Shown: positions 1-64,000 of the stretch, piece by piece
How the letters are laid out: the number at the start of each line of letters is the position of its first letter
Position numbering within the stretch: the first letter of the stretch is position 1
Source of the DNA: a virus
Length of the DNA stretch: 64,000 nt
Direction: 5' to 3' (one strand)
Virus record (IMG/VR): IMGVR_UViG_3300033146_003955
Coordinates: 32,001 to 96,000 of that record
Position numbers and translations under genes: made by a program
The notes under the pieces: generated by a model
Databases searched by the model: none
Seen by the model: the letters and a program-made list of their open reading frames with translations, nothing else
Told to the model about the DNA's origin: nothing

Positions 1-34
1 TTATGTTGCTACTACTCATAGTAATGATATATAT

Positions 35-2020
35 ATGATTGCAAGAGATATTCACATTGAGCCTACTAATGATTTGGCGTTTAACGTAAATGCCGATTTT
101 ATAGTTACTGCTGGAAGACATATAACTTTAACTTCAACTACTGGAATTATTACTCTTGATGATCTTCATATTGACAATCATCATTTATACAATCAAACTG
201 ATATACACATCTACTCTGAAGACGATAATGTAGATATTGATTCCGGTACTAGTGGAACTATTCAACTTGATGATATAATAATAAAAGATAATTATATATA
301 TAGAGATACAGGTGATATTCATATTGAAACACCAGACAGCATTTACATTGGTAAAGACGGTGAAGATGCTGACAATGTTTATATAAGATCTGAAAACTTT
401 ATAGTTGAAAGTAATAACGTTATGTTTACAAATGTTGATTTAGGCGATTTTATAGTATTCGATAATATCAAAATTAGACAAAATGAAGTATATACAACTG
501 GTGCAACTAGTTTACGGTTACGCTCTGAATCAAATATAGCGTTACAAACAGAAAATATTATCGAGTTCGAAGATTCGGCCGTTGCTCTTTTTATATCTAA
601 AATAGAATCAACTTTTACTAAAGATTTAAATGTTAAAAATGTTATATTTACGGATACTGAGATCGCAGATACTATTTCACTTTTTACAGCAACAACTGGA
701 GGAGTATCAACTCTTCATATGAGAACTAATCAGTTGAATGATGAAATTATAATTGAAAATGGTACAGACGGTACGTTAATAATAAATCAAAATGGTTTGA
801 CTATAAATGGTAATTTAACAGTAACCGGTACTCAATCAACTGTTAATTCCGTAAATACAGATATTGCAGATTCTACTTTCACGATTAAAACTGCAGCGTC
901 TCCTATAGACGGAGATGCTTCTTATGAAGTTCAAAGAGCGGTAAATAATGCTAAACTTCTGTGGAATGAAAGTGAAGATTATTGGAAGTTAGATATGGGA
1001 GACGGAATTCAACATAATATTATTTTTGATGGATATAATGAACAATTTGAAGATAATATAAATATAGTGACTTCAGCTCCAGCAGGTTTTAAACTTGAAA
1101 ATGACCATGCAATTGCAGGTATAGAACTTCTTAATCCTGATTTAACAAATACAAATCCTGGGGAAGGTATATTAAATTTAGGTCTTCATATGAATAAAGC
1201 AGAAGGCTTCATACAAAACAAATTAGGTTACGAAGCAGAATCTGTAGGAGCGTGGATATCAATCAATACAAAATTGAGTGAAAGAAGTTTTAAGTGGATG
1301 TGGGAAGACGTTAACTCATCAGTTGAAAAAGAGATGGCATCACTTAAATTAAATAATCAAAGTGTTGCACAAGGATTATCTACTCAATCAGATTTAGGAT
1401 ACTTTAAAACACCGTGGATTAGAACTTCTGCTGTTGAAGTATATGGAGAAGGGGGAGTTGCAAGTACCGGTTTGTTTATGGGTTCAGGTGCAACGACTCC
1501 TCACGGATATGTATTATCTGATGATGAAATTGTGCTATCTGTTAATGGTGAAAATAGTTTTCATATAGTTCCTTCCGGTGACGTGACAATATTACATGAA
1601 TTATATGCCGAAAAAGTACACAACGCAGTTTGGGGTGATATTGCTGAGTGCTGGATTAAATTAAATGGTTATGAATTTGATTATCATCAAGTTGTAGTAC
1701 GAACAGAAAATGGTGTAAGGCCTTCTAATAAAAGAGCAGAAAAAGCAACTATTGGTGTAATTTCAGACACATACGGTTATTTACTGAAGTCGGACGAATT
1801 TAACCCTAAAGATTTTAAGGGTTCTAAATCTGTTCCTATAGCTTTATCTGGTACTGTAAAATGTATTTTAAGTGGTAGAGCAAAAATTGGCGATGAAGTC
1901 GTATCATATAAAAACGGTAAAGTAATTAAAGCCAACTGGTTTGAACATATATTTATGAGAGACAGAATAATAGGTATAATTGATAATCTACAAAACGGTT
2001 GTATAGTAAAGGTAAAGTAA
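35..2020 (+). CDS. Tail fibre/spike-like virion protein with C-terminal chaperone-like (DxAE) domain; probably 5'-truncated by the window edge
   Basis: Frame is open from base 2. Beta-rich repeats, an 'INGNLTVTGTQSTVNS...DSTFTI' fibre motif, and C-terminal 'WGDIAE...IGVIS..YGYLL...VPIALSGTV'. Confidence 0.65.
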   Translation: MIARDIHIEPTNDLAFNVNADFIVTAGRHITLTSTTGIITLDDLHIDNHHLYNQTDIHIYSEDDNVDIDSGTSGTIQLDDIIIKDNYIYRDTGDIHIETPDSIYIGKDGEDADNVYIRSENFIVESNNVMFTNVDLGDFIVFDNIKIRQNEVYTTGATSLRLRSESNIALQTENIIEFEDSAVALFISKIESTFTKDLNVKNVIFTDTEIADTISLFTATTGGVSTLHMRTNQLNDEIIIENGTDGTLIINQNGLTINGNLTVTGTQSTVNSVNTDIADSTFTIKTAASPIDGDASYEVQRAVNNAKLLWNESEDYWKLDMGDGIQHNIIFDGYNEQFEDNINIVTSAPAGFKLENDHAIAGIELLNPDLTNTNPGEGILNLGLHMNKAEGFIQNKLGYEAESVGAWISINTKLSERSFKWMWEDVNSSVEKEMASLKLNNQSVAQGLSTQSDLGYFKTPWIRTSAVEVYGEGGVASTGLFMGSGATTPHGYVLSDDEIVLSVNGENSFHIVPSGDVTILHELYAEKVHNAVWGDIAECWIKLNGYEFDYHQVVVRTENGVRPSNKRAEKATIGVISDTYGYLLKSDEFNPKDFKGSKSVPIALSGTVKCILSGRAKIGDEVVSYKNGKVIKANWFEHIFMRDRIIGIIDNLQNGCIVKVK

Positions 2021-2553
2021 TGATTGAGCATAATAAATTAAAATTTTTTAAAGTAGGTTGGCAAAAGACCTTGCATATTATAGGTGCTGGTCCATCTTTA
2101 AGAGGTTTTGACTTTAACTCTTTGAAACAAGAAGCCGTTATGACACTTAATAGTTCAATTTACCATCTTCCAATTAAACCAGATTACCATGTATATTGTG
2201 AACCTGTTGCAAAGGAAAGAGAACATTACTCAAAAATGAATGCATTTCAAAGAGTGAAAAAATTTTCAATACATGACTATCCAGAATGGTCTCATATAGC
2301 TCCGTTTCCGGGAATTGAAAATTTAGCTTTTCAAATTGCAATACTTTTAGGTAAGGAAATGAATTATAAGGAAATACATCTCTACGGTTATGATTTCTCA
2401 TTTATAGATGGTTGGATATATTGGTGGGACGAACAGCAAAGAAATATGGAAGATGTACAAGATAAATTGATAATATTGAATAAACAAAAAATAATATTTG
2501 ATAATTTTATTAAAAATATTTCAAATATTATTATACATACTAAAGAGGAATGA
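2020..2553 (+). CDS. DUF115/MptE-like or glycosyltransferase-like Rossmann protein
   Basis: IIGAGPSL, LN, DY and 'LG..YKEIHLYGYDF' motifs. ATG at 2020 overlaps the upstream stop. Confidence 0.55.
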   Translation: MIEHNKLKFFKVGWQKTLHIIGAGPSLRGFDFNSLKQEAVMTLNSSIYHLPIKPDYHVYCEPVAKEREHYSKMNAFQRVKKFSIHDYPEWSHIAPFPGIENLAFQIAILLGKEMNYKEIHLYGYDFSFIDGWIYWWDEQQRNMEDVQDKLIILNKQKIIFDNFIKNISNIIIHTKEE

Positions 2554-3257
2554 AGATGAGCGATTACGATTTAGCAATAAAAGATTTTCTTAAAACCACT
2601 CGTGCAATGGAGACTAATATTGTTACTGTAATTTCTGATTCTAATAGAAATATTGAAGTAATATTAAAAGAGCTATTGATATATTTAGATGCTACATCTA
2701 AAAATTTAGAGAAAATATTAGTTTTTACAGATGATGAAAAAGCAAATAAAAATAAAAGTATTGAAATTGAAATAAAAATGATATCTGATAAAGTAAAACT
2801 TTACCATGATAAATTGTTAGATTTAGAAATTGAAAATACGAAAAAGATTTTATCCTTAGTTAAACAAGTTGGACTTAGTAATAACAAAATAATGAAACAG
2901 ATAATTGTTATTACTAATAAAATAGGAAAATCTTTGCAATCACAAGATATTGTATTAAATACAACGATAGAAAATATGAATGAAATTAAAACTTTGTTAA
3001 AAATTATAACTAATGAAGTTAAAGATACCAAAGATAATTTAAAAGCTAGTCAAGGTGATTTTGTTTCAGTTATAGATAATTTATTGGATTCAAATACAAG
3101 AGCAACAATAGCGAAAGAAACTGTTCATATACAAGAAATTAAAACTGATGAAGAAAAATTTAAAGCCAAGATTTCTCTTACAGCAAAAATTGCAGGTTTA
3201 TTATTAGGTTCAGGTTCTGTTATTTATTTAATAATAGATATAATGTTAGGAGGCTGA
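2550..3257 (+). CDS. Coiled-coil protein with C-terminal transmembrane helix
   Basis: Heptad-rich body with hydrophobic C-terminus IAGLLLGSGSVIYLIIDIML. Confidence 0.5.
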   Translation: MKMSDYDLAIKDFLKTTRAMETNIVTVISDSNRNIEVILKELLIYLDATSKNLEKILVFTDDEKANKNKSIEIEIKMISDKVKLYHDKLLDLEIENTKKILSLVKQVGLSNNKIMKQIIVITNKIGKSLQSQDIVLNTTIENMNEIKTLLKIITNEVKDTKDNLKASQGDFVSVIDNLLDSNTRATIAKETVHIQEIKTDEEKFKAKISLTAKIAGLLLGSGSVIYLIIDIMLGG

Positions 3258-3258
3258 T

Positions 3259-3831
3259 ATGGCTTTTGATAAAAGAATAACGGAATCATTTAATAATATG
3301 AAAAATAGAATATATAAAAGTGGAAATTTTCACGATAAATATAATTTTGATGAACTTGTAACAATTTTAAATAATGAAAACCTTAGTAAAGATGAGTTAG
3401 AAATTCTTAAACTTTTTAAAAAGTATATAAGTAATATAAAAGATATAGTTGAAGATATTGGTACTAAAATATGTGATTTACAAAAATTAGATTTTTATAA
3501 TAAAATTCGTGTTGAGGAGTTTATTAGAGAAATTATTTTGCTAATAGACGGGTTCATAGACGCTTTAAATGCAATTGGAGATGTAATTGAGTTCGAAGAT
3601 AACCGTATAAATATGATAACATCTCTTGCTAGATTAAAATCATTAAGACAAAGTTTAATACAGAAAATGGTTGAATACAATAGAATAACTGCTGGGATAA
3701 ATTTTTCTAATGATCAATCGAACATGATACAAGTTCTAATTGTAGATATTATTGACTCTATAATTATAGAAACTTTTAAATTAAGAATATTAAAACTTTA
3801 CGAAATATTAAGCAAGAAGGTTGTTGAGTGA
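3259..3831 (+). CDS. Hypothetical helical protein
   Basis: ORF with GGAGG SD, tightly packed in the operon. Confidence 0.6.
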   Translation: MAFDKRITESFNNMKNRIYKSGNFHDKYNFDELVTILNNENLSKDELEILKLFKKYISNIKDIVEDIGTKICDLQKLDFYNKIRVEEFIREIILLIDGFIDALNAIGDVIEFEDNRINMITSLARLKSLRQSLIQKMVEYNRITAGINFSNDQSNMIQVLIVDIIDSIIIETFKLRILKLYEILSKKVVE

Positions 3832-6800
3832 TAAAAAATATTGTTATAACGAAACAGGGCGATGAGGCTGAAAATTCAAATAATACTCTATTTATGTCTC
3901 CATCTTCTTGGATTGAAGGCGGTGCTAATCTCATCCTTTTTAAAAATGACAAAATACTCATTAACGGTACAGATTATTCAGTTAACGATTTTCAAAATAT
4001 TGAATTAGCAGCAAGTGCCAAGGCAGCAGATAATATAAAGTTTGTGATTACCCAGTTGGATGATCCTTCGGAACTTTTATCTTATGATGATAGAGTACAG
4101 CAATTAGACAGATTAAATAAAAAAACAGCAGGAAAAGCTCAAACATCAATAGAAAAAAGAGTAACTGAAGAAACAATACCATCTAAATTTATAATTCACT
4201 CTGATGATGTTTGGACTACTACTATTTCTTCAGATATTTCTACTGCTCTTCAAGAACAAGCAATAAATTTCCATACCAAATTATTCTTAAAAGAAGACAC
4301 AACAGTAGCTAATCAAAAAGGGTGGTATGCTACAACAGATAATACACTTGAAGGTAGAATAACAAATTGGGTTCCTGGAGATTTTGGTAAATCTTATATT
4401 GTAAGACTATATGACTTTAATGACAATGAAATACCATCATCAGATGGTATGAATTGGTACTGGGATTATCAATCTGGTTATTTAACAATACAAAATGATT
4501 TTGATTTCCCAACACCATTTAAGATAACAGGTGCTTCTTATAATGGTCGTTTTGGTATAGGTTCACTTAAAAATTGGAAAGAACCAGTTTTTTCAATTGC
4601 GGATCTTCCTCTTTACCACAATGATGATGGCGATGTCCGTCTTATTTTAACTGAAAACAAATTATATAGGTTTGATAGTCTTCTACCAGGATGGGAACCT
4701 CTTTCCTATGGTTCTCAAGCGTTTAAAGACCCCGTATTAAGTAATATGGATCTTCCGGATGTAAATAATATGCGTGGCGATATACGTCTTGTTATGGAGG
4801 AATCTAATCTTTACGTTTTTGACGATGCTATGGGTTTAAACGGTGGATGGGTTTTGTTAACTGGTCATGGTTTTAATCCATCTAACTTCTATGATAAAGA
4901 GCAAACAGATGCTCTTCTCAATTTAAAATCTAATACAGGTCACACTCATGATACTATTTACTTAAGAGATGAGGAAGTTAAAAATTTAGTTAGATGGAGA
5001 CCATCGAGAGCTGATTTTAATGATTTACCTCCTTATACAGAAAATAGAGATGGTGATGTAATTCTTACGCGAGATGATAATACTATTTATAGATGGTATG
5101 ATGATAATCCTAATCTGTCCCAAGGCCATTGGGAAGCTATTTTCCAATCTAATTTTTCTTGGAAAACACCAGTTACCATGGCTATAGATTTACCTACTGT
5201 AGGTAACGCGCCTGGTGAATGCAGATTGGTGACTGAAGAGCAGAAAATATATTTTTGGGACGGAGTAAACTGGTACGCAATAGTAGCTGATGCGGCACCA
5301 CACTATCATGATGATAGATATTTACTTAAAACGTCTCTCAACTGGAAACAACCTGTTAACAGTGAAGGGGATTTACCATCAATAAATAATAATGATGGTG
5401 ATATTCGCCTTACACTTGATACATCTATAATCTATAGATGGCATAACGCAACTTCTGAGTGGTTACAGGTAATAGCAGACATATCATGGCTTCCTCCAAT
5501 TACAACATTCGCTCAACTTCCATTAACAGCTAAAGATAATGATGTGGTATACATTAAAGAATATAATAAACTTTATGTATATGATGTTGACACATGGAAA
5601 CAAATAGAATCTGTAGGTTCAGGTCATGATCATGATGATTTATATTATTCAAAATCTGAAATAGATAATATTATAAATGTTATAACAGTTGATTTTGACA
5701 ATCATACACATGATGGTATAAACACACAAAAAATTAATTACAATAATCTCCTTAATATACCGACTTTCTATTGGAAAAATCCAGTAGTATTTGAATCTGA
5801 ACTTCCTATTGTTGATAATGAGATAGGAGATGCAAGAATAGTTGTTGATGCAAAATCCATATATGTGTGGGACGGTAATCAGTGGCAACTTGTATCTAAT
5901 GGTACTATTGTTGCAGAACATGACCACGATGACAGATACTATACCGAAGCAGAAGTAACTGCTCTAATTGATGCAGCTACTACAAATATCTTAATTCAAT
6001 TAAATGATAAATCTGATGTAACACATACACATGATGATAGGTATTATACTGAACTTGAAATGGATATTGCTCTTGCAGATAAAGCTGATAGAATACATTC
6101 TCACCCCTATGCTTCAGATACGCATCTTCACGATGATAGGTATTACAAAAAAATAGATTTACAAACAGCAGGTGGTGGAACAGTTCATTGGGACAATATA
6201 ACTAATAAACCTCTTTCGATAACTGATTCATGGCAAACACCAGTTCAATCAGAATCAAATCTTCCACTTATAAATAATAACACTGGTGATTTACGTCTTG
6301 TATTAGATACTTCTGACGTATGGAGATATGACGGTTCAGACTGGATTATTGTAGGACATTGGGCCGGTCCTTCTATTGATCATTGGGAAGCTCCAGTAGA
6401 ATTGGCATCTGAATTACCTTATGGCGGCAATTCAGATGGAGATATTCGTCTTGTAATGGATGAAGGTACTTTATATAGATGGGTACTTTTAACTTCAACA
6501 TGGGAACCTATGATTGGTGGTACAGCAGAATGTGATTGTCCTCCTCCAGGTAATGATGATGGTACTGGAATTGGTACCATGGAGATTCAAGTTTACATAA
6601 ATGGTTTACAAGGTTTCGAAGATGAAGATTGGGAACGTCCCACTTCAACATCTATACGAATATTAGCTGATGTTGGCCCATTAGATATAATATCAATATT
6701 AGTTATAGGTGACGAGGTAACAAGATATAATTTTAGAGGTGAGGCTGAAGGCCAAATTGAAATTAACCTCTCTACAACTTTTTATAGACAAGAATTAGAA

Positions 6801-8897
6801 CTTTCAGTTCAAACTTCTTTATTTACTATTCCAAACCCCTATCATCCAGGTCAAAAAGATTTAATTCTTTGGGTTAACGGTGTATTACAGAGAGTTGGTG
6901 AAGATTATACTGAATTATCATCTACACAATTTCTTTTCACACGAATGTTAGATATAGGCGACCGTATTTTAATTATAATTTTAGGTTCAACTAGTGGAAG
7001 TGAAAGTTATAGCAGAGAAGATTACGTAGTTAGCGAACTTAATCAAACAATGAGTATGATAAATGAATATGCTATGGGTACCCAACAGCTCTTGGTTTAT
7101 TACAACGGTCAGCTTCAGCTTGAAGGTGATGATTATACCGAACTTGATACGACAACTATAAGATTTGAAAATAGATTGTTGGAACTTGATGATTTTGTAA
7201 CATTTATTATTCTTAAAGGTTTAGCGGTTGGCGGTACTGGCGGCAGTATTATTAATTACGCATCTGACTTATTACTTGGTTGGCCAACAGATAATTCATG
7301 GTCTGATGGCTATGTAGAACTAGTTCCTACCATGAATGTCGCTGATGCCATCGACGAATTAAATGAAGCTGTTTTAGAATTAATACCATCAGAATTAATA
7401 TCATTAGAAGATATAAATCTTGAATCTGAAGGAATAGATTTAGTATCTGGTTTTGTTGCAGATGGTAATGCATATATTGAAGGACAACCTGGAGACTATT
7501 TCAATTATTTAACTAAAAATAGAGAATTCTATCTTTTGACACCTTTTGATAATTCTTTTGCTAAAGCTGATCAAGGTACACTTCGTCTTTTTGTTAATGG
7601 AATTGAAGTTGATAATTTTAGTCTAGAAGACGCATTTGTGGATAGTGATAGAAATGGGAATCAAACAGCTGCACATTATGGTCAAGTAAATGCTGGCGCT
7701 AACGCCAATGTTGGTGTTGCAGGTACTGGAGGTGCTATAAGAAATTCATCCAATGGTTTTATTCAAATAATGTCTATAAATAAATATAATTATAAAAAAA
7801 TACAAAAAGGATTTGTTAGATTTAAATTTTTTAATGGTCTTCTTCGACATGGATATAATTATATTTATGTTATTCATCAATATGGGAGTGTTGTTAACAC
7901 CACTAAACAATTTAAATTTTTTATGGATACTCAGCATGCATTTCCCGAATTTTCTGGGACTCAAACTTTTTTTCCTCAAAATATACAATCAAATAAATTT
8001 ACTTCTGGCGTTAAATATTATTCTATTGGAGACTCATTTAAAACTACATTAAGTTTTATCAATATGAGCTATACTGTATATTCAGCGGAGCCATTAATGT
8101 TAGATATGCCAGGACTAAAACCTACGCATATAGAATATAATGATTCACGTCTTTTAGGAGTAAGTAATCCACCACATAGAAACGACGGTAATGTAGAATA
8201 TCGTGGTGTATTTGTTTTGAACGAATTTAATGAATATTCTATTGATGCAACATTAACAGTAAAAACTAATACGCCATTTGGCCCAGGAAATGAATATGTA
8301 TTTATTACTAAAAATCGTTTAGTAAACACATATACTAACGGTTCATCTAATTTGGTTGAATTTTTTAGAGATGAAATTTTTCGTCTCTATGAAGGGGAAT
8401 ACGATACCGTTCCTGTACAACGAAATCATATTTGGAATTCTGTTCTCCCATTAGAAGAAAATCAAGCTCTTTTATTTGATAGAGGCTTGAGATATGCTAA
8501 TATGAGTTTTATAGATTATATGCCAGCACAAACTGTAGATTATTCTAACTTTACAGGACCACAAACTTATTACCGCGCATTTTACAAAATGCAACCGAAA
8601 AATAATGGTTATTTTATTATAGATGGAATCATTAAAAATGATTTGTTAGATAATAAGATAATAATAGATATTAAGCTTCCAACACAAACTGGTTGGCTTT
8701 CTTTAAATACATATTATGAAGTATCTAGTTTTAATGGCGAAGATGGTGATGGATGTTTAATTGATATTGTTGACAATAAATTTTATTATTCATCAGGAAT
8801 CTTTTCTACAGTTTATAGTGGTTTTTTGTTGATATTTAAAGTTACACTTCCAGATGAAACAGCACCGACTATGACGTATTTAGAATTAAGATGGTAA
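3828..8897 (+). CDS. Large (1689 aa) repeat-containing virion/tail fibre protein
   Basis: About 9 copies of W-x-x-P-V-x4-LP-x3-N-x2-GD-x-RL-x6-Y-x-W, several H-x-HDDRYY motifs, and 'VYxNGxLQxxGxDYxE' modules typical of large-phage structural proteins. Confidence 0.75.
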   Translation: MIKNIVITKQGDEAENSNNTLFMSPSSWIEGGANLILFKNDKILINGTDYSVNDFQNIELAASAKAADNIKFVITQLDDPSELLSYDDRVQQLDRLNKKTAGKAQTSIEKRVTEETIPSKFIIHSDDVWTTTISSDISTALQEQAINFHTKLFLKEDTTVANQKGWYATTDNTLEGRITNWVPGDFGKSYIVRLYDFNDNEIPSSDGMNWYWDYQSGYLTIQNDFDFPTPFKITGASYNGRFGIGSLKNWKEPVFSIADLPLYHNDDGDVRLILTENKLYRFDSLLPGWEPLSYGSQAFKDPVLSNMDLPDVNNMRGDIRLVMEESNLYVFDDAMGLNGGWVLLTGHGFNPSNFYDKEQTDALLNLKSNTGHTHDTIYLRDEEVKNLVRWRPSRADFNDLPPYTENRDGDVILTRDDNTIYRWYDDNPNLSQGHWEAIFQSNFSWKTPVTMAIDLPTVGNAPGECRLVTEEQKIYFWDGVNWYAIVADAAPHYHDDRYLLKTSLNWKQPVNSEGDLPSINNNDGDIRLTLDTSIIYRWHNATSEWLQVIADISWLPPITTFAQLPLTAKDNDVVYIKEYNKLYVYDVDTWKQIESVGSGHDHDDLYYSKSEIDNIINVITVDFDNHTHDGINTQKINYNNLLNIPTFYWKNPVVFESELPIVDNEIGDARIVVDAKSIYVWDGNQWQLVSNGTIVAEHDHDDRYYTEAEVTALIDAATTNILIQLNDKSDVTHTHDDRYYTELEMDIALADKADRIHSHPYASDTHLHDDRYYKKIDLQTAGGGTVHWDNITNKPLSITDSWQTPVQSESNLPLINNNTGDLRLVLDTSDVWRYDGSDWIIVGHWAGPSIDHWEAPVELASELPYGGNSDGDIRLVMDEGTLYRWVLLTSTWEPMIGGTAECDCPPPGNDDGTGIGTMEIQVYINGLQGFEDEDWERPTSTSIRILADVGPLDIISILVIGDEVTRYNFRGEAEGQIEINLSTTFYRQELELSVQTSLFTIPNPYHPGQKDLILWVNGVLQRVGEDYTELSSTQFLFTRMLDIGDRILIIILGSTSGSESYSREDYVVSELNQTMSMINEYAMGTQQLLVYYNGQLQLEGDDYTELDTTTIRFENRLLELDDFVTFIILKGLAVGGTGGSIINYASDLLLGWPTDNSWSDGYVELVPTMNVADAIDELNEAVLELIPSELISLEDINLESEGIDLVSGFVADGNAYIEGQPGDYFNYLTKNREFYLLTPFDNSFAKADQGTLRLFVNGIEVDNFSLEDAFVDSDRNGNQTAAHYGQVNAGANANVGVAGTGGAIRNSSNGFIQIMSINKYNYKKIQKGFVRFKFFNGLLRHGYNYIYVIHQYGSVVNTTKQFKFFMDTQHAFPEFSGTQTFFPQNIQSNKFTSGVKYYSIGDSFKTTLSFINMSYTVYSAEPLMLDMPGLKPTHIEYNDSRLLGVSNPPHRNDGNVEYRGVFVLNEFNEYSIDATLTVKTNTPFGPGNEYVFITKNRLVNTYTNGSSNLVEFFRDEIFRLYEGEYDTVPVQRNHIWNSVLPLEENQALLFDRGLRYANMSFIDYMPAQTVDYSNFTGPQTYYRAFYKMQPKNNGYFIIDGIIKNDLLDNKIIIDIKLPTQTGWLSLNTYYEVSSFNGEDGDGCLIDIVDNKFYYSSGIFSTVYSGFLLIFKVTLPDETAPTMTYLELRW

Positions 8898-8907
8898 GGA
8901 GTTTACA

Positions 8908-9504
8908 TTGAGACTTAAAAAATTAACAAATAAATTTGAATTAAGCAAAAATTACGAAAATGAACAGAAAATGGTTTTATCTTCTATAATATCTCGTTTA
9001 AATAGAGTAGGTGATTTTTTTGATGTTATTATAAAATTAGAAAAATTTATAATAGAAGAAGTTCGTGATGAGTATACTGAATTAACAAATGTAAGAGCAG
9101 ATAAAGATAAAATTGTTATGAATGATAGTTTATTTGATTATACAAATAAACACTTTCTTCCAGCTGTTGATAATTTAAATAATAAGATTGAACTTTCAGT
9201 TCAAAGCTGGAACTATGTAGAAAGAGAATATACAACAGGTAAAATATATGGATTTGTAAGTGCTATAAAAAATTTTTATAAAGAATTAAACATGTTGGAA
9301 GGTCAAGATGATGAAAATGATTTACATCCTTCATCAACAACAGAAGCAATAAAAGATTTAATTAATGATTTCGATAGATTTAAAATATACAAGGCAATAA
9401 TGAGTGAAAACATAATTAATAGAATAGAAATTTTGTTATCAATGCAGGTAGATATATTAGAGTCTAATAGTGAGAGTAAAAAATTAACTTTAGACGATTT
9501 GTAA
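8908..9504 (+). CDS. Hypothetical protein
   Basis: TTG start after AAGGAG. Confidence 0.55.
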   Translation: MRLKKLTNKFELSKNYENEQKMVLSSIISRLNRVGDFFDVIIKLEKFIIEEVRDEYTELTNVRADKDKIVMNDSLFDYTNKHFLPAVDNLNNKIELSVQSWNYVEREYTTGKIYGFVSAIKNFYKELNMLEGQDDENDLHPSSTTEAIKDLINDFDRFKIYKAIMSENIINRIEILLSMQVDILESNSESKKLTLDDL

Positions 9505-9514
9505 GGAGAAAAAT

Positions 9515-9751
9515 ATGGCAACGAAAAAGCAGGATGACGCAGTAAGGGCAATAGATAATTTATTACATAATTTAAATCGTCCTAAATTTATACCTCGAGA
9601 AGATATCGTTTACTTTTATAATGAAATAGAAACCAATTATAATAGTAATATAGATAGTATTGAAACTATTCTTTTTGAAGAAATTAAAGATGAAGAAAAA
9701 TTCGATAAATTAAAAAAAATTAGTAATTTGTTAGAAATTAATATATTCTAA
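9515..9751 (+). CDS. Hypothetical protein
   Basis: AAGGAG SD; operonic. Confidence 0.55.
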   Translation: MATKKQDDAVRAIDNLLHNLNRPKFIPREDIVYFYNEIETNYNSNIDSIETILFEEIKDEEKFDKLKKISNLLEINIF

Positions 9752-9993
9752 TGTCTATACAAAATTTACAAAATATAATTAAAGCTCGAGAAATACAACA
9801 GGGTCGTCCTATGACGGAAGAGGAACGACCCTCGCAAGTTGATGAAACAACAGAAATATTAAGATTAATGTTTGCTTATTTAAAAAAAACATTCGGCGAG
9901 ATAAACTCGAATATAACGCAAATGAATCAAGAAATTAATATAATTAAAATTCAACAACAGAAGATTATTGATATATATACTAAAGATAATTAG
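9751..9993 (+). CDS. Small coiled-coil protein
   Basis: Start overlaps the upstream stop. Confidence 0.5.
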   Translation: MSIQNLQNIIKAREIQQGRPMTEEERPSQVDETTEILRLMFAYLKKTFGEINSNITQMNQEINIIKIQQQKIIDIYTKDN

Positions 9994-9998
9994 TAATT

Positions 9999-11084
9999 AT
10001 GAATGATGAAGAATATAAATTAGATAAAGTATATAAGGCAGCTCTCAATCGAGAATTCACGTCCACGAGTAAAGAGTGGTATGAAGAAACTCCTAGCAAA
10101 GAAGTACCTGTAAAATTATCTAATGTTTGGATTGATGATATACCTTCAGTACCTCCGCCTATAACAACTGAAGTTGTGGAGATGGTACAAGATTTAATAT
10201 TGACAGAGGATAGAACAGTTTTAGAACATAAAACATGGTTTACATGTGAAACACCCGGTCTCCTCAATACACGTCTACAAGATTTTATTCAACCTTCTAA
10301 GGGTTATGATATTAAGTATCATGTTAAATTGTATGATAATTCTGGTAAACAAGTTTATATCGGTGAAGAACTAGAATGGGAATTTGATTATTTAAGCGGT
10401 ATTGTTTTTTTTAAAGAAGATCCTCTTAATAAATATGTTCAACCCTTCCATTTATATGGATACAGATATGTTGGTCGTTATGGTTCACTAGACGATTTAA
10501 GTGGTGGTTCTGCTTCCGGTGAAACTGGTGCTACGACACTTGACGAAGCTTATGATGGCGGAAGAACAATTGAAGCTGACGAAGGACCCATACGAATAAC
10601 TGCGTCCAATGGTTCGTCATCTTTACAGGTCGATCCTATAAATTATACACCTGTTAATAATTTAGCTCCTGGACAAATAGTAAATAGGGAAGGTATATTA
10701 TACATCTACGATGAGTCAAGAGCTACCTGGATTTCTATGATTAGACAAGCTATAGCTTTTGGTGCTAAGAGAGCTGATGGTGTATTTATGAATCTATCAA
10801 ACTTCACATCTAATATGTCTGGCTGGCCAGCTTTAAGAAAAGGTATGATTGTCGGCATAACAGCTCAAGCTTCCGGTGGCTATTCGAGGAAACATATTGA
10901 CATAAAAATTAAAGGTGACGAAAATAATCTTTTCGGCTTCGACCTCTTTGACCATTACTACTCGAACGGAAATATGGATATCTCATTTAACGAAAACGAT
11001 TTACTTCAGATATTAGTATCCTCACAATATGAAATGACTTACGGATTAATTATAAACTTAGAAATTGCATGGAGACTTTCTTAA
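9999..11084 (+). CDS. Virion structural protein; N-terminal module paralogous to part of 3828..8897
   Basis: Both share the pattern VW...LxEDxTV...W...YxVxLYD...WxxDYxSG...YxGRxG. Confidence 0.6.
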   Translation: MNDEEYKLDKVYKAALNREFTSTSKEWYEETPSKEVPVKLSNVWIDDIPSVPPPITTEVVEMVQDLILTEDRTVLEHKTWFTCETPGLLNTRLQDFIQPSKGYDIKYHVKLYDNSGKQVYIGEELEWEFDYLSGIVFFKEDPLNKYVQPFHLYGYRYVGRYGSLDDLSGGSASGETGATTLDEAYDGGRTIEADEGPIRITASNGSSSLQVDPINYTPVNNLAPGQIVNREGILYIYDESRATWISMIRQAIAFGAKRADGVFMNLSNFTSNMSGWPALRKGMIVGITAQASGGYSRKHIDIKIKGDENNLFGFDLFDHYYSNGNMDISFNENDLLQILVSSQYEMTYGLIINLEIAWRLS

Positions 11085-11155
11085 TAAAGCATATTTAATT
11101 ATATATAAAATTGATTCTTTAATACTATATTAAAAAATAATATAAGGAGAAGCTA

Positions 11156-12493
11156 ATGAAAAAAATTTTATTTATAACGTTATTGATTTTAATATCAGTA
11201 ACAGCTCTATTCTCACAATCAGTGTTAACTGTTGCTGAAGGGAGAGGCGGAACAGGAGTTGCAAATCCCGGTCACTATCCTTCCTTCTTTATGAATCCAG
11301 CAGGGTTTGCACTTGATAGTGGTCTAACTATATTAGGTGTAAATGGCTGGGCTTATTCAGATCAAGCAACTATGGATTTAATTAGAAATCCGGAAACAGC
11401 TTCAGCAAATACAGATGCAGTAATAACAGATAATACAGCTGAAATCGAAGCTTGGTTTGATGACAAAAGCGATGAAGAACTTACTGCTATTATTCAAGAT
11501 GCAGGTTATACAGAACAAGATATTGCGAACTCAGACACAAATGGAAATCATTTAGACGATACATTAGAATTTTTTAACTCTTTAACAGATGACGAAATTA
11601 TCTCAATTATAGGTTTAGTTATAGCTGAGGATGACTTTCCACTCTCAGCTGAAGAATTAGGTCTCCCATCAGGAGCAATGAGATTAGGTACTTCAGCTGG
11701 TTTTGCTTTTACAGCTGGCGGTTTGGGTTTAGGTTTCTTTACAATAGCAGACTTCAATATTGAAGGCGATAACATCCTTGCTATTGAAGGTGCTGCTGAA
11801 GCTAAACTTCAACTTAATTTAGGTTACGCCCATGAATTTAATTTTGGCCTCTTTAAAGTTATACCTGGAATACAAGCTAGGCCGTTCACTTCTTTATTTG
11901 CACCAATTGATGTATCACTTATGACTGCCGTTATGAATGGTAATGATATGGTTAATACAATAATGTCTCTTAGTACAAGGCAGGGAAATGCTATAGCATT
12001 AGATGTTGGAGTTATTGTAGACATCTGGTGGTTTGATATTGGCTTTTCAGTATTTGACTTTTTTGGTACAAAAATAACATATCGTAATACTACGATGGGT
12101 GAAGCTCTAGATGATATATTTGCATCTGGTACTGATGGTGAATATATTATAGATCCAACTTACAACCTTGGTCTTGCGTTTAACCCTAGTATTCCAATAA
12201 TTAAAAGAATAATTGATCCAACTCTTTATATAGATTTTCAAAATTTGGGTGGAGTTATCGATGCTATGAATGATGATCCTGAAGCTGCTAAAGATTTAGT
12301 TTCTATAGGCTTGGATATGAAACTTTTAAATTTCTTAAATTTAAGAGCTGGGTATGCTGGTGGTTATTATACTCTCGGTACAGGATTTGATATATTGATA
12401 TTTGAAGCTAACATAGCTGCTAAGTTTGATGCATTAAATTACAATGATGTTTCTAATTTTGGTATTATGGCTGACTTAGTTATAAGATTCTAA
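11156..12493 (+). CDS. Outer-membrane beta-barrel protein, TraF/FadL-like
   Basis: Signal peptide MKKILFITLLILISVTALFS, 'FFMNPAGF', alternating beta-strands, 'LRAGYAGGYYTLG', C-terminal Phe. Confidence 0.7.
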   Translation: MKKILFITLLILISVTALFSQSVLTVAEGRGGTGVANPGHYPSFFMNPAGFALDSGLTILGVNGWAYSDQATMDLIRNPETASANTDAVITDNTAEIEAWFDDKSDEELTAIIQDAGYTEQDIANSDTNGNHLDDTLEFFNSLTDDEIISIIGLVIAEDDFPLSAEELGLPSGAMRLGTSAGFAFTAGGLGLGFFTIADFNIEGDNILAIEGAAEAKLQLNLGYAHEFNFGLFKVIPGIQARPFTSLFAPIDVSLMTAVMNGNDMVNTIMSLSTRQGNAIALDVGVIVDIWWFDIGFSVFDFFGTKITYRNTTMGEALDDIFASGTDGEYIIDPTYNLGLAFNPSIPIIKRIIDPTLYIDFQNLGGVIDAMNDDPEAAKDLVSIGLDMKLLNFLNLRAGYAGGYYTLGTGFDILIFEANIAAKFDALNYNDVSNFGIMADLVIRF

Positions 12494-12511
12494 GTATAAG
12501 AAAAATTTATT

Positions 12512-12539
12512 AAAAGGAGCTGAAAAGCTCCTTTTTTTT
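12512..12539 (+). terminator. Rho-independent terminator
   Basis: AAAAGGAGCT-GAAA-AGCTCCTTTT followed by a T-tract. Confidence 0.85.
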
Positions 12540-12555
12540 GTGCATATTTACATAT

Positions 12556-12741
12556 ATGGAAGAAAAAATTAGAGTGTATAAAGAAGTCATGTTATGGTTT
12601 ACACGTGATGAACATATACAGGAGTTGACCCTTCCTAAAAAGGAAGGTGAGGTTGAAGTGGAATATGTTAATGCCATTACCAGAGCTCAAAGACCAATAC
12701 TTCCAGAACACTGCGGCAGAAAAATAGATTTATATACATAG
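12556..12741 (+). CDS. Small hypothetical protein (likely leaderless)
   Basis: ATG lies 14 nt after the GCATATTT motif; no SD. Confidence 0.55.
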   Translation: MEEKIRVYKEVMLWFTRDEHIQELTLPKKEGEVEVEYVNAITRAQRPILPEHCGRKIDLYT

Positions 12742-12749
12742 GAGATAAG

Positions 12750-13589
12750 ATGTACATAGAAAAATTAGACTTAGACATTAAAGATTTTACAGCAGCGGAT
12801 ATTGTTGATATGGATATAGTAGTGGAAAATGCTACTACTGAATCGCAAAAAATATATGATAATCCGTCTACTCGGAAGGGTAGAACTTTTGATGAAATAT
12901 ATAGAGTTTCATTACAGTCACATATAGCTGAGAAACACCTTATAGAGAAATATGATTTTGATGATGACCCTAGACCGTATATGGATGTTATTTATAATGG
13001 TCAAACTATTGATGTTAAAACATCTATTAATGGTATCATGAATTATAAACAGAAACATCTTGAAACGTTGGCTGAAAAAAATTTATGGCCTAATGTAGTT
13101 ATTACTGATTATGTCATGGGGTTTGATGTTAAGAATGAAATATATGAATATAAATTTTATGAGAAAGTGCCTACGGTAACATTCACCGTAATTGATAATG
13201 TAAAAGCTAGCGTTGTTGGCAATGATATAAAAGGCTTCTATAACCAGTTGAAATTTAATGATGATTATAACGAAAAACAGAATAAAAAATATAGTCATAT
13301 GAACACAAAAGAACGACATCTAGCTATGTTGACAAGTTTTGGTATTAAAGTTTCATATGATTATGGGTCTGTTTCTACTCCTGCCCCTATTTCTACTCCT
13401 GTCCCTATTTCTAGTACGTCATCTAAACAAGTTTTTAAAAAACGACCAAAATTTGTCGTAATAAACAAATCTCTAACTAAAAAAATTAATTATACTCCAG
13501 AAATACTTTATAATGGGCTTATTAAAAATGGTAAAACTGTTGGTCAAGCAATTAGTATTATGCGTGATTACGGTATAAAAGTTGTATAA
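12750..13589 (+). CDS. DenB/endonuclease IV-like PD-(D/E)XK protein with C-terminal extension
   Basis: 'HIAEKHL...DDPRPYMDVI...IDVKTS' resembles the catalytic layout of T4-like DenB. Confidence 0.45.
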   Translation: MYIEKLDLDIKDFTAADIVDMDIVVENATTESQKIYDNPSTRKGRTFDEIYRVSLQSHIAEKHLIEKYDFDDDPRPYMDVIYNGQTIDVKTSINGIMNYKQKHLETLAEKNLWPNVVITDYVMGFDVKNEIYEYKFYEKVPTVTFTVIDNVKASVVGNDIKGFYNQLKFNDDYNEKQNKKYSHMNTKERHLAMLTSFGIKVSYDYGSVSTPAPISTPVPISSTSSKQVFKKRPKFVVINKSLTKKINYTPEILYNGLIKNGKTVGQAISIMRDYGIKVV

Positions 13590-14097
13590 GCCTAAACCAT
13601 TTATAAAGCCATGGAAGGTACCAAATACTAATAATGTTAGTTCTAATATAGAACGTCTTCTTATTGATATAATAAAAAAATACCCTTATGATATTCCACA
13701 TGAACAGCTTGTTGCAGAGTTTGGTTTTGAACTGAAGATGTTGGATAAAGAAAAAAGCAAGGTTGGCGGTTCATACGATTTTAGAAATAAAGTTATAAAT
13801 ATAGTCGATTATTGGGAAGAATATAATGAGAGTACCTTCTGCCATGAATTCTCCCACCTTCTCCAAGATGTAGCAGATGAAAGTGATTTCTATAAAGATT
13901 ATAATAGAGGCAATACTCTTTTCTCACAAACAGTGAGACAGGAACAAGATGCTTGCAATATAAGCCTTCTTGTTTGGGAGTGGCTATACCCGGGGAAACC
14001 TTATTCTAAGTACTTAGTACCTTATTATGAAGCAGAAAGTATAAAATGGTTGGGCGAATATTATGCTCCTTATTTTGAAAATGATCTCCTAGCTTAG
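13582..14097 (+). CDS. HEXXH zinc-metallopeptidase-like protein (ImmA/IrrE-like)
   Basis: TFCHEFSH followed downstream by EQDAC. Confidence 0.55.
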   Translation: MYKPKPFIKPWKVPNTNNVSSNIERLLIDIIKKYPYDIPHEQLVAEFGFELKMLDKEKSKVGGSYDFRNKVINIVDYWEEYNESTFCHEFSHLLQDVADESDFYKDYNRGNTLFSQTVRQEQDACNISLLVWEWLYPGKPYSKYLVPYYEAESIKWLGEYYAPYFENDLLA

Positions 14098-14122
14098 CAT
14101 ACTTAAATAGAGAGGTGATAAA

Positions 14123-14746
14123 ATGGTGAAAAATTATAAATCAAATAAATTTGTTCATAAAATTGAAATGAATTTAGCGAATATATCTGTTAAACCTACA
14201 GATAAATTTCAATTAATAAAGGCATACTATGATATTAATTGTTTTGATTGTGAATTATGCGGACATAAAAATGTTATGAATGCTTTTGAAGTAAAAAATC
14301 TCAAAACAAATAAAATAATTAAGGTAGGTTCTGAGTGTATACAACATTTTTCTGATAAAGGTGTCGATATAGATATTGCGCAAGGCCTTATGCGGAGAGT
14401 AATATCTGCATCCAATAAAGCTCGTCGTGATTTAAAGCGAAAGTTAGGTTATGAAGCTTTCTACTCCCTTCCAGAAAAAGAAAAAGCTACTGTAAAACCC
14501 TGGGATATTAGAGATAAAGCTGATGAACTTGGTAAAGAAGCTTATAAAAAATTGGATAGAAAGGTTAAACAGGAATTGGTCGTGAATGAATATCTTATTC
14601 TTCAAACTAAAGAACTTTTAGCTAATGTTGCTTATAACAATTCCATTCTTACAGAAGAGGATATTGAATTAATTTTTCAATTAGATATGCAAGAGGACAT
14701 GGACAAAGCACTTGTGACGAAGGAGAGAATGACTAAACGCAACTAA
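14123..14746 (+). CDS. Zn-binding phage protein
   Basis: CELCGH...VGSECI motif. Confidence 0.55.
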   Translation: MVKNYKSNKFVHKIEMNLANISVKPTDKFQLIKAYYDINCFDCELCGHKNVMNAFEVKNLKTNKIIKVGSECIQHFSDKGVDIDIAQGLMRRVISASNKARRDLKRKLGYEAFYSLPEKEKATVKPWDIRDKADELGKEAYKKLDRKVKQELVVNEYLILQTKELLANVAYNNSILTEEDIELIFQLDMQEDMDKALVTKERMTKRN

Positions 14747-14757
14747 AGGAGTACTAC

Positions 14758-15390
14758 ATGGATTTGTACCAACTGTATAAAAGCATTAAAGTAGATATTG
14801 ATATAAAATTAGATGAGTTTAGCAGGTTATGGGATGAAGGGACGGATGATGATATTTTCAAGGAAATGGTTTTCTGTATGTGTACTCCACAGACTAGTGC
14901 TCGTAAGGGGTGGGAAGCTGCTACGCAATTAGAAGAATTAAATTACTTCTATAACGGTCATTTTGAGGAAATTGCTTGCACTATAAAAGATGCTGGCATA
15001 CGTTTTCATAAAAATAAGGCTAAGTACGTTCTCTCAAATAGAAATAAATTTATACCCTCTACTAAATCAATTATTCTTAAATATATAAATGGAAATATAT
15101 TAAATGCCAGAAATAATTTGGTAGATGATGTGACGGGGTGGGGTATGAAGGAAGCATCTCATTTCTTAAGAAATATAGGTTTCGGTTCTGAGGTATGCAT
15201 TCTTGATCGTCATGTTATGAGGCGGTTAAAAGAGTATGGTGTTATTACAGCAATTCCTAAAGTCTTAACTAAAAATGCTTATCTGGAGATTGAAGTTGAT
15301 ATGAAGCATTTTGCTTTGGAACAGGAGATACCTGTTGATGCTTTAGATTTTGTTTTCTGGTATCAATCTAAGGGCGAATTTTTTAAATAG
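14758..15390 (+). CDS. ogg: 8-oxoguanine DNA glycosylase/AP lyase (Ogg2-type, HhH)
   Basis: FCMCTPQTSA, GIRFHKNKA, GWGMKEASHFLRNIG, ILDRH, YLEIE, LDFVFWY. Confidence 0.88.
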   Translation: MDLYQLYKSIKVDIDIKLDEFSRLWDEGTDDDIFKEMVFCMCTPQTSARKGWEAATQLEELNYFYNGHFEEIACTIKDAGIRFHKNKAKYVLSNRNKFIPSTKSIILKYINGNILNARNNLVDDVTGWGMKEASHFLRNIGFGSEVCILDRHVMRRLKEYGVITAIPKVLTKNAYLEIEVDMKHFALEQEIPVDALDFVFWYQSKGEFFK

Positions 15391-15505
15391 AATAGTTAAA
15401 GTGATATCAGTTGGTAAAAAAGGTAGTTGGTAACCAATATGTCACTATGCTCTTGAGTGAAAGATTGGAAATTTGAAATAAAAAATATAAAGTTGAGGAG
15501 TTGAT

Positions 15506-15745
15506 GTGATTATTAGAGAAAAACAGAAGGTAGAAAGAACAATAGCGCTTAAGATTAAATGTGATATTTGTGGGAAGGAGTATAGTCTTCTTACAGATGA
15601 TAATTTGGAAGCTCAAGAATTTGTATATATAGAATTTGAAGCTGGATACGGTACAATCTTTGAAGATGGTGAAAATTATGAATTGCATATGTGCCAGCAT
15701 TGTCTGAAAGAGAAATTGGGTAAATATTTAAGGAGAGTAGAATGA
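15506..15745 (+). CDS. Small Zn-ribbon protein
   Basis: CDICG...AGYGTIFEDG...MCQHC. Confidence 0.6.
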   Translation: MIIREKQKVERTIALKIKCDICGKEYSLLTDDNLEAQEFVYIEFEAGYGTIFEDGENYELHMCQHCLKEKLGKYLRRVE

Positions 15746-15948
15746 TTAGAATATGGATTTTTTTAGGACTTGCAGTTTTAGTTTTAGGAATAGTAACGGT
15801 CGCAAGGAGGATGTGGAAGAGAGCATCTGTAGAGCAGAAGCTTGAAGATGATACTATTGATATGGAGAATTACAATAGAATTAAAGACATCGATTTAAAT
15901 GAAGTTAAAAAACGTAAAGAGAAAGTAAAAAAGTACAAAAATTCATAA
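15742..15948 (+). CDS. Small single-pass membrane protein upstream of the SPFH gene
   Basis: N-terminal hydrophobic helix and charged tail. Confidence 0.6.
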   Translation: MIRIWIFLGLAVLVLGIVTVARRMWKRASVEQKLEDDTIDMENYNRIKDIDLNEVKKRKEKVKKYKNS

Positions 15949-15993
15949 AAAGGTGCATAATTAAATATACAAAGAAATATTTAGGAGTGAAGA

Positions 15994-18358
15994 GTGAAGA
16001 AAATTATTATCCTGGCTGGAGCAATTATTGCGATTATACTTGTGATATCAATTGGTGGAAGTATTTTCTCCACCGTAGACGGTGGAGAAGTTATTGTTAA
16101 ACAGGCGGCAGTTACTGGTGATTTAACCATCTATACCGATGAAGGTTTATTTATGAGGATGTTTGGTAAGTTGACTAGATATTACAGAACTTATGATACC
16201 TATCTTTCTAAAGACCCTCTTGATGGTGGTAAAGGTATGGAAACTATGCCAACTACTGTAAGATTTGGAGATGGTGGTACAGCAGAAATTGGTTCCGTAA
16301 CTCAGTGGAGATTACCTCTTATTGATGAGCCTGTAACTAAAATACATAGAAACTTTCGTTCATCTATTGCCCTTCAGGCTCAGGTACGACAGTGGATTAT
16401 AGATGTTGAAAAGCAGACTGCTTCTATTTTTAAAGCAGATGAAACATACTCAACAAGACGTGGTGAGTTTGCACAGCTTATATCTGACCAAATTGTAAAT
16501 GGTCTTTATCAGACTGAAACTGTTCAAGTTGAAGTTGCAACTAATGAAGTTGATGAAGATGGTATAGTAATTATGTCTATGTCTAATAGAACAGTTATTA
16601 AAAGAGACAAAGACGGTACACCTTTTATTGTAAAAATTGGTATATTTAAAGAGTACGGCCTTGAATTGGTAAACCATACTTTAAAAGATATCGATCAACT
16701 TCAGGGTCGCGTTGCATAGAAATATGTGAATGAAAAGCTGTTTATATGCTGGAACCCCCTAAAGCCTTAATGCCGAAACAGTAATTGGAAACGATAAGCT
16801 GAGAGGAGCGAGAGCAGAAAAAAGTTTAAGGATTTTATCGGAGTTAAAAAATACTGATAAAGTATAATGGGAAATCAGCAGAGAAATTACCGTAAAAACC
16901 TGTAATAAAATAAAATTTCATGTAAGATAATTATATGAAAAGAATAGACTACGACGATACAGTTAGACAATTGATCTTTGATAGCTATAGAGAAGGGAAA
17001 TCAACAAGAGTTATAGCAGAAAATGTTGGTGTAAGTTTTCAAACAATAAACCGTTTTTTAAAAAGAGAAGGTGTAGTTTTGAGAACAACAAAAGAAACTT
17101 CGAGACGATATAGTTTTAACACTTCATTTTTTAATAAAATTGATAATGAAGAAAAAGCGTATTGGTTGGGTTTTATTTATGCTGATGGTTATTTAATTGA
17201 AAATCAACATAATGGTTTAGGTATAACTTTAGGAATAAAAGATAAAAATCATTTAGTAAAATTTAATGAAAGTTTATCATCAAATCATCCTGTAAAAGAA
17301 TACAGAGGAAAATCGGCTTATTCAAAATCTGGTTTTGTGAATTTCTGCAGAGTACATTTAATGGGTGAAGAAGTAAAAAATCAAGTAAAAAAACTTGGTG
17401 TCATTCCTAATAAAACTAAATTTTTAACGTTTCCAAATGATACAATAATTTCGAGTAATTTAATAAGTCATTTTATTCGTGGTTATTTTGACGGAGATGG
17501 TTGTATACATTTAGATAAATCAAATTGCTTCAGAGTAATTCTTGCTGGACAAAAAGTATTCCTTGATGTTATAGTTGAAAAACTTAACATTAAAGAATAT
17601 ACTATGAAAGAGCGTCAAGGTTGTTTCGAGTTGCAAATAAATAAACAAAAAAATATGAATGATTTTTTGTCTAAAATCTATTCAAACTCTACTATTTATT
17701 TAGATAGAAAATATAATTTATTTATTACAGGTTTACGGTAAACTCTCAACGACTACCATACGGCTATCCGAAAGGATAATGGTATAGTCTACTCCCTATT
17801 TTAAATATCTCGAAAGAGAGGGTATAAAGGTATGATGAAACTATTGATGCTCTTATTTCACAGAAGAAAAAAGCAGAACAGGAAAAAGCGGTAGCTATTA
17901 CAAATGCTGAAAAAGCTCGACAGGATGCTATTACAGCAGTTGAAAAAGGTAAAGCTGATGTAGCCCAAGCTGAAGCTGAGGAATTAGTAAGTAAAATCCG
18001 CGCAACCACTACAGCACAGAAAAATAAAGAAGTTGCAGAGTTGAAAGGACAGCAGGAGCTTGAAGTTGCTCGTCTTGGTAGATTAGCTGCTGCTGAAAAT
18101 GCAGCTAAAGAACTAGAACTTAAGAAAGCAGATGCTGAAGGTGCTGCATTGTTGGTGAAAGCTGGACTTACTCCACTTGATGCTGCCAATATTCAGAAAG
18201 AAACAGCTATTGGAGTTGCAAGAGAGTTAGCTAAGATGAATGTTCCCCAGATATTTATAGCTGGTGGTAGTGACGGTGGTACTACGGCTGACCCATTTAC
18301 AGCGGTTGGTCTTCAGGCTATGTTAGACATAACAGCAAGTATGGCAAAGACAAAATAA
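15994..18358 (+). CDS. SPFH/band-7 (flotillin-like) membrane protein split by an intron; exons 15994..16695 and 17831..18358 (409 aa spliced)
   Basis: N-terminal TM plus SPFH domain. The spliced junction reads ...LKDID|YDETIDALISQKKKAEQ... into an Ala/Glu/Lys coiled coil, and both exons are whole-codon lengths. Confidence 0.85.
16696..17830 (+). mobile_element. Group I self-splicing intron
   Basis: 5' exon ends in U, paired to G in P1 (CGAU^C with GGUCG). Core elements TGCTGGAA (16747), AATCAGCAG (16873), TCAACGACTA (17746), GGTATAGTCT (17781). GAAA-capped P8/P9 hairpins and terminal G at 17830. Confidence 0.9.
16935..17741 (+). CDS. Intron-encoded LAGLIDADG homing endonuclease with N-terminal HTH
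   Basis: AYWLGFIYADG and FIRGYFDGDG motifs; C-terminal YLDRK. Confidence 0.9.
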   Translation: MKRIDYDDTVRQLIFDSYREGKSTRVIAENVGVSFQTINRFLKREGVVLRTTKETSRRYSFNTSFFNKIDNEEKAYWLGFIYADGYLIENQHNGLGITLGIKDKNHLVKFNESLSSNHPVKEYRGKSAYSKSGFVNFCRVHLMGEEVKNQVKKLGVIPNKTKFLTFPNDTIISSNLISHFIRGYFDGDGCIHLDKSNCFRVILAGQKVFLDVIVEKLNIKEYTMKERQGCFELQINKQKNMNDFLSKIYSNSTIYLDRKYNLFITGLR

Positions 18359-18365
18359 ATAAAAT

Positions 18366-18387
18366 GAGGTCTTCGGACCTCTTTTTT
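18366..18387 (+). terminator. Rho-independent terminator
   Basis: GAGGTC-TTCG-GACCTC followed by TTTTTT. Confidence 0.9.
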
Positions 18388-18550
18388 ATCCATTGATCGC
18401 ATATTTAATAATATAAAAAACGTATAAAACATCTAATTACATTTAAGTACAAAAATAAAACTTTTAATAAAAAAACTTAACCACACATTTAGAAAACATT
18501 CCTAAAGATACCACTGTATCGACAATAATATATTCAAGGGGGCTACAAGA

Positions 18551-20806
18551 GTGAGTCAGTGGAAATGGAAACAAAAATTATCTGAAGAAATATTTCATGA
18601 TAAATATATGATTAATGATGAAAAAAGTGAACAAGATGTATTTAGCGGAGTTGCTAAAGAAGTTGCTTCGGCCGAAAAAACAAAACAAAAAGTAAATGAG
18701 TGGCAACAAAAATTTTATGATGAAATTTCTACAGGAAGATTAATACCAGCAGGAAGGATTTTAGCTAATGCTAGACCAAATACCAAAATGCCATATTATA
18801 ACAATTGCTATACTATAGATATAGAAGATACTATAGAAGGTATAGGGCAATCACAACAAGAAGATTTAATAATTTCTGCTACCGGTGGAGGAGTAGGAAT
18901 TAATTTTTCTAAATTAAGACCTAAAGGTGCTTCACTATCTAAAGGTGGTAAAAGTTCTGGTGTTATATCTTTTATGAAGGGTTTCAATCAATATGCTAAG
19001 GTCATTGAAACTGGGGGATCGCGAAGAGCCGCTCATATTGGTATATTAAATATTGATCATCCAGAAATTGAAGATTTTATAGTCGCCAAGCAGGGTGATA
19101 TAAATAAAGCTTTAACACAATTCAATATTAGTGTTGGAATTACGGATGAATTCATTAATTGCGTGAAAGGTGACAAAGATTGGGATTTGAAATTTAATGG
19201 TAAAGTTTATAAAACAGTCAAAGCAAAAGATTTATATGAATTAATGACCAAAAATGCATTTGAACATAATGAACCTGGAATTCTAAATTTAGATATTATT
19301 AATAAATATAATAATGGTTATTATGATTTTAATATAGAATCTGTTAACCCATGTGGTGAAATTGTTATGCCTCCATATAGTCTATGTTGCTTATCATCTG
19401 TAAATTTAACAAAATTTATTTCTAATCCATTTACAGACCAGGCAAAATTTGACTTCGATTTATATAAAGAGACGATTAATATTGGTATAAGATTTTTAGA
19501 TAATGTATTAGATGTAACCAAATACCCGTTAGAGAAAATTGAAACTTTATCAAAGAAATGGAGAAGAGTAGGGCTAGGATTCACAGGCTTAGGCAATGTA
19601 TTTACTATGTTGAAAATTAAATATGGAAGTGAAGAATCTAAAAAATTATCACATTTATTGGGAAAAACTTTAAGAGATTATTCTTATAAGGCTTCAATTG
19701 AGTTAGCTAAAGAAAAAGGTATGTTTGATAAATGTGATACCAATAAAATAGTAAAATCAAATTTTATTAAACAATTACCTAAAGATATCGTTAAAGATAT
19801 TAAAAAATATGGATTAAGAAACATAGCATTAAACACAACCGCTCCAACAGGTGCAACATCATTATCGTTAGGAAATAATTGTTCTAGTGGAATAGAACCA
19901 ACATTTTCACTATATTACGATCGTTCTATTAGGACAGGAGTTGGAGATGAAATTAAAACAGAAAAAGTATATGATTACGCATGGTTACAATATTTAGAAT
20001 ATATGAAAAAAAATAATTTTGCTATTTCTGATACACCAGATTATTTTGTTACGACATTTGATGTAAATGAATATGATGCAATAGATATACAGGCGATATT
20101 TCAAAAATATATAGATCATAGTATAAGTAAAACATTAAACTTACCGACAGATATAACATATGAAAATTATAATAAATTATTTATGTATGCATACGATAGC
20201 GAATTAAAGGGTTTTACTACATTTAACAGTTCAGGCAGTGTACGCGGTATATTAAACACAGAAGAAAAAAAAGAATATATTAAAAGAACTGAAGCTCCTA
20301 CAAGACCAGATGAACTTGAATGTGATATTCATGAAATTACAGTACAAGGCAAAAAATTTATCATCCTTGTAGGTAAATTATATGGATCACTTTATGAAAT
20401 ATTTCTCGACTCAAATGATGATGGTACAATTGATGTTAATAATCACAAGACAGGTACTATTAAGAAAAACGGTAAAGGAAAGTATTCTTTAATAATTAAA
20501 AACGGAGTTGATAGAGTAGTTGTAGAAAACCTAGCCACATCTTTTGACGCAACATATGGAGTTTTAGCTCGTTTCATCTCTATGGGTTTAAGGCATGGTA
20601 CTCCTCTTCAATTTATAGTAGATCAATTAAATAGATCAAAACATTTCTTGGGATTTGAAAGAGCCGTAAGTAGAGTATTAAAGAAATATATTAAAGATGG
20701 TGAAATTGTTGAAACAAATGAAATATGCCCGGAATGCGGTAACAAAGAATTAAGATATCAAGAGGGATGTTTAGCATGCACATGTGGATGGAGTAAATGT
20801 TCGTAA
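18551..20806 (+). CDS. nrdJ: Class II (adenosylcobalamin-dependent) ribonucleotide reductase
   Basis: PAGRILANA, NNCY, GGGVGINFSxLRPKG, NPCGE, RRVGLG, APTG, SSGIEP, and a C-terminal CxxC...CxC. No beta-subunit gene nearby. Confidence 0.9.
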   Translation: MSQWKWKQKLSEEIFHDKYMINDEKSEQDVFSGVAKEVASAEKTKQKVNEWQQKFYDEISTGRLIPAGRILANARPNTKMPYYNNCYTIDIEDTIEGIGQSQQEDLIISATGGGVGINFSKLRPKGASLSKGGKSSGVISFMKGFNQYAKVIETGGSRRAAHIGILNIDHPEIEDFIVAKQGDINKALTQFNISVGITDEFINCVKGDKDWDLKFNGKVYKTVKAKDLYELMTKNAFEHNEPGILNLDIINKYNNGYYDFNIESVNPCGEIVMPPYSLCCLSSVNLTKFISNPFTDQAKFDFDLYKETINIGIRFLDNVLDVTKYPLEKIETLSKKWRRVGLGFTGLGNVFTMLKIKYGSEESKKLSHLLGKTLRDYSYKASIELAKEKGMFDKCDTNKIVKSNFIKQLPKDIVKDIKKYGLRNIALNTTAPTGATSLSLGNNCSSGIEPTFSLYYDRSIRTGVGDEIKTEKVYDYAWLQYLEYMKKNNFAISDTPDYFVTTFDVNEYDAIDIQAIFQKYIDHSISKTLNLPTDITYENYNKLFMYAYDSELKGFTTFNSSGSVRGILNTEEKKEYIKRTEAPTRPDELECDIHEITVQGKKFIILVGKLYGSLYEIFLDSNDDGTIDVNNHKTGTIKKNGKGKYSLIIKNGVDRVVVENLATSFDATYGVLARFISMGLRHGTPLQFIVDQLNRSKHFLGFERAVSRVLKKYIKDGEIVETNEICPECGNKELRYQEGCLACTCGWSKCS

Positions 20807-20812
20807 GTTAAT

Positions 20813-20843
20813 AAAGAACCTCTATATATATAGAGGTTCTTTT
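20813..20843 (+). terminator. Palindromic terminator
   Basis: AAAGAACCTCTATATATATAGAGGTTCTTTT. Confidence 0.75.
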
Positions 20844-21010
20844 GTTTTACATAAAGACAATTATATAGAATTTAAGGTTTAATAAAACGGAATACTATAA
20901 AATCAAATGATTGGTTAAGTATGAAGTCATGATTAAGATAATAAATAATTAAAACAACTTTTATAAATACGGTAATTCTTAATACTTTAAAGCATAATTA
21001 ATTATATAGT

Positions 21011-21032
21011 AAGGAGGACAATAATGTTGTAG
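21011..21032 (+). promoter_or_regulatory. Leader mini-ORF (Met-Leu-amber) with strong SD
   Basis: AAGGAGG at 21011, ATG TTG TAG at 21024-21032, in-frame TGA at 21045 and TAA at 21072. Confidence 0.5.
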
Positions 21033-21093
21033 ATTAATTCATTATGAACTTATAATTTAATACAAATAAATTAAATTATAGGAGACTATAAAA

Positions 21094-21468
21094 ATGGTAA
21101 AAATAAGTATTAAAGCAATGGCAACATTATTACGAGAAAAGAAAGAAGAACGCAAAGCAACTCAACGAGCATATTCAAAAATATATTTTAATGGCGAATT
21201 TAATTCAAAAACTTGGCTCAAACAACCTGAGAAATATCTTCAAATTAAACCAATCTTAAATAAAATGGTAGATACTCAATACCAACCTCAAACTATGAAG
21301 GAAGATTTCCGTACTCAGCACATTGTTGATTCAATGTGTAAGGGTAGAAGCATCTCCCAGATTGAGTCTAAGACTCGAGGTACTGAAGATTATAGAATAA
21401 TAAGAGAGAGGTGTTGTAGAGATGCTGTCTCCATCTTAGAAGATATGGGAAAAGAGTGGATTGATTAA
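21094..21468 (+). CDS. Basic hypothetical phage protein
   Basis: AGGAG SD; 'FRTQHIVDSMCKGRSISQIE' motif. Confidence 0.65.
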   Translation: MVKISIKAMATLLREKKEERKATQRAYSKIYFNGEFNSKTWLKQPEKYLQIKPILNKMVDTQYQPQTMKEDFRTQHIVDSMCKGRSISQIESKTRGTEDYRIIRERCCRDAVSILEDMGKEWID

Positions 21469-21502
21469 GCATATTTAAAAGTACTTAAAGGTACCTTTTT
21501 AT

Positions 21503-21574
21503 GTCCTATTCGTCTAGTGGTAAGGCACTGGTCTCTAAAACCAGTCAACAACAGTTCGATTCTGTTATGGGACA
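21503..21574 (+). tRNA. tRNA with CUA anticodon (amber suppressor), Glu/Gln-like body
   Basis: Acceptor GTCCTAT/ATGGGAC, D stem GTCT/AGGC, anticodon stem CTGGT/ACCAG with loop CT-CTA-AA, T arm AACAG-TTCGATT-CTGTT. CCA not encoded. Confidence 0.88.
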
Positions 21575-21580
21575 CTACAT

Positions 21581-21741
21581 GGGGATTAGTATATAAGCTA
21601 GTACAGTCGTTAATCGAGTGTAACAGTATCTGGAAACCACTGCAGGGGCGGTACAGAAAAGCTATACACAGTATAGGAGTTGCAACTCTTGTACTTAAAG
21701 TGATTAAAGAAAGGAGAGAGGTTCATAGCCTCTTGTCCCCC
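21581..21741 (+). ncRNA. tRNA-like RNA with a large structured insert in place of the anticodon arm
   Basis: GGGGAT/GTCCCC acceptor-like pairing, D-like stem GTAT/GTAC, T arm AGAGG-TTCATAG-CCTCT, internal TTAATC/GATTAA stem and an 11-bp hairpin at 21670-21695. Confidence 0.55.
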
Positions 21742-21764
21742 TTATTTTATAAAAGGAAAATATA

Positions 21765-22118
21765 ATGAGACAGATTAAAAGAGTACCGGAAAATGGCTTT
21801 ATTTATATAATTGCAAAACGTGATAAACATGATGTTTTAAGAGTTCATAGTACGGAAGGTTTATATGCACGACATAACAGTTTCGGTGAAAAAGAGGGAC
21901 TAGTTTATTTATATAATAAAAAAGAATTACTTAAAATTAAAACGAAGAAGGACGATTTTGTTATTAAGATAACATCTAAAGCTATAAAACAAATGTATGA
22001 AATAACACGTAAGAAAAGTTGGGATATATATTCTTATTATATTAAAGATAGAGTTGATCCTCTTTATAGGACGGCATTAAAATATGGAAATGGTAAACAT
22101 TCAAAGCATGTTGCATAA
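21765..22118 (+). CDS. Hypothetical protein
   Basis: AAGGA SD. Confidence 0.55.
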   Translation: MRQIKRVPENGFIYIIAKRDKHDVLRVHSTEGLYARHNSFGEKEGLVYLYNKKELLKIKTKKDDFVIKITSKAIKQMYEITRKKSWDIYSYYIKDRVDPLYRTALKYGNGKHSKHVA

Positions 22119-22184
22119 TTTATATTATGCAGAAAAGGCTAAAGCTTTATTATTAAGACCATATTGTTTCCATTGGAGTTCCAA

Positions 22185-22463
22185 ATGAATGAGGAAGTGA
22201 AAGCTAAACATCTCCTTTTAGGAAGCAAATGTAGTAATTGTATATATTGTGGTGCTGAGCCTAATAAAATTAGTTGTGTTCTCTCTCAATCATCTATAGG
22301 TAAAAATCGTATTTTTATACATGAAAATTTTTGTAGTTTTTATCTCTCAGACAAACTTATGAAAAATGAAAATTTCCATAGCAAGGTATATTCTAATTTA
22401 AAAAATTTTGGAAATTTGGAGAATGTTGTTAAGGAAATGGAGACATATCGTGGAATTAGCTAA
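22185..22463 (+). CDS. AKxLL-tagged small Cys-rich protein
   Basis: MNEEVKAKHLLLGSKCSNC...C...C. Confidence 0.6.
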   Translation: MNEEVKAKHLLLGSKCSNCIYCGAEPNKISCVLSQSSIGKNRIFIHENFCSFYLSDKLMKNENFHSKVYSNLKNFGNLENVVKEMETYRGIS

Positions 22464-22725
22464 ACAACTTTTATTAGGGAGGGATTGTAAGAACTGTATA
22501 TATTATACTACTCGTGAAAAGCTTGTGAGCGATCGTTGTATGTTGGAACATTATCCTGGAAGGGGAGACGATTATCCAGGTCATAATTTGTGCACCTCAT
22601 ATGCTTCTTGCACTATACAGAATAATAATGATTTTATGCGTGCTATAATGCTTCGCAAGAATTACGTCACATTTGATGATATGAAATACTTTGTAGAAAA
22701 AGTAGAAGAATATAAAGATGAATGA
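22450..22725 (+). CDS. AKxLL-tagged small Cys-rich protein
   Basis: GTG start after GGAG; VELAKQLLLGRDCKNC...C...C. Confidence 0.6.
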   Translation: MELAKQLLLGRDCKNCIYYTTREKLVSDRCMLEHYPGRGDDYPGHNLCTSYASCTIQNNNDFMRAIMLRKNYVTFDDMKYFVEKVEEYKDE

Positions 22726-22736
22726 TTTAAAAATAT

Positions 22737-22916
22737 ATGAAGTATAGAAACGAAGTAAGATCTACAATATATGTAAGGCCGCTACATAATCCTAAACGAG
22801 GGAAATGTGATTTATGTTCTACTTATACTTGGACACATAATACAGAGTTTGAAGGTGAGGAATTATATCTTTGTAATAAATGTAAAGAGGATTTGTTTTA
22901 TCATGAAAGTAGGTGA
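22737..22916 (+). CDS. 59-aa Zn-ribbon protein (not in ORF track)
   Basis: Translated by hand: ...GKCDLC...LCNKCK... Confidence 0.5.
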   Translation: MKYRNEVRSTIYVRPLHNPKRGKCDLCSTYTWTHNTEFEGEELYLCNKCKEDLFYHESR

Positions 22917-23151
22917 TTGGCTTTTTGAGGCACATGATATAGGAGGAGATGAAATAAATATATTAATGGAAATTATATATATTGATAAAGATGAACTTGA
23001 AGTTATGTGGTATGATACGAAAGAAAGTTGGCCAGAAATAGATAAAGAAGTAATAGCAAGAGATGAAATAGAACGTTATTTAGACACAGGCGATATTGTA
23101 ATAATAAATGAAATAGAAGCAGCTAAATATTTATTAGCGGGGATAAAATGA
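22903..23151 (+). CDS. Small SH3-like protein with C-terminal AKxLL
   Basis: MKVGDWL...IEAAKYLLAGIK. Confidence 0.55.
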   Translation: MKVGDWLFEAHDIGGDEINILMEIIYIDKDELEVMWYDTKESWPEIDKEVIARDEIERYLDTGDIVIINEIEAAKYLLAGIK

Positions 23152-23657
23152 CAAGCGGAAAATTAATTGAATTATTGAAAGAAGTAGATCCAGAAGGTAA
23201 ATATCATATAAGAGCAAGTGGTGGTGCAGTTTTAGATGTTGAGAGGAAACCTGGTTATTGGGACGGGATGTATAGATATTTTGATGAGGATGGTAATTTT
23301 GTAATTTCCACTGAAGGTGATAAAATTGATATTGATTCTATAGACCTAGAAACATGGATTTGGAATAGTAAAGGAAATGAAGATAAGGTTAAATTTGATC
23401 TAACTTACTTAGATGATGGTGAACACGAGAGAGATATTAAAGATAAAATCAAAGAATATGTAAAAGATAGAGACAGGTTAAGTGATCAATTTATGAAATC
23501 TTCTGTTTATGACATAATGTTGAAGATAAAAGGAGGCTGGAAAATTATTCAGAGGGGTGAAAAATGGTCTGGTACTTACTATGTTAAAGGTGTGAGAAAG
23601 AAGAAATTAACTGTGGGTGAAATAAGAACGCTAAAGGATTCGAAGCTCTTTAAATAA
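23148..23657 (+). CDS. Hypothetical phage protein
   Basis: Operonic ORF with a PGYWDG motif. Confidence 0.6.
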   Translation: MTSGKLIELLKEVDPEGKYHIRASGGAVLDVERKPGYWDGMYRYFDEDGNFVISTEGDKIDIDSIDLETWIWNSKGNEDKVKFDLTYLDDGEHERDIKDKIKEYVKDRDRLSDQFMKSSVYDIMLKIKGGWKIIQRGEKWSGTYYVKGVRKKKLTVGEIRTLKDSKLFK

Positions 23658-23723
23658 AAAAAAGGTAGATGGAAATTAATAGTTAAAATGTAATTAAATA
23701 CCTCCTCCCCCTAAAGATAGTAT

Positions 23724-23981
23724 ATGATATATTTCACACCGGAGTTGTATACTTTCTATTCATATGGAATTAATTATGAAACTCGTTACTATTATCACTT
23801 TGATGAGAGTATTGACGTTTGGTATTATTTAATTTATGAAAATGGTCGTATAATTAGAAGCCATGAATTTGATAAATTTCTTCGTCTTCGTTATGATGAT
23901 CACGATAAAATTGATTATGACCCCTCCAATAAAATATGTCATGAATTTTTTCAATTTGTATTTAGATTCGAAGGATTATAA
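23724..23981 (+). CDS. Hypothetical protein
   Basis: Directly follows a TAAAGATA motif. Confidence 0.5.
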   Translation: MIYFTPELYTFYSYGINYETRYYYHFDESIDVWYYLIYENGRIIRSHEFDKFLRLRYDDHDKIDYDPSNKICHEFFQFVFRFEGL

Positions 23982-24080
23982 TGGCAAATAGAAATGGAAG
24001 AAGGTGATCAAATAAGGAATAAGTAGAAAACAAACTTAATAAAAGCATAATTAAATATATAACTAAAAGTAGGAGTAAAT

Positions 24081-24377
24081 ATGAAATTAAAAGTATTCGG
24101 CGATAGAATTGTTTTTAGAGCCCTTCCAGATGACCAAGTCATAGAAGAGAAATCAGCAGGTGGTATCATTATACCCCAAGCAGTCAGAGAAAATATGAAA
24201 GCTCAAAGACGTAACTACAAAGGTGAAGTAGTTATGGCGGGTGATAAATGCGAATTTGTTAAGGAAGGCGATATAGTTAGCTATGATGAATACGGTGTTG
24301 CATCCTTTTGGCATTTAGGTGAAGAATTGATAATTGTTCGTGAGAAGGATTTAATTGGAAAATATGACGAAGATTAA
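24081..24377 (+). CDS. groES: Co-chaperonin GroES-like (capsid-folding co-chaperone)
   Basis: LKVFGDRIV, KSAGGIIIP, GEVVMAG, VKEGDIV, IVREKDLIG. Confidence 0.85.
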   Translation: MKLKVFGDRIVFRALPDDQVIEEKSAGGIIIPQAVRENMKAQRRNYKGEVVMAGDKCEFVKEGDIVSYDEYGVASFWHLGEELIIVREKDLIGKYDED

Positions 24378-25456
24378 TGCCTTCTAAATTAACAACCAAA
24401 GAATTTATAAATAAAGCTAAACAAATACATGGCAACAAATATGATTATTCTTTGGTTGATTATAAAAATAATAAAACTAAAGTTAAAATAATATGTTCTA
24501 AGCATGGTATATTTGAACAGGTTGCATCGAATCATATGAACGGTTCGATTTGTCCAATTTGTGCAAATCGTGTTCAATACACAACTAAAGAATTTATAGA
24601 GAAAGCTAAACAAATACATGGTAACAAATATGATTACTCTTTGGTTGTATATAAAGGTAATAAAGGTAAAGTTAAAATAATATGTCCAGAACATGGTATA
24701 TTTGAACAAACGCCTAATAACCATTTAAGTAAAAAAGTTGAATGTCCAAAATGCAAAAATACTAAATATACAACTGAAGAATTTGTAGAGAAAGCTAAAC
24801 AAATACATGGCGAAAAGTATGATTATTCATTAGTTAATTATAAAAATATAAAAACTAAAATTAAAATAATATGCCCTAAACATGGTATATTCGAACAATT
24901 TCCGGTACATCATATTAGAGGCACAAAATGCGCTAAATGTGCAAATTCTAATTTGTATATGACTACCAATGATTTTATAAAAGAAGTCAAAAAAATACAT
25001 GGCGAAAAGTATGATTATTCTTTAGTTGATTATAAAGGTTATATATCAAAAATTAAAATTATATGTATAAAACATGGTATGTTTGAACAAGACACTTATT
25101 CGCATTTACACGGAAGTGGTTGTCCCAAATGTAAAGAAAGTCAAGGTGAAACTAAAGTTCGTTTATTTTTAGAAAAGAAAAATATAAATTATATACAAGA
25201 ATATAAATTTAAAAATTGTGTTTCGAAAGAATCATTAAGATTTGATTTTTATCTTCCTACTGAAAATATCTTAATAGAATATGATGGAGAACAACATTTT
25301 AAAGCTATGAATTATTTTGGTGGCATTGAAGCCTTTAATAGATTAAAAATACGAGATGAAATAAAAAACCAATATTGTATTGATAATGATATACAATTGA
25401 TAAGAATTAAATATGATGAAAGCGTAGAAGATAGATTAAATGAAAGTAATCTTTGA
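24377..25456 (+). CDS. DUF723-type Zn-repeat endonuclease (4 repeats plus Vsr/PD-(D/E)XK-like domain)
   Basis: TTxEFIxKAKxxHGxKYDYSLVxY...IICxxHGxFxQ...H...CxxC repeats; C-terminal FDFY..LIEYDGxQH. Confidence 0.8.
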   Translation: MPSKLTTKEFINKAKQIHGNKYDYSLVDYKNNKTKVKIICSKHGIFEQVASNHMNGSICPICANRVQYTTKEFIEKAKQIHGNKYDYSLVVYKGNKGKVKIICPEHGIFEQTPNNHLSKKVECPKCKNTKYTTEEFVEKAKQIHGEKYDYSLVNYKNIKTKIKIICPKHGIFEQFPVHHIRGTKCAKCANSNLYMTTNDFIKEVKKIHGEKYDYSLVDYKGYISKIKIICIKHGMFEQDTYSHLHGSGCPKCKESQGETKVRLFLEKKNINYIQEYKFKNCVSKESLRFDFYLPTENILIEYDGEQHFKAMNYFGGIEAFNRLKIRDEIKNQYCIDNDIQLIRIKYDESVEDRLNESNL

Positions 25457-25742
25457 GAAAGTACCAAGATGTGATAAATGTCCATATTTTCATATGCATG
25501 ATGTTCCGTACGATGTAGAAATTGATGCGGAACAATGGTATGAATGTGGTTTAACAGATAAAATACTTATCTATTTTGAAAAGTTAGACGAATGGCAAAG
25601 AGAACATGAAATGAAATACCCTTTCACAATTCCAATTTGGTGTCCGCTTGAAAATTGGGACCTTTTTCATTACGCAATAGATGCTACAAAAGAGCAGCAA
25701 ATGATGTTATTTGCGGAAGAATCTAAAGATAAGCATAATTGA
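25440..25742 (+). CDS. Small Cys-containing protein
   Basis: CDKCPY...EC...IPIWCPL. Confidence 0.55.
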   Translation: MKVIFEKVPRCDKCPYFHMHDVPYDVEIDAEQWYECGLTDKILIYFEKLDEWQREHEMKYPFTIPIWCPLENWDLFHYAIDATKEQQMMLFAEESKDKHN

Positions 25743-25790
25743 TGATGTTCCTTTTGCGAGGAATATATTTTTATATAGGAGGAGCCTAGA

Positions 25791-26432
25791 ATGCAAAACG
25801 TGTTAGACAGCAGAGTGTTAGTACTCAACAAAAATTATAGTCCAATAAGAACTACCTCAGTTAGAGAAGCCTTTACAAAAATCTTCTCAGAAGCTGCTGA
25901 AGTTATAACAGTGGAAGACGGAGTTTATATGAACTACGACTTTGGCTCATGGTCAGAGTTATCAGAGTTTAAGCAGCTCTATGATGCGGACGATACTGAA
26001 CTAGAATTTGTTGATTGGATTAATACCCCGAATACTAAACTTGTGGTTCCTCGTGTGATTAGACTTACTAAATATGATAAAATGCCTAAGTATCAATTAC
26101 GTCTAACTCGTAAGAATATTTATGAGAGAGACGGATATACTTGCCAATACTGTGGAAATAAATATGCGACTGAAGATTTAAATCTCGACCATGTTACACC
26201 TCGCTCTAAAGGCGGAAAGAATACTTGGACAAATCTTGTTTGTTCTTGTATCTCCTGCAACAGGAAGAAGAAGGCACATACTCTTAAAGAGGCTGGTATG
26301 AAGTTACGTAAGAAACCAGTTAAACCACATGAAAATTTCGCCTTCCGTGTGGGTTCTAAAGCTAAAAAGTATAAAGATTGGGAACATTTCCTATCAGACG
26401 CATATTTTAATGTTACATTAGACGAAAGTTAG
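25791..26432 (+). CDS. HNH endonuclease (McrA-like)
   Basis: VLVLN...RKNIYERDGYTCQYCG...DHVTPRSKGG..W.NLV.SC..CN.KK. Confidence 0.88.
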   Translation: MQNVLDSRVLVLNKNYSPIRTTSVREAFTKIFSEAAEVITVEDGVYMNYDFGSWSELSEFKQLYDADDTELEFVDWINTPNTKLVVPRVIRLTKYDKMPKYQLRLTRKNIYERDGYTCQYCGNKYATEDLNLDHVTPRSKGGKNTWTNLVCSCISCNRKKKAHTLKEAGMKLRKKPVKPHENFAFRVGSKAKKYKDWEHFLSDAYFNVTLDES

Positions 26433-26440
26433 ATAAAATT

Positions 26441-26469
26441 AAGGAGTGAATAAAATCACTCCTTTTTTT
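26441..26469 (+). terminator. Rho-independent terminator
   Basis: AAGGAGTGA-loop-TCACTCCTT followed by a T-tract. Confidence 0.8.
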
Positions 26470-26495
26470 ATTTATATTGTAGCATAGTTGTTTAT

Positions 26496-26924
26496 ATGAC
26501 AGATGAAAAAGAAAAACAATTGACAGAACGATTTTCATTCCTTAGAACTAGTGGTGATCCGACGAAGGATTTAATGGTTCTCGGTTTCGCATGTAATGAC
26601 GGTTGGTTTCAGACCATCTGGGACCTTTGCGAAGATTTAGATAAGATGAATAAAGAAAGGATGAAAAACATCTCCCAAGATGAGATTGCTAAAGCCATTT
26701 TAGACCACGGGTACAATCCATATGAATTTAAAGTTGTACAAGTTAAAGAGAAATTTGGCTCTCTTAGATTTTATACCAACGTCGCTAATGATAAGATGTA
26801 TAAAAGAATTCGAGAAGCTGAGGATGCCACGACTGAAATATGTGAGGATTGCGGTGCACCTGGTTCTATAAGAAATAATGGTTGGATTAAATGCCAATGC
26901 GATAAATGTTTTGAGAATAAATGA
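26496..26924 (+). CDS. Phage protein of the DGW...QVKEKFGxLRFY type with Zn ribbon; carries an internal AKxIL
   Basis: Named motifs plus CEDCG...CDKC. Confidence 0.7.
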   Translation: MTDEKEKQLTERFSFLRTSGDPTKDLMVLGFACNDGWFQTIWDLCEDLDKMNKERMKNISQDEIAKAILDHGYNPYEFKVVQVKEKFGSLRFYTNVANDKMYKRIREAEDATTEICEDCGAPGSIRNNGWIKCQCDKCFENK

Positions 26925-27241
26925 ATATGGAAGAAAACCAATTGGCCAAAGATCTCTTAACTGGTAGATCATCTATTACGTATGTAAAAAAGAATTATAG
27001 TATGAAATTTATGATGCGTGCATCTACTAAGAAAAAGGATTTATATTTCTTTAAAACTCTTTTTAGATATCTAACCCAAAAAAAATATTCGTCGCTATAT
27101 ACATGTAGAAAAATATATAATTTTAACTTTCCTTCAGATGAAAGTAGTTTCGTAATGATGGAAATAAAATTTGACAGGACATCTCCTTGCACTACTGCGG
27201 ACGATCGGTGGGAATCATATAAAAAATTAATGAAAAATTAA
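26921..27241 (+). CDS. AKxLL-tagged hypothetical protein
   Basis: MEENQLAKDLLTGRS. Confidence 0.55.
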   Translation: MNMEENQLAKDLLTGRSSITYVKKNYSMKFMMRASTKKKDLYFFKTLFRYLTQKKYSSLYTCRKIYNFNFPSDESSFVMMEIKFDRTSPCTTADDRWESYKKLMKN

Positions 27242-27289
27242 ATTTTGGATATGTACATAAATGTAGTATAATAACATTAGGAGAATAAT

Positions 27290-28579
27290 ATGTTAAATGA
27301 TTTATACAATTTAGTAAAAGAATTAAATACTACAAACTCAAGTAATAAGAAGAAAGAGATATTAATAAAGTATCCTCAATGTAAAGAACTTCTTATATGG
27401 GTTTATTCATATAAAACGCTTTTTAATGTCACATCTAAGAATGTAAAAAAAAGGAGTGATTTAAAAGATGCAACTGCTTTTGAAGACATTATAGAACTTT
27501 TAACGGCCCTTAATAATAGAGATATTACAGGCCATGCTGCCATTTCAGCAGTTAATGCCTTCATAGAACATAACTCAGAATTTGAAGATCTCATTTATTT
27601 AATTATAGATAAGAATTTAAAAACACGTACAGACACCTCACTTATCAATAAAGTATGGCCGGGTCTTATACCTACATTTGACGTACAGTTAGCAATTGAT
27701 TATGAGAAGCAGAAACATAAAGTTGATTATGTAAAAGATGAATGGAGATCGAGTCGAAAATTAGATGGCGTAAGGTGTATAGTAAAATGTAACGATAGAG
27801 GAATACCGTCATTTTTTTCGAGGGAAGGTAGAGAGTTCACGACGCTTAATAATATTAAAGAAGATATTATGCATCTTCCTTTAGCATTAAGGAAAAATAA
27901 AGTTTTTGACGGTGAGATTTGTATAGTAGACGAGAATGGTAATGAAAATTATAAATCTATTATGAATGTTATTAAAAAGAAAAATTTTACCATTCCCAAT
28001 CCTCGTCTCATCCTCTTTGATTATTTGAAAATGGATGAATTTCTAACTAAAAAAGGGAAAATAATATTTTCTAAGAGATATGAAGCCCTCAAACTTCTTC
28101 CCTTCAATCCTAGATTTATAGTAGTTACAGACCAGATTCTTATTAAAGATGAAGACCATTTCCAAGAGTTGAGGGATGAAGCAACTGATAATGGGTGGGA
28201 AGGCTTAATAATAAGAAAGGATGTTGTTTACAAGGGAAAGAGAAGTAATGATATGCTTAAAGTTAAGAAATTCCACGATGCTGAATATACAGTTGTTGGT
28301 ATTGAAACTGGACTTTTTAGAATAATTGATAAAGTTACTAAACTTGAGAGAGAAGAAGATATGCTTACTAGGGTTAATATTCTCCATAAAGGCAATGTTG
28401 TTGGTGTTGGAAGTGGTTTTTCTATTAGTGAAAGGCAACGTTATTTTCTCCATCCTGAAGAAATTATCGGAAAGGAAATAACTGTACGCTATTTTGAAAC
28501 AACAAAAGACAAGAATGGAAAGGAAAGTTTAAGATTTCCAACTGTTAAGTTTATATTTGAAAATGGAAGAGATGTATGA
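27290..28579 (+). CDS. ATP-dependent DNA ligase
   Basis: KLDGVRC, FDGEI, EGLIIR, KRSNDMLKVK, VGSGFS, SLRFP. Confidence 0.92.
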   Translation: MLNDLYNLVKELNTTNSSNKKKEILIKYPQCKELLIWVYSYKTLFNVTSKNVKKRSDLKDATAFEDIIELLTALNNRDITGHAAISAVNAFIEHNSEFEDLIYLIIDKNLKTRTDTSLINKVWPGLIPTFDVQLAIDYEKQKHKVDYVKDEWRSSRKLDGVRCIVKCNDRGIPSFFSREGREFTTLNNIKEDIMHLPLALRKNKVFDGEICIVDENGNENYKSIMNVIKKKNFTIPNPRLILFDYLKMDEFLTKKGKIIFSKRYEALKLLPFNPRFIVVTDQILIKDEDHFQELRDEATDNGWEGLIIRKDVVYKGKRSNDMLKVKKFHDAEYTVVGIETGLFRIIDKVTKLEREEDMLTRVNILHKGNVVGVGSGFSISERQRYFLHPEEIIGKEITVRYFETTKDKNGKESLRFPTVKFIFENGRDV

Positions 28580-28749
28580 TAATTGAAATGGGGTCTATGC
28601 CGATAAACTGGCGGAGAGCAGATATAGTTTTAGTTCATAAAGATAAAGAAATTTATGAAGTAGGAAAGGATAGGCAAAATATATTTGCAAACCTGCCTAG
28701 CACTCTTCACGTAAGTGAAATAGCTAAAATGTTATTAGTGAGAACATAA
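28576..28749 (+). CDS. 57-aa protein with C-terminal AKxLL (not in ORF track)
   Basis: Translated by hand: ...RADIVLVH...YEVGKDR...SEIAKMLLVRT; overlaps both neighbouring genes. Confidence 0.6.
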   Translation: MIIEMGSMPINWRRADIVLVHKDKEIYEVGKDRQNIFANLPSTLHVSEIAKMLLVRT

Positions 28750-29045
28750 TGGATTTAAGCCAATATAAAAGTATTTTTATTACTAAATATAAAATTAATT
28801 ATACTGGAGCAAAAATACCTGATGACAAAGGTTCTGCTCTTAATACATATAGAGCTGATTTAATTTTAATTGATACTGGTAATAACGTTTTTAAAGTTGT
28901 TAAAGATAGATACGAAGCAGCAAATAACACAATAATAATAACTGATAATGAGATGGCAAAATTACAATTATTAGATAATATATTACAACCAATAAAAGGA
29001 ATTAAATTAAAACGAAAGCCAAGATGGTTATTGCAGTTAATATGA
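28749..29045 (+). CDS. Paralog of 28576/29872 with AKxxLL
   Basis: RADLILI...FKVVKDRY...EMAKLQLL. Confidence 0.6.
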   Translation: MDLSQYKSIFITKYKINYTGAKIPDDKGSALNTYRADLILIDTGNNVFKVVKDRYEAANNTIIITDNEMAKLQLLDNILQPIKGIKLKRKPRWLLQLI

Positions 29046-29224
29046 TTAAGTTTATAAATATTTTAGCATCTATACTTGCAACAGTAATATTGTTACTGCT
29101 GATAGCAGACTCTCCAATAGCAGGTATAATGTTATTATTTTTTATATTATTGTCTTCAGATAAAGTTACAGATTTAATTAAATTTATAAGGTTAAATATA
29201 AAGAGTATGAGGACGAAATAAGTA

Positions 29225-29833
29225 ATGACTAAAGAAGATTTTAAGAAGAAACTTAAAGGAAGAGAATTAGATTTCGCCACTTTCGTTGCTGAGGCTATAA
29301 TTATGGACCCAACTATCGAGGATTTAGAATTTGAAATAGCAAAAGATAGGTTGGAAAGATATACGAAAGAAGAATTGATAAAGAAGTTAAAGGATATGAA
29401 TAATATAACAACTTCCTTATATACAGCTATACATAGTTGGAGTAATCATAATTGTAATCATGAAAGATGGAAGGATAATGCAATAGATATTTATGAAAGA
29501 GCAATTAAACATGGTCTTATATATGATCGTTTCGGCCTTTATAACGACAAAGAGGTGGGAGTAGATTTGAGGGAGTATAAGAAAATAACTGTTCATGAGC
29601 CTACAGGGAAGATTAATCTTGATTGGACTTATATAACTAATGGGGAGGGTTATACAACTCTTGAAAATGATATGTATCCTGATTTAGAGCTGGTTAGAAC
29701 TTATAATGATCCTAATAAATTTTATATTCTTCAAAATAACAAAGGACCAAGAGGGTGTTTAACAACCATAGATGAGAGTAAAATAATGGCTATAGCAGCT
29801 AAAAATAAGTTGGTTGAAGATGAAACTGAGTGA
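29225..29833 (+). CDS. Two-domain hypothetical protein; C-terminal part related to the 28576 family
   Basis: PDLELV...FYILQNNKG...IAAKNKLVED. Confidence 0.55.
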   Translation: MTKEDFKKKLKGRELDFATFVAEAIIMDPTIEDLEFEIAKDRLERYTKEELIKKLKDMNNITTSLYTAIHSWSNHNCNHERWKDNAIDIYERAIKHGLIYDRFGLYNDKEVGVDLREYKKITVHEPTGKINLDWTYITNGEGYTTLENDMYPDLELVRTYNDPNKFYILQNNKGPRGCLTTIDESKIMAIAAKNKLVEDETE

Positions 29834-29871
29834 ATACAGGAATATTATTATAATAAAGCATATAGCTGATA

Positions 29872-30135
29872 ATGCTTGACTTAACATCATATAAAAATAT
29901 AGTAATAGCACGGCCTCGTAGGAATTTTGAAGAATTTAATGACGATGATAAAGATTTTAAATATTGTCCCCAAGTTTCAAATGAAGTATGGACTAAAACA
30001 GATCTTTTATTAGTACAAACTGAATATGATAATAAATATTACATTTATAAAAATAGATATGGAGATAAGGGTTGGAAAACGACTCTTACTGAAGAACAAG
30101 CTGCAAAAATATTTCTTACTACAAAACTTATTTAA
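29872..30135 (+). CDS. Paralog of 28749 with C-terminal AKxxL (likely leaderless)
   Basis: MLDLTSYKNI...TDLLLV...YIYKNRYG...EQAAKIFL. Confidence 0.6.
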   Translation: MLDLTSYKNIVIARPRRNFEEFNDDDKDFKYCPQVSNEVWTKTDLLLVQTEYDNKYYIYKNRYGDKGWKTTLTEEQAAKIFLTTKLI

Positions 30136-30202
30136 TTTTTATTAAAAATACTAATTTTATTAAAAATATATAAGATACTCTTAAGAAAACCGGGAGGGTT
30201 AT

Positions 30203-30367
30203 ATGTCTGAAAATCTTGAAAGATATGTCTTCATGTTTAAAGAATTACAACAACATGATTTAGAAGACCGACTTAGAAATAATTATGAAGATGAAATAAA
30301 TGAGTTGTATTATAATTTAAATGATGATGAATTAGAATATATAGCATATCATGAATTAGAAGTGTAA
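30203..30367 (+). CDS. 54-aa acidic protein (not in ORF track)
   Basis: GGGAGG SD; follows a TAAGATA motif. Confidence 0.5.
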   Translation: MSENLERYVFMFKELQQHDLEDRLRNNYEDEINELYYNLNDDELEYIAYHELEV

Positions 30368-31438
30368 ATGAGAAAATTAACAACTAAAGAATTTATACAA
30401 AAAGCTAAATTAAAACATGGTAATAAATATGATTATTCTTTAGTTGATTACATAAATAATAAAATTAAAATAAAAATAATATGCCCTAAACATGGTATAT
30501 TTGAACAAACACCGAACAATCATTTAAATGGTACATTATGTTACAAATGTGTAAATATAGTAAAAACAACTAAAGAATTTATACAAAAAGCTAAGTTGAA
30601 ACATGATAATAAGTATGATTATTCTTTAGTAAAATATAAAGATTCAAAAACCAAAGTTAAAATAATATGTCTAGAACATGGTACATTTGAACAAACACCA
30701 AACAATCATTTAAATGGTAAAAATTGTTTAATTTGTGCTGGCCATGAAAAATTAACAACTAAAGAATTTATACAAAAAGCTAAGTTGAAACATGGTAATA
30801 AATATGATTATTCTTTAGTTGATTATATCAATAGTCAAACTAAAGTTGAAATAATATGTTTAGAACATGGTATATTTAAACAATTGCCTAATAGCCATTT
30901 AAATGGCATAGGATGTCCTACCTGCGGTGGTACTAAAAAATTAACAACTAAAGAATTTATACAAAAAGCTAAATTAAAACATGATAATAAGTATGATTAT
31001 TCTTTAGTTGATTATATCAATAGTCAAACCAAAGTTAAAATAATATGTTTAGAGCATGGTATATTTGAACAAACACCAAATAGCCATTTAAATGGCGTAG
31101 GTTGTCCTATCTGTAAATCATCCAAAGGTGAGCAACAAATAATAAATTATCTAAAAAGAAATAATATAAAATATATAAAAGAATATAAATTTAATAATTG
31201 TAAAAACATGAGACCATTACCATTTGATTTTTATCTCCCTGATAAAAATATATTAATAGAATATGATGGAATACAACATTTTAAACCTTTTACTTTTTTT
31301 GGAGGTGTTAATGGTTTAAATTATAGAATACGTAATGATAATATAAAGACTGAATATTGTAAAAATTATAATATAAAATTAATAAGAATAAAATATAACG
31401 ATGTTGTGAATAAAAAATTAAAAATTGATATTTTTTAG
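30368..31438 (+). CDS. DUF723-type Zn-repeat endonuclease (4 repeats)
   Basis: Same repeat and nuclease motifs as 24377. Confidence 0.8.
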   Translation: MRKLTTKEFIQKAKLKHGNKYDYSLVDYINNKIKIKIICPKHGIFEQTPNNHLNGTLCYKCVNIVKTTKEFIQKAKLKHDNKYDYSLVKYKDSKTKVKIICLEHGTFEQTPNNHLNGKNCLICAGHEKLTTKEFIQKAKLKHGNKYDYSLVDYINSQTKVEIICLEHGIFKQLPNSHLNGIGCPTCGGTKKLTTKEFIQKAKLKHDNKYDYSLVDYINSQTKVKIICLEHGIFEQTPNSHLNGVGCPICKSSKGEQQIINYLKRNNIKYIKEYKFNNCKNMRPLPFDFYLPDKNILIEYDGIQHFKPFTFFGGVNGLNYRIRNDNIKTEYCKNYNIKLIRIKYNDVVNKKLKIDIF

Positions 31439-31491
31439 CAAAAGTGTAAAGATATAATAAGTAAATAAACTATATCTTACGGAGGATTATT

Positions 31492-31932
31492 ATGGATTTT
31501 GGAAATTTCCTAAACGAATTGAATGAAGACAATAAACTTGTACGAAGAGTATCAAGTAAACAACTTAGAGAAGCAAACGGTGAATCTGCTTCAGCACTCA
31601 AAGAAGATGCTAAATGGTATTATGTACCTACAAAAGAATACGGTGGATTTCGACATATTGTTGTTGAGCATGGAAATGGATGGGGCGTATATTATTTAGA
31701 TCAAATTGCTGGTGCTGGTCAAGATGCTGCTGATGTATCTGGTTGGGGAGATGAATACGAAATGAGCAGAAACGAAGAAAAAGATTTAAACAATCTTAGA
31801 AACTTCCTTCTTAATGAAGCACAAGGTGAAGATAACGGAGTTGACCTTACTGGTTTCATCGTAAGAAGAAAAGTTGAAGGTGACTTTGCAACAGTTCTTA
31901 AAGAATGTGTAGAAATCGTTAAAAAAGGTTAA
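31492..31932 (+). CDS. Putative head-internal protein with LxE leader
   Basis: MDFGNFLNELNED...LRE..LKE. Confidence 0.5.
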   Translation: MDFGNFLNELNEDNKLVRRVSSKQLREANGESASALKEDAKWYYVPTKEYGGFRHIVVEHGNGWGVYYLDQIAGAGQDAADVSGWGDEYEMSRNEEKDLNNLRNFLLNEAQGEDNGVDLTGFIVRRKVEGDFATVLKECVEIVKKG

Positions 31933-31954
31933 TTCAAGAAAGGAGTATTTTATT

Positions 31955-34567
31955 ATGGATCTTAATGAAGAATTGAGAAGAAATCATAAAAAAATGCACT
32001 TAACTGAACAACAATTAGACGAACGAATTATTAAAGATTTTTTTAGAGGAGCTACTGCGAAATTCACAGGGCTCCTTAAATCTATATCGGGTGTTTTGAC
32101 AAAAAGCATTGCTTCTATAGTTGGTCCAGTAAAACGCATTTTTACAAAAAGAATAGGAAAAACAGAATATTTTGTTTATGAACAAAAAGGACCTAAAGGT
32201 CGTATGTATGGTTTCCTATATCCTGATGCTGTTAAAAAAGCAGTAACTGGTACTAAAGGTGGAGCTAATCAAACTACATTAGCAAAAGCTTATTTTAAAG
32301 GTCAAAACCCAAGAAAACCAGAACAAATAGTTGTAGCTTTCGATAAAAGATTTAAAGGTAATGTAACCAAATCAAATACAAATGTTAAAGCTGCTCCTGT
32401 GAAACAAGATTTTGCAGATATACCTGAAAGTTTCTTAGGCAAAATGTCTGGTGAAATATTAAATGAGGCACCTTTATCAAAAAGTTTCCTGCATAGACAA
32501 AGTTCTGAGTATGATAGAGATCGTGCTGAAACAATGGCTATGAAAGGGACTTTCCAATCTGTTGATGTACCTGTGCCTAATGACATAGATATGGCAGATA
32601 ATGTTGAATTGCAAGAGTATTTGAATACTGCAAAAGTTGGACCGGAAGCCGTCGGGGATATTTTAAGTGAATTCCTCACTGCTCTCGCCTTCCGTGCTGA
32701 TAAGGATTCAGATGCCATCCCTTCTCTTCTTATTATGGGTTTCCCTGGTGGTGGTAAAACTGCTATCATTAAAGCCTTTGCTAAGAAGAGATTTAAAATT
32801 CATATCCTTGAAATTGCATCAATCTACAAAGAAATTCTAGGTGGTTTCCCAACTATCGAAGATGGTGGTGGTGCTCAAGCTCTTGAGGATAGAATAAAGA
32901 AATTAAAAGCAGATCCTGATAGAACAATTGCGTCTTGGGACATTGACGGTGATGATTCAGGTTCTAAAGTAAGAATGAAAGCTGCTGATATATTCCCTGA
33001 AGAAGACGGTCAAATACATGTATTCTTTTTAGATGAATATAATAGAGATGCAGAAAAAATGGCTGCATCAATGAACCTTATGTTATCTGGTTCTATTGGT
33101 AATCAATACCAACTTCCTCTTAAAACTATTGTAGTTGCAGCAGGTAATTTAGGTATAGATATTGATAAAGTAGACGTTCAAAGATTGGATAACGCTACTT
33201 TCGACAGGTTCAATGCGTCGATCATGTTAAAGAAAGATATGATTGCTGGTGCTGAATATGCTGGTGCTCAAACTGATTATAGTAGTAAAGGTATATCAAG
33301 AAGTATTGAGAAGAATATTGAAGATACGGCTTTCGTCCCTATTGAAAAACAAGCTGAGTATAATATAAAGATGGGTGGTGCTATATCGTCTATGGATATA
33401 TTTATTGGTCAAATGACACAAAAATATGGTGCTGAGTTAAACGGTGCTGGTTGGCAAGACGAATTAGGTCTTAATCCACTTGAATCAGAGTATGTAGGTG
33501 ATGAAGATGAACGTGATCCTGATGATCAATATCTTCTTACTGGACGTAAATTAGAAACTATAAATAGACGTGTTAAAAATAGAGTTGTAAGAGATTGGAT
33601 TGAAGCTAAAGAAGGAATGTCTGAACTAGCAGATCCAAAAGAAATAACTGGTGCATGGAATAAGGGTAGTGAAAAATATAAAAATTTTACTAAGCCTGAA
33701 GACTGGGAGAAAGCTTGGAAAGATAAAAAACAAACTTATATTTCTCGTGGCATTCCGTCTCCAGCAGCATTATATATGCATATTATGCAATGGCATTTTA
33801 CGTACCTTCCAACTGTACTTAAACAAACATTAGGTGGTAATCCTGGTGAATTGATTTCAAAAATTAGATCTGCTGCTGAAGTGGCGATTCAAGAAGCAAA
33901 CCAAGTTACACCTTATGATATTATATTTGGTTATGCTGCTAAACGTATTTTATACGGACATACTATGAAGATCGGTAAAAAACAGCAACAGATTGAAGCT
34001 GAAGAATTTATGTCTCGAGTCAAAATGATGCCAACTCTTGGTGATACTGTTATGCGTTCTCTAGCTGATGCTATCAACGAAAATAGCACAGAGGCTAAAA
34101 TTTCTAAAATGATTAAAAAAGTAACTGGTCACACATGGGCTGAGGTTAAGGCTGATTTAGCTGATAGTTCTAAACATGCAAAAGCTGGTGGTAAACCGAT
34201 AACAATTCCAGATGCTAAAAATTTTGTTGCATATAATTTGCATCTCTTTATTTCAAATATAGATTTAAGTTTAGACAGAATTGCTATTCTTGTTACAAGA
34301 ATGAGAGACTTCGGTTTCACTATTGAAGAAAATGGCGGAAAGAATAAGGTTGTTTCTGGCAAGAGTGATGAAAAAATAAATAAAGAAGCAAAAAATACAA
34401 TTGGTTATATATACGGTGCTCTTGTACAGAAAAATAAAAACTTTCAAGAATCTCGTATTATTTCAGCTAATGCCAATTTTGATGAATTGGATAAACTTGA
34501 TAATGAGAAGAATGAAAATATAATTGATGATGGAATGAACGCGCTATTCGAAAAATTAAAGGGATAA
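31955..34567 (+). CDS. MoxR-like AAA+ ATPase with long N- and C-terminal extensions
   Basis: Walker A GFPGGGKT, Walker B FFLDEYNR, AAGNLG, ATFDRF. Confidence 0.8.
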   Translation: MDLNEELRRNHKKMHLTEQQLDERIIKDFFRGATAKFTGLLKSISGVLTKSIASIVGPVKRIFTKRIGKTEYFVYEQKGPKGRMYGFLYPDAVKKAVTGTKGGANQTTLAKAYFKGQNPRKPEQIVVAFDKRFKGNVTKSNTNVKAAPVKQDFADIPESFLGKMSGEILNEAPLSKSFLHRQSSEYDRDRAETMAMKGTFQSVDVPVPNDIDMADNVELQEYLNTAKVGPEAVGDILSEFLTALAFRADKDSDAIPSLLIMGFPGGGKTAIIKAFAKKRFKIHILEIASIYKEILGGFPTIEDGGGAQALEDRIKKLKADPDRTIASWDIDGDDSGSKVRMKAADIFPEEDGQIHVFFLDEYNRDAEKMAASMNLMLSGSIGNQYQLPLKTIVVAAGNLGIDIDKVDVQRLDNATFDRFNASIMLKKDMIAGAEYAGAQTDYSSKGISRSIEKNIEDTAFVPIEKQAEYNIKMGGAISSMDIFIGQMTQKYGAELNGAGWQDELGLNPLESEYVGDEDERDPDDQYLLTGRKLETINRRVKNRVVRDWIEAKEGMSELADPKEITGAWNKGSEKYKNFTKPEDWEKAWKDKKQTYISRGIPSPAALYMHIMQWHFTYLPTVLKQTLGGNPGELISKIRSAAEVAIQEANQVTPYDIIFGYAAKRILYGHTMKIGKKQQQIEAEEFMSRVKMMPTLGDTVMRSLADAINENSTEAKISKMIKKVTGHTWAEVKADLADSSKHAKAGGKPITIPDAKNFVAYNLHLFISNIDLSLDRIAILVTRMRDFGFTIEENGGKNKVVSGKSDEKINKEAKNTIGYIYGALVQKNKNFQESRIISANANFDELDKLDNEKNENIIDDGMNALFEKLKG

Positions 34568-34571
34568 ATAA

Positions 34572-35396
34572 ATGAATATATTGAATGAAATGCAAATTGA
34601 GTTTAATGATATTCAAGAAAATATTCTAAATGAAAGTTATTCTAGATATCCTCCTAAAAAGGTATCTAGAATTCTTTCAGCTATATTAAAAGTGGATGCT
34701 TTCTTATATTCTTTATACTCTCAACATACATTCTGGGATGATTCCCTACAAAAACCTACAGCTGGTGTAGCTCCACACCCAAATAATACTCATATAGTAT
34801 TTCACTATAATGCAGCTTGGTTTAATTCTTTAACTTCAGCCCAATTAATGTTTCTTCTTCTTCATGAGATTGGACATATTTTGAGAGAACATCATGCTCG
34901 TTCTAAATATCAAGGCGAAACAAACGGTAAAATGTATCATAAGATTGCAAACATTGCAATGGATACTTGGATTAATCAAGATATTCTTGATGGTAAAATG
35001 GGTCAATTTACTGTAAAAGCCCCTATGACAGGATTTTCTTTTAAAGATTATGGCGAAGAATGTTCCTCCGTAGAGGAATGGGTTAATGAATCTGTAGAAA
35101 AAGCAACAGGTACTAATCACAATTATAAATATGATGGGCCTCATTCTACAGAACCTTTATACGATTGGATCGTTAAGATATTTGACAAACATGGTTTGTT
35201 AACACCTCCACCTCCTCCAGAAGGTGCACCACCTAAAATTGGCGATATTGTTAGAGGACCTGGGAAGGTATTTGGTAAAATCGTAGCTATAGATGAGAAG
35301 ACTAAGAAGGTCACGAAAATTACACCAATGACTAAAGCAGAAGCATATCAAGAAGTAAGAATACGAGATGGTGTTATGAAACCTCCTAAAAAATAA
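34572..35396 (+). CDS. DUF2201-N-like HEXXH metallopeptidase domain protein
   Basis: PTAGV, LLHEIGHILREH, NIAMDTWIN, STEPLY. Confidence 0.75.
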   Translation: MNILNEMQIEFNDIQENILNESYSRYPPKKVSRILSAILKVDAFLYSLYSQHTFWDDSLQKPTAGVAPHPNNTHIVFHYNAAWFNSLTSAQLMFLLLHEIGHILREHHARSKYQGETNGKMYHKIANIAMDTWINQDILDGKMGQFTVKAPMTGFSFKDYGEECSSVEEWVNESVEKATGTNHNYKYDGPHSTEPLYDWIVKIFDKHGLLTPPPPPEGAPPKIGDIVRGPGKVFGKIVAIDEKTKKVTKITPMTKAEAYQEVRIRDGVMKPPKK

Positions 35397-35399
35397 GGA

Positions 35400-35906
35400 A
35401 TGATTATGGATTTAAACAAATTTTGTGAAAATTTAATTGAAGAAAATGATAATATATTTGAAGAAATAAACGATGGAACTGTTGATTGGGATTTTGATGA
35501 TGTTACAATCCTTAAAAGTTCTGGCGGTAAAAAAGGCGATCCACCGCCTCCACCACCAGATGGTGAAGATCCACCTCCTCCTCCTCCACCTCCACCAGGT
35601 AACGAAGAGGATATAGATCCTCCAGATCCAGAAGATGGCGAAGATGGCGAAGATGGAGAACCTGGTGAAAGCAAAGAAACAGACACAGATGAAATTACTA
35701 TTGGCAAGATAGTTCAAGATATGAAGACTGGAAAATATGGTAGAGTTACTGGTATTTATGGTGATAAAGTAGAAATGGAACCAGTATCAGATGCTGATTT
35801 AAAAAGCGATGGATACAAAACATTCGTAAAACGTAATAGCATAATTAGTAATGACGATTTTAATGATGCAGTAAATTGGGGGCCAGGCAGTGAGCAGTAT
35901 ACTTAA
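35400..35906 (+). CDS. Pro/Asp-rich linker protein with SH3/KOW-like C-terminus
   Basis: Poly-Pro tracts; IGKIVQD..TGKYGRVTGI. Confidence 0.6.
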   Translation: MIMDLNKFCENLIEENDNIFEEINDGTVDWDFDDVTILKSSGGKKGDPPPPPPDGEDPPPPPPPPPGNEEDIDPPDPEDGEDGEDGEPGESKETDTDEITIGKIVQDMKTGKYGRVTGIYGDKVEMEPVSDADLKSDGYKTFVKRNSIISNDDFNDAVNWGPGSEQYT

Positions 35907-37491
35907 AAAATTATTTGAAGAAGTAGACGATATTCAACTTGTAACAGAGATGACTGCTAATATTGGTGATATTCGTACTGTTACTAAAATTAAGTCCAAT
36001 AAAGACAAAGACAAAGACAAAGACAAAGATGACGATAAAGGTGACAGCCAAAATGGTGATGGTCAACCTGGAGATGGTCAACCTGGTGATGGTCAACCTG
36101 GTGATGGTCAGCCTGGTGATGGTCAACCTGGAGATGGTCAACCTGGAGATGGTCAGCCTGGTGATGGTCAACCTGGAGATGGTCAGCCTGGTGATGGTCA
36201 ACCTGGTGATGGTCAGCCTGGTGATGGTCAACCTGGTGATGGTCAGCCTGGAGAAGGGCAACCTGGTGGCGGAAAAACAACGACTGATATAGGTGATGAT
36301 GATCCTAATGGCCCAAAAATAATGGATGACCACGAAGGTATGGATAAAGGTAAAGGCGTTGGTTCATTCAAAAAGATATTTGATAAAGTATATAAAACAG
36401 CAAAAGAAGTCGAAAAGCAAGCTGGTAAATCAGGCGGATATGGAGATAATTCAGGTAGTTTAATGCGTCAAGTTGAAGGTTTCCTTGAACCACATTTTGA
36501 TGTTGATGGCATAATGAAGAAATTGAATAAATTTAAGCGTCTCTCTGCTGAAGAATATTCAACAGTAAGAGCTGAAACTTTCCAAGCTTCAGCGTTCAAC
36601 CCAGTAAATCAACACTCCCCTGGTTCTAAGTCAAGAATGAATCAGCCTGGTATGGCTAAAATCGGTAAAGATGTAAAACCCTTTAAAAGGTCTGCAATTC
36701 TCTTTTTCTCTATAGATACTTCTGGTTCTATTGGACCACAAGATTTTGCAGTTATTAAGGGTTATTTAAGAGAGATTGTAAATAGATTTGCTAAAACAAT
36801 CCCTGTTAAAAATAATAAAGGTAGAGTTGTTGGTCATATGGGTGGAGAAGTTTATCTCTTAGAGTGGGATACTGAACTTAAAACTCCTATAAGAAAATGG
36901 ACTAAGGTTGGTAAAAATGGAACTGTTGCCGCTATCACTAATCCAAATTTAAAGAAGGGTAAGTATGACGCTGCTGGTGGAAGAGACGCATATAAAGAAG
37001 AATTCAAAGTAAGAGGTGGCGGTGGTACTAATATTAATAGATTTTTTAGTGATATTGACGTTGCTTTCCATAGAGTTGAAAACGGGAAAGAATATTTTGA
37101 CTTAGATGATTCTGCTGATTACATTGCAACTGATGCAGATAAATTTGAATCTCAAGAGGATTTAAAAACAGAATTTAAAAAAGACCATCTTAAGGCTGAA
37201 TTGAAGAATAATAATAAGAAATGGAAAAATCCTAAAAAACAAAAAGAATTAGATTTAAACGATGGTATATTAAATTTTACCGAGAATCATGTTTCTGGTG
37301 ATCCAACTCCATTTTTAATAGTTTATACTGATGGTTGTTTTAGTCCAGCTAAATATCAAAATTCTGAACTTTTTAAGAATAATCCTGGTAATATATTATA
37401 CATTCTTACGATGCCTGATATGGTGGATAATATATCGCCCAAAAATGTTGTTTTTCATGACTTACAAAAAGAACACGCAAGACCGAGATAA
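35890..37491 (+). CDS. vWA-domain protein with GDGQP repeat linker
   Basis: MIDAS motif IDTSGSI, GGGGT, YTDG. Confidence 0.8.
   Translation: MSSILKKLFEEVDDIQLVTEMTANIGDIRTVTKIKSNKDKDKDKDKDDDKGDSQNGDGQPGDGQPGDGQPGDGQPGDGQPGDGQPGDGQPGDGQPGDGQPGDGQPGDGQPGDGQPGDGQPGEGQPGGGKTTTDIGDDDPNGPKIMDDHEGMDKGKGVGSFKKIFDKVYKTAKEVEKQAGKSGGYGDNSGSLMRQVEGFLEPHFDVDGIMKKLNKFKRLSAEEYSTVRAETFQASAFNPVNQHSPGSKSRMNQPGMAKIGKDVKPFKRSAILFFSIDTSGSIGPQDFAVIKGYLREIVNRFAKTIPVKNNKGRVVGHMGGEVYLLEWDTELKTPIRKWTKVGKNGTVAAITNPNLKKGKYDAAGGRDAYKEEFKVRGGGGTNINRFFSDIDVAFHRVENGKEYFDLDDSADYIATDADKFESQEDLKTEFKKDHLKAELKNNNKKWKNPKKQKELDLNDGILNFTENHVSGDPTPFLIVYTDGCFSPAKYQNSELFKNNPGNILYILTMPDMVDNISPKNVVFHDLQKEHARPR
36055..36264 (+). repeat. 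15-bp coding tandem repeat x14 (GDGQP)
   Basis: GGWGATGGTCARCCT units with synonymous variation; the last unit encodes GEGQP. Confidence 0.95.
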
Positions 37492-37492
37492 T

Positions 37493-37522
37493 AAAAAAAG
37501 AGGTTGAAAAACCTCTTTTTTT
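37493..37522 (+). terminator. Rho-independent terminator
   Basis: AAAAAAGAGGTT-GAAA-AACCTCTTTTTT. Confidence 0.85.
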
Positions 37523-37538
37523 ATGCATATTTTATTAT

Positions 37539-37856
37539 ATGAATATTATAGATAAAAACACATTATGGACTAAATATTTCCTAACTGAAGACAGGCATAA
37601 CTTAACAAGTCTTAGACAATTTGTAATACATGAAGTTGATGTTATGGACCTCACAAAAAAAGTATCAGTAGATAAAAAAAAGAAGTTTCTACGCTATATG
37701 TTGAAATCACTTTCAAAACGTGATATAGTTAAAACATATACAGAGGATGTAATATTATCCCCTTTTAGAAAAACATTTTTACAATATTCAAAACATGATA
37801 TAATAGATAAAATTATAAAATCAACAACAATATGGGATGAAAAATGGCATATATAA
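37539..37856 (+). CDS. Hypothetical protein (likely leaderless)
   Basis: ATG lies 14 nt after GCATATTT. Confidence 0.55.
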   Translation: MNIIDKNTLWTKYFLTEDRHNLTSLRQFVIHEVDVMDLTKKVSVDKKKKFLRYMLKSLSKRDIVKTYTEDVILSPFRKTFLQYSKHDIIDKIIKSTTIWDEKWHI

Positions 37857-38227
37857 AAAAAGCTGATCAACTTAAAATACTCGTTGTTGAAGATATGTCT
37901 TCAAGAATTCAATTTTTTAGAAATAGGTTTAAAGGGCATGATCTCTATTTCTTTGATAACGCTACTGATTCCATTGATGCTCTTAAGCTTATGACTGATA
38001 AACCTTGGGATATTGTCTTCCTAGATCATGATTTGGGTGGAAAAGTATTTGTTCCCTCATCAGATCCAAATACAGGTTATGTTGTGGCTGAATATATTAG
38101 GGATAATAATATTAAAATTAATCAAATATTTATACATTCTATGAATCCTGCTGGAAGTCAGAATATTAAATCTGTTCTCCCTCAAGCTAAAATTATACCA
38201 TTTACTCTTTTAAAAACAAGTATATGA
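37844..38227 (+). CDS. Cyclic-phosphate-processing receiver-like domain protein
   Basis: ILVVED..R, FLDHDLG, TGYVVA, IHSMNPAG. Confidence 0.7.
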   Translation: MAYIKKADQLKILVVEDMSSRIQFFRNRFKGHDLYFFDNATDSIDALKLMTDKPWDIVFLDHDLGGKVFVPSSDPNTGYVVAEYIRDNNIKINQIFIHSMNPAGSQNIKSVLPQAKIIPFTLLKTSI

Positions 38228-38634
38228 ACGCTTTAACTGCTAAATTTAACCTTTTACATGGAACTTTTCAAGAATATATCGATAATGATGAATATTTTTC
38301 TTTTGAGGTATCTTCGACACAAGATAAAGTTTCAAATATGTATAATGATGAAGTATTTGAAGACTTTGAAGCATTTTATATAACTGAGGGTTTTACTAAA
38401 ATTAGTGAATTAATATATAAAGATCCTGATGACGGGACTGAGAAGGAATTTACATGGCAAACATGGGCTGACCTCTGGGATGAGTTGAGAGAAGAGTTTG
38501 TAGAAGAGTTAGTTGATACTTTCGTTGAATTTCTTGAAGATAAATTAGGTGAGGAATATAAACCCTTCATCACAAGTAATAATGATATAATACGTAAAAA
38601 GGCAGAAGAATTACCTTATGAGTGGGAACTTTGA
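38224..38634 (+). CDS. Acidic hypothetical protein
   Basis: Operonic ORF. Confidence 0.55.
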   Translation: MNALTAKFNLLHGTFQEYIDNDEYFSFEVSSTQDKVSNMYNDEVFEDFEAFYITEGFTKISELIYKDPDDGTEKEFTWQTWADLWDELREEFVEELVDTFVEFLEDKLGEEYKPFITSNNDIIRKKAEELPYEWEL

Positions 38635-39349
38635 CATACAGCTAAAAACTCTTCAATTTCATGCTACAAAGCAAGATGTCAATTTTTTAAATAACCCAGA
38701 TAATAAACGTGGTATAATCAAGCTAATCAAAAAAAATAAACTTAATCCCTCTGTGATAGAATATATTTGGAGTAATTCTAAATATAAGAATGAGATTATA
38801 AAAAAACAAACTCTCCCTACCGTTATAAGGGAAGATATAATACACAGTTGTCAAATGTCATATTCTACTTATAATTGGGCAACTATATTAAGAAATTTTA
38901 TTAAATTTCATTCTCCAACAGATGAAGAATATAAAAAATTTTTAACATCGTATAGATCAAATCTAATGATATTAGAATTATGGAATATCGTTCCTAGAAA
39001 ATGTTATGAATTAGGTGGTGAAGAAGCATTATATAAAATAATGCTTAATAATGAAGTAAGAACGCAATATGCTCTTAAAAGACTTCACTATTTAGTCGTT
39101 GAGATAATGAAATATGTGCCTGAAATGCATCTTCCACTCATTGAAACTATAATTAATGTAGACGACGATAGTTTTACTACAAAATTTTTAAGCCCTGTCT
39201 TCAAAGCAACTACAGTAAGCGATGAGGCAGTAAACTTCTTACTTAAAAATTTAAAAACAGATACTTTCAAAGAAATTGTTAAAAATGCTATGCGTCGAGG
39301 TAATATTAGCGATATTATGTTGGCTAAAATATATTTGGCTATAGATTAA
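38618..39349 (+). CDS. Helical hypothetical protein with C-terminal AKxxL
   Basis: Ends ...DIMLAKIYLAID. Confidence 0.55.
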   Translation: MSGNFDIQLKTLQFHATKQDVNFLNNPDNKRGIIKLIKKNKLNPSVIEYIWSNSKYKNEIIKKQTLPTVIREDIIHSCQMSYSTYNWATILRNFIKFHSPTDEEYKKFLTSYRSNLMILELWNIVPRKCYELGGEEALYKIMLNNEVRTQYALKRLHYLVVEIMKYVPEMHLPLIETIINVDDDSFTTKFLSPVFKATTVSDEAVNFLLKNLKTDTFKEIVKNAMRRGNISDIMLAKIYLAID

Positions 39350-39624
39350 TGTTGAGTCTCCTCCTCTTTAACATATTATATTCTTTTCTTATCCTAGTGG
39401 TATTAAGTTTATTTGTACATGTCTTCAGAAATAATTTACGTGCTCTGCTCAAAGATACAAAACTTATTGATATTATAGGCGAGAGTGATGATGAATCTTA
39501 TTCAAATAAGCATGGCTTTTTAGCATATTTATTTTTGTGTGGTACATATATAGCTTTTATGATTTATGCCATTGCAGGATTAGGATTTCTAATATATATG
39601 GGGTTGATATGGGGAAGAAAGTAA
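39349..39624 (+). CDS. Two-TM membrane protein
   Basis: Two hydrophobic segments. Confidence 0.55.
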   Translation: MLSLLLFNILYSFLILVVLSLFVHVFRNNLRALLKDTKLIDIIGESDDESYSNKHGFLAYLFLCGTYIAFMIYAIAGLGFLIYMGLIWGRK

Positions 39625-40085
39625 CAATTAGTTTTACACTTTTAGAATATATAATAATTATATGGCTTATAAGTCTTTTACTTTTACCTGAGATATTTAT
39701 GGTTAATCACCTCTTAATTTTAATAATGGGAATTGTTATTGGTATATATAACATTGGATTAACTATTATTTTACCATTCATGATAATAGCTTTAGGGGCT
39801 GCGTATATATTTGTCTATACAAACAAAATTAAGCATAAATTTAATGATACTATCAAAACTGTTAGAAGTTCTACAGATATAAAACATACATTCTATAAAC
39901 AAGCTGTTGATATTATATTACGTTTTGTCATCATATACCTTGCATGGCGTTTCAATTATAAATATCTATCTATAATTTCAATTATTAGTCTTATTATAAC
40001 ATTGGGTTTTAAGGCTATAAACACTGATTTCAAGGTTAAAATTGCTAAGCTTACTCTTTTGGACAACGCAGAAGATGTGGTATAA
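39609..40085 (+). CDS. Multi-pass membrane protein with C-terminal AKxxLL
   Basis: Several hydrophobic segments; ends KIAKLTLLDNAEDVV. Confidence 0.55.
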   Translation: MGKKVTISFTLLEYIIIIWLISLLLLPEIFMVNHLLILIMGIVIGIYNIGLTIILPFMIIALGAAYIFVYTNKIKHKFNDTIKTVRSSTDIKHTFYKQAVDIILRFVIIYLAWRFNYKYLSIISIISLIITLGFKAINTDFKVKIAKLTLLDNAEDVV

Positions 40086-40129
40086 TTACTTTAGTAATTG
40101 AAATAATAATATTAACAAGAGGTGAGCAA

Positions 40130-41020
40130 ATGAATGTACAAAGTCTATCTGTAGTAGTTCCTGGTGGATGTCCTAATAGTTGTTTATATTGTGTTTCTAA
40201 AACACATAAAGAAATTAAATATAAAGATACAATATCACCATGTGTTAGGCGAATACAAAATAAAGCTTCTTTCACAAATTATGATATGGAACAATATATC
40301 AATAGAATGGAGTTTGCTAGAGATAACGGTTGTAATACTGTAATTCTAACTGGTGAAGGTGAACCAGTCTGGAATAAGAAATTTCTCAAAGCTTTCGGAC
40401 AATGGAATAAGGCTCTTGATAAACCTTTCAGATGGATTGAGATTCAAACTTCTGGTATTGGTCTTGATGGTGAGACACTCTCACTTCTTAAAAAAGTTGG
40501 TGTTAACACAATCTCTCTCTCAATCTCATCTTTTAATGATGAAAAGAATAACGAATATAATGGTATCAAACCCGAGAATCAATTTAATATAGCTGAAAGA
40601 TGTAACCAAATTAAGAAGGAAGGTTTTAATCTAAGACTTTCTATTAATGCAACTGATGCATTTAATAGGTGGCTGCCGGTAGAAATATTTAATACAGCTA
40701 GTATTTTAGGAGCTGATCAATTGACATTCCGTGTTCTTTACGATTCTGGAAATCCAGAGCATGAAGTTGATATCTGGATTAATGAGCATAGAGTTAGCAA
40801 CCAGTTACAAAAGAATTTTATTACGTATGTTCAGGAAAATGGTAATAAATTAGAACAGCTTCCTTTTGGCCCTTTTAAATATTCGGTTGATGGCGTATCT
40901 ACTGTTATCGACGACGACTGTATGAGCAAGGAACTTAAAGATACTATTAAGTACTTTATCTTAAGACCTAATGGGAAATTATATACTCGTTGGGATGATA
41001 CGGGGAGTTTGTGGTTTTAA
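40130..41020 (+). CDS. Radical SAM protein
   Basis: CPNSCLYC (CxxxCxxC), LTGEGEP, IQTSG. Confidence 0.85.
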   Translation: MNVQSLSVVVPGGCPNSCLYCVSKTHKEIKYKDTISPCVRRIQNKASFTNYDMEQYINRMEFARDNGCNTVILTGEGEPVWNKKFLKAFGQWNKALDKPFRWIEIQTSGIGLDGETLSLLKKVGVNTISLSISSFNDEKNNEYNGIKPENQFNIAERCNQIKKEGFNLRLSINATDAFNRWLPVEIFNTASILGADQLTFRVLYDSGNPEHEVDIWINEHRVSNQLQKNFITYVQENGNKLEQLPFGPFKYSVDGVSTVIDDDCMSKELKDTIKYFILRPNGKLYTRWDDTGSLWF

Positions 41021-41412
41021 TGGATGATACGGAGGCTAAGCTTCTATTAAGAGGTGCAGAGGAATATAAAATCTTCTATTCTAATGGGCAGCAATATGAA
41101 TCATATTATGTTTTAGATGGTTTAAGGGAAGGTGAATATAGAGAATGGTATATAGATGGCCAAATAAAAAAATGTTGTTTTTATAAAAATGATGTTATAG
41201 ATGGTGAATATAAAGAATGGCATGAGAATGGACAATTGCGAATTCACAACTTTTACAAAAATGGTTGTGAAATAGGAAATATAACTACATGGTATGATAA
41301 TAACCAAATATCTTCGGAATGTAAATTTGATAAAAATGGTGAAGTTATAGACTATAGGATGTGGAATAAAAAAGGTGAACAAATAGAAGATATTTCTAGA
41401 GAAGATGCTTAA
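41020..41412 (+). CDS. MORN-variant (YwqK-like) repeat protein with N-terminal AKxLL
   Basis: GEYxEWxxNGQ repeats; MDDTEAKLLL. Confidence 0.75.
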   Translation: MDDTEAKLLLRGAEEYKIFYSNGQQYESYYVLDGLREGEYREWYIDGQIKKCCFYKNDVIDGEYKEWHENGQLRIHNFYKNGCEIGNITTWYDNNQISSECKFDKNGEVIDYRMWNKKGEQIEDISREDA

Positions 41413-41447
41413 AGCAGGCATACTTAATATTAAACAAAGGAGATTAT

Positions 41448-41750
41448 ATGAGTAATAGTTTACTTCTTAAAGAAATTCAAGAAGATGGAATTAACGTTAT
41501 AGCACTCTTTAAATATAAACGTGATGACAATGTTGGTGGTCATAAGAAAGGTGATGTTAAAGAAGCATATATTTGTACTATGATTGGTAATGAAATTACT
41601 CTTGGTGAGCAATTTATAGATCAGTATGATATTACTGCTGACTGGATGAATCCAATCGAATACACTCCGACTGGGTATGCACAAAATTCGTATATATATA
41701 AAATTACTGAGAAAAGTTCTGGTAATGTTGTTTTTGAACAAAAAAGGTGA
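41448..41750 (+). CDS. Hypothetical protein
   Basis: AAGGAG SD after a GCATACTTAA motif. Confidence 0.6.
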   Translation: MSNSLLLKEIQEDGINVIALFKYKRDDNVGGHKKGDVKEAYICTMIGNEITLGEQFIDQYDITADWMNPIEYTPTGYAQNSYIYKITEKSSGNVVFEQKR

Positions 41751-42421
41751 CAAACTGTATAAGTTGTAATAAAAAATTATCAAGAAAAACAAAATCTGGT
41801 ATGTGTAAAATTTGTTGGGATAAGTACAGACTTGATAGTGCTAAATCTTATGCTTATTGCGAGATATGTAATAAAAGATTTTTTACGACTTATAACATTG
41901 GAAAACTTTGTAGAAAGTGCAAAGAAAAAGAATTAGGTCATACACCAAAACAATTTACTTGTATTGTTTATGGTAAAATAGTTTATCATAAGAATAAATA
42001 TAATATGTGTTATGATTGTTATAAAAAATCTGATATACCTAAAAAAATAGGACGAGAAAATTGGGCTAAAGCTGGTTCTTGGACGTTTAAAAGAAGTAAG
42101 AATGAAATTTATTTTGCTTCTTTGTGCGCAGATAAATATAACATTTCGACAAATGATGTTAGATTTAATGGATGGGATGCTGATATTATTTTAAATGATT
42201 TTAATATTGCCATAGAATGGAATGGCATATGGCATTACGAAAAATTATTTGATTCATACAATCTTAATGAAAAACAAAATAGAGATTTGATTAAAGCTAA
42301 AGAAATTAAAAATGCGGGATATACACTGTATATCATTAAAGATTTAGGACGAGAAAATAAAGAATTTGTTGAAAAAGAATTTAAAAAATTTGAAAAATAT
42401 ATGATTCATATGCATATATAA
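41747..42421 (+). CDS. Zn-finger plus PD-(D/E)XK-like endonuclease
   Basis: Multiple CxxC; SKNE...DADII....AIEWNGIWH. Confidence 0.7.
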   Translation: MTNCISCNKKLSRKTKSGMCKICWDKYRLDSAKSYAYCEICNKRFFTTYNIGKLCRKCKEKELGHTPKQFTCIVYGKIVYHKNKYNMCYDCYKKSDIPKKIGRENWAKAGSWTFKRSKNEIYFASLCADKYNISTNDVRFNGWDADIILNDFNIAIEWNGIWHYEKLFDSYNLNEKQNRDLIKAKEIKNAGYTLYIIKDLGRENKEFVEKEFKKFEKYMIHMHI

Positions 42422-42450
42422 ATGTATAAAGATTTGATAGGAGATGTTTG

Positions 42451-43542
42451 ATGTCAACAATTAAAGAGATGAAGAAAAAATTACGTTATGTTTTAAAAGA
42501 AGGAACAATTCAGCCAGTAACTCCCTTTATCTGGGGAAAACCTGGAATTGGGAAATCTCAGTCTGTAAAACAAATTGCTGATGAGATGGGAATTATGTTT
42601 ATTGACCTTAGACTTTCACAGTTGGAGAGCGCTGATCTTAGAGGTATTCCTGTACCTGATATGGAACAAGGTATATCTAAATGGATGCCACCAGAATTTC
42701 TTCCTTTTAAAGGCATTAAAAAATTTGAAGGTACTTCTGGTATAATTCTTCTTGATGAGTTTAATAGAGCACGACCCGATGTTCTTCAGGCAGCATTCCA
42801 GCTTGTGTTAGATAGACAGGTTGGTATTCATGAAATTATGGATTCATGGTTTATTGTAGCTGCTGGTAACCTTGGAGATGAGGATAGAACAGATGTTATC
42901 GAGATGGATTCTGCTCTTAAGAATAGATTTATTCACTTTAGTGTAGATGTTGAGTTGGATTCTTGGTTACGTTGGGCAAACAAAACCAAAATTAATTCTG
43001 ATATTATAACTTTTCTAACTTCAAAACCTGCTTATCTGTATCATACGGCTAAAGAAGAAGATAATATATTTGTTACTCCTCGTTCATGGGAGAAGTTTTC
43101 TGATATTCTTGCTCAGAATCCGGATGTTGATCCTATGGAAATTACTGCTATTCTTGGTCCTGATATTATCAATGGAGCTGCTGGTCACTTCATGAAATTT
43201 CTTGAATCTAAAGAGATTGTTTCTGGTAAAGATGTTATTACTAAATATCATCAGGATGCGGTTAAGAAGAAAATCAAAGCTATGCAGAGGGATCAGATTT
43301 ATGCTCTAGACGGCGATATTGTAGACTATATTCTTAAGAGCAAGAAAACTACAGATATTCATTTAGAGAACCTACACAATTTCGCTAAAGAGAATCTTGA
43401 GAAAGATATCTATATTGCATTCATGAGAAATCTTGCTCAAAAATGCGTTAATGAGGAACATAACTTCATTGATAAGTACCTCAAAAAGTACATCAAGGAA
43501 TCAAAAGAGATTATTCAAATCTTTAAAAATAAATTAAGCTAA
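42451..43542 (+). CDS. MoxR-like AAA+ ATPase
   Basis: GKPGIGKS, DLRGIP, LLDEFNR, AAGN, ALKNRF, TPRSW. Confidence 0.9.
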   Translation: MSTIKEMKKKLRYVLKEGTIQPVTPFIWGKPGIGKSQSVKQIADEMGIMFIDLRLSQLESADLRGIPVPDMEQGISKWMPPEFLPFKGIKKFEGTSGIILLDEFNRARPDVLQAAFQLVLDRQVGIHEIMDSWFIVAAGNLGDEDRTDVIEMDSALKNRFIHFSVDVELDSWLRWANKTKINSDIITFLTSKPAYLYHTAKEEDNIFVTPRSWEKFSDILAQNPDVDPMEITAILGPDIINGAAGHFMKFLESKEIVSGKDVITKYHQDAVKKKIKAMQRDQIYALDGDIVDYILKSKKTTDIHLENLHNFAKENLEKDIYIAFMRNLAQKCVNEEHNFIDKYLKKYIKESKEIIQIFKNKLS

Positions 43543-43553
43543 TCACTAGCTTG

Positions 43554-43580
43554 CTCCCTCTTTGAGGGAGTTTTTTTTTT
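43554..43580 (+). terminator. Rho-independent terminator
   Basis: CTCCCTC-TTT-GAGGGAG followed by a long T-tract. Confidence 0.8.
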
Positions 43581-43624
43581 GAAAATTTCGGTTTCTCATG
43601 CATAGTTAATTGCATAATAAGGAG

Positions 43625-45211
43625 ATGATGATGGCTAAAGAAACAAAAGATGTAAGTACTTCAAAAGTTAGTTTAACTAATGAGCAAAAGGAACAGGCTA
43701 GGTCTGCTCTTGTGTCTGCTGGTGTAGTTGCTCCTCGACTAAAGAAAGTAAGGATTCCAAAAAGATTTGAAGATATATCCCTCCGATGGGTAAAACAAGC
43801 ACCATTTTTCTCAGAATTTATGCTTCGTTTTCACTTCTTCAAAACTAAAGATATCCCAACAGCTGGTGTTAATGTTATGAGAGGAAATCTCAATTTCTAC
43901 TTCAACCCTGAATTTATTGATGGTGGTGGAGAGAGACCTGACATCGGTGATGATGGACATCCTGTAATAATTAAAAATAAAGCTGGAGACCCAGAGCTTG
44001 ATGCTCAAGGTAATGTTCAGGTTAAAATGGTTCCTCGTGAAGCATTAACCAATTCAGAACTTGAAGGCCTTCTTATACATGAGATTTATCACATTATCCG
44101 CCTCCACCACGAAAGAAGTCTTGAGGATCACCAGCTCTTTAACGTAGCTGCTGATATGCTCATTAACGATGATATCTCTACTCTCAAAATAAATAATAGA
44201 GGTATGGATCTTCCTGCTGGTGGTGTCTTTTATAAAATGGCAATTGATGAAGGTTATACCGGTGAGAAAGTGACCGAAGAACTTTACATTTGGTTACAAG
44301 ATGTAAGACAGAAATATGAAGATATGATGCAGAAACTTATTCAGCAACAAATGGGTGGTTCTGGCGGTGAAGGATCAGGTAGTCAAGGTCAACAGGAATG
44401 TTCTGCGTGTGGTGGTGACGGTCAGGAAAAAGATGAGAATGGTAATCCTACTGGTGAAACTTGTGAGAAGTGTGGTGGTTCTGGTAAAGAGTCAGGTCAA
44501 AGTGGTCAAGGTAAGAAAAACTCCCTCTTCGACGTACTCTTCGGCTCAAATATTGATGTTCATGAAATCATGGGTCAGAGTGATGAACTTTCAGATGCAA
44601 CTATTCAGGAAGTATTAGACTCAGCAAAAATACGTGGCTGGGGCTCTATGGCAGGAGATGCTGTCTCAAAAATTCAGGAATTGATGACTCCAGCAAAAAT
44701 TCCTTGGAGACAGGTTTTAAGAAAATCACTTTCTCCTCTTATTTATGATTATGGACCACATTTTGAAAATACATGGTCTCGTAGAAACAGAAGAGGACTT
44801 CCTCTTCCAGGTCTTAGACGTCTTACTAATCGTCTTGTTATTGCAATTGATACTTCTGGTTCTATCGGTGGTAATGAACTTGAACAATTCTTCGCTCAAA
44901 TCGAGAAGATTGTCAAAGACTTTTCGCAGTTGATAGTTATTCAATGGGATACTAAAATCGCAGATGTCTCGCTCGCTTATAGAAAGGGTGATTGGAAGAA
45001 CATTGAAGTTAAAGGTCGTGGTGGAACACATGTACAATGTGTATTCGACTGGATGAGCGATAACGGATATAAAAAATATCCACTCATAAACTTCACAGAT
45101 GGCTACTTTGATTATGGCTTTGATAACCATGGCATTAAAACTATTTGGTGTGTAACTGAAGCAGATTCAACTGTACCCCGTGGCAAAAATATATTTATTG
45201 ATGTAAATTAA
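43625..45211 (+). CDS. DUF2201-type HEXXH metallopeptidase fused to vWA, with DnaJ-like Zn motifs in the linker
   Basis: IHEIYH, NVAADMLIN, CSACGGDG/CEKCGGSG, IDTSGSI, GRGGT, FTDG. Confidence 0.85.
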   Translation: MMMAKETKDVSTSKVSLTNEQKEQARSALVSAGVVAPRLKKVRIPKRFEDISLRWVKQAPFFSEFMLRFHFFKTKDIPTAGVNVMRGNLNFYFNPEFIDGGGERPDIGDDGHPVIIKNKAGDPELDAQGNVQVKMVPREALTNSELEGLLIHEIYHIIRLHHERSLEDHQLFNVAADMLINDDISTLKINNRGMDLPAGGVFYKMAIDEGYTGEKVTEELYIWLQDVRQKYEDMMQKLIQQQMGGSGGEGSGSQGQQECSACGGDGQEKDENGNPTGETCEKCGGSGKESGQSGQGKKNSLFDVLFGSNIDVHEIMGQSDELSDATIQEVLDSAKIRGWGSMAGDAVSKIQELMTPAKIPWRQVLRKSLSPLIYDYGPHFENTWSRRNRRGLPLPGLRRLTNRLVIAIDTSGSIGGNELEQFFAQIEKIVKDFSQLIVIQWDTKIADVSLAYRKGDWKNIEVKGRGGTHVQCVFDWMSDNGYKKYPLINFTDGYFDYGFDNHGIKTIWCVTEADSTVPRGKNIFIDVN

Positions 45212-45220
45212 ACTATATTT

Positions 45221-45255
45221 TCTTCCGTCTATAAAGATAATAAGTAGACGGAGGA
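45221..45255 (+). promoter_or_regulatory. SD-sequestering hairpin with a promoter-like motif in its loop
   Basis: TCTTCCGTCTA pairs with TAGACGGAGGA (contains the GGAGG SD of 45263); the loop contains TAAAGATA. Confidence 0.6.
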
Positions 45256-45262
45256 TATTTTT

Positions 45263-45805
45263 ATGGAAATAACAAATTATTTTGATAAGTTTAATAATTC
45301 AGATAAAGAATTAATAATAGAAGAAAGGTATTTTAATGAAGATACCAGATTTGTAATGTTGGGTTTAAAAGGTTTAATAGATACATATAATACAATTCCA
45401 TTCTACGATAATATTAAGAAATTTTTAGCTTTAGAAGAGCGTTTAGTTTTAGTTTTAGATATGAATTCAATAAGTTATATGTCTTCTACTGGAATTGGGA
45501 TATTTCTTCAAATAGATAAAGATTGCAAAGCTGGGAATATAAAGTTATATTTAATGGGCATACGAAAGAATGTCGACGAAGTATTTTCCCTTCTGGGTTT
45601 TAAAATGTTTTTTAATTATATAACAGAGTTGAATGACATTAAAGAGGAAAAAATTATTAGATCAATCTTCCCTCAGAAAATAAAATGCCCAAACTGCGGC
45701 ATAACTTTAAAAATATCAAAAATTGGTGCTTTTAAATGTACTGGCTGTTTAAAAACATTTAGAATAGTAGAAAAAAATAATAATGAAATAGGAGTTAATA
45801 AATGA
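45263..45805 (+). CDS. STAS-domain anti-sigma-factor antagonist with C-terminal Zn ribbon
   Basis: GLIDTYN, LDMNSISYMSSTGIG, VFSLLGF, CPNC...CTGC. Confidence 0.85.
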   Translation: MEITNYFDKFNNSDKELIIEERYFNEDTRFVMLGLKGLIDTYNTIPFYDNIKKFLALEERLVLVLDMNSISYMSSTGIGIFLQIDKDCKAGNIKLYLMGIRKNVDEVFSLLGFKMFFNYITELNDIKEEKIIRSIFPQKIKCPNCGITLKISKIGAFKCTGCLKTFRIVEKNNNEIGVNK

Positions 45806-46011
45806 AGGTTGGTGTAGCATTTGACAATCTTGCGTCTTTCTTTAACGATGACGATGAAAAAGAAAGCGCTTCAATCCCTGCAGAAGTTTTTAGAGATGAA
45901 GAAGGAAAAGTTATAGAAGTACGCATATATAATCCAGAGTACGAAGAAATAATTGTTGTTGGGAGAAATAAAAATGTTGAAGCACTCTCGGTCGAAGAAT
46001 ATTCTAAGTAA
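45802..46011 (+). CDS. Small acidic protein
   Basis: AGGAG SD. Confidence 0.5.
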   Translation: MKVGVAFDNLASFFNDDDEKESASIPAEVFRDEEGKVIEVRIYNPEYEEIIVVGRNKNVEALSVEEYSK

Positions 46012-46648
46012 ATTATTTTTAATATTCATACTTTTTCTGTGTTTTATTACGCTAAGTGTTTTATTAATATCAGTAAATTCATCTTTAGTTATTACTAAAG
46101 AATCAAATATGATTGAATTATATACACCAATAGTAGATGATTCAACTTTTTTGATGAGATGGGATATAAACTCCCATGCTATGGAGAATCCAGAAAATGT
46201 AATCCTCTTCTACTCTGAGTATACTAATAATGAAATAATCACATCAGCTATTATAAATAATGCAATAGAACACAATGTTCCCCTAAATATAGCTTTCTCT
46301 GTAGCTTGGGCTGAAAGTAAATTTAACCCTGATGCATATAATAATAATGGTTCAACAACAGATAGAGGTCTTTTCCAATTAAATGATCTTTATAGAAATT
46401 GGACTAAAAATGAATATTATAATATAGAACTAAATGCTCACGAAGGAACTAGATATTTGAGCGAAATGATTACTCTTAATAAGGGTGATATTATTTATGC
46501 CCTCTACTGTTACAACGCAGGTCCTACTCGCGTTAGAGGGGAGGGCATTATCCCTAATATGACTAAAAAGTATGTAGATAAGGTTTTAGAGTATGAAGAC
46601 ATGTTAAACCAAGATTTTAACAAATGGGTTAATGAGGAGCATAGTTAA
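45974..46648 (+). CDS. Membrane-anchored lytic transglycosylase (SLT domain)
   Basis: N-terminal TM; AES, GLFQLN, GTRYL, YNAG motifs. Confidence 0.85.
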   Translation: MLKHSRSKNILSKLFLIFILFLCFITLSVLLISVNSSLVITKESNMIELYTPIVDDSTFLMRWDINSHAMENPENVILFYSEYTNNEIITSAIINNAIEHNVPLNIAFSVAWAESKFNPDAYNNNGSTTDRGLFQLNDLYRNWTKNEYYNIELNAHEGTRYLSEMITLNKGDIIYALYCYNAGPTRVRGEGIIPNMTKKYVDKVLEYEDMLNQDFNKWVNEEHS

Positions 46649-46652
46649 ATAT

Positions 46653-46904
46653 ATGATGTGGTTAATATTAATTACTATTATTTTAATAGTTTTCAATATA
46701 ATAAATTTGATTTATGTTCTTAAGAAAAATAATAAAAAAAAAGAAGCACTTAACAGATATAAAGTAAAATATAAATTAGTTGGCGACAATGCTGTTGCTG
46801 CAATGAAAATACACAAACAATTTATAAAAGAATACAATGAATTGGGCGGAAATTATCAAATTGACGTCATAGATAAAACAAATAATATATTAGGAAGGAG
46901 CTAA
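46653..46904 (+). CDS. Small membrane protein (likely leaderless)
   Basis: N-terminal TM; ATG lies 14 nt after GCATAGTT. Confidence 0.5.
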   Translation: MMWLILITIILIVFNIINLIYVLKKNNKKKEALNRYKVKYKLVGDNAVAAMKIHKQFIKEYNELGGNYQIDVIDKTNNILGRS

Positions 46905-46905
46905 G

Positions 46906-47118
46906 ATGGAAGACGGTTACAGAAAAGTTGAACGAGAAAATGGATTTTCAGAAATAACAATCGGTGACAGAATTAGACTTTCAGATGTAGAAAAAGATGG
47001 TATTACCTTACTTGAAGATGTTCCTCAAAAGGGTGATAAAATTTATTTAGTAAATACTCTCCCAGTTAAAAATAAGGATGGAGTTTTAGCCGTAGAATGT
47101 GATACTGTTGAAGAATGA
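46906..47118 (+). CDS. Small hypothetical protein
   Basis: AAGGAG SD. Confidence 0.5.
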   Translation: MEDGYRKVERENGFSEITIGDRIRLSDVEKDGITLLEDVPQKGDKIYLVNTLPVKNKDGVLAVECDTVEE

Positions 47119-47357
47119 ACGTTGGAGAAGTTTGGCTTAAAAGAAGACAAAGGCCTGAAAGAGAACGATTTTTTGTTATGAAGAAAAATAACAATTCTGG
47201 TTTTCGAGGACTTATGATGGCTCGTCAATCTTTATATGAAAATGTTTTTTTGAGTAATGATAGTATAAAAGGTTTTGAAGAAAAAAATAAACTTCTAACT
47301 GATGATGAAGTTGCTAAATATATATTATTGGGTGATTTGAATCCAGCAATACTATAG
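47115..47357 (+). CDS. Small protein with C-terminal AKxxLL
   Basis: MNVGEVW...DEVAKYILLGD. Confidence 0.55.
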   Translation: MNVGEVWLKRRQRPERERFFVMKKNNNSGFRGLMMARQSLYENVFLSNDSIKGFEEKNKLLTDDEVAKYILLGDLNPAIL

Positions 47358-47365
47358 GGGATAAT

Positions 47366-47995
47366 ATGAATTTGGAGAAGTGGAAAAATCGTTTGATAGT
47401 GTTCGAAGGTGGAGATCAAAGTGGAAAATCTTCGGTAGCTAAAGCACTCACAAAGTATCTTAATAATAAAGGTGTAGAAACAGTTTTTACCTTCCAGCCT
47501 GGTGATATTAATTGGGGTACTAATGCTGCAATTACTCGCTCTTGGTGTAAAGATAAAAGACATAATTTTCATCCTCTTGCAAACTTTTTCGCATTTCAGC
47601 TCGATCGAGTAGAACAAACTTCGAAAATTATTGTCCCTGCTCTCGCAGCTGGGAAAACAGTTATATCTGATAGATGGAATTACTCTACTATAGCATATCA
47701 AATGTATGGTAAACAATTAATAGAAAAATATAATATGCCAGAAGATGTATTAAATTGGCTTCTTACTACAGCAATAACATCTAAAGAACCCGACCATGTA
47801 TTTTATTTCCCGGAGAAATTGAATGTTGGTAGAGAGAATAACAAAGACGACTTATTTGATAACGCCGGTTCTTCATTCATAAATAGAGTTCACAATGCAT
47901 ATGAAAGTTTGTATGGGAAAGCAGATAATTGGTTTCGTATAACTCCCGGCTCCTCAGTCGAAGAGACATTAGCAAAAGTATTGGAGTGTCTATAA
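47366..47995 (+). CDS. tmk: Thymidylate kinase
   Basis: FEGGDQSGKS P-loop, ISDRWNYSTIAYQ, PD motif. Confidence 0.88.
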   Translation: MNLEKWKNRLIVFEGGDQSGKSSVAKALTKYLNNKGVETVFTFQPGDINWGTNAAITRSWCKDKRHNFHPLANFFAFQLDRVEQTSKIIVPALAAGKTVISDRWNYSTIAYQMYGKQLIEKYNMPEDVLNWLLTTAITSKEPDHVFYFPEKLNVGRENNKDDLFDNAGSSFINRVHNAYESLYGKADNWFRITPGSSVEETLAKVLECL

Positions 47996-47996
47996 T

Positions 47997-48260
47997 ATGG
48001 AACCGGATGATTTAATGAAAGTAGGTTTTAAGTGGGATGATAATGATAAAAATCTTGGTGTCTATACAGTAATATCTGATTGGGCAAAACAAATAAAAGG
48101 TGGTGTAAGTAATGTTGCTACTCTTGTACAAAAAGATGGAAAATTGTATTTGAGGACAAAAGATAAAGATGCTGAATTAAATACTAATAATCCTACTAAA
48201 ATTGGCGAGTTAATAGTAGCTGAATATGCTAAGCAGGTATTAGATAACAATGCAACATAA
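47997..48260 (+). CDS. Hypothetical protein
   Basis: Operonic ORF. Confidence 0.5.
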   Translation: MEPDDLMKVGFKWDDNDKNLGVYTVISDWAKQIKGGVSNVATLVQKDGKLYLRTKDKDAELNTNNPTKIGELIVAEYAKQVLDNNAT

Positions 48261-48564
48261 CTTTTGTGACCAAGAAGATTGCCTTCTCCATCCCACCTAT
48301 ATTAAAAAAGAAGAGGAAAGAGCAAAACGGGAAGCTCAAGCAAAAGGACATCTTGTTGCTATAGAAGATGGTTCTCAATGGGCGCCGGCTTCTTATGACC
48401 ATAGTATTTTTTGGGATAGTTCATGTATTAGCGTGCAAGCAGTGAGAATTAAAACCTCAACAGTAGATATCCCTGTCGAATGTACAATATGCTCACATTT
48501 TAAAAAGTTGGACATGAAAGAAATATTAATAATAGAAGAAGCAAAAAAGGCATTGAATGACTGA
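48250..48564 (+). CDS. Cys/His-containing hypothetical protein
   Basis: CxxxxCxxH...CxxC; ends EEAKKALND. Confidence 0.5.
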   Translation: MQHNFCDQEDCLLHPTYIKKEEERAKREAQAKGHLVAIEDGSQWAPASYDHSIFWDSSCISVQAVRIKTSTVDIPVECTICSHFKKLDMKEILIIEEAKKALND

Positions 48565-48898
48565 AATAGATGAAGCTAAATTTCTTCTCACCCACACTAA
48601 ATGTATAAAATACTACGATAACGGTAATATACAATCTACACATTATATGTTTGATAATTTAATAGATGGTGAAGAGAAGATATGGCGAGAAGACGGTAAA
48701 CTCTTAATCCAATCTAATTGGGTTAAAGGAAAGAAAGAAGGTAAATTTGAACAGTGGCATGCTAACGGCATGTTGAGCGAAATATGTTATTTTAAAAATA
48801 ATAAGAAGAATGGTGAAAGCAAAAAATGGTATTATAACGGATTGTTAAAAAAACATACACTATATAGACATGGAGAAGTGCTTGAAACCTACAAATGA
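48557..48898 (+). CDS. MORN-variant repeat protein with N-terminal AKFLL
   Basis: GxxxxWxxNG repeats. Confidence 0.75.
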   Translation: MTEIDEAKFLLTHTKCIKYYDNGNIQSTHYMFDNLIDGEEKIWREDGKLLIQSNWVKGKKEGKFEQWHANGMLSEICYFKNNKKNGESKKWYYNGLLKKHTLYRHGEVLETYK

Positions 48899-49313
48899 AG
48901 AAGCTAAATTTTTATTATTACATGATTTACAAAAGCAATATTACACTAACGGTAGAATAAAAGCAAAGTATTATATGTTAGATGATAAAATGGACGGAGA
49001 ATACAAAAGTTGGCATCAAAATGGTAATATGAGTATTTGCTGTTTTTATAAAAAAGGTGTTTTACATGGTGATTATACAGATTGGTATCAAAACGGTCAA
49101 TTATGGGAGAAACGCTTCTATATAGATAACAAATTAAATGGTCAAATAAAAGTCTTCTACGAAGACGGCCAGCAGCAATATACAGTTTATTATAAAGACG
49201 ATTTGCGTGAGGGTGAATATAAAGAATGGGATGAAGAAGGGTTACTCATTACACATTATATATATGAAAACAATGAAGTTGTAAAAGATTATCCTCTTAA
49301 AAAGCATATTTAG
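48870..49313 (+). CDS. MORN-variant repeat protein with N-terminal AKFLL
   Basis: GEYxxWxxNG repeats. Confidence 0.75.
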   Translation: MEKCLKPTNEEAKFLLLHDLQKQYYTNGRIKAKYYMLDDKMDGEYKSWHQNGNMSICCFYKKGVLHGDYTDWYQNGQLWEKRFYIDNKLNGQIKVFYEDGQQQYTVYYKDDLREGEYKEWDEEGLLITHYIYENNEVVKDYPLKKHI

Positions 49314-49339
49314 TATTAATTAAAAATGTTGGGGAAAAT

Positions 49340-49843
49340 ATGATAAAAGATCAGTATGAGAAAAATTATAAGAAGTATATAAATAATACACAATTTGATG
49401 ATTTTATGAGTTCAACAACAACGGAGTTAACAGCAACAACGGAGTTAACAGCAACAACGGAGTTAACAGCAACAACGGAGTTAACAGCAACAACAAGTGG
49501 TGGAATATGGAGTATTAATCCTTTGACTACAGGCGATGGTTGGTACTCAGATGGGACAGCTACAAGTCTACCTATAATAGGTGATAATACTTATAGCGGC
49601 GGTATGATAAATATACCGCTCTTAGCCGGAAATACTACTTATGAATATCCTGCACATCGTACTCCAGGGACTGAAGAATGGCCAATAGTACCTGATGCCC
49701 TAGGTGTTGTATATATCGAGGGTAATGAAATTAAAATAAGAATGGCAGATGGGAAAACAATTGTTATAGGCCGTTTAGATGATGGAGAAGATTTCGTACC
49801 TATTGAAGTTGTTGCAGCTAAGAAAAAATTAATAGATGAGTAA
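49340..49843 (+). CDS. Thr-rich repeat protein ending AAKKKL
   Basis: TTELTA repeats. Confidence 0.55.
   Translation: MIKDQYEKNYKKYINNTQFDDFMSSTTTELTATTELTATTELTATTELTATTSGGIWSINPLTTGDGWYSDGTATSLPIIGDNTYSGGMINIPLLAGNTTYEYPAHRTPGTEEWPIVPDALGVVYIEGNEIKIRMADGKTIVIGRLDDGEDFVPIEVVAAKKKLIDE
49418..49489 (+). repeat. Perfect 18-bp tandem repeat x4 (TTELTA)
   Basis: Unit ACAACGGAGTTAACAGCA. Confidence 0.95.
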
Positions 49844-51116
49844 AAAATTAACTACTGAAGAATTCATACAAAAAGCTAAACAAGTACATGGTGATAAGTA
49901 TGATTATTCTTTAGTTGATTATAAAGGCGCCAAGATTAAAGTTAAAATAATATGTCCTAAACATGGTATATTTGAACAAATACCCGATAACCATGTAGTA
50001 GGTAGAGGATGTAATAAATGCGGTAATATTAATAGTTCTAATAAGCAGTCTTTAACTATTAAAAAATTTATACAAAAAGCTAAGCAAGTGCATGGCAATA
50101 AATATGATTATTCTTTAGTTGATTATAAAAATATGAATATTAAAGTTAAAATAATATGTCCAGAACATGGAATTTTTAAACAATTACCTAGTGCACACAT
50201 AGCCAGTCAAGGATGCTTTAGATGTAATGGCGGGGTTAAATATACGACTAAAGAATTTACACAAAAAGCTAAACAAGTACATGGTGATAAATATGATTAT
50301 TCTTTAGTTGATTATAAAAATATGAATATTAAAGTTAAAATAATATGTCCAGAACATGGAATTTTTAAACAATTACCTAGTGCACATATAGCTGGACGAC
50401 AATGCTCTAAGTGTTCAAATAGACTTAGGTATACAACAGAAGAATTTACACAAAAAGCTAAACAAGTACATGGTGATAAATATGATTATTCTTTAGTTGA
50501 TTATAAAAATAATAAAATTAAAGTTAAAATAATATGTCCTGAACATGGAATTTTTAAACAAAAGCCTATAGATCACATACTTGGCGGAAATTGTTCAAAA
50601 TGTTCGCAAGTATATCAATATACGACTGAAGAATTTATAGATAAAGCTAAAGAAGTACATGATGATAAATATAATTACTCTTTAACAAATTATATAAATA
50701 ATAAAACAAAAGTTGATATAATATGTCCAGAGCATGGTGTGTTTAAACAAAAACCAGCAAATCATTTATATGGGCAAGGCTGCCCTATATGTAATGAAAG
50801 CAAAGGCGAAAAAGCTGTAGCTAAGTATTTAGATGATAATAATATAAAATATATAAGAGAATATAGATTTAATGATTGTAAAGACAAACGTGTTCTTCCA
50901 TTTGACTTTTATATTAAAAATAAAAATGTGTTAATAGAATTTGATGGAGGTCAACATAAAAAAGCTATAGAATATTTTGGGGGTAAAGAAGGACTCGAGA
51001 ATATAAAACGACGAGATATAATCAAAACACAATATGCTAAAAGGCATAATATAAAATTAATAAGAATAAATAATATAAATGAAATTTTAGATAAATTGAA
51101 GCATATTTTAATATAA
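49836..51116 (+). CDS. DUF723-type Zn-repeat endonuclease (5 repeats)
   Basis: Same repeat and nuclease motifs as 24377. Confidence 0.8.
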   Translation: MSKKLTTEEFIQKAKQVHGDKYDYSLVDYKGAKIKVKIICPKHGIFEQIPDNHVVGRGCNKCGNINSSNKQSLTIKKFIQKAKQVHGNKYDYSLVDYKNMNIKVKIICPEHGIFKQLPSAHIASQGCFRCNGGVKYTTKEFTQKAKQVHGDKYDYSLVDYKNMNIKVKIICPEHGIFKQLPSAHIAGRQCSKCSNRLRYTTEEFTQKAKQVHGDKYDYSLVDYKNNKIKVKIICPEHGIFKQKPIDHILGGNCSKCSQVYQYTTEEFIDKAKEVHDDKYNYSLTNYINNKTKVDIICPEHGVFKQKPANHLYGQGCPICNESKGEKAVAKYLDDNNIKYIREYRFNDCKDKRVLPFDFYIKNKNVLIEFDGGQHKKAIEYFGGKEGLENIKRRDIIKTQYAKRHNIKLIRINNINEILDKLKHILI

Positions 51117-51133
51117 ATATATAGGAGAAAAAC

Positions 51134-51397
51134 ATGGCAGAAGAAGCAGTTTATATTAATCAGATGAGTGACGCAGACATAAAAATTATCCAAACAACTT
51201 ACAATGCGATAAGAACACTCGATGAAGAGAAAAAAAGTATTGGAGAGGACATTAAAGAAGAGAAGGCCAAATGTATTAAAGATACAGGCATCAAGCCTAA
51301 AGATCTCAATAACATCTTCAAACTTTTAAAACTTCAGGAAGATGGATTTGATCCTAAGAAGTATGATAATGTTATTGACAAGATTCATGATATGTAA
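51134..51397 (+). CDS. Small dsDNA-binding protein (T4 DsbA/GapR-like)
   Basis: LDEEKKSIGEDIKE..AK...GIKPKDLNNIFKL. Confidence 0.6.
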   Translation: MAEEAVYINQMSDADIKIIQTTYNAIRTLDEEKKSIGEDIKEEKAKCIKDTGIKPKDLNNIFKLLKLQEDGFDPKKYDNVIDKIHDM

Positions 51398-51416
51398 AAG
51401 TAATACTTAAAAATTT

Positions 51417-51443
51417 AAGCGCCTAAAAATGGGCGCTTTTTTT
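51417..51443 (+). terminator. Rho-independent terminator
   Basis: AAGCGCC-loop-GGCGCTT followed by a T-tract. Confidence 0.85.
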
Positions 51444-51489
51444 GTATATTGTAAAGATAATTTTAAATATAAAAAGTTGGAGGATTATC

Positions 51490-52101
51490 ATGATTGATCC
51501 TAGTATTATAGAAGAAGCTTATACAGAATTAAATGAAGTTAAAGAAATTAAGAGTAAGTCGATAAAAGAAGAAAAATTAATCTATAAACCACGAAAAATT
51601 CAAGAAAGTGAAGTATATCAACAATTTTTAGTAGAGAACCCAGTATATATGTCAAAAGATGACATAGAAGTTGAATGTGATCCTGTTGTAGAGAGAATGA
51701 GAAAACTTATCAATGATATACAATCAATGCTCTTTAAATTAGATGATAACGTATATGACAAAGAAGCAGGTAAAGAAGATGATGATATTCGTGATGAAAT
51801 GAAAGCTGCTATGAAAATTTCTATTTTAAAAATGATTGAACGGTTGGAAGAAGTTGCCAAGAAGGAATGGAAAGAAGAAGAAGAAGAAGAAGCTGAAGAA
51901 GTAGAAAAAGAGGAAGAAGAAGTTAAAGAGGACGGTCCTGAAATACTTAAACTTTTTCCTACTGAAGAAGTAATATCACCTCAAGGTGTTAATTATACAA
52001 TAATTGAAATAAATGAAAATAAAGCTTTGTTACAAGATCCCCATGGTGAACAATTTAAGATTGAAACAAATACATTAAAGAAATGGAAAAGTAATAAATA
52101 A
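51490..52101 (+). CDS. Acidic protein with repeated (L/I)xE sites; putative head-internal/scaffold protein
   Basis: IEE, LNE, IKE, IQE, LVE and poly-Glu; follows TAAAGATA. Confidence 0.5.
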   Translation: MIDPSIIEEAYTELNEVKEIKSKSIKEEKLIYKPRKIQESEVYQQFLVENPVYMSKDDIEVECDPVVERMRKLINDIQSMLFKLDDNVYDKEAGKEDDDIRDEMKAAMKISILKMIERLEEVAKKEWKEEEEEEAEEVEKEEEEVKEDGPEILKLFPTEEVISPQGVNYTIIEINENKALLQDPHGEQFKIETNTLKKWKSNK

Positions 52102-52116
52102 AGGAGATAATATAAA

Positions 52117-52833
52117 ATGGCCGGTTTAGAATTTGGAGATTTCCTGAACAAAATGAGCGGAGAAACAAATAGTAGGAAAAAACGTCCTGTTCCTGTTGAA
52201 GAAACATATATTCCCGAAAGACAACAACCAGTAAAAGAAAAAGTACGTTCAACTCCTGTAGCTGAAGAAATACGTACTCCTAAAAGAGAGAAACCTATGA
52301 ATCGTATTGATGAAGAATTTAGAGATAGAGCTTACGACTATAGTCAAAGCGTAATAAAATTAGTGAGAGATAATTTTAAATCTGTAGAAGAGAGAACACT
52401 CATGTTTGAAAGTCTTATTAACGCTATCAATTATTATATGGGTAGAAGTTCCACTACTGTAGTTAATAATTCTGTAGCTTCTGTACAGGAATCTAGTCCT
52501 ATGTTTGGTTCAGCTCCTGTAATAAACGAAAATGAATGGCAAAAAATGGGTTCACCTATGGATAGTACTGGCATGAGAGATTTAACAGGCCAGACAGTAA
52601 CACAACCTGCACCTACAGGCAATTATAAAACAAGTTTAAATCTCGGACTTAAAATTGGCGCAGATGGTAAACAAGAAGCAGATCTTTCTGGTATTACAGC
52701 AACAGATATAAATGAAATGAAAATTTTAGCAGGAATGATTGGTCCTGAAGCTGATAATAAAACAAGAGAACTGAATGCTGCAAAACAAGCTGTCGCGCAA
52801 GAAGTAGCTGATAAAGCAAATATGAGGGATTAA
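52117..52833 (+). CDS. Hypothetical protein
   Basis: AAGGAG SD; MAGLEFGDFLN resembles the N-terminus of 31492. Confidence 0.6.
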   Translation: MAGLEFGDFLNKMSGETNSRKKRPVPVEETYIPERQQPVKEKVRSTPVAEEIRTPKREKPMNRIDEEFRDRAYDYSQSVIKLVRDNFKSVEERTLMFESLINAINYYMGRSSTTVVNNSVASVQESSPMFGSAPVINENEWQKMGSPMDSTGMRDLTGQTVTQPAPTGNYKTSLNLGLKIGADGKQEADLSGITATDINEMKILAGMIGPEADNKTRELNAAKQAVAQEVADKANMRD

Positions 52834-52834
52834 T

Positions 52835-53020
52835 ATGGACGCCGATGAATTAGCAAAAAAAGAAACTGCTGAAAATCAAAGAGCAGAAATAATAAAACTA
52901 TTAAATAAACTTATAAAAACAAACGAAGGTATTAACGAAACTATGACCGATATGATCAATCTTTTTAAACGTTATGAGATTGAAGAAGTCATGTATAACG
53001 AGAATTTACGTGACGGATAA
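52835..53020 (+). CDS. Small coiled-coil protein
   Basis: Operonic ORF. Confidence 0.5.
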   Translation: MDADELAKKETAENQRAEIIKLLNKLIKTNEGINETMTDMINLFKRYEIEEVMYNENLRDG

Positions 53021-53034
53021 GCATATTTTATTTT

Positions 53035-53493
53035 ATGGATTATGTAACAGAATCAATTTATGCCAACATTTATATAACTCACAATAGAGATAAAACTCAT
53101 ATTTATCAAAAAATACGTATAGTACCACAAAAACCAATTTTCCTCAAATATTTCATGTATGAAAAGTATAAAATAGGCAGAATCGTTCATGACCTCTTCC
53201 AGGAATTATATCTTGGGGATGGTGATAATATCATGTATGAAAGTACTATGACTTTCAAGAATACCAAAACAATAACTTATCGAATAGATAATGAAATAGA
53301 TCTAGACCTTGACGATCAAGAATATCACGTTGAAGGAGAGAGACCTAAATTTGATGCTTGTTCTGCTTGTACCTATCTTGTGATATCTAAAAGCGGTGCT
53401 GATAAATGTAGATTTCATAAAAAATTCCTTAAAAGACATAAAAAGAGTTGCACAGACTTCCTTGAGAAGGGAAATGATAATGGGGCAGTCTGA
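53035..53493 (+). CDS. Hypothetical protein with C-terminal Cys cluster (likely leaderless)
   Basis: CSAC..C..C; ATG lies 14 nt after GCATATTT. Confidence 0.6.
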   Translation: MDYVTESIYANIYITHNRDKTHIYQKIRIVPQKPIFLKYFMYEKYKIGRIVHDLFQELYLGDGDNIMYESTMTFKNTKTITYRIDNEIDLDLDDQEYHVEGERPKFDACSACTYLVISKSGADKCRFHKKFLKRHKKSCTDFLEKGNDNGAV

Positions 53494-53764
53494 TATTGCT
53501 AAAAGTTTATTAATTGGACAAACTTGCGATAGTTGTACTCATAAAACCACTTTTTTTGGCATTGGTGGCCCAAATAATAATCCTGTAACAGGATGTATAC
53601 TTAAAAAAACCGAAACGTTCCCCAAAGAAAAAACATGTAGTAAATGGTCTTTAAAAATAGAAGGGCCACAGTATGGCGTTTTTTCACCAACATACACTAC
53701 TGAAACAAAACTTACATTATTGGAGAAAATATGGAAGAAGTTGAAACAGCTAAAAATCTTTTAG
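53474..53764 (+). CDS. AKxLL-tagged Cys-rich protein
   Basis: DIAKSLLIGQTCDSC...C...CSKW. Confidence 0.6.
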   Translation: MIMGQSDIAKSLLIGQTCDSCTHKTTFFGIGGPNNNPVTGCILKKTETFPKEKTCSKWSLKIEGPQYGVFSPTYTTETKLTLLEKIWKKLKQLKIF

Positions 53765-53916
53765 AGGGAAAAAGTTGCGATAATTGTAAAAGACAAAAAA
53801 GTGAAGATATATGCGTTAGATGGCTGGGTGAAGCTTATGGATGGCAATGGTGGAGTAAAGCGGAGGAAGGTATATGTGATGACTGGATTGATAAACAACG
53901 AGAAAACACGCTGTAG
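53731..53916 (+). CDS. AKxLL-tagged Cys-rich protein
   Basis: ETAKNLLEGKSCDNC...C...CDDW. Confidence 0.6.
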   Translation: MEEVETAKNLLEGKSCDNCKRQKSEDICVRWLGEAYGWQWWSKAEEGICDDWIDKQRENTL

Positions 53917-53997
53917 CTAAAAACTTTCTACTAGAGAGGCAAAAATATTTCCACATATCAGAATTTCCACATCTAAAAAAAATAAAGGAGCAATTAT

Positions 53998-54207
53998 ATG
54001 AGCTGGATGAAACCAACACCTGTAGCAAAGATAAACAGTATGACTAGACCTGAGATGGCTAAAAATCTCCTTGAAGGAAAAACTTGCGACACCTGTGGCT
54101 TAGAAAGAGATGAAGATGATTGCTGTGTGTGGTTGGGTGAAGATAAAGGTTGGGCTTGGGTACATAACAAAGGTTATGGTACATGTGCCTATTGGGAAGA
54201 ATTATGA
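53998..54207 (+). CDS. AKxLL-tagged Cys-rich protein, close paralog of 53731
   Basis: EMAKNLLEGKTCDTC...WLGE..GW.W....G.C..W. Confidence 0.6.
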   Translation: MSWMKPTPVAKINSMTRPEMAKNLLEGKTCDTCGLERDEDDCCVWLGEDKGWAWVHNKGYGTCAYWEEL

Positions 54208-54273
54208 ATAAAATAACACATTTGTTGAGATTTAAATAAGATAACCTTATATAACGAAATTAGGAGAATTATC

Positions 54274-54837
54274 GTGGAAAATACCTTAGAATCCTTTGTA
54301 GATATGTTGGAAGAAAATACTAATGCTGATTATGTTGTTACCGAGAGCGGTAAAACTATACTCCTTGTTAAGAGAGTAGAAGAGAGTATAAAAGAGCAAG
54401 TTAGAGAACCTGGTGAAGGTTCAATATTTGCTAAAGCTTGGAAATTAGAAGAGTTAAAGTCCTCCCTTGAGAAGATTACACCTGAAGGGAATAAAGAATT
54501 ATATGAGGGTGAATTAAATGGTGCTGGTTTTAATCTCATCAAAGAGAGAAAGGAAGTAGTTCCTTATATGAAACTTGTTGGTGTTAATGAAAGTAAAATT
54601 CTTGTTGAAGCTCAAACACGGAGAGTTATAAACCTCCCACTCCCTATGGATAAGTTTAAAACTAATACAGTTACTTACTCCCTACGTTCAGTAAACATTG
54701 ATGAAGCAATTAAAAACTTTACAGAATTTGAAGATACAGCTCGTGCTGATAAACTTTTCATTCTTGAAGATGTTACAATTGGACCATATCTTAACAAGTG
54801 GAATGATGATTTATTTATCATTGTGCCTAATAAATAA
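54274..54837 (+). CDS. Putative virion-internal protein with LxE sites
   Basis: MENTLESFVDMLEE..VTES; follows TAAGATA. Confidence 0.5.
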   Translation: MENTLESFVDMLEENTNADYVVTESGKTILLVKRVEESIKEQVREPGEGSIFAKAWKLEELKSSLEKITPEGNKELYEGELNGAGFNLIKERKEVVPYMKLVGVNESKILVEAQTRRVINLPLPMDKFKTNTVTYSLRSVNIDEAIKNFTEFEDTARADKLFILEDVTIGPYLNKWNDDLFIIVPNK

Positions 54838-54856
54838 AGAAATAAAGAAAGGAAAA

Positions 54857-55232
54857 ATGGATTTTAATATAAATGAATTAAATGAAGGCTTAAATGAAGG
54901 CTTAAATGAAGCAAAAGGTGAAAGATTATTTAGAAAGCAAGCTTATAAACTCAGTGGCAAACAAATTGCTGGGTAATACCATACAAGATATAGATGCTTG
55001 GATGGAAGGTTATGAATCTTATCTTAGTGTTAAATTTGATGATTCTGAAAAATTTTACGATGATAGTAATGCATATGCCGCTTTTAAAAAATTATGTTTG
55101 CCATTAGGTATAGATGTTATTGATATAAGAGAACTATCATATCCCATGGTTAAAAAGAATGGGCATAAAGATTTGGTTGAAGAAATATGGGTTGAATTTG
55201 CTGAAGGTACCCGCAGCTCTGATTCTTTTTGA
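54857..55232 (+). CDS. LNE-leader protein interrupted by an apparent +1 frameshift at GGG-TAA (54971-54976)
   Basis: MDFNINELNEGLNEGLNEAK...KQIAG* continues in the +1 frame as NTIQDIDAW... Confidence 0.45.
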
Positions 55233-55234
55233 AC

Positions 55235-55263
55235 AAAGAGAGAGCTATTAAGCTCCTTTTTTT
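55235..55263. terminator. Hairpin at the convergent gene junction
   Basis: GAGCT-ATTA-AGCTC flanked by A- and T-rich tracts. Confidence 0.5.
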
Positions 55264-55676
55264 ATAATCTCCATATGACCTAATTTAGGTTGATATAGGA
55301 CAGGGATTACATTATTTTTATACGCCATTTCAACTTCAAAGTTTGAAAACTTAGGAGCTACTATGAATGGCGTTATTTTTTTGCTTCGATATAATTGCAA
55401 TTGTAGGAATCTAGCATATAACATACTTTGATGAACAGCTGATTTGAGAGCATCAACCTTATGCCTTTTAAATTCCAGGACAATCATTTTATTATCTTTA
55501 GAATATGGCTCTTCTTCAATTTCACAAACTACATCTGCGTACTTTACACCATCAGCAGTTTTAACCGGAAGTTCTATTCCGTATACTCTTAGCTTCCCTT
55601 TAGGTGCTTTTATCAATTCCTCAAAGTTGGAAAGGTGCTTCTTCATAAATATGTGTTTAATTTCCTTCTCTGTCAT
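55248..55676 (-). CDS. NucS-like PD-(D/E)XK endonuclease domain protein
   Basis: TEKEI...E...ADVV...VLEFKR...AVHQSMLY...IVAPKF. Confidence 0.65.
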   Translation of the reverse strand: MTEKEIKHIFMKKHLSNFEELIKAPKGKLRVYGIELPVKTADGVKYADVVCEIEEEPYSKDNKMIVLEFKRHKVDALKSAVHQSMLYARFLQLQLYRSKKITPFIVAPKFSNFEVEMAYKNNVIPVLYQPKLGHMEIIKKGA

Positions 55677-55964
55677 ATATACCTCTTTTACACTTTCATA
55701 CTTATCTTACAAGTGTAAAAAGAATTATATCATTTATGGGAAAATAATTTTTAAATATCTGTGTTTAATATTGTATGGTAATTGGTTGGCTGTTAATAGT
55801 TTAGATTCCACAAAATCGTGTGAGCCTACATTTAATCCCTTCCCACTATATCTTTTTATATTTTCACTGTCACCATAGATATGGTAGATAGCAGATGCGT
55901 AATAATAAGTATAATCTTTTTGGCTCACCACTATTTTTATAGTGGTGGGATTAATTTTTCCATA

Positions 55965-56468
55965 TTATTCTAACGATTCTAATTCTTCAAAATTTAATTC
56001 ATCATCTGTTATTTCAATAATATTTTCATCTAAGGTTATATCATCATCTAAGGTTATATCATCATCTAAGGTTATATCATCATCTAAGGTTATATCATCA
56101 TCTAAGGTTATATCATCATCTAAGGTTATATCATCATCATCCAACATGTTTAGTAACTCCTCATCAGTTTCATCTAATAAATTATCTTCAAGACCAAGAT
56201 CTAAATCATCGTCAATATTTAAAGTACCTGATACCTCGTCAAAATCAGCTTTTTCTATCTCTGGCATCTCAATTTCTTCGACTATAATATTATCAATTAT
56301 CTCTCTTTCTTCTTCGGCCTTTCCAAAGATGGATATTTCTTGTACAATACCATCCTTTTTTATAACCTTCCCTTGCATTTTAGATGAAAATAAATCATCA
56401 GCATAAGCCGCTTCAAATTCAGTCTCAAACTTTATTGTTAAATTCCCATCGTCTAATATAAATCTCAT
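55965..56468 (-). CDS. Highly acidic protein with DDDITL repeats
   Basis: AGGAG SD; very D/E-rich C-terminal half. Confidence 0.65.
   Translation of the reverse strand: MRFILDDGNLTIKFETEFEAAYADDLFSSKMQGKVIKKDGIVQEISIFGKAEEEREIIDNIIVEEIEMPEIEKADFDEVSGTLNIDDDLDLGLEDNLLDETDEELLNMLDDDDITLDDDITLDDDITLDDDITLDDDITLDDDITLDENIIEITDDELNFEELESLE
56026..56133 (-). repeat. Perfect 18-bp tandem repeat x6 (DDDITL)
   Basis: Unit TCATCTAAGGTTATATCA on the + strand. Confidence 0.95.
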
Positions 56469-56480
56469 ATTTTTTCTCCT

Positions 56481-57035
56481 TTATAGTTCCCAACTTTTCT
56501 CAATTTTATCTTCATAATCTTTACAGTTACCTTGTAAATAATCTTCAACAAAACAACAAAGCGCGTGACTGTCAACTACGTTATCGTCGAATACTGTTTG
56601 TTTCTTAATTCTTTTAAAGAATGGTATATTAGCACCTCTCTTATTTGCTTCTTCTATCATAGCCAATTTGTCTGCATTACCACTACCTGTATAATATTTT
56701 TTTAAAGTCTTAGGCGGAATGATGATAAATTTAATATCTTTAGTGAAGTATAAGGCCCGGAGCATATGGGACAAGCCTCCAAGTTCAAATAAAGTATTTC
56801 CGCGACTCGCATATGACATACCCTCCATACAAATATAGTCTGGCTTATATTTCTTTATAATCTCAGTTATATCTTCAACTATTTTTATTAATCGTTTCGT
56901 ATAATCAATAGTTGGGGTTTTTGTATTTTTAGTTTTAGACGATGATATTAAATAATAATATTCTTCACCTTCAGAAAAAACTGTTATGCCACTACCAACA
57001 AGACTTTGATCAATACCCATATATATATTACTCAT
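56481..57035 (-). CDS. RuvC-like Holliday junction resolvase
   Basis: GIDQS..GSG, CMEG, PKTLKKYYTGSGNADK, DNVVDS. Confidence 0.8.
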   Translation of the reverse strand: MSNIYMGIDQSLVGSGITVFSEGEEYYYLISSSKTKNTKTPTIDYTKRLIKIVEDITEIIKKYKPDYICMEGMSYASRGNTLFELGGLSHMLRALYFTKDIKFIIIPPKTLKKYYTGSGNADKLAMIEEANKRGANIPFFKRIKKQTVFDDNVVDSHALCCFVEDYLQGNCKDYEDKIEKSWEL

Positions 57036-57942
57036 CTTTTATCCTTATAAATTTATATTCAGGTAAATACTTTTCTATTTGATGTTATCTTACTATATCT
57101 TTTTCACAAAGATTTCCACTTATATCAAAATGTTTTTTCTCATCATATTCCATAATCAATTTCATATCATGGTTTATATAATCTACCCAATAACCTAATT
57201 CTTTTATATGATACTCACCACCGTTTCTAGCATGTTGACCATTCGTATTATTATCTTTATCGAATTGTTCGAAATGGTTACAAGCTTTGGGATTCCAATT
57301 TGGTACTAATTGTTGTCCTAGTGTCAATCTTTCCTCAACTGTTTTTATAGCTTTTAACCTTCTATTTTTAATTTCTTCAGCAGATTGAATTCTAACTTTT
57401 CCTTTTTTTGCTTTGCTCATTTTCATTCTTGTTTCTTTAGAAAATGGTTTTCTTTTTGTTCCTTTCATTGCATCCATAGCGCACTTATGACAACAATATT
57501 TACTATCATTACGTTTTTTGTATGATATTTCATATTCATTTTTGCAATAATTACATATCAATTTAACATCAGGACTAGGCTTTTTATTTGATTTACATTT
57601 TATACGCATTTCCTGCGCTTTATCTCCATACAACTCTTCAAATGTTTTACCTTTACTCCAAGGAATATTACCAATATGACTTTTACTCCTCACCTTTCTT
57701 GATTCCGCCGACATTTCTAAATCTTTTTGCCATTCATTAAAACAATTTTTACTACAATATTTACGGTCTCTTTTTTTGTATTCTACACTAAAAATTATTC
57801 CACAATAATTACATTTTATTTTTACAGGGCTATGAGCTTTAGCTTTATTTCTGTGTGTTGTTGCACAAGACTTACTACAAAATTTTTGATTTTTATAATA
57901 TGTTTTAAACTCTTTATTACATTCTAAACAAACTTTTATCAT
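57028..57942 (-). pseudogene. Zn-ribbon/NUMOD3-type homing endonuclease with premature stop at 57085-57087
   Basis: CxxC..YCSxxC repeats, SxETRxKMSxAKKG, YWVDY..IMEYDExxH. The frame continues past TAA as HQIEKYLPEYKFIRIKDE to a stop overlapping the RuvC-like start. Confidence 0.65.
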
Positions 57943-58009
57943 ATAATTATCTTGTATATATTTTTAAAATTGTCATGTTTCTACTTCTAAAGTAAGTGCT
58001 TCCCAATCA

Positions 58010-58246
58010 CTAATACGGATGGAAGCTTATTACTTCTATAAACCTTGTAAATATAAATTTTATTCCATCTGCAGGAAGATAAGTAGTTTCGTAAGATAGA
58101 ATTTTCTCATCTCCAACTTTATTATTGTCCCCGTGTATAATATGAGTTATTATTCCTTCTATTTCAACACGGCCAAACCTCTCTATTTTCTTATCATCTG
58201 TTTCGATAATATAAGCTTCACCTAAGAACATTACAAACTTTTCCAT
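58010..58246 (-). CDS. Hypothetical protein
   Basis: ORF in the minus-strand block. Confidence 0.45.
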   Translation of the reverse strand: MEKFVMFLGEAYIIETDDKKIERFGRVEIEGIITHIIHGDNNKVGDEKILSYETTYLPADGIKFIFTRFIEVISFHPY

Positions 58247-58445
58247 TATTCAAATACCAACCTTATTATTTTTCTGAAAGCTTCAGGCTTATCAACTTCA
58301 ATCTTTGCTTTTAAATTTTTCAGCAGAGTAATATACGCAAAAAATTTATATTCTATATTATCTTTGTAAAGTGTTGATATTATGATCATTTTATAAAGAT
58401 AATATAGAATATAAATTTTCAAAATCACTATATTAGGAGAATTAA

Positions 58446-58727
58446 ATGCCTAAAATTGATTTACAATCTCAAATAGTTTTAACTGTAGTTGGCCTACTTG
58501 TAACAGCTGCTCTTGTATTTGTTGGTATATCATTCTTGGGAATGCAAGATGATCTTCAACAACTAACTGTCGACGTAACAACTTTGCAGTCTTTACAAAA
58601 AACGTCAGCGATAGCCAATTCTAATGCTTTTAAAAATGCAAATGAGGATTTGATTGCTGTAAAAACTGATTTGAAATTAGATATACGAGAGTTGAAAAAT
58701 GATATAAAATATTTATGGAGGAGATAA
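58446..58727 (+). CDS. TM plus coiled-coil protein (holin/spanin-like topology)
   Basis: N-terminal TM, heptads, AGGAG SD. Confidence 0.5.
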   Translation: MPKIDLQSQIVLTVVGLLVTAALVFVGISFLGMQDDLQQLTVDVTTLQSLQKTSAIANSNAFKNANEDLIAVKTDLKLDIRELKNDIKYLWRR

Positions 58728-59248
58728 TGAGAATACTATTTATTATATTGTTAATCATACTGCCTATTTTTGTATTTTCTCAGCAAATTGTAGAAGAAGA
58801 TTTAATAGATGAGTTAAATTTTTGGAATTCAAATTTAAATTTTGAGTATAAAAACAATACTCTTTATATATATGATTATTATTCAAGTGATTACAGCGAT
58901 GTATCTCTTGGTTTATCAGATATCTTAGAAGGTATAACATATTATTTGAAAGATATTCAAATAGATTTAAAAAATTTAGATTTAAATGTTGAATATACAT
59001 GGGGAAGCCGTAATTATAGTAATGATGACTTCATTATGGAAAAATTGCATATAGATCCAGAATGGTTGATCGCCTACACTTTAACCGAAAGTAGAAAAGA
59101 TAAACAAGCAATGTTTGATGAGGTATTAAATCCAATATATAGAAGCATAAAAGATGACTTTCAGATATATCAGTCTCAACAAGTAAAACAAGCCATTTTT
59201 AATTTAAAAGAAGTTCAAATTTTACCTAAAGATGATTTTGAACGATAA
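58715..59248 (+). CDS. Secreted/periplasmic protein
   Basis: Signal peptide MRILFIILLIILPIFVFS. Confidence 0.55.
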   Translation: MEEIMRILFIILLIILPIFVFSQQIVEEDLIDELNFWNSNLNFEYKNNTLYIYDYYSSDYSDVSLGLSDILEGITYYLKDIQIDLKNLDLNVEYTWGSRNYSNDDFIMEKLHIDPEWLIAYTLTESRKDKQAMFDEVLNPIYRSIKDDFQIYQSQQVKQAIFNLKEVQILPKDDFER

Positions 59249-59323
59249 CACAGAAATTAAGTATAATAAATTTAATTTTTTCTCTATCTTTAATATTTTC
59301 ATCTTTAGAGCATAATTTAATAT

Positions 59324-60025
59324 ATGAGAAAGAATAAATACTCGAAATCAAAGATAGACACGTTCAAGAAATGTAAACTTCAATATAAAAAAAAGTATAT
59401 TGAGAAAATTAAATTGCCTCAGCCTCATTCTGATGACCTTCAATTCGGCTCCTGGATTCATAAATGTTTAGAAATTTACAACCCAGATGCAGACAACAAG
59501 ATTGAAGTTATTAAACTTTTTAAACATTTCGATATTAGAGGGAAAGCTTATATTAATGCCATCCCTCAAACTCTTAGAAATGCTATAGCATATACTAAGA
59601 AAAATTGGAAATACCCTAGAGAGAATGAGCAAACTATAACTTATGAAGGGAATGAGATTACAATCACTGGTATTGTAGACTTAAAAATGGAGCAGAAAAA
59701 TGGTTTAGTTGTTGTCGATTATAAATCATCAAAAACTGCTAATCCATGGCGTCATGAATATCAAATGAAGATGTATACATACATGTTTATGAAAATTGAA
59801 AGTCTCCCAGCTGAAAAAATACATTCAGTTATATACTATCCTCGAATTGATGATTACAATCATTATAATTTTACTACAATAGATATGAAATTATTTGAAC
59901 AAGAACTCATGCAAGATATTGTGGATATAGAAACTACAAAAGTTTATCCTGCTTCACCTGGTTACCATTGTAGATGGTGTCCTTACCTTGATACTGAACA
60001 TTGTTCTAAAGGTCAAAAGCCTTAA
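59324..60025 (+). CDS. Cas4/RecB-like PD-(D/E)XK exonuclease
   Basis: YSxSKIDTFKKC, GSWIH, GIVDL, VDYKS, QMKMY, CRWCPY...C. Confidence 0.8.
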   Translation: MRKNKYSKSKIDTFKKCKLQYKKKYIEKIKLPQPHSDDLQFGSWIHKCLEIYNPDADNKIEVIKLFKHFDIRGKAYINAIPQTLRNAIAYTKKNWKYPRENEQTITYEGNEITITGIVDLKMEQKNGLVVVDYKSSKTANPWRHEYQMKMYTYMFMKIESLPAEKIHSVIYYPRIDDYNHYNFTTIDMKLFEQELMQDIVDIETTKVYPASPGYHCRWCPYLDTEHCSKGQKP

Positions 60026-60026
60026 A

Positions 60027-60206
60027 ATGGATTTAGCTTTAGCTGCTAAACATTTGTTACTTGGTAGAAATTGTTTTAATTGTAATTATTATAAAACTAA
60101 AAAAAGTAAATGTTCACATGATTTAGATATTTGTATTTTTGCTAACGGGCAAGGTGACAAATTACCTAGCGCAAATATTTGTAAATATTGGAGTAGATAT
60201 GAATGA
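60027..60206 (+). CDS. AKxLL-tagged Cys-rich protein
   Basis: MDLALAAKHLLLGRNCFNC...C...CKYW. Confidence 0.6.
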   Translation: MDLALAAKHLLLGRNCFNCNYYKTKKSKCSHDLDICIFANGQGDKLPSANICKYWSRYE

Positions 60207-60420
60207 AGACAAATTAGCAAAAAAATTATTGGAGAACAATATTCCTCCCCAATATATTCCTTATTATGAGATAATAGGTGATAGAAAATTAACATTACCA
60301 GTGAAAGGTGCAGTCATCATATTAGCAGAAAATAATGGATTTGATGTACGATTTATAAAAATTGATACAGTAATAACGGATGATTTTCATCCTTATAGAT
60401 TAAATATACATATAGATTAA
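60199..60420 (+). CDS. AKxLL-tagged small protein
   Basis: MNEDKLAKKLLENN...ITDDFHPYRLNI. Confidence 0.55.
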   Translation: MNEDKLAKKLLENNIPPQYIPYYEIIGDRKLTLPVKGAVIILAENNGFDVRFIKIDTVITDDFHPYRLNIHID

Positions 60421-60473
60421 ATATACATATAGATGAAAATCATAATTTAAAAAATATAACTATAGGATAGGAG

Positions 60474-61178
60474 TTGAAAATGGTTAGAAGTTACCCGGCA
60501 CTTACCACCCTTATACGTGGTAGATTAAATAGAGACATATCTGATGCACAATTTTTTCTTCATGAAAAAGGTATTGCACTTCTGATAGATGATGAAAATC
60601 TTTATTCTCTTAAAACAGAAAATGATGGTCATAAGTCTGAACTTTTTGAAGTTTGTTACAAAGGTTTAATATATCGTGGAACTGAATTGGTGTGTTTTAA
60701 GGGACCAAGAGTACCTGAAATGTCTCTCAAAGAAGCTCAAGAGAAAGATACAATAGTTTGGAATGACAAGACAGTTTTTGCTGAAAAAATTAAAGGTAAA
60801 AAAATGTATATGTATTGGGATTACGAGAAAGAAGATTGGCAATTTGCAGATGAGAATAAAGCCATAAATAAATCTTATGGTGATATTTTAAGAAATAAAC
60901 TTTATAACATCATGGGAATTGAATATTTTTTTACTTACGTTTTTATAATATCTGAAAATAATATTAAACATGAAACTGGCATTTATCTTGAAACAATGTA
61001 TGATAACAAAAAAGGTAAAGAAATAAAATGGGATAGAGTATGGAATTATGCTATGCGTTTAAAAGCAAAACCTGTTATGTATTATAACTTCGAAGGTTTT
61101 GATAAACTTGAAGAAAGCGATTTCCCTATATATGTATTAGATATCTCTGGAAATAGAATATTATTAACAAAGATGTAA
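60474..61178 (+). CDS. Divergent Rnl1-like nucleotidyltransferase-fold protein
   Basis: CYKGLIY..LVCF and EKIKG in place of EKxDG. Confidence 0.4.
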   Translation: MKMVRSYPALTTLIRGRLNRDISDAQFFLHEKGIALLIDDENLYSLKTENDGHKSELFEVCYKGLIYRGTELVCFKGPRVPEMSLKEAQEKDTIVWNDKTVFAEKIKGKKMYMYWDYEKEDWQFADENKAINKSYGDILRNKLYNIMGIEYFFTYVFIISENNIKHETGIYLETMYDNKKGKEIKWDRVWNYAMRLKAKPVMYYNFEGFDKLEESDFPIYVLDISGNRILLTKM

Positions 61179-61179
61179 A

Positions 61180-62259
61180 ATGAGTTTAAAAAAAACAACT
61201 AAAGAATTTATAAAAGAAGCAAAAGAAATACATGGTGGGAAGTATGATTATTCTTTAGTTAATTATAAGACAGCTATAACTAAAATTAAAATAATATGTT
61301 TAAAACATGGAACGTTTGAACAAATTCCAAATAGTCATTTAAACGGTAGCGGCTGTCCTAAATGTTCACATAAAGGAATTAAATATACAACTGAAGAATT
61401 TATAATAAAAGCAAAAGAAATACATGGTGGGAAGTATGATTATTCTTTAGTTGATTATATTGATAATAAAACTAAAATTAAAATAACATGTCCAAAACAT
61501 GGAGTATTTAAAAAAAGACCTAATTTACATTTATCCAAAAAACAAGGTTGTCCAAAATGTATGGGTAGAAATCGAACAACTGAAGAATTTATAATAAAAG
61601 CAAAAGAAATACATGGTGGGAAGTATGATTATTCTTTAGTTGATTATATTGATAGCACGACTAAAATTAAAATAATATGTCCGAAGCATGGGGTATTTGA
61701 ACAAACACCAGGCAATCATTTTTTAGGTAAAGAATGTTATAACTGTGGCAAATTTAAAATTAAATATACAACTGAAGAATTTATAATAAAAGCAAAAGAA
61801 ATACATGGTGGGAAGTATGATTATTCTTTAGTTGATTATATTGGTAGCACAACTAAAATTAAAATAATATGTCCGAAGCATGGGATATTTAAACAAAAAG
61901 CATCAAGTCATTTAAATGGTAATGGTTGTCCTACTTGTAATAGTTCCAAAGGTGAAATAGAAATTATTAATTATTTAAATTATAAAAATATAAATTATGA
62001 AAGAGAATATAAATTTGATGATTGTAAAGATAAAAGAGTTTTACCTTTTGATTTTTATATAAAAGATTTAAATATTCTTATTGAATTTGACGGAGATCAA
62101 CATAGAAAAGCTATAAAATTTTTTGGTGGAGAAAAAATGTTTAAAGATAGACAACGAAAAGATGTTATAAAAACTAAATATGCAAAAGATAACAATATAC
62201 AATTAATAAGAATAAATTGTGTAAAAGATATTAAAACGCTACTTACATCAATGGAATAA
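61180..62259 (+). CDS. DUF723-type Zn-repeat endonuclease (4 repeats)
   Basis: Same repeat and nuclease motifs as 24377. Confidence 0.8.
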   Translation: MSLKKTTKEFIKEAKEIHGGKYDYSLVNYKTAITKIKIICLKHGTFEQIPNSHLNGSGCPKCSHKGIKYTTEEFIIKAKEIHGGKYDYSLVDYIDNKTKIKITCPKHGVFKKRPNLHLSKKQGCPKCMGRNRTTEEFIIKAKEIHGGKYDYSLVDYIDSTTKIKIICPKHGVFEQTPGNHFLGKECYNCGKFKIKYTTEEFIIKAKEIHGGKYDYSLVDYIGSTTKIKIICPKHGIFKQKASSHLNGNGCPTCNSSKGEIEIINYLNYKNINYEREYKFDDCKDKRVLPFDFYIKDLNILIEFDGDQHRKAIKFFGGEKMFKDRQRKDVIKTKYAKDNNIQLIRINCVKDIKTLLTSME

Positions 62260-62260
62260 T

Positions 62261-63022
62261 ATGAAATTTAATGATATAAAAACTGAAGATAAAAAAATTT
62301 TAAAAACTAATAAATCTAAAAATACTTTCACACAAAACTCTTCTATTATAGAACATTGGTACCGATTCGGTACAGTTGGTGTTTATATTATGAATAATGG
62401 TAAGAAAGGTCTTTTTCGTGAAATTGCCTCGTATGCTAATGACGGAAAAAAACCTACTTCATGGGCTATGAAAATATATCATACAGACAAATGGCATCTT
62501 CAATTTGGTATTCATCCCAACGCTGATATTACAAAAAATGATATTTTTTTAACTGAAATATTTTCCGTCTTTGAAGAAAAGTATGAATATCTAGAAATAA
62601 CTGGTAATAGAAAAGTTGTACTCTTCACTGAATTTGAGAGTAAAAAAGAAGTAGAAGATATAGCTAATTATATTATTGAAATGTTTAGAAATATAGAATT
62701 AGATTTTGTAAATGAAATTATTAATCCCAATTTTATTACACAAGAAAATCAAGGGAAATTGAAAATTATTGGATATTTCTCTGATGGGAAAAGTGATAAA
62801 GCTTCTCAACAAAAATTTATAGATATGGTTAATAGATTAAATAATATATCTATGAGTGGGAAAGATGAAAGTAATTTTAATATAATAAAAAAAAGAATAT
62901 TACAGAAAGTAATCTTAAGTAGTAAAGACAAACAAGTTTTAAATGATTTATTAAAGGAATACCTATCAGATCATGATAGAATATCTATAGCTATGAAATA
63001 TTTAAAAAAGGATGGAAAATGA
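62261..63022 (+). CDS. Hypothetical protein
   Basis: Operonic ORF. Confidence 0.6.
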   Translation: MKFNDIKTEDKKILKTNKSKNTFTQNSSIIEHWYRFGTVGVYIMNNGKKGLFREIASYANDGKKPTSWAMKIYHTDKWHLQFGIHPNADITKNDIFLTEIFSVFEEKYEYLEITGNRKVVLFTEFESKKEVEDIANYIIEMFRNIELDFVNEIINPNFITQENQGKLKIIGYFSDGKSDKASQQKFIDMVNRLNNISMSGKDESNFNIIKKRILQKVILSSKDKQVLNDLLKEYLSDHDRISIAMKYLKKDGK

Positions 63023-63945
63023 AACATTTATTAATAGATGCTAACAATATCGCATCACTTAGCTTTTTCCGCGCTAAATCTATTATGATGAAAGAAATAA
63101 ATTCTAAAATTGATATTGATAATGAAAAAGAATTAATTACGGAAGTTCAAAAAAATATTATAGGTTTTTCTACACATATGTTTTTTAACAAACTTCATAG
63201 TATTATGAAGTTAAACAAAGGTGCTAAAGTTTATATTATTTGGGATGGTAAAGGCGGTTCTAATTGGAGAAAAAAAATTAATTCTGACTATAAAGCAAAT
63301 AGGAAACATGGCAATGATAGTTTCTACCCTGTATATATTAATATGATGAATAAATCAAAAGAAATTCTTAAATCTTATCCTGTTGTTCAATTTACAAAGC
63401 AAGAAGCTGAAGCTGACGATTTAATTTATTCTATAGTTAAATATGTAAGTAACAACGTTGAATCAGAAGTAGCAACAAATAAATTAATTGATAAATCATA
63501 TATTAACGTAGTTTCTACAGATACAGATATGATACAGCTGGCACAGCAATTTTCAAATGTAGATATTTATAACCCTATAACTAAAAAAAATCAAGTAATA
63601 CCAGAATACAATTATGTACTTTACAAATCTATAGTTGGTGATAAAAGCGATAATATTGTTGGCGTTCCAAGATACGGAAAAAAGAAAGGAGCAAATGCAG
63701 CGATAGCTGGTATTGATTCTATGAAAGAAGAATTTCACCCTCTTATTAAAAATAATTTATTAATTATTGATATGGCACAAAATCCTAATCAAAAAGATAA
63801 TTATTCATATATAAGTGAAATTATTAAAGGAACGAAAATAACTCTTGATATTGATAAAATTAAAAAACACTACTTTGATTTAAAATTAAAATCACTTCTT
63901 GATGGATTGGATACTACATCTAAACTATTAAAGAATCTTCTATAA
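63019..63945 (+). CDS. 5'-3' exonuclease / T4 RNase H-like flap endonuclease
   Basis: LLIDANN, WDG..WRK...YKANR, EADD, STDTDMIQL, GDKSDNIVGVPRYGKK. Confidence 0.9.
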   Translation: MKHLLIDANNIASLSFFRAKSIMMKEINSKIDIDNEKELITEVQKNIIGFSTHMFFNKLHSIMKLNKGAKVYIIWDGKGGSNWRKKINSDYKANRKHGNDSFYPVYINMMNKSKEILKSYPVVQFTKQEAEADDLIYSIVKYVSNNVESEVATNKLIDKSYINVVSTDTDMIQLAQQFSNVDIYNPITKKNQVIPEYNYVLYKSIVGDKSDNIVGVPRYGKKKGANAAIAGIDSMKEEFHPLIKNNLLIIDMAQNPNQKDNYSYISEIIKGTKITLDIDKIKKHYFDLKLKSLLDGLDTTSKLLKNLL

Positions 63946-64000
63946 AATATATTTCACTCCATTTTTACTATATTTTGGTAATTATATTAAGATAATAGTA

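Follow-up and report, generated by a model that had tools for sequence, protein, structure and literature searches.

Why do many small proteins of an uncultured large phage begin or end with the same few residues, and does anything read them? About 1 in 10 proteins of this phage and its relatives carry Ala-Lys-x-Leu-Leu (AK-x-LL, or AK.LL as a search pattern) in a predicted short helix at the extreme terminus. The window analysed here is a stretch of 64,000 nucleotides (positions 32,001 to 96,000 of IMG/VR record IMGVR_UViG_3300033146_003955). It lies in a 158.8-kb contig record (G000), on which 216 gene calls were made. No description of the AK-x-LL tag was found in print, and the tag has the look of a shared handle that is still undescribed.

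The 216 called proteins contain AK.LL 20 times, against a mean of 1.17 from within-protein shuffles (maximum of 6 in 1000). About 17-18 of these copies are terminal, against 0.10 in the shuffles. When all gapped patterns of four residues were ranked, without bias, by their enrichment at termini, AK.LL came first (AAK..L is mildly enriched at termini too). A scoring matrix trained on other genomes only finds 25 terminal matches of at least 8 bits in G000, with 0.36 in shuffled sequences and 10 in the 8.5-fold larger protein interior. Ala most often stands at residue 7 counted from the start (in 8 of the 216 gene calls) or 7th to 9th from the end, and a Met stands six residues ahead of Ala in 10 of 13 N-terminal copies. 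C-terminal copies amount to 5 of 17 in G000, 13-16 in the related records G002 and G003, and about a third overall. Observed against shuffled counts, this enrichment and position cannot arise from composition. All core copies listed in an earlier note on this DNA were found where it puts them. The excess is stronger than was stated there, and the terminal enrichment over shuffled controls that it expected is borne out.

The following genes of the window carry the tag. Three contain AK..LL variants with one extra residue (N-terminal in 38224, C-terminal in 39609 and 47115), and the last two entries are weaker.

22185..22463, + strand: Cys4 mini-protein, 92 aa; N-terminal AKHLL at 22203-22217, Ala residue 7
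22450..22725, + strand: Cys4 mini-protein, GTG start, start uncertain; N-terminal AKQLL at 22459-22473
22903..23151, + strand: 82-aa protein of no known family; C-terminal AKYLL at 23122-23136, Ala 9th from end
26921..27241, + strand: 106-aa protein of no known family; N-terminal AKDLL at 26945-26959, Ala residue 9 (7 from the second ATG)
28576..28749, + strand: 57-aa protein; C-terminal AKMLL at 28723-28737, Ala 8th from end
38224..38634, + strand: 136-aa protein adjoining the cREC gene; N-terminal variant AKFNLL at 38239-38256
38618..39349, + strand: 243-aa protein; degenerate C-terminal AKIYL at 39323-39337
39609..40085, + strand: 158-aa protein; C-terminal variant AKLTLL at 40044-40061
41020..41412, + strand: MORN_2 protein, 130 aa; N-terminal AKLLL at 41035-41049, Ala residue 6
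47115..47357, + strand: 80-aa protein, stop codon TAG; C-terminal variant AKYILL at 47313-47330
48557..48898, + strand: MORN_2 protein, 113 aa; N-terminal AKFLL at 48575-48589, Ala residue 7
48882..49313, + strand: MORN_2 protein, 143 aa from TTG (147 aa from ATG 48870); N-terminal AKFLL at 48903-48917
53480..53764, + strand: Cys4 mini-protein, 94 aa; N-terminal AKSLL at 53498-53512, Ala residue 7
53731..53916, + strand: Cys4 mini-protein, 61 aa; N-terminal AKNLL at 53749-53763
54040..54207, + strand: Cys4 mini-protein, 55 aa from an inner ATG of the 53998 frame; N-terminal AKNLL at 54058-54072
60027..60206, + strand: Cys4 mini-protein, 59 aa; N-terminal AKHLL at 60045-60059
60199..60420, + strand: 73-aa protein of no known family; N-terminal AKKLL at 60217-60231
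28749..29045, + strand: 98-aa protein, doubtful member; AKLQLL at 28956-28973
22084..22188, + strand: 34-aa ORF, candidate only, not called as a gene; AKALL at 22138-22152

Other places named earlier are less secure. The sequences AAKNKL (29225), AAKIFL (29872), AKKAL (48250) and AAKKKL (49340) lack Leu-Leu and are loosely supported, as are the internal AKAIL of 26496 and AKVL of tmk. The AKLQLL of 28749 is present but lies 29 residues from the end. The degenerate AKIYL of 38618, on the other hand, is taken as a real tag because its G002 ortholog ends AKYLLSK. Orthologs of 38224 in G002, G003 and G009 begin M-x5-AKILL or AKVLL, and the tag of 60199 is also present in the related metagenome contig L001. 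In 38224, 38618 and their G002 and G003 counterparts, the tag is kept while the rest of the protein diverges. Tagged proteins have a median of 93 aa and a maximum of 163 aa; large proteins lack the tag. The ligase, flap nuclease, RuvC, tmk and other replication and repair enzymes of the window have no AK.LL tag.

The carriers include a family of Cys4 mini-proteins with the pattern M-x5-AK-x-LL-x-G-x2-C-x2-C ... C ... C-x2-W. An N-terminal AK.LL and four Cys at this spacing are found in 8 proteins of G000, 6 of them inside the window. A profile of the family finds 690 representative proteins at E 0.001 or better. Among the best 150 of these the motif is present in 137 and Lys is invariant; the variants are AK.IL, AK.YL, AK.LM, AK.VL and TK.LL. 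When 31 Cys4 proteins with 17% mean column identity are aligned, only M1, A7, K8, L10, L11 and the four Cys are invariant. The family has no Pfam or PHROG family and no solved-structure match. Cys4 mini-proteins are a large undescribed zinc-ribbon family.

Another group of carriers consists of MORN proteins. The bodies of 41020, 48557 and 48882, not their tags, match MORN_2 (PF07661) at 42-48 bits (cut-off 29.6). MORN_2 homologs elsewhere have no tag, so that the tag is lineage-specific on these proteins. One MORN protein of G002 has it at the C-terminus. Among MORN paralogs of G003 whose C-terminal ends are nearly identical, some begin with the AK tag and others with a second terminal motif (...QIKRLF...), which has the form hydrophobic-hydrophobic-x-x-hydrophobic-Phe. 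One protein is tagged at both ends. Many of the other carriers have no detectable relatives, and carriers with the tag masked mostly show no BLAST similarity to each other. The proposal of a terminal element that is portable between small proteins, most of them unrelated, is thereby upheld. Its description as a grafted tag fails for a single family, the Cys4 proteins, in which the motif is integral and near-invariant in distant homologs; the earlier note had named this as a finding that would speak against it.

The AK.LL segment is predicted to be a helix, as the earlier note assumed; in an AlphaFold2 model of the Cys4 protein 53731, residues 3-11 are helical. N-terminal copies consist of Met, five residues and AK-x-LL, usually followed by x-Gly, and C-terminal copies of AK-x-LL plus about two residues. 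The hydrophobic stripe of the tag falls at -4, -1, 0, +3 and +4. The x-Gly or x-Asn that closes N-terminal copies is a typical helix C-cap, and the residues ahead of them (Thr, Asn or Asp at position 2, Asp at -3) resemble an N-cap. At the C-terminus, the copies resemble the last part of a longer helix. The choice of residues is strict. At termini AK.LL is found 112 times, AR.LL and TK.LL 3 times each, and SK.LL and GK.LL never.

The same pattern is found in relatives. Records G001, G002 and G003 (114-388 kb) have 35, 67 and 52 copies of AK.LL, where 1.2, 2.8 and 3.4 are expected, and their modal tag positions are those of G000. A more distant 418-kb record (G004) has AK.LL at background level. 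The related records span 27-41% GC and the motif is kept throughout, implying a constraint on the protein. Both G003 and G001 have a gene for a T4-type prohead protease (Peptidase_S77, 76 bits), and G003 also has one for a T4-type large terminase; none of these proteases was found in the incomplete records G000 and G002, and G000, which holds the window, is without head genes. The clade also conserves two MoxR-type AAA+ genes with HExxH peptidase/VWA (DUF2201-type) partners.

We tentatively favor, at somewhat short of even chances, a docking helix that is read in trans by one shared partner. AK-x-LL would form the core of a helix that is amphipathic, about 11-13 residues long and placed at the extreme start or end of small, fast-evolving accessory proteins. 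The variable body (zinc ribbon, MORN repeats or another small fold) would do a specific job, and the constant helix would be the handle by which a common partner, from phage or host, treats all carriers as one group. Portability counts for this reading: masked carriers are unrelated, MORN_2 proteins elsewhere are untagged, the tag swaps ends, and it alternates with a second tag. So does the Cys4 alignment, in which tag residues are as conserved as the zinc ligands. The strict choice of Lys and Ala is more easily explained by a specific pocket than by helices packing in a generic way. One observation counted against docking comes from the G003 terminase, whose N-terminal AKALL gives way to VQNLV in an ortholog (60% identical) from another tag-using phage. 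As to the partner, loading into a T4-type prohead, by analogy with the T4 capsid targeting sequence, is unlikely taken by itself; a partner of some other kind is slightly less likely, and recognition by an AAA+ machine or protease (as degron or adaptor tether), such as the MoxR/DUF2201 pair, slightly less likely again.

The rival that weighs most, although we consider it doubtful, is a structural end helix in cis. AK-x-LL would then form the final two turns of a helix that caps and completes very small folds, zinc ribbons and MORN stacks for instance, and would have spread among small genes by duplication and module shuffling at gene ends, with no common reader. The Cys4 helix abuts the first CxxC knuckle, with three residues from Leu-Leu to Cys, and in the model it is contiguous with the domain; together with the near-invariant motif this is expected for a part of the fold and speaks against docking. 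Pro/Gly-rich linkers between tag and body are not general (0.113 against a background of 0.093), and this, like the resemblance of C-terminal copies to the end of a longer helix, also counts against docking, as the capping residues of N-terminal copies count for a helix in cis. However, folds that are unrelated should have no common need for these four residues, or for so strict an exclusion of Arg, Ser, Gly and Ile. Nor would a cis helix be expected at either end, or in alternation with a different helix on the same MORN body, and MORN_2 proteins elsewhere fold without it.

Two further readings are improbable. In one, the invariant Lys would be covalently changed (by acylation, conjugation or cross-link) by a single phage or host enzyme that reads the terminal helix. 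A single transition (AAA to AGA or AAG to AGG) would turn Lys into Arg, yet AK.LL outnumbers AR.LL by 112:3, Lys is invariant in the 150 best Cys4 representatives, and the tag is found at either terminus, as biotin and lipoyl acceptor peptides function at either protein end. But strict Lys is also compatible with a non-covalent pocket, a candidate ligase was not found among the approximately 32 genes common to G000, G002 and G003, and the radical-SAM gene at 40130 is missing from G002 and G003. The other, a touch more improbable, is a homotypic zipper in which tags bind each other (Ala giving close packing and Leu-Leu the core) and carriers co-assemble in mixed complexes. Tags at both termini, even of one protein, and the hydrophobic stripe would suit it; two turns of helix give little length for stable pairing, and neighboring genes show no pairing of N- and C-terminal tags. 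Least probable is a signal in the nucleic acid (a start-region or gene-boundary element, or a recombination linker) or a neutral remnant of gene ends that were shared. AK.LL does lie at a fixed distance from start and stop codons, in genes that are tightly packed with ATGA overlaps. But the Leu codons are fully mixed (CTC CTT, TTA TTA, CTT TTA, TTG TTA and others) and the x position is unconstrained, the motif is retained across 27-41% GC, and frames other than the coding one are not enriched. The codon data have largely refuted this reading already and place the constraint on the protein, as the first reading of the sequence had it.

Returning to the docking helix, a broader scheme is conceivable but rather doubtful. 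Two interchangeable address helices, AK-x-LL and the hydrophobic-hydrophobic-x-x-hydrophobic-Phe motif, might sort 10-20% of the proteome in this T4-related huge-phage clade, each with its own partner and swappable on one body. If so, libraries of variable zinc-ribbon and MORN binders would be routed to two fates, for example head loading for co-injection and AAA+ delivery.

Among known systems, clamp-binding peptides (bacterial QL[SD]LF or QLxLxL, and T4 gp45-binding tails) are likewise short motifs at the extreme N- or C-termini of several proteins that are read by one ring. The bacterial clamp-binding motif was rejected: AK-x-LL has no Gln, its carriers are not DNA enzymes, and the window's replication and repair enzymes are untagged. 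Poxvirus ankyrin/PRANC proteins are F-box-like adaptors with a constant short module on variable binders, read by the SCF ligase. In both cases, binder domains that are tandemly arrayed and diverging (MORN repeats and zinc ribbons in this phage) retain a single small module at a terminus. The poxvirus system is eukaryotic, however, and the module here is only five fixed residues.

Terminal degrons and adaptor tethers of AAA+ proteases (ssrA, the N-termini of lambda O and Dps, the MuA C-terminus and the SspB tail) are also short tags at either terminus of unrelated proteins, and the clade here conserves MoxR-type AAA+ genes. The N-termini of lambda O and Dps contain Ala-Lys followed by hydrophobic residues. 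In a by-eye comparison with the five published N- and C-motif classes of ClpX, a likeness was seen only to N-motif 1, in its Ala-Lys-hydrophobic core. MoxR proteins are not known to be unfoldases. The pair of MoxR and peptidase/VWA is described in group 2.2 jumbo phages (PMC7824862). Bacillus phage G has a lineage-specific expansion of about 35 zinc-ribbon proteins (Iyer et al. 2021, PMC7824862), which are proposed to be transcription factors or DNA-binding proteins. By description alone, it is similarly a huge phage, with small zinc-ribbon paralogs that number in the dozens and have diverged; the paper mentions no terminal motif common to them, nor one that reaches unrelated proteins (PMC7824862).

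In T4, the internal proteins (IPI-III and Alt) share an N-terminal capsid targeting sequence of about 10 residues, which is the only conserved part of diverse small proteins (PMC3012670). Its sequence is unrelated to AK.LL. The tag here is not N-terminal only, being C-terminal in about a third of copies, and about 10% of all genes are tagged. Glu follows N-terminal copies at +5 in 9 of 51 and at +6 in 4 of 51, so that there is no consistent cleavage site of the (Leu/Ile)-x-Glu type, although this consensus is T4's and may not be that of this clade's protease. C-terminal copies and the inconsistent site are a misfit with the T4 model. The likeness lies in a short terminal peptide on diverse, fast-evolving small proteins, in a clade with a T4-type prohead protease and large terminase.

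The AK.LL motif (Ala-Lys-x-Leu-Leu) is real, terminal, and under protein-level selection, and it is conserved in a clade of large phages. The viral contig around the window (G000; 158,812 bp, 31% GC; the window is its bases 32001-96000) is linear according to IMG/VR and ~80% complete by the CheckV estimate. No close relative was found among deposited phages, and the majority of its large proteins have no PHROG family match. A simple codon-usage and ribosome-binding-site caller gave 216 genes on the contig. In the six-frame translation AK.LL occurs 31 times, while the control patterns KA.LL, AR.LL, SK.LL, GK.LL, LL.KA, and AK.II occur 2-11 times each. The called proteins contain 20 copies (mean 1.17, maximum 6 in 1000 within-protein shuffles), and 17 of these lie 12 or fewer residues from a terminus (0.10 in shuffles), bearing out the earlier note's claim that the motif recurs at the termini of small proteins. 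When all four-residue gapped patterns were scanned without bias, AK.LL came top for enrichment at termini. With a scoring matrix made from three other genomes only, 25 terminal matches are found in this genome, compared with 0.36 in shuffles. Among N-terminal copies, Met is exactly six residues ahead of Ala in 10 of 13; in C-terminal copies Ala is 7-9 residues from the end. A one-residue-longer variant, AK..LL, is terminal too. The Leu codons of the tag are thoroughly mixed, indicating that the constraint acts on the protein, as had been proposed. Composition, chance, and nucleic-acid-level signals can in effect be dismissed as the source of the motif. The core of the copies listed earlier stands; 29225, 29872, 48250, 49340, 26496 (genes are named by their start in the window), and tmk are doubtful, having no Leu-Leu pair, and so is 28749, where the motif is 29 residues from the end.

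Carriers have a median size of 93 aa (largest, 163 aa). Eight belong to the Cys4 family of undescribed zinc-ribbon mini-proteins, six of them within the window; here x-Gly-x2-Cys-x2-Cys comes directly after the tag, with a further Cys and then Cys-x2-Trp beyond it. Three are MORN_2 (PF07661) proteins. The other carriers have no match in Pfam or PHROGs and none among themselves, and a homolog search with the C-tagged 243-aa protein at 38618 returned just that protein. One 163-aa protein, encoded on the contig beyond the window, is tagged at its N- and C-terminus alike. The ligase, the HNH and DUF723 endonucleases, tmk, RuvC, the PD-(D/E)XK nuclease, the flap nuclease, MoxR, and the DUF2201 protein (HExxH peptidase plus VWA) of the window have no AK.LL tag. 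The earlier observation that ligase and endonucleases are untagged and that tmk has a loose match only (AKVL) therefore holds among the window enzymes.

Other features of the window and contig are as follows.
16935-17741 (+), LAGLIDADG/HTH homing-endonuclease-like gene.
21503-21575 (+), tRNA with anticodon CUA (ARAGORN), an amber suppressor labelled tRNA-Pyl.
24081-24377 (+), GroES-type co-chaperonin gene (Cpn10, E 2e-10).
24377-25456, 30368-31438, 49836-51116, and 61180-62259 (+), DUF723/DUF4379 endonuclease-like paralogs, of which there are at least six, the others being outside the window.
15949-15993, 20807-21093, 23982-24080, 43543-43630, 45212-45262, 51398-51489, and 59249-59323, intergenic regions with two recurring promoter-like words, GCATAATT(A), often directly 3' of a terminator hairpin, and (T)AAGATAAT.
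L006:14020-17129 (-), a further contig stretch (G000 150020-153129), paralog pair starting MKIRTGFVSNSSSS / MKVRTGFVSNSSSS, adjoining a DHH/DHHA1 phosphoesterase and a radical-SAM enzyme (phrog_7293, E 4e-93).

Every DUF723/DUF4379 paralog contains repeats of the module K-L-T-T-E-E-F-I-x-K-A-K-x-x-H-G (~20 copies genome-wide), the second strongest repeated peptide pattern of the proteome. TAG is the stop codon of several window genes, including the tagged genes 47115, 48882, 53480, and 53731. Since a suppressor tRNA(CUA) is encoded in the window, some C-termini could extend if TAG is read through.

The tag is found in other phages. Three whole related records contain 35, 67, and 52 copies of AK.LL, compared with 1.2, 2.8, and 3.4 expected, with modal positions unchanged. 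They share with the window a syntenic block, which consists of a gene for an 870-aa ATPase-like protein followed by MoxR, DUF2201, cREC, STAS, SLT, tmk, RuvC, PD-(D/E)XK, and flap nuclease genes. The tags are also retained on a metagenome contig that is syntenic with 53731-64000 and has six tandem Cys4 genes. In orthologs of carriers, the bodies diverge and the tag is kept. When a DNA pattern for Met-x5-AK.LL-x-Gly-x2-Cys-x2-Cys was scanned over IMG/VR, 19 loci were found on contigs of 20-418 kb and 27-46% GC; at these loci AK.LL is also found on non-Cys4 proteins, at residue 7 or directly before the stop. A distant 418-kb phage (G004; MoxR 37% identical) has AK.LL at background, 3.2 per 100 kb compared with 14-44, and serves as a negative control. 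In a 45-kb phage the density is only 6.6 per 100 kb (n=3, two on its Cys4 genes).

The motif is portable between unrelated bodies and between both ends, and the tag is both portable and integral, according to family. MORN_2 homologs from elsewhere have no tag, and the proposal of a grafted tag is supported for these proteins. A related record (G002) has one MORN protein with AKELL at its end. In the 388-kb related record G003, MORN paralogs have near-identical C-terminal ends and start with either MTIDQQAKALLL... or MKYIAREQIKRLF... at the N-terminus. The proposal does not extend to the Cys4 family. A profile built from 31 Cys4 proteins, which itself favours the motif, matched 690 representative clusters, and 137 of the best 150 representatives have AK.LL, the other 13 having AK.IL, AK.YL, AK.LM, AK.VL, or TK.LL; in 89 of these 150 the Ala falls at residue 7. 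In the 31-sequence alignment (mean identity 17%), M1, A7, K8, L10, L11, and four Cys are the sole invariant residues.

A second terminal motif, hydrophobic-hydrophobic-x-x-hydrophobic-Phe, stands in for AK.LL on some MORN paralogs. It is enriched at termini in G000 (19 vs 5.1) and G003 (65 vs 17), is more degenerate than AK.LL (e.g., KVIERIF, IIRLVFE, and QIKYLF), and is carried by gene clusters that differ from AK.LL clusters. Its locations are mostly outside the window.
58246-58389 (-), second motif, window.
35890-37491 (+), second motif, window.
G000 1124-8530 and 117,600-128,300, second motif, contig coordinates.

The reading we tentatively prefer is that the motif might be a docking helix, which one shared putative partner would recognise in trans. 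The main rival, somewhat unlikely as a general account, is that the motif is a structural helix that ends very small folds and was spread through module shuffling. For the Cys4 family this probably holds, at least in part. In a Cys4 protein, AlphaFold2 with the 31-row alignment predicts a helix at residues 3-11 and then a zinc knuckle (moderate confidence, pLDDT 67); a Foldseek search of this model against PDB gave no match. Tag flanks prefer Thr/Asn/Asp at residue 2, Asp at -3, a hydrophobic residue at -1, and Gly or Asn at +6, and describe a capped amphipathic helix. A linker test found no enrichment of a Pro/Gly-rich linker between tag and body, and the AlphaFold2 model of the doubly tagged protein, made without an alignment, is uninformative (mean pLDDT 42.6).

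Over four genomes, terminal counts are 112 for AK.LL, 3 for AR.LL, 0 for SK.LL, 0 for GK.LL, and 3 for TK.LL. Lys to Arg is a single transition, yet AR.LL is near absent, suggesting that Lys is specifically required. A lysine-acceptor tag is an improbable reading. The helix would have a hydrophobic stripe at positions -4, -1, 0, +3, and +4, and a homotypic zipper is, by a shade, the least probable of these readings.

No reader of the motif was found among the candidates examined (one small shared-block protein, the DUF2201-type pair, and terminase), three of which are located as follows.
Window 43631-45211 (+), DUF2201 protein.
L004:25-426, a further contig stretch (G000 96025-96426), 133-aa protein starting 25 bases beyond the window end.
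L052:1139-2992 (-), a G003 stretch (G003 121136-122992), T4-type large terminase.

Between its peptidase and VWA parts, the DUF2201 protein has two CxxCGGxG motifs (DnaJ-type zinc-finger pattern), which do not vary in its orthologs from G002 and G003. MoxR and peptidase-VWA pairs are found in group 2.2 jumbo phages, with a proposed role in virion assembly (PMC7824862); co-conservation is the sole tie of this pair to the tag. A complex prediction of the DUF2201 peptidase/VWA protein, a stand-alone peptidase, and a Cys4 carrier scored 0.08 and 0.22 (mark, 0.32) and weighs neither way. No tags are found within 21 kb of a DUF2201 relative at 31% identity and six are found with relatives at 36%, a difference inseparable from phylogeny. 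MoxR is not a sufficient marker of the tag, as G004 has a homolog (37% identity) and yet no enrichment. The 133-aa protein, whose gene is the most strongly conserved in the shared block (63-67% identity in G002 and G003), was ruled out as a hub by its Csx15-like fold (Atlas model against Csx15 clusters, TM 0.82). The G003 terminase starts MTREEHAKALLKG, with Ala as residue 7. This lead was rejected because the tag is not conserved: G013, a tag-using phage with 14 Cys4 genes, has an ortholog of 60% identity with VQNLV at the tag position.

If the tag is a read address, a five-residue code would account for the handling of dozens of function-unknown proteins per genome in this group of huge phages. 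It would also provide an experimental handle (peptide bait, tag-swap and tag-kill mutants) on what these accessory proteins are recruited to, and could double as a portable loading or targeting tag in phage engineering. Even if it is structural, the analysis defines a zinc-ribbon family that is very large and undescribed (at least 690 clusters at 50% identity), and it provides a clear example of terminal modules being swapped on a single protein body.

Literature searches on the motif, on phage short linear motifs, and on DUF2201 with MoxR found no published description; the AK.LL motif and its double-end use are new. In T4, a capsid targeting sequence is found on diverse internal proteins (PMC3012670). 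G003 and another related record, G001, encode a T4-type prohead protease, which makes T4-like head assembly and this precedent relevant. However, the C-terminal AK.LL copies and the absence of a consistent cleavage site do not agree with the T4 capsid targeting model. AK.LL is set apart from the T4 sequence by its strict requirement for Lys and Ala and by its use of both termini.
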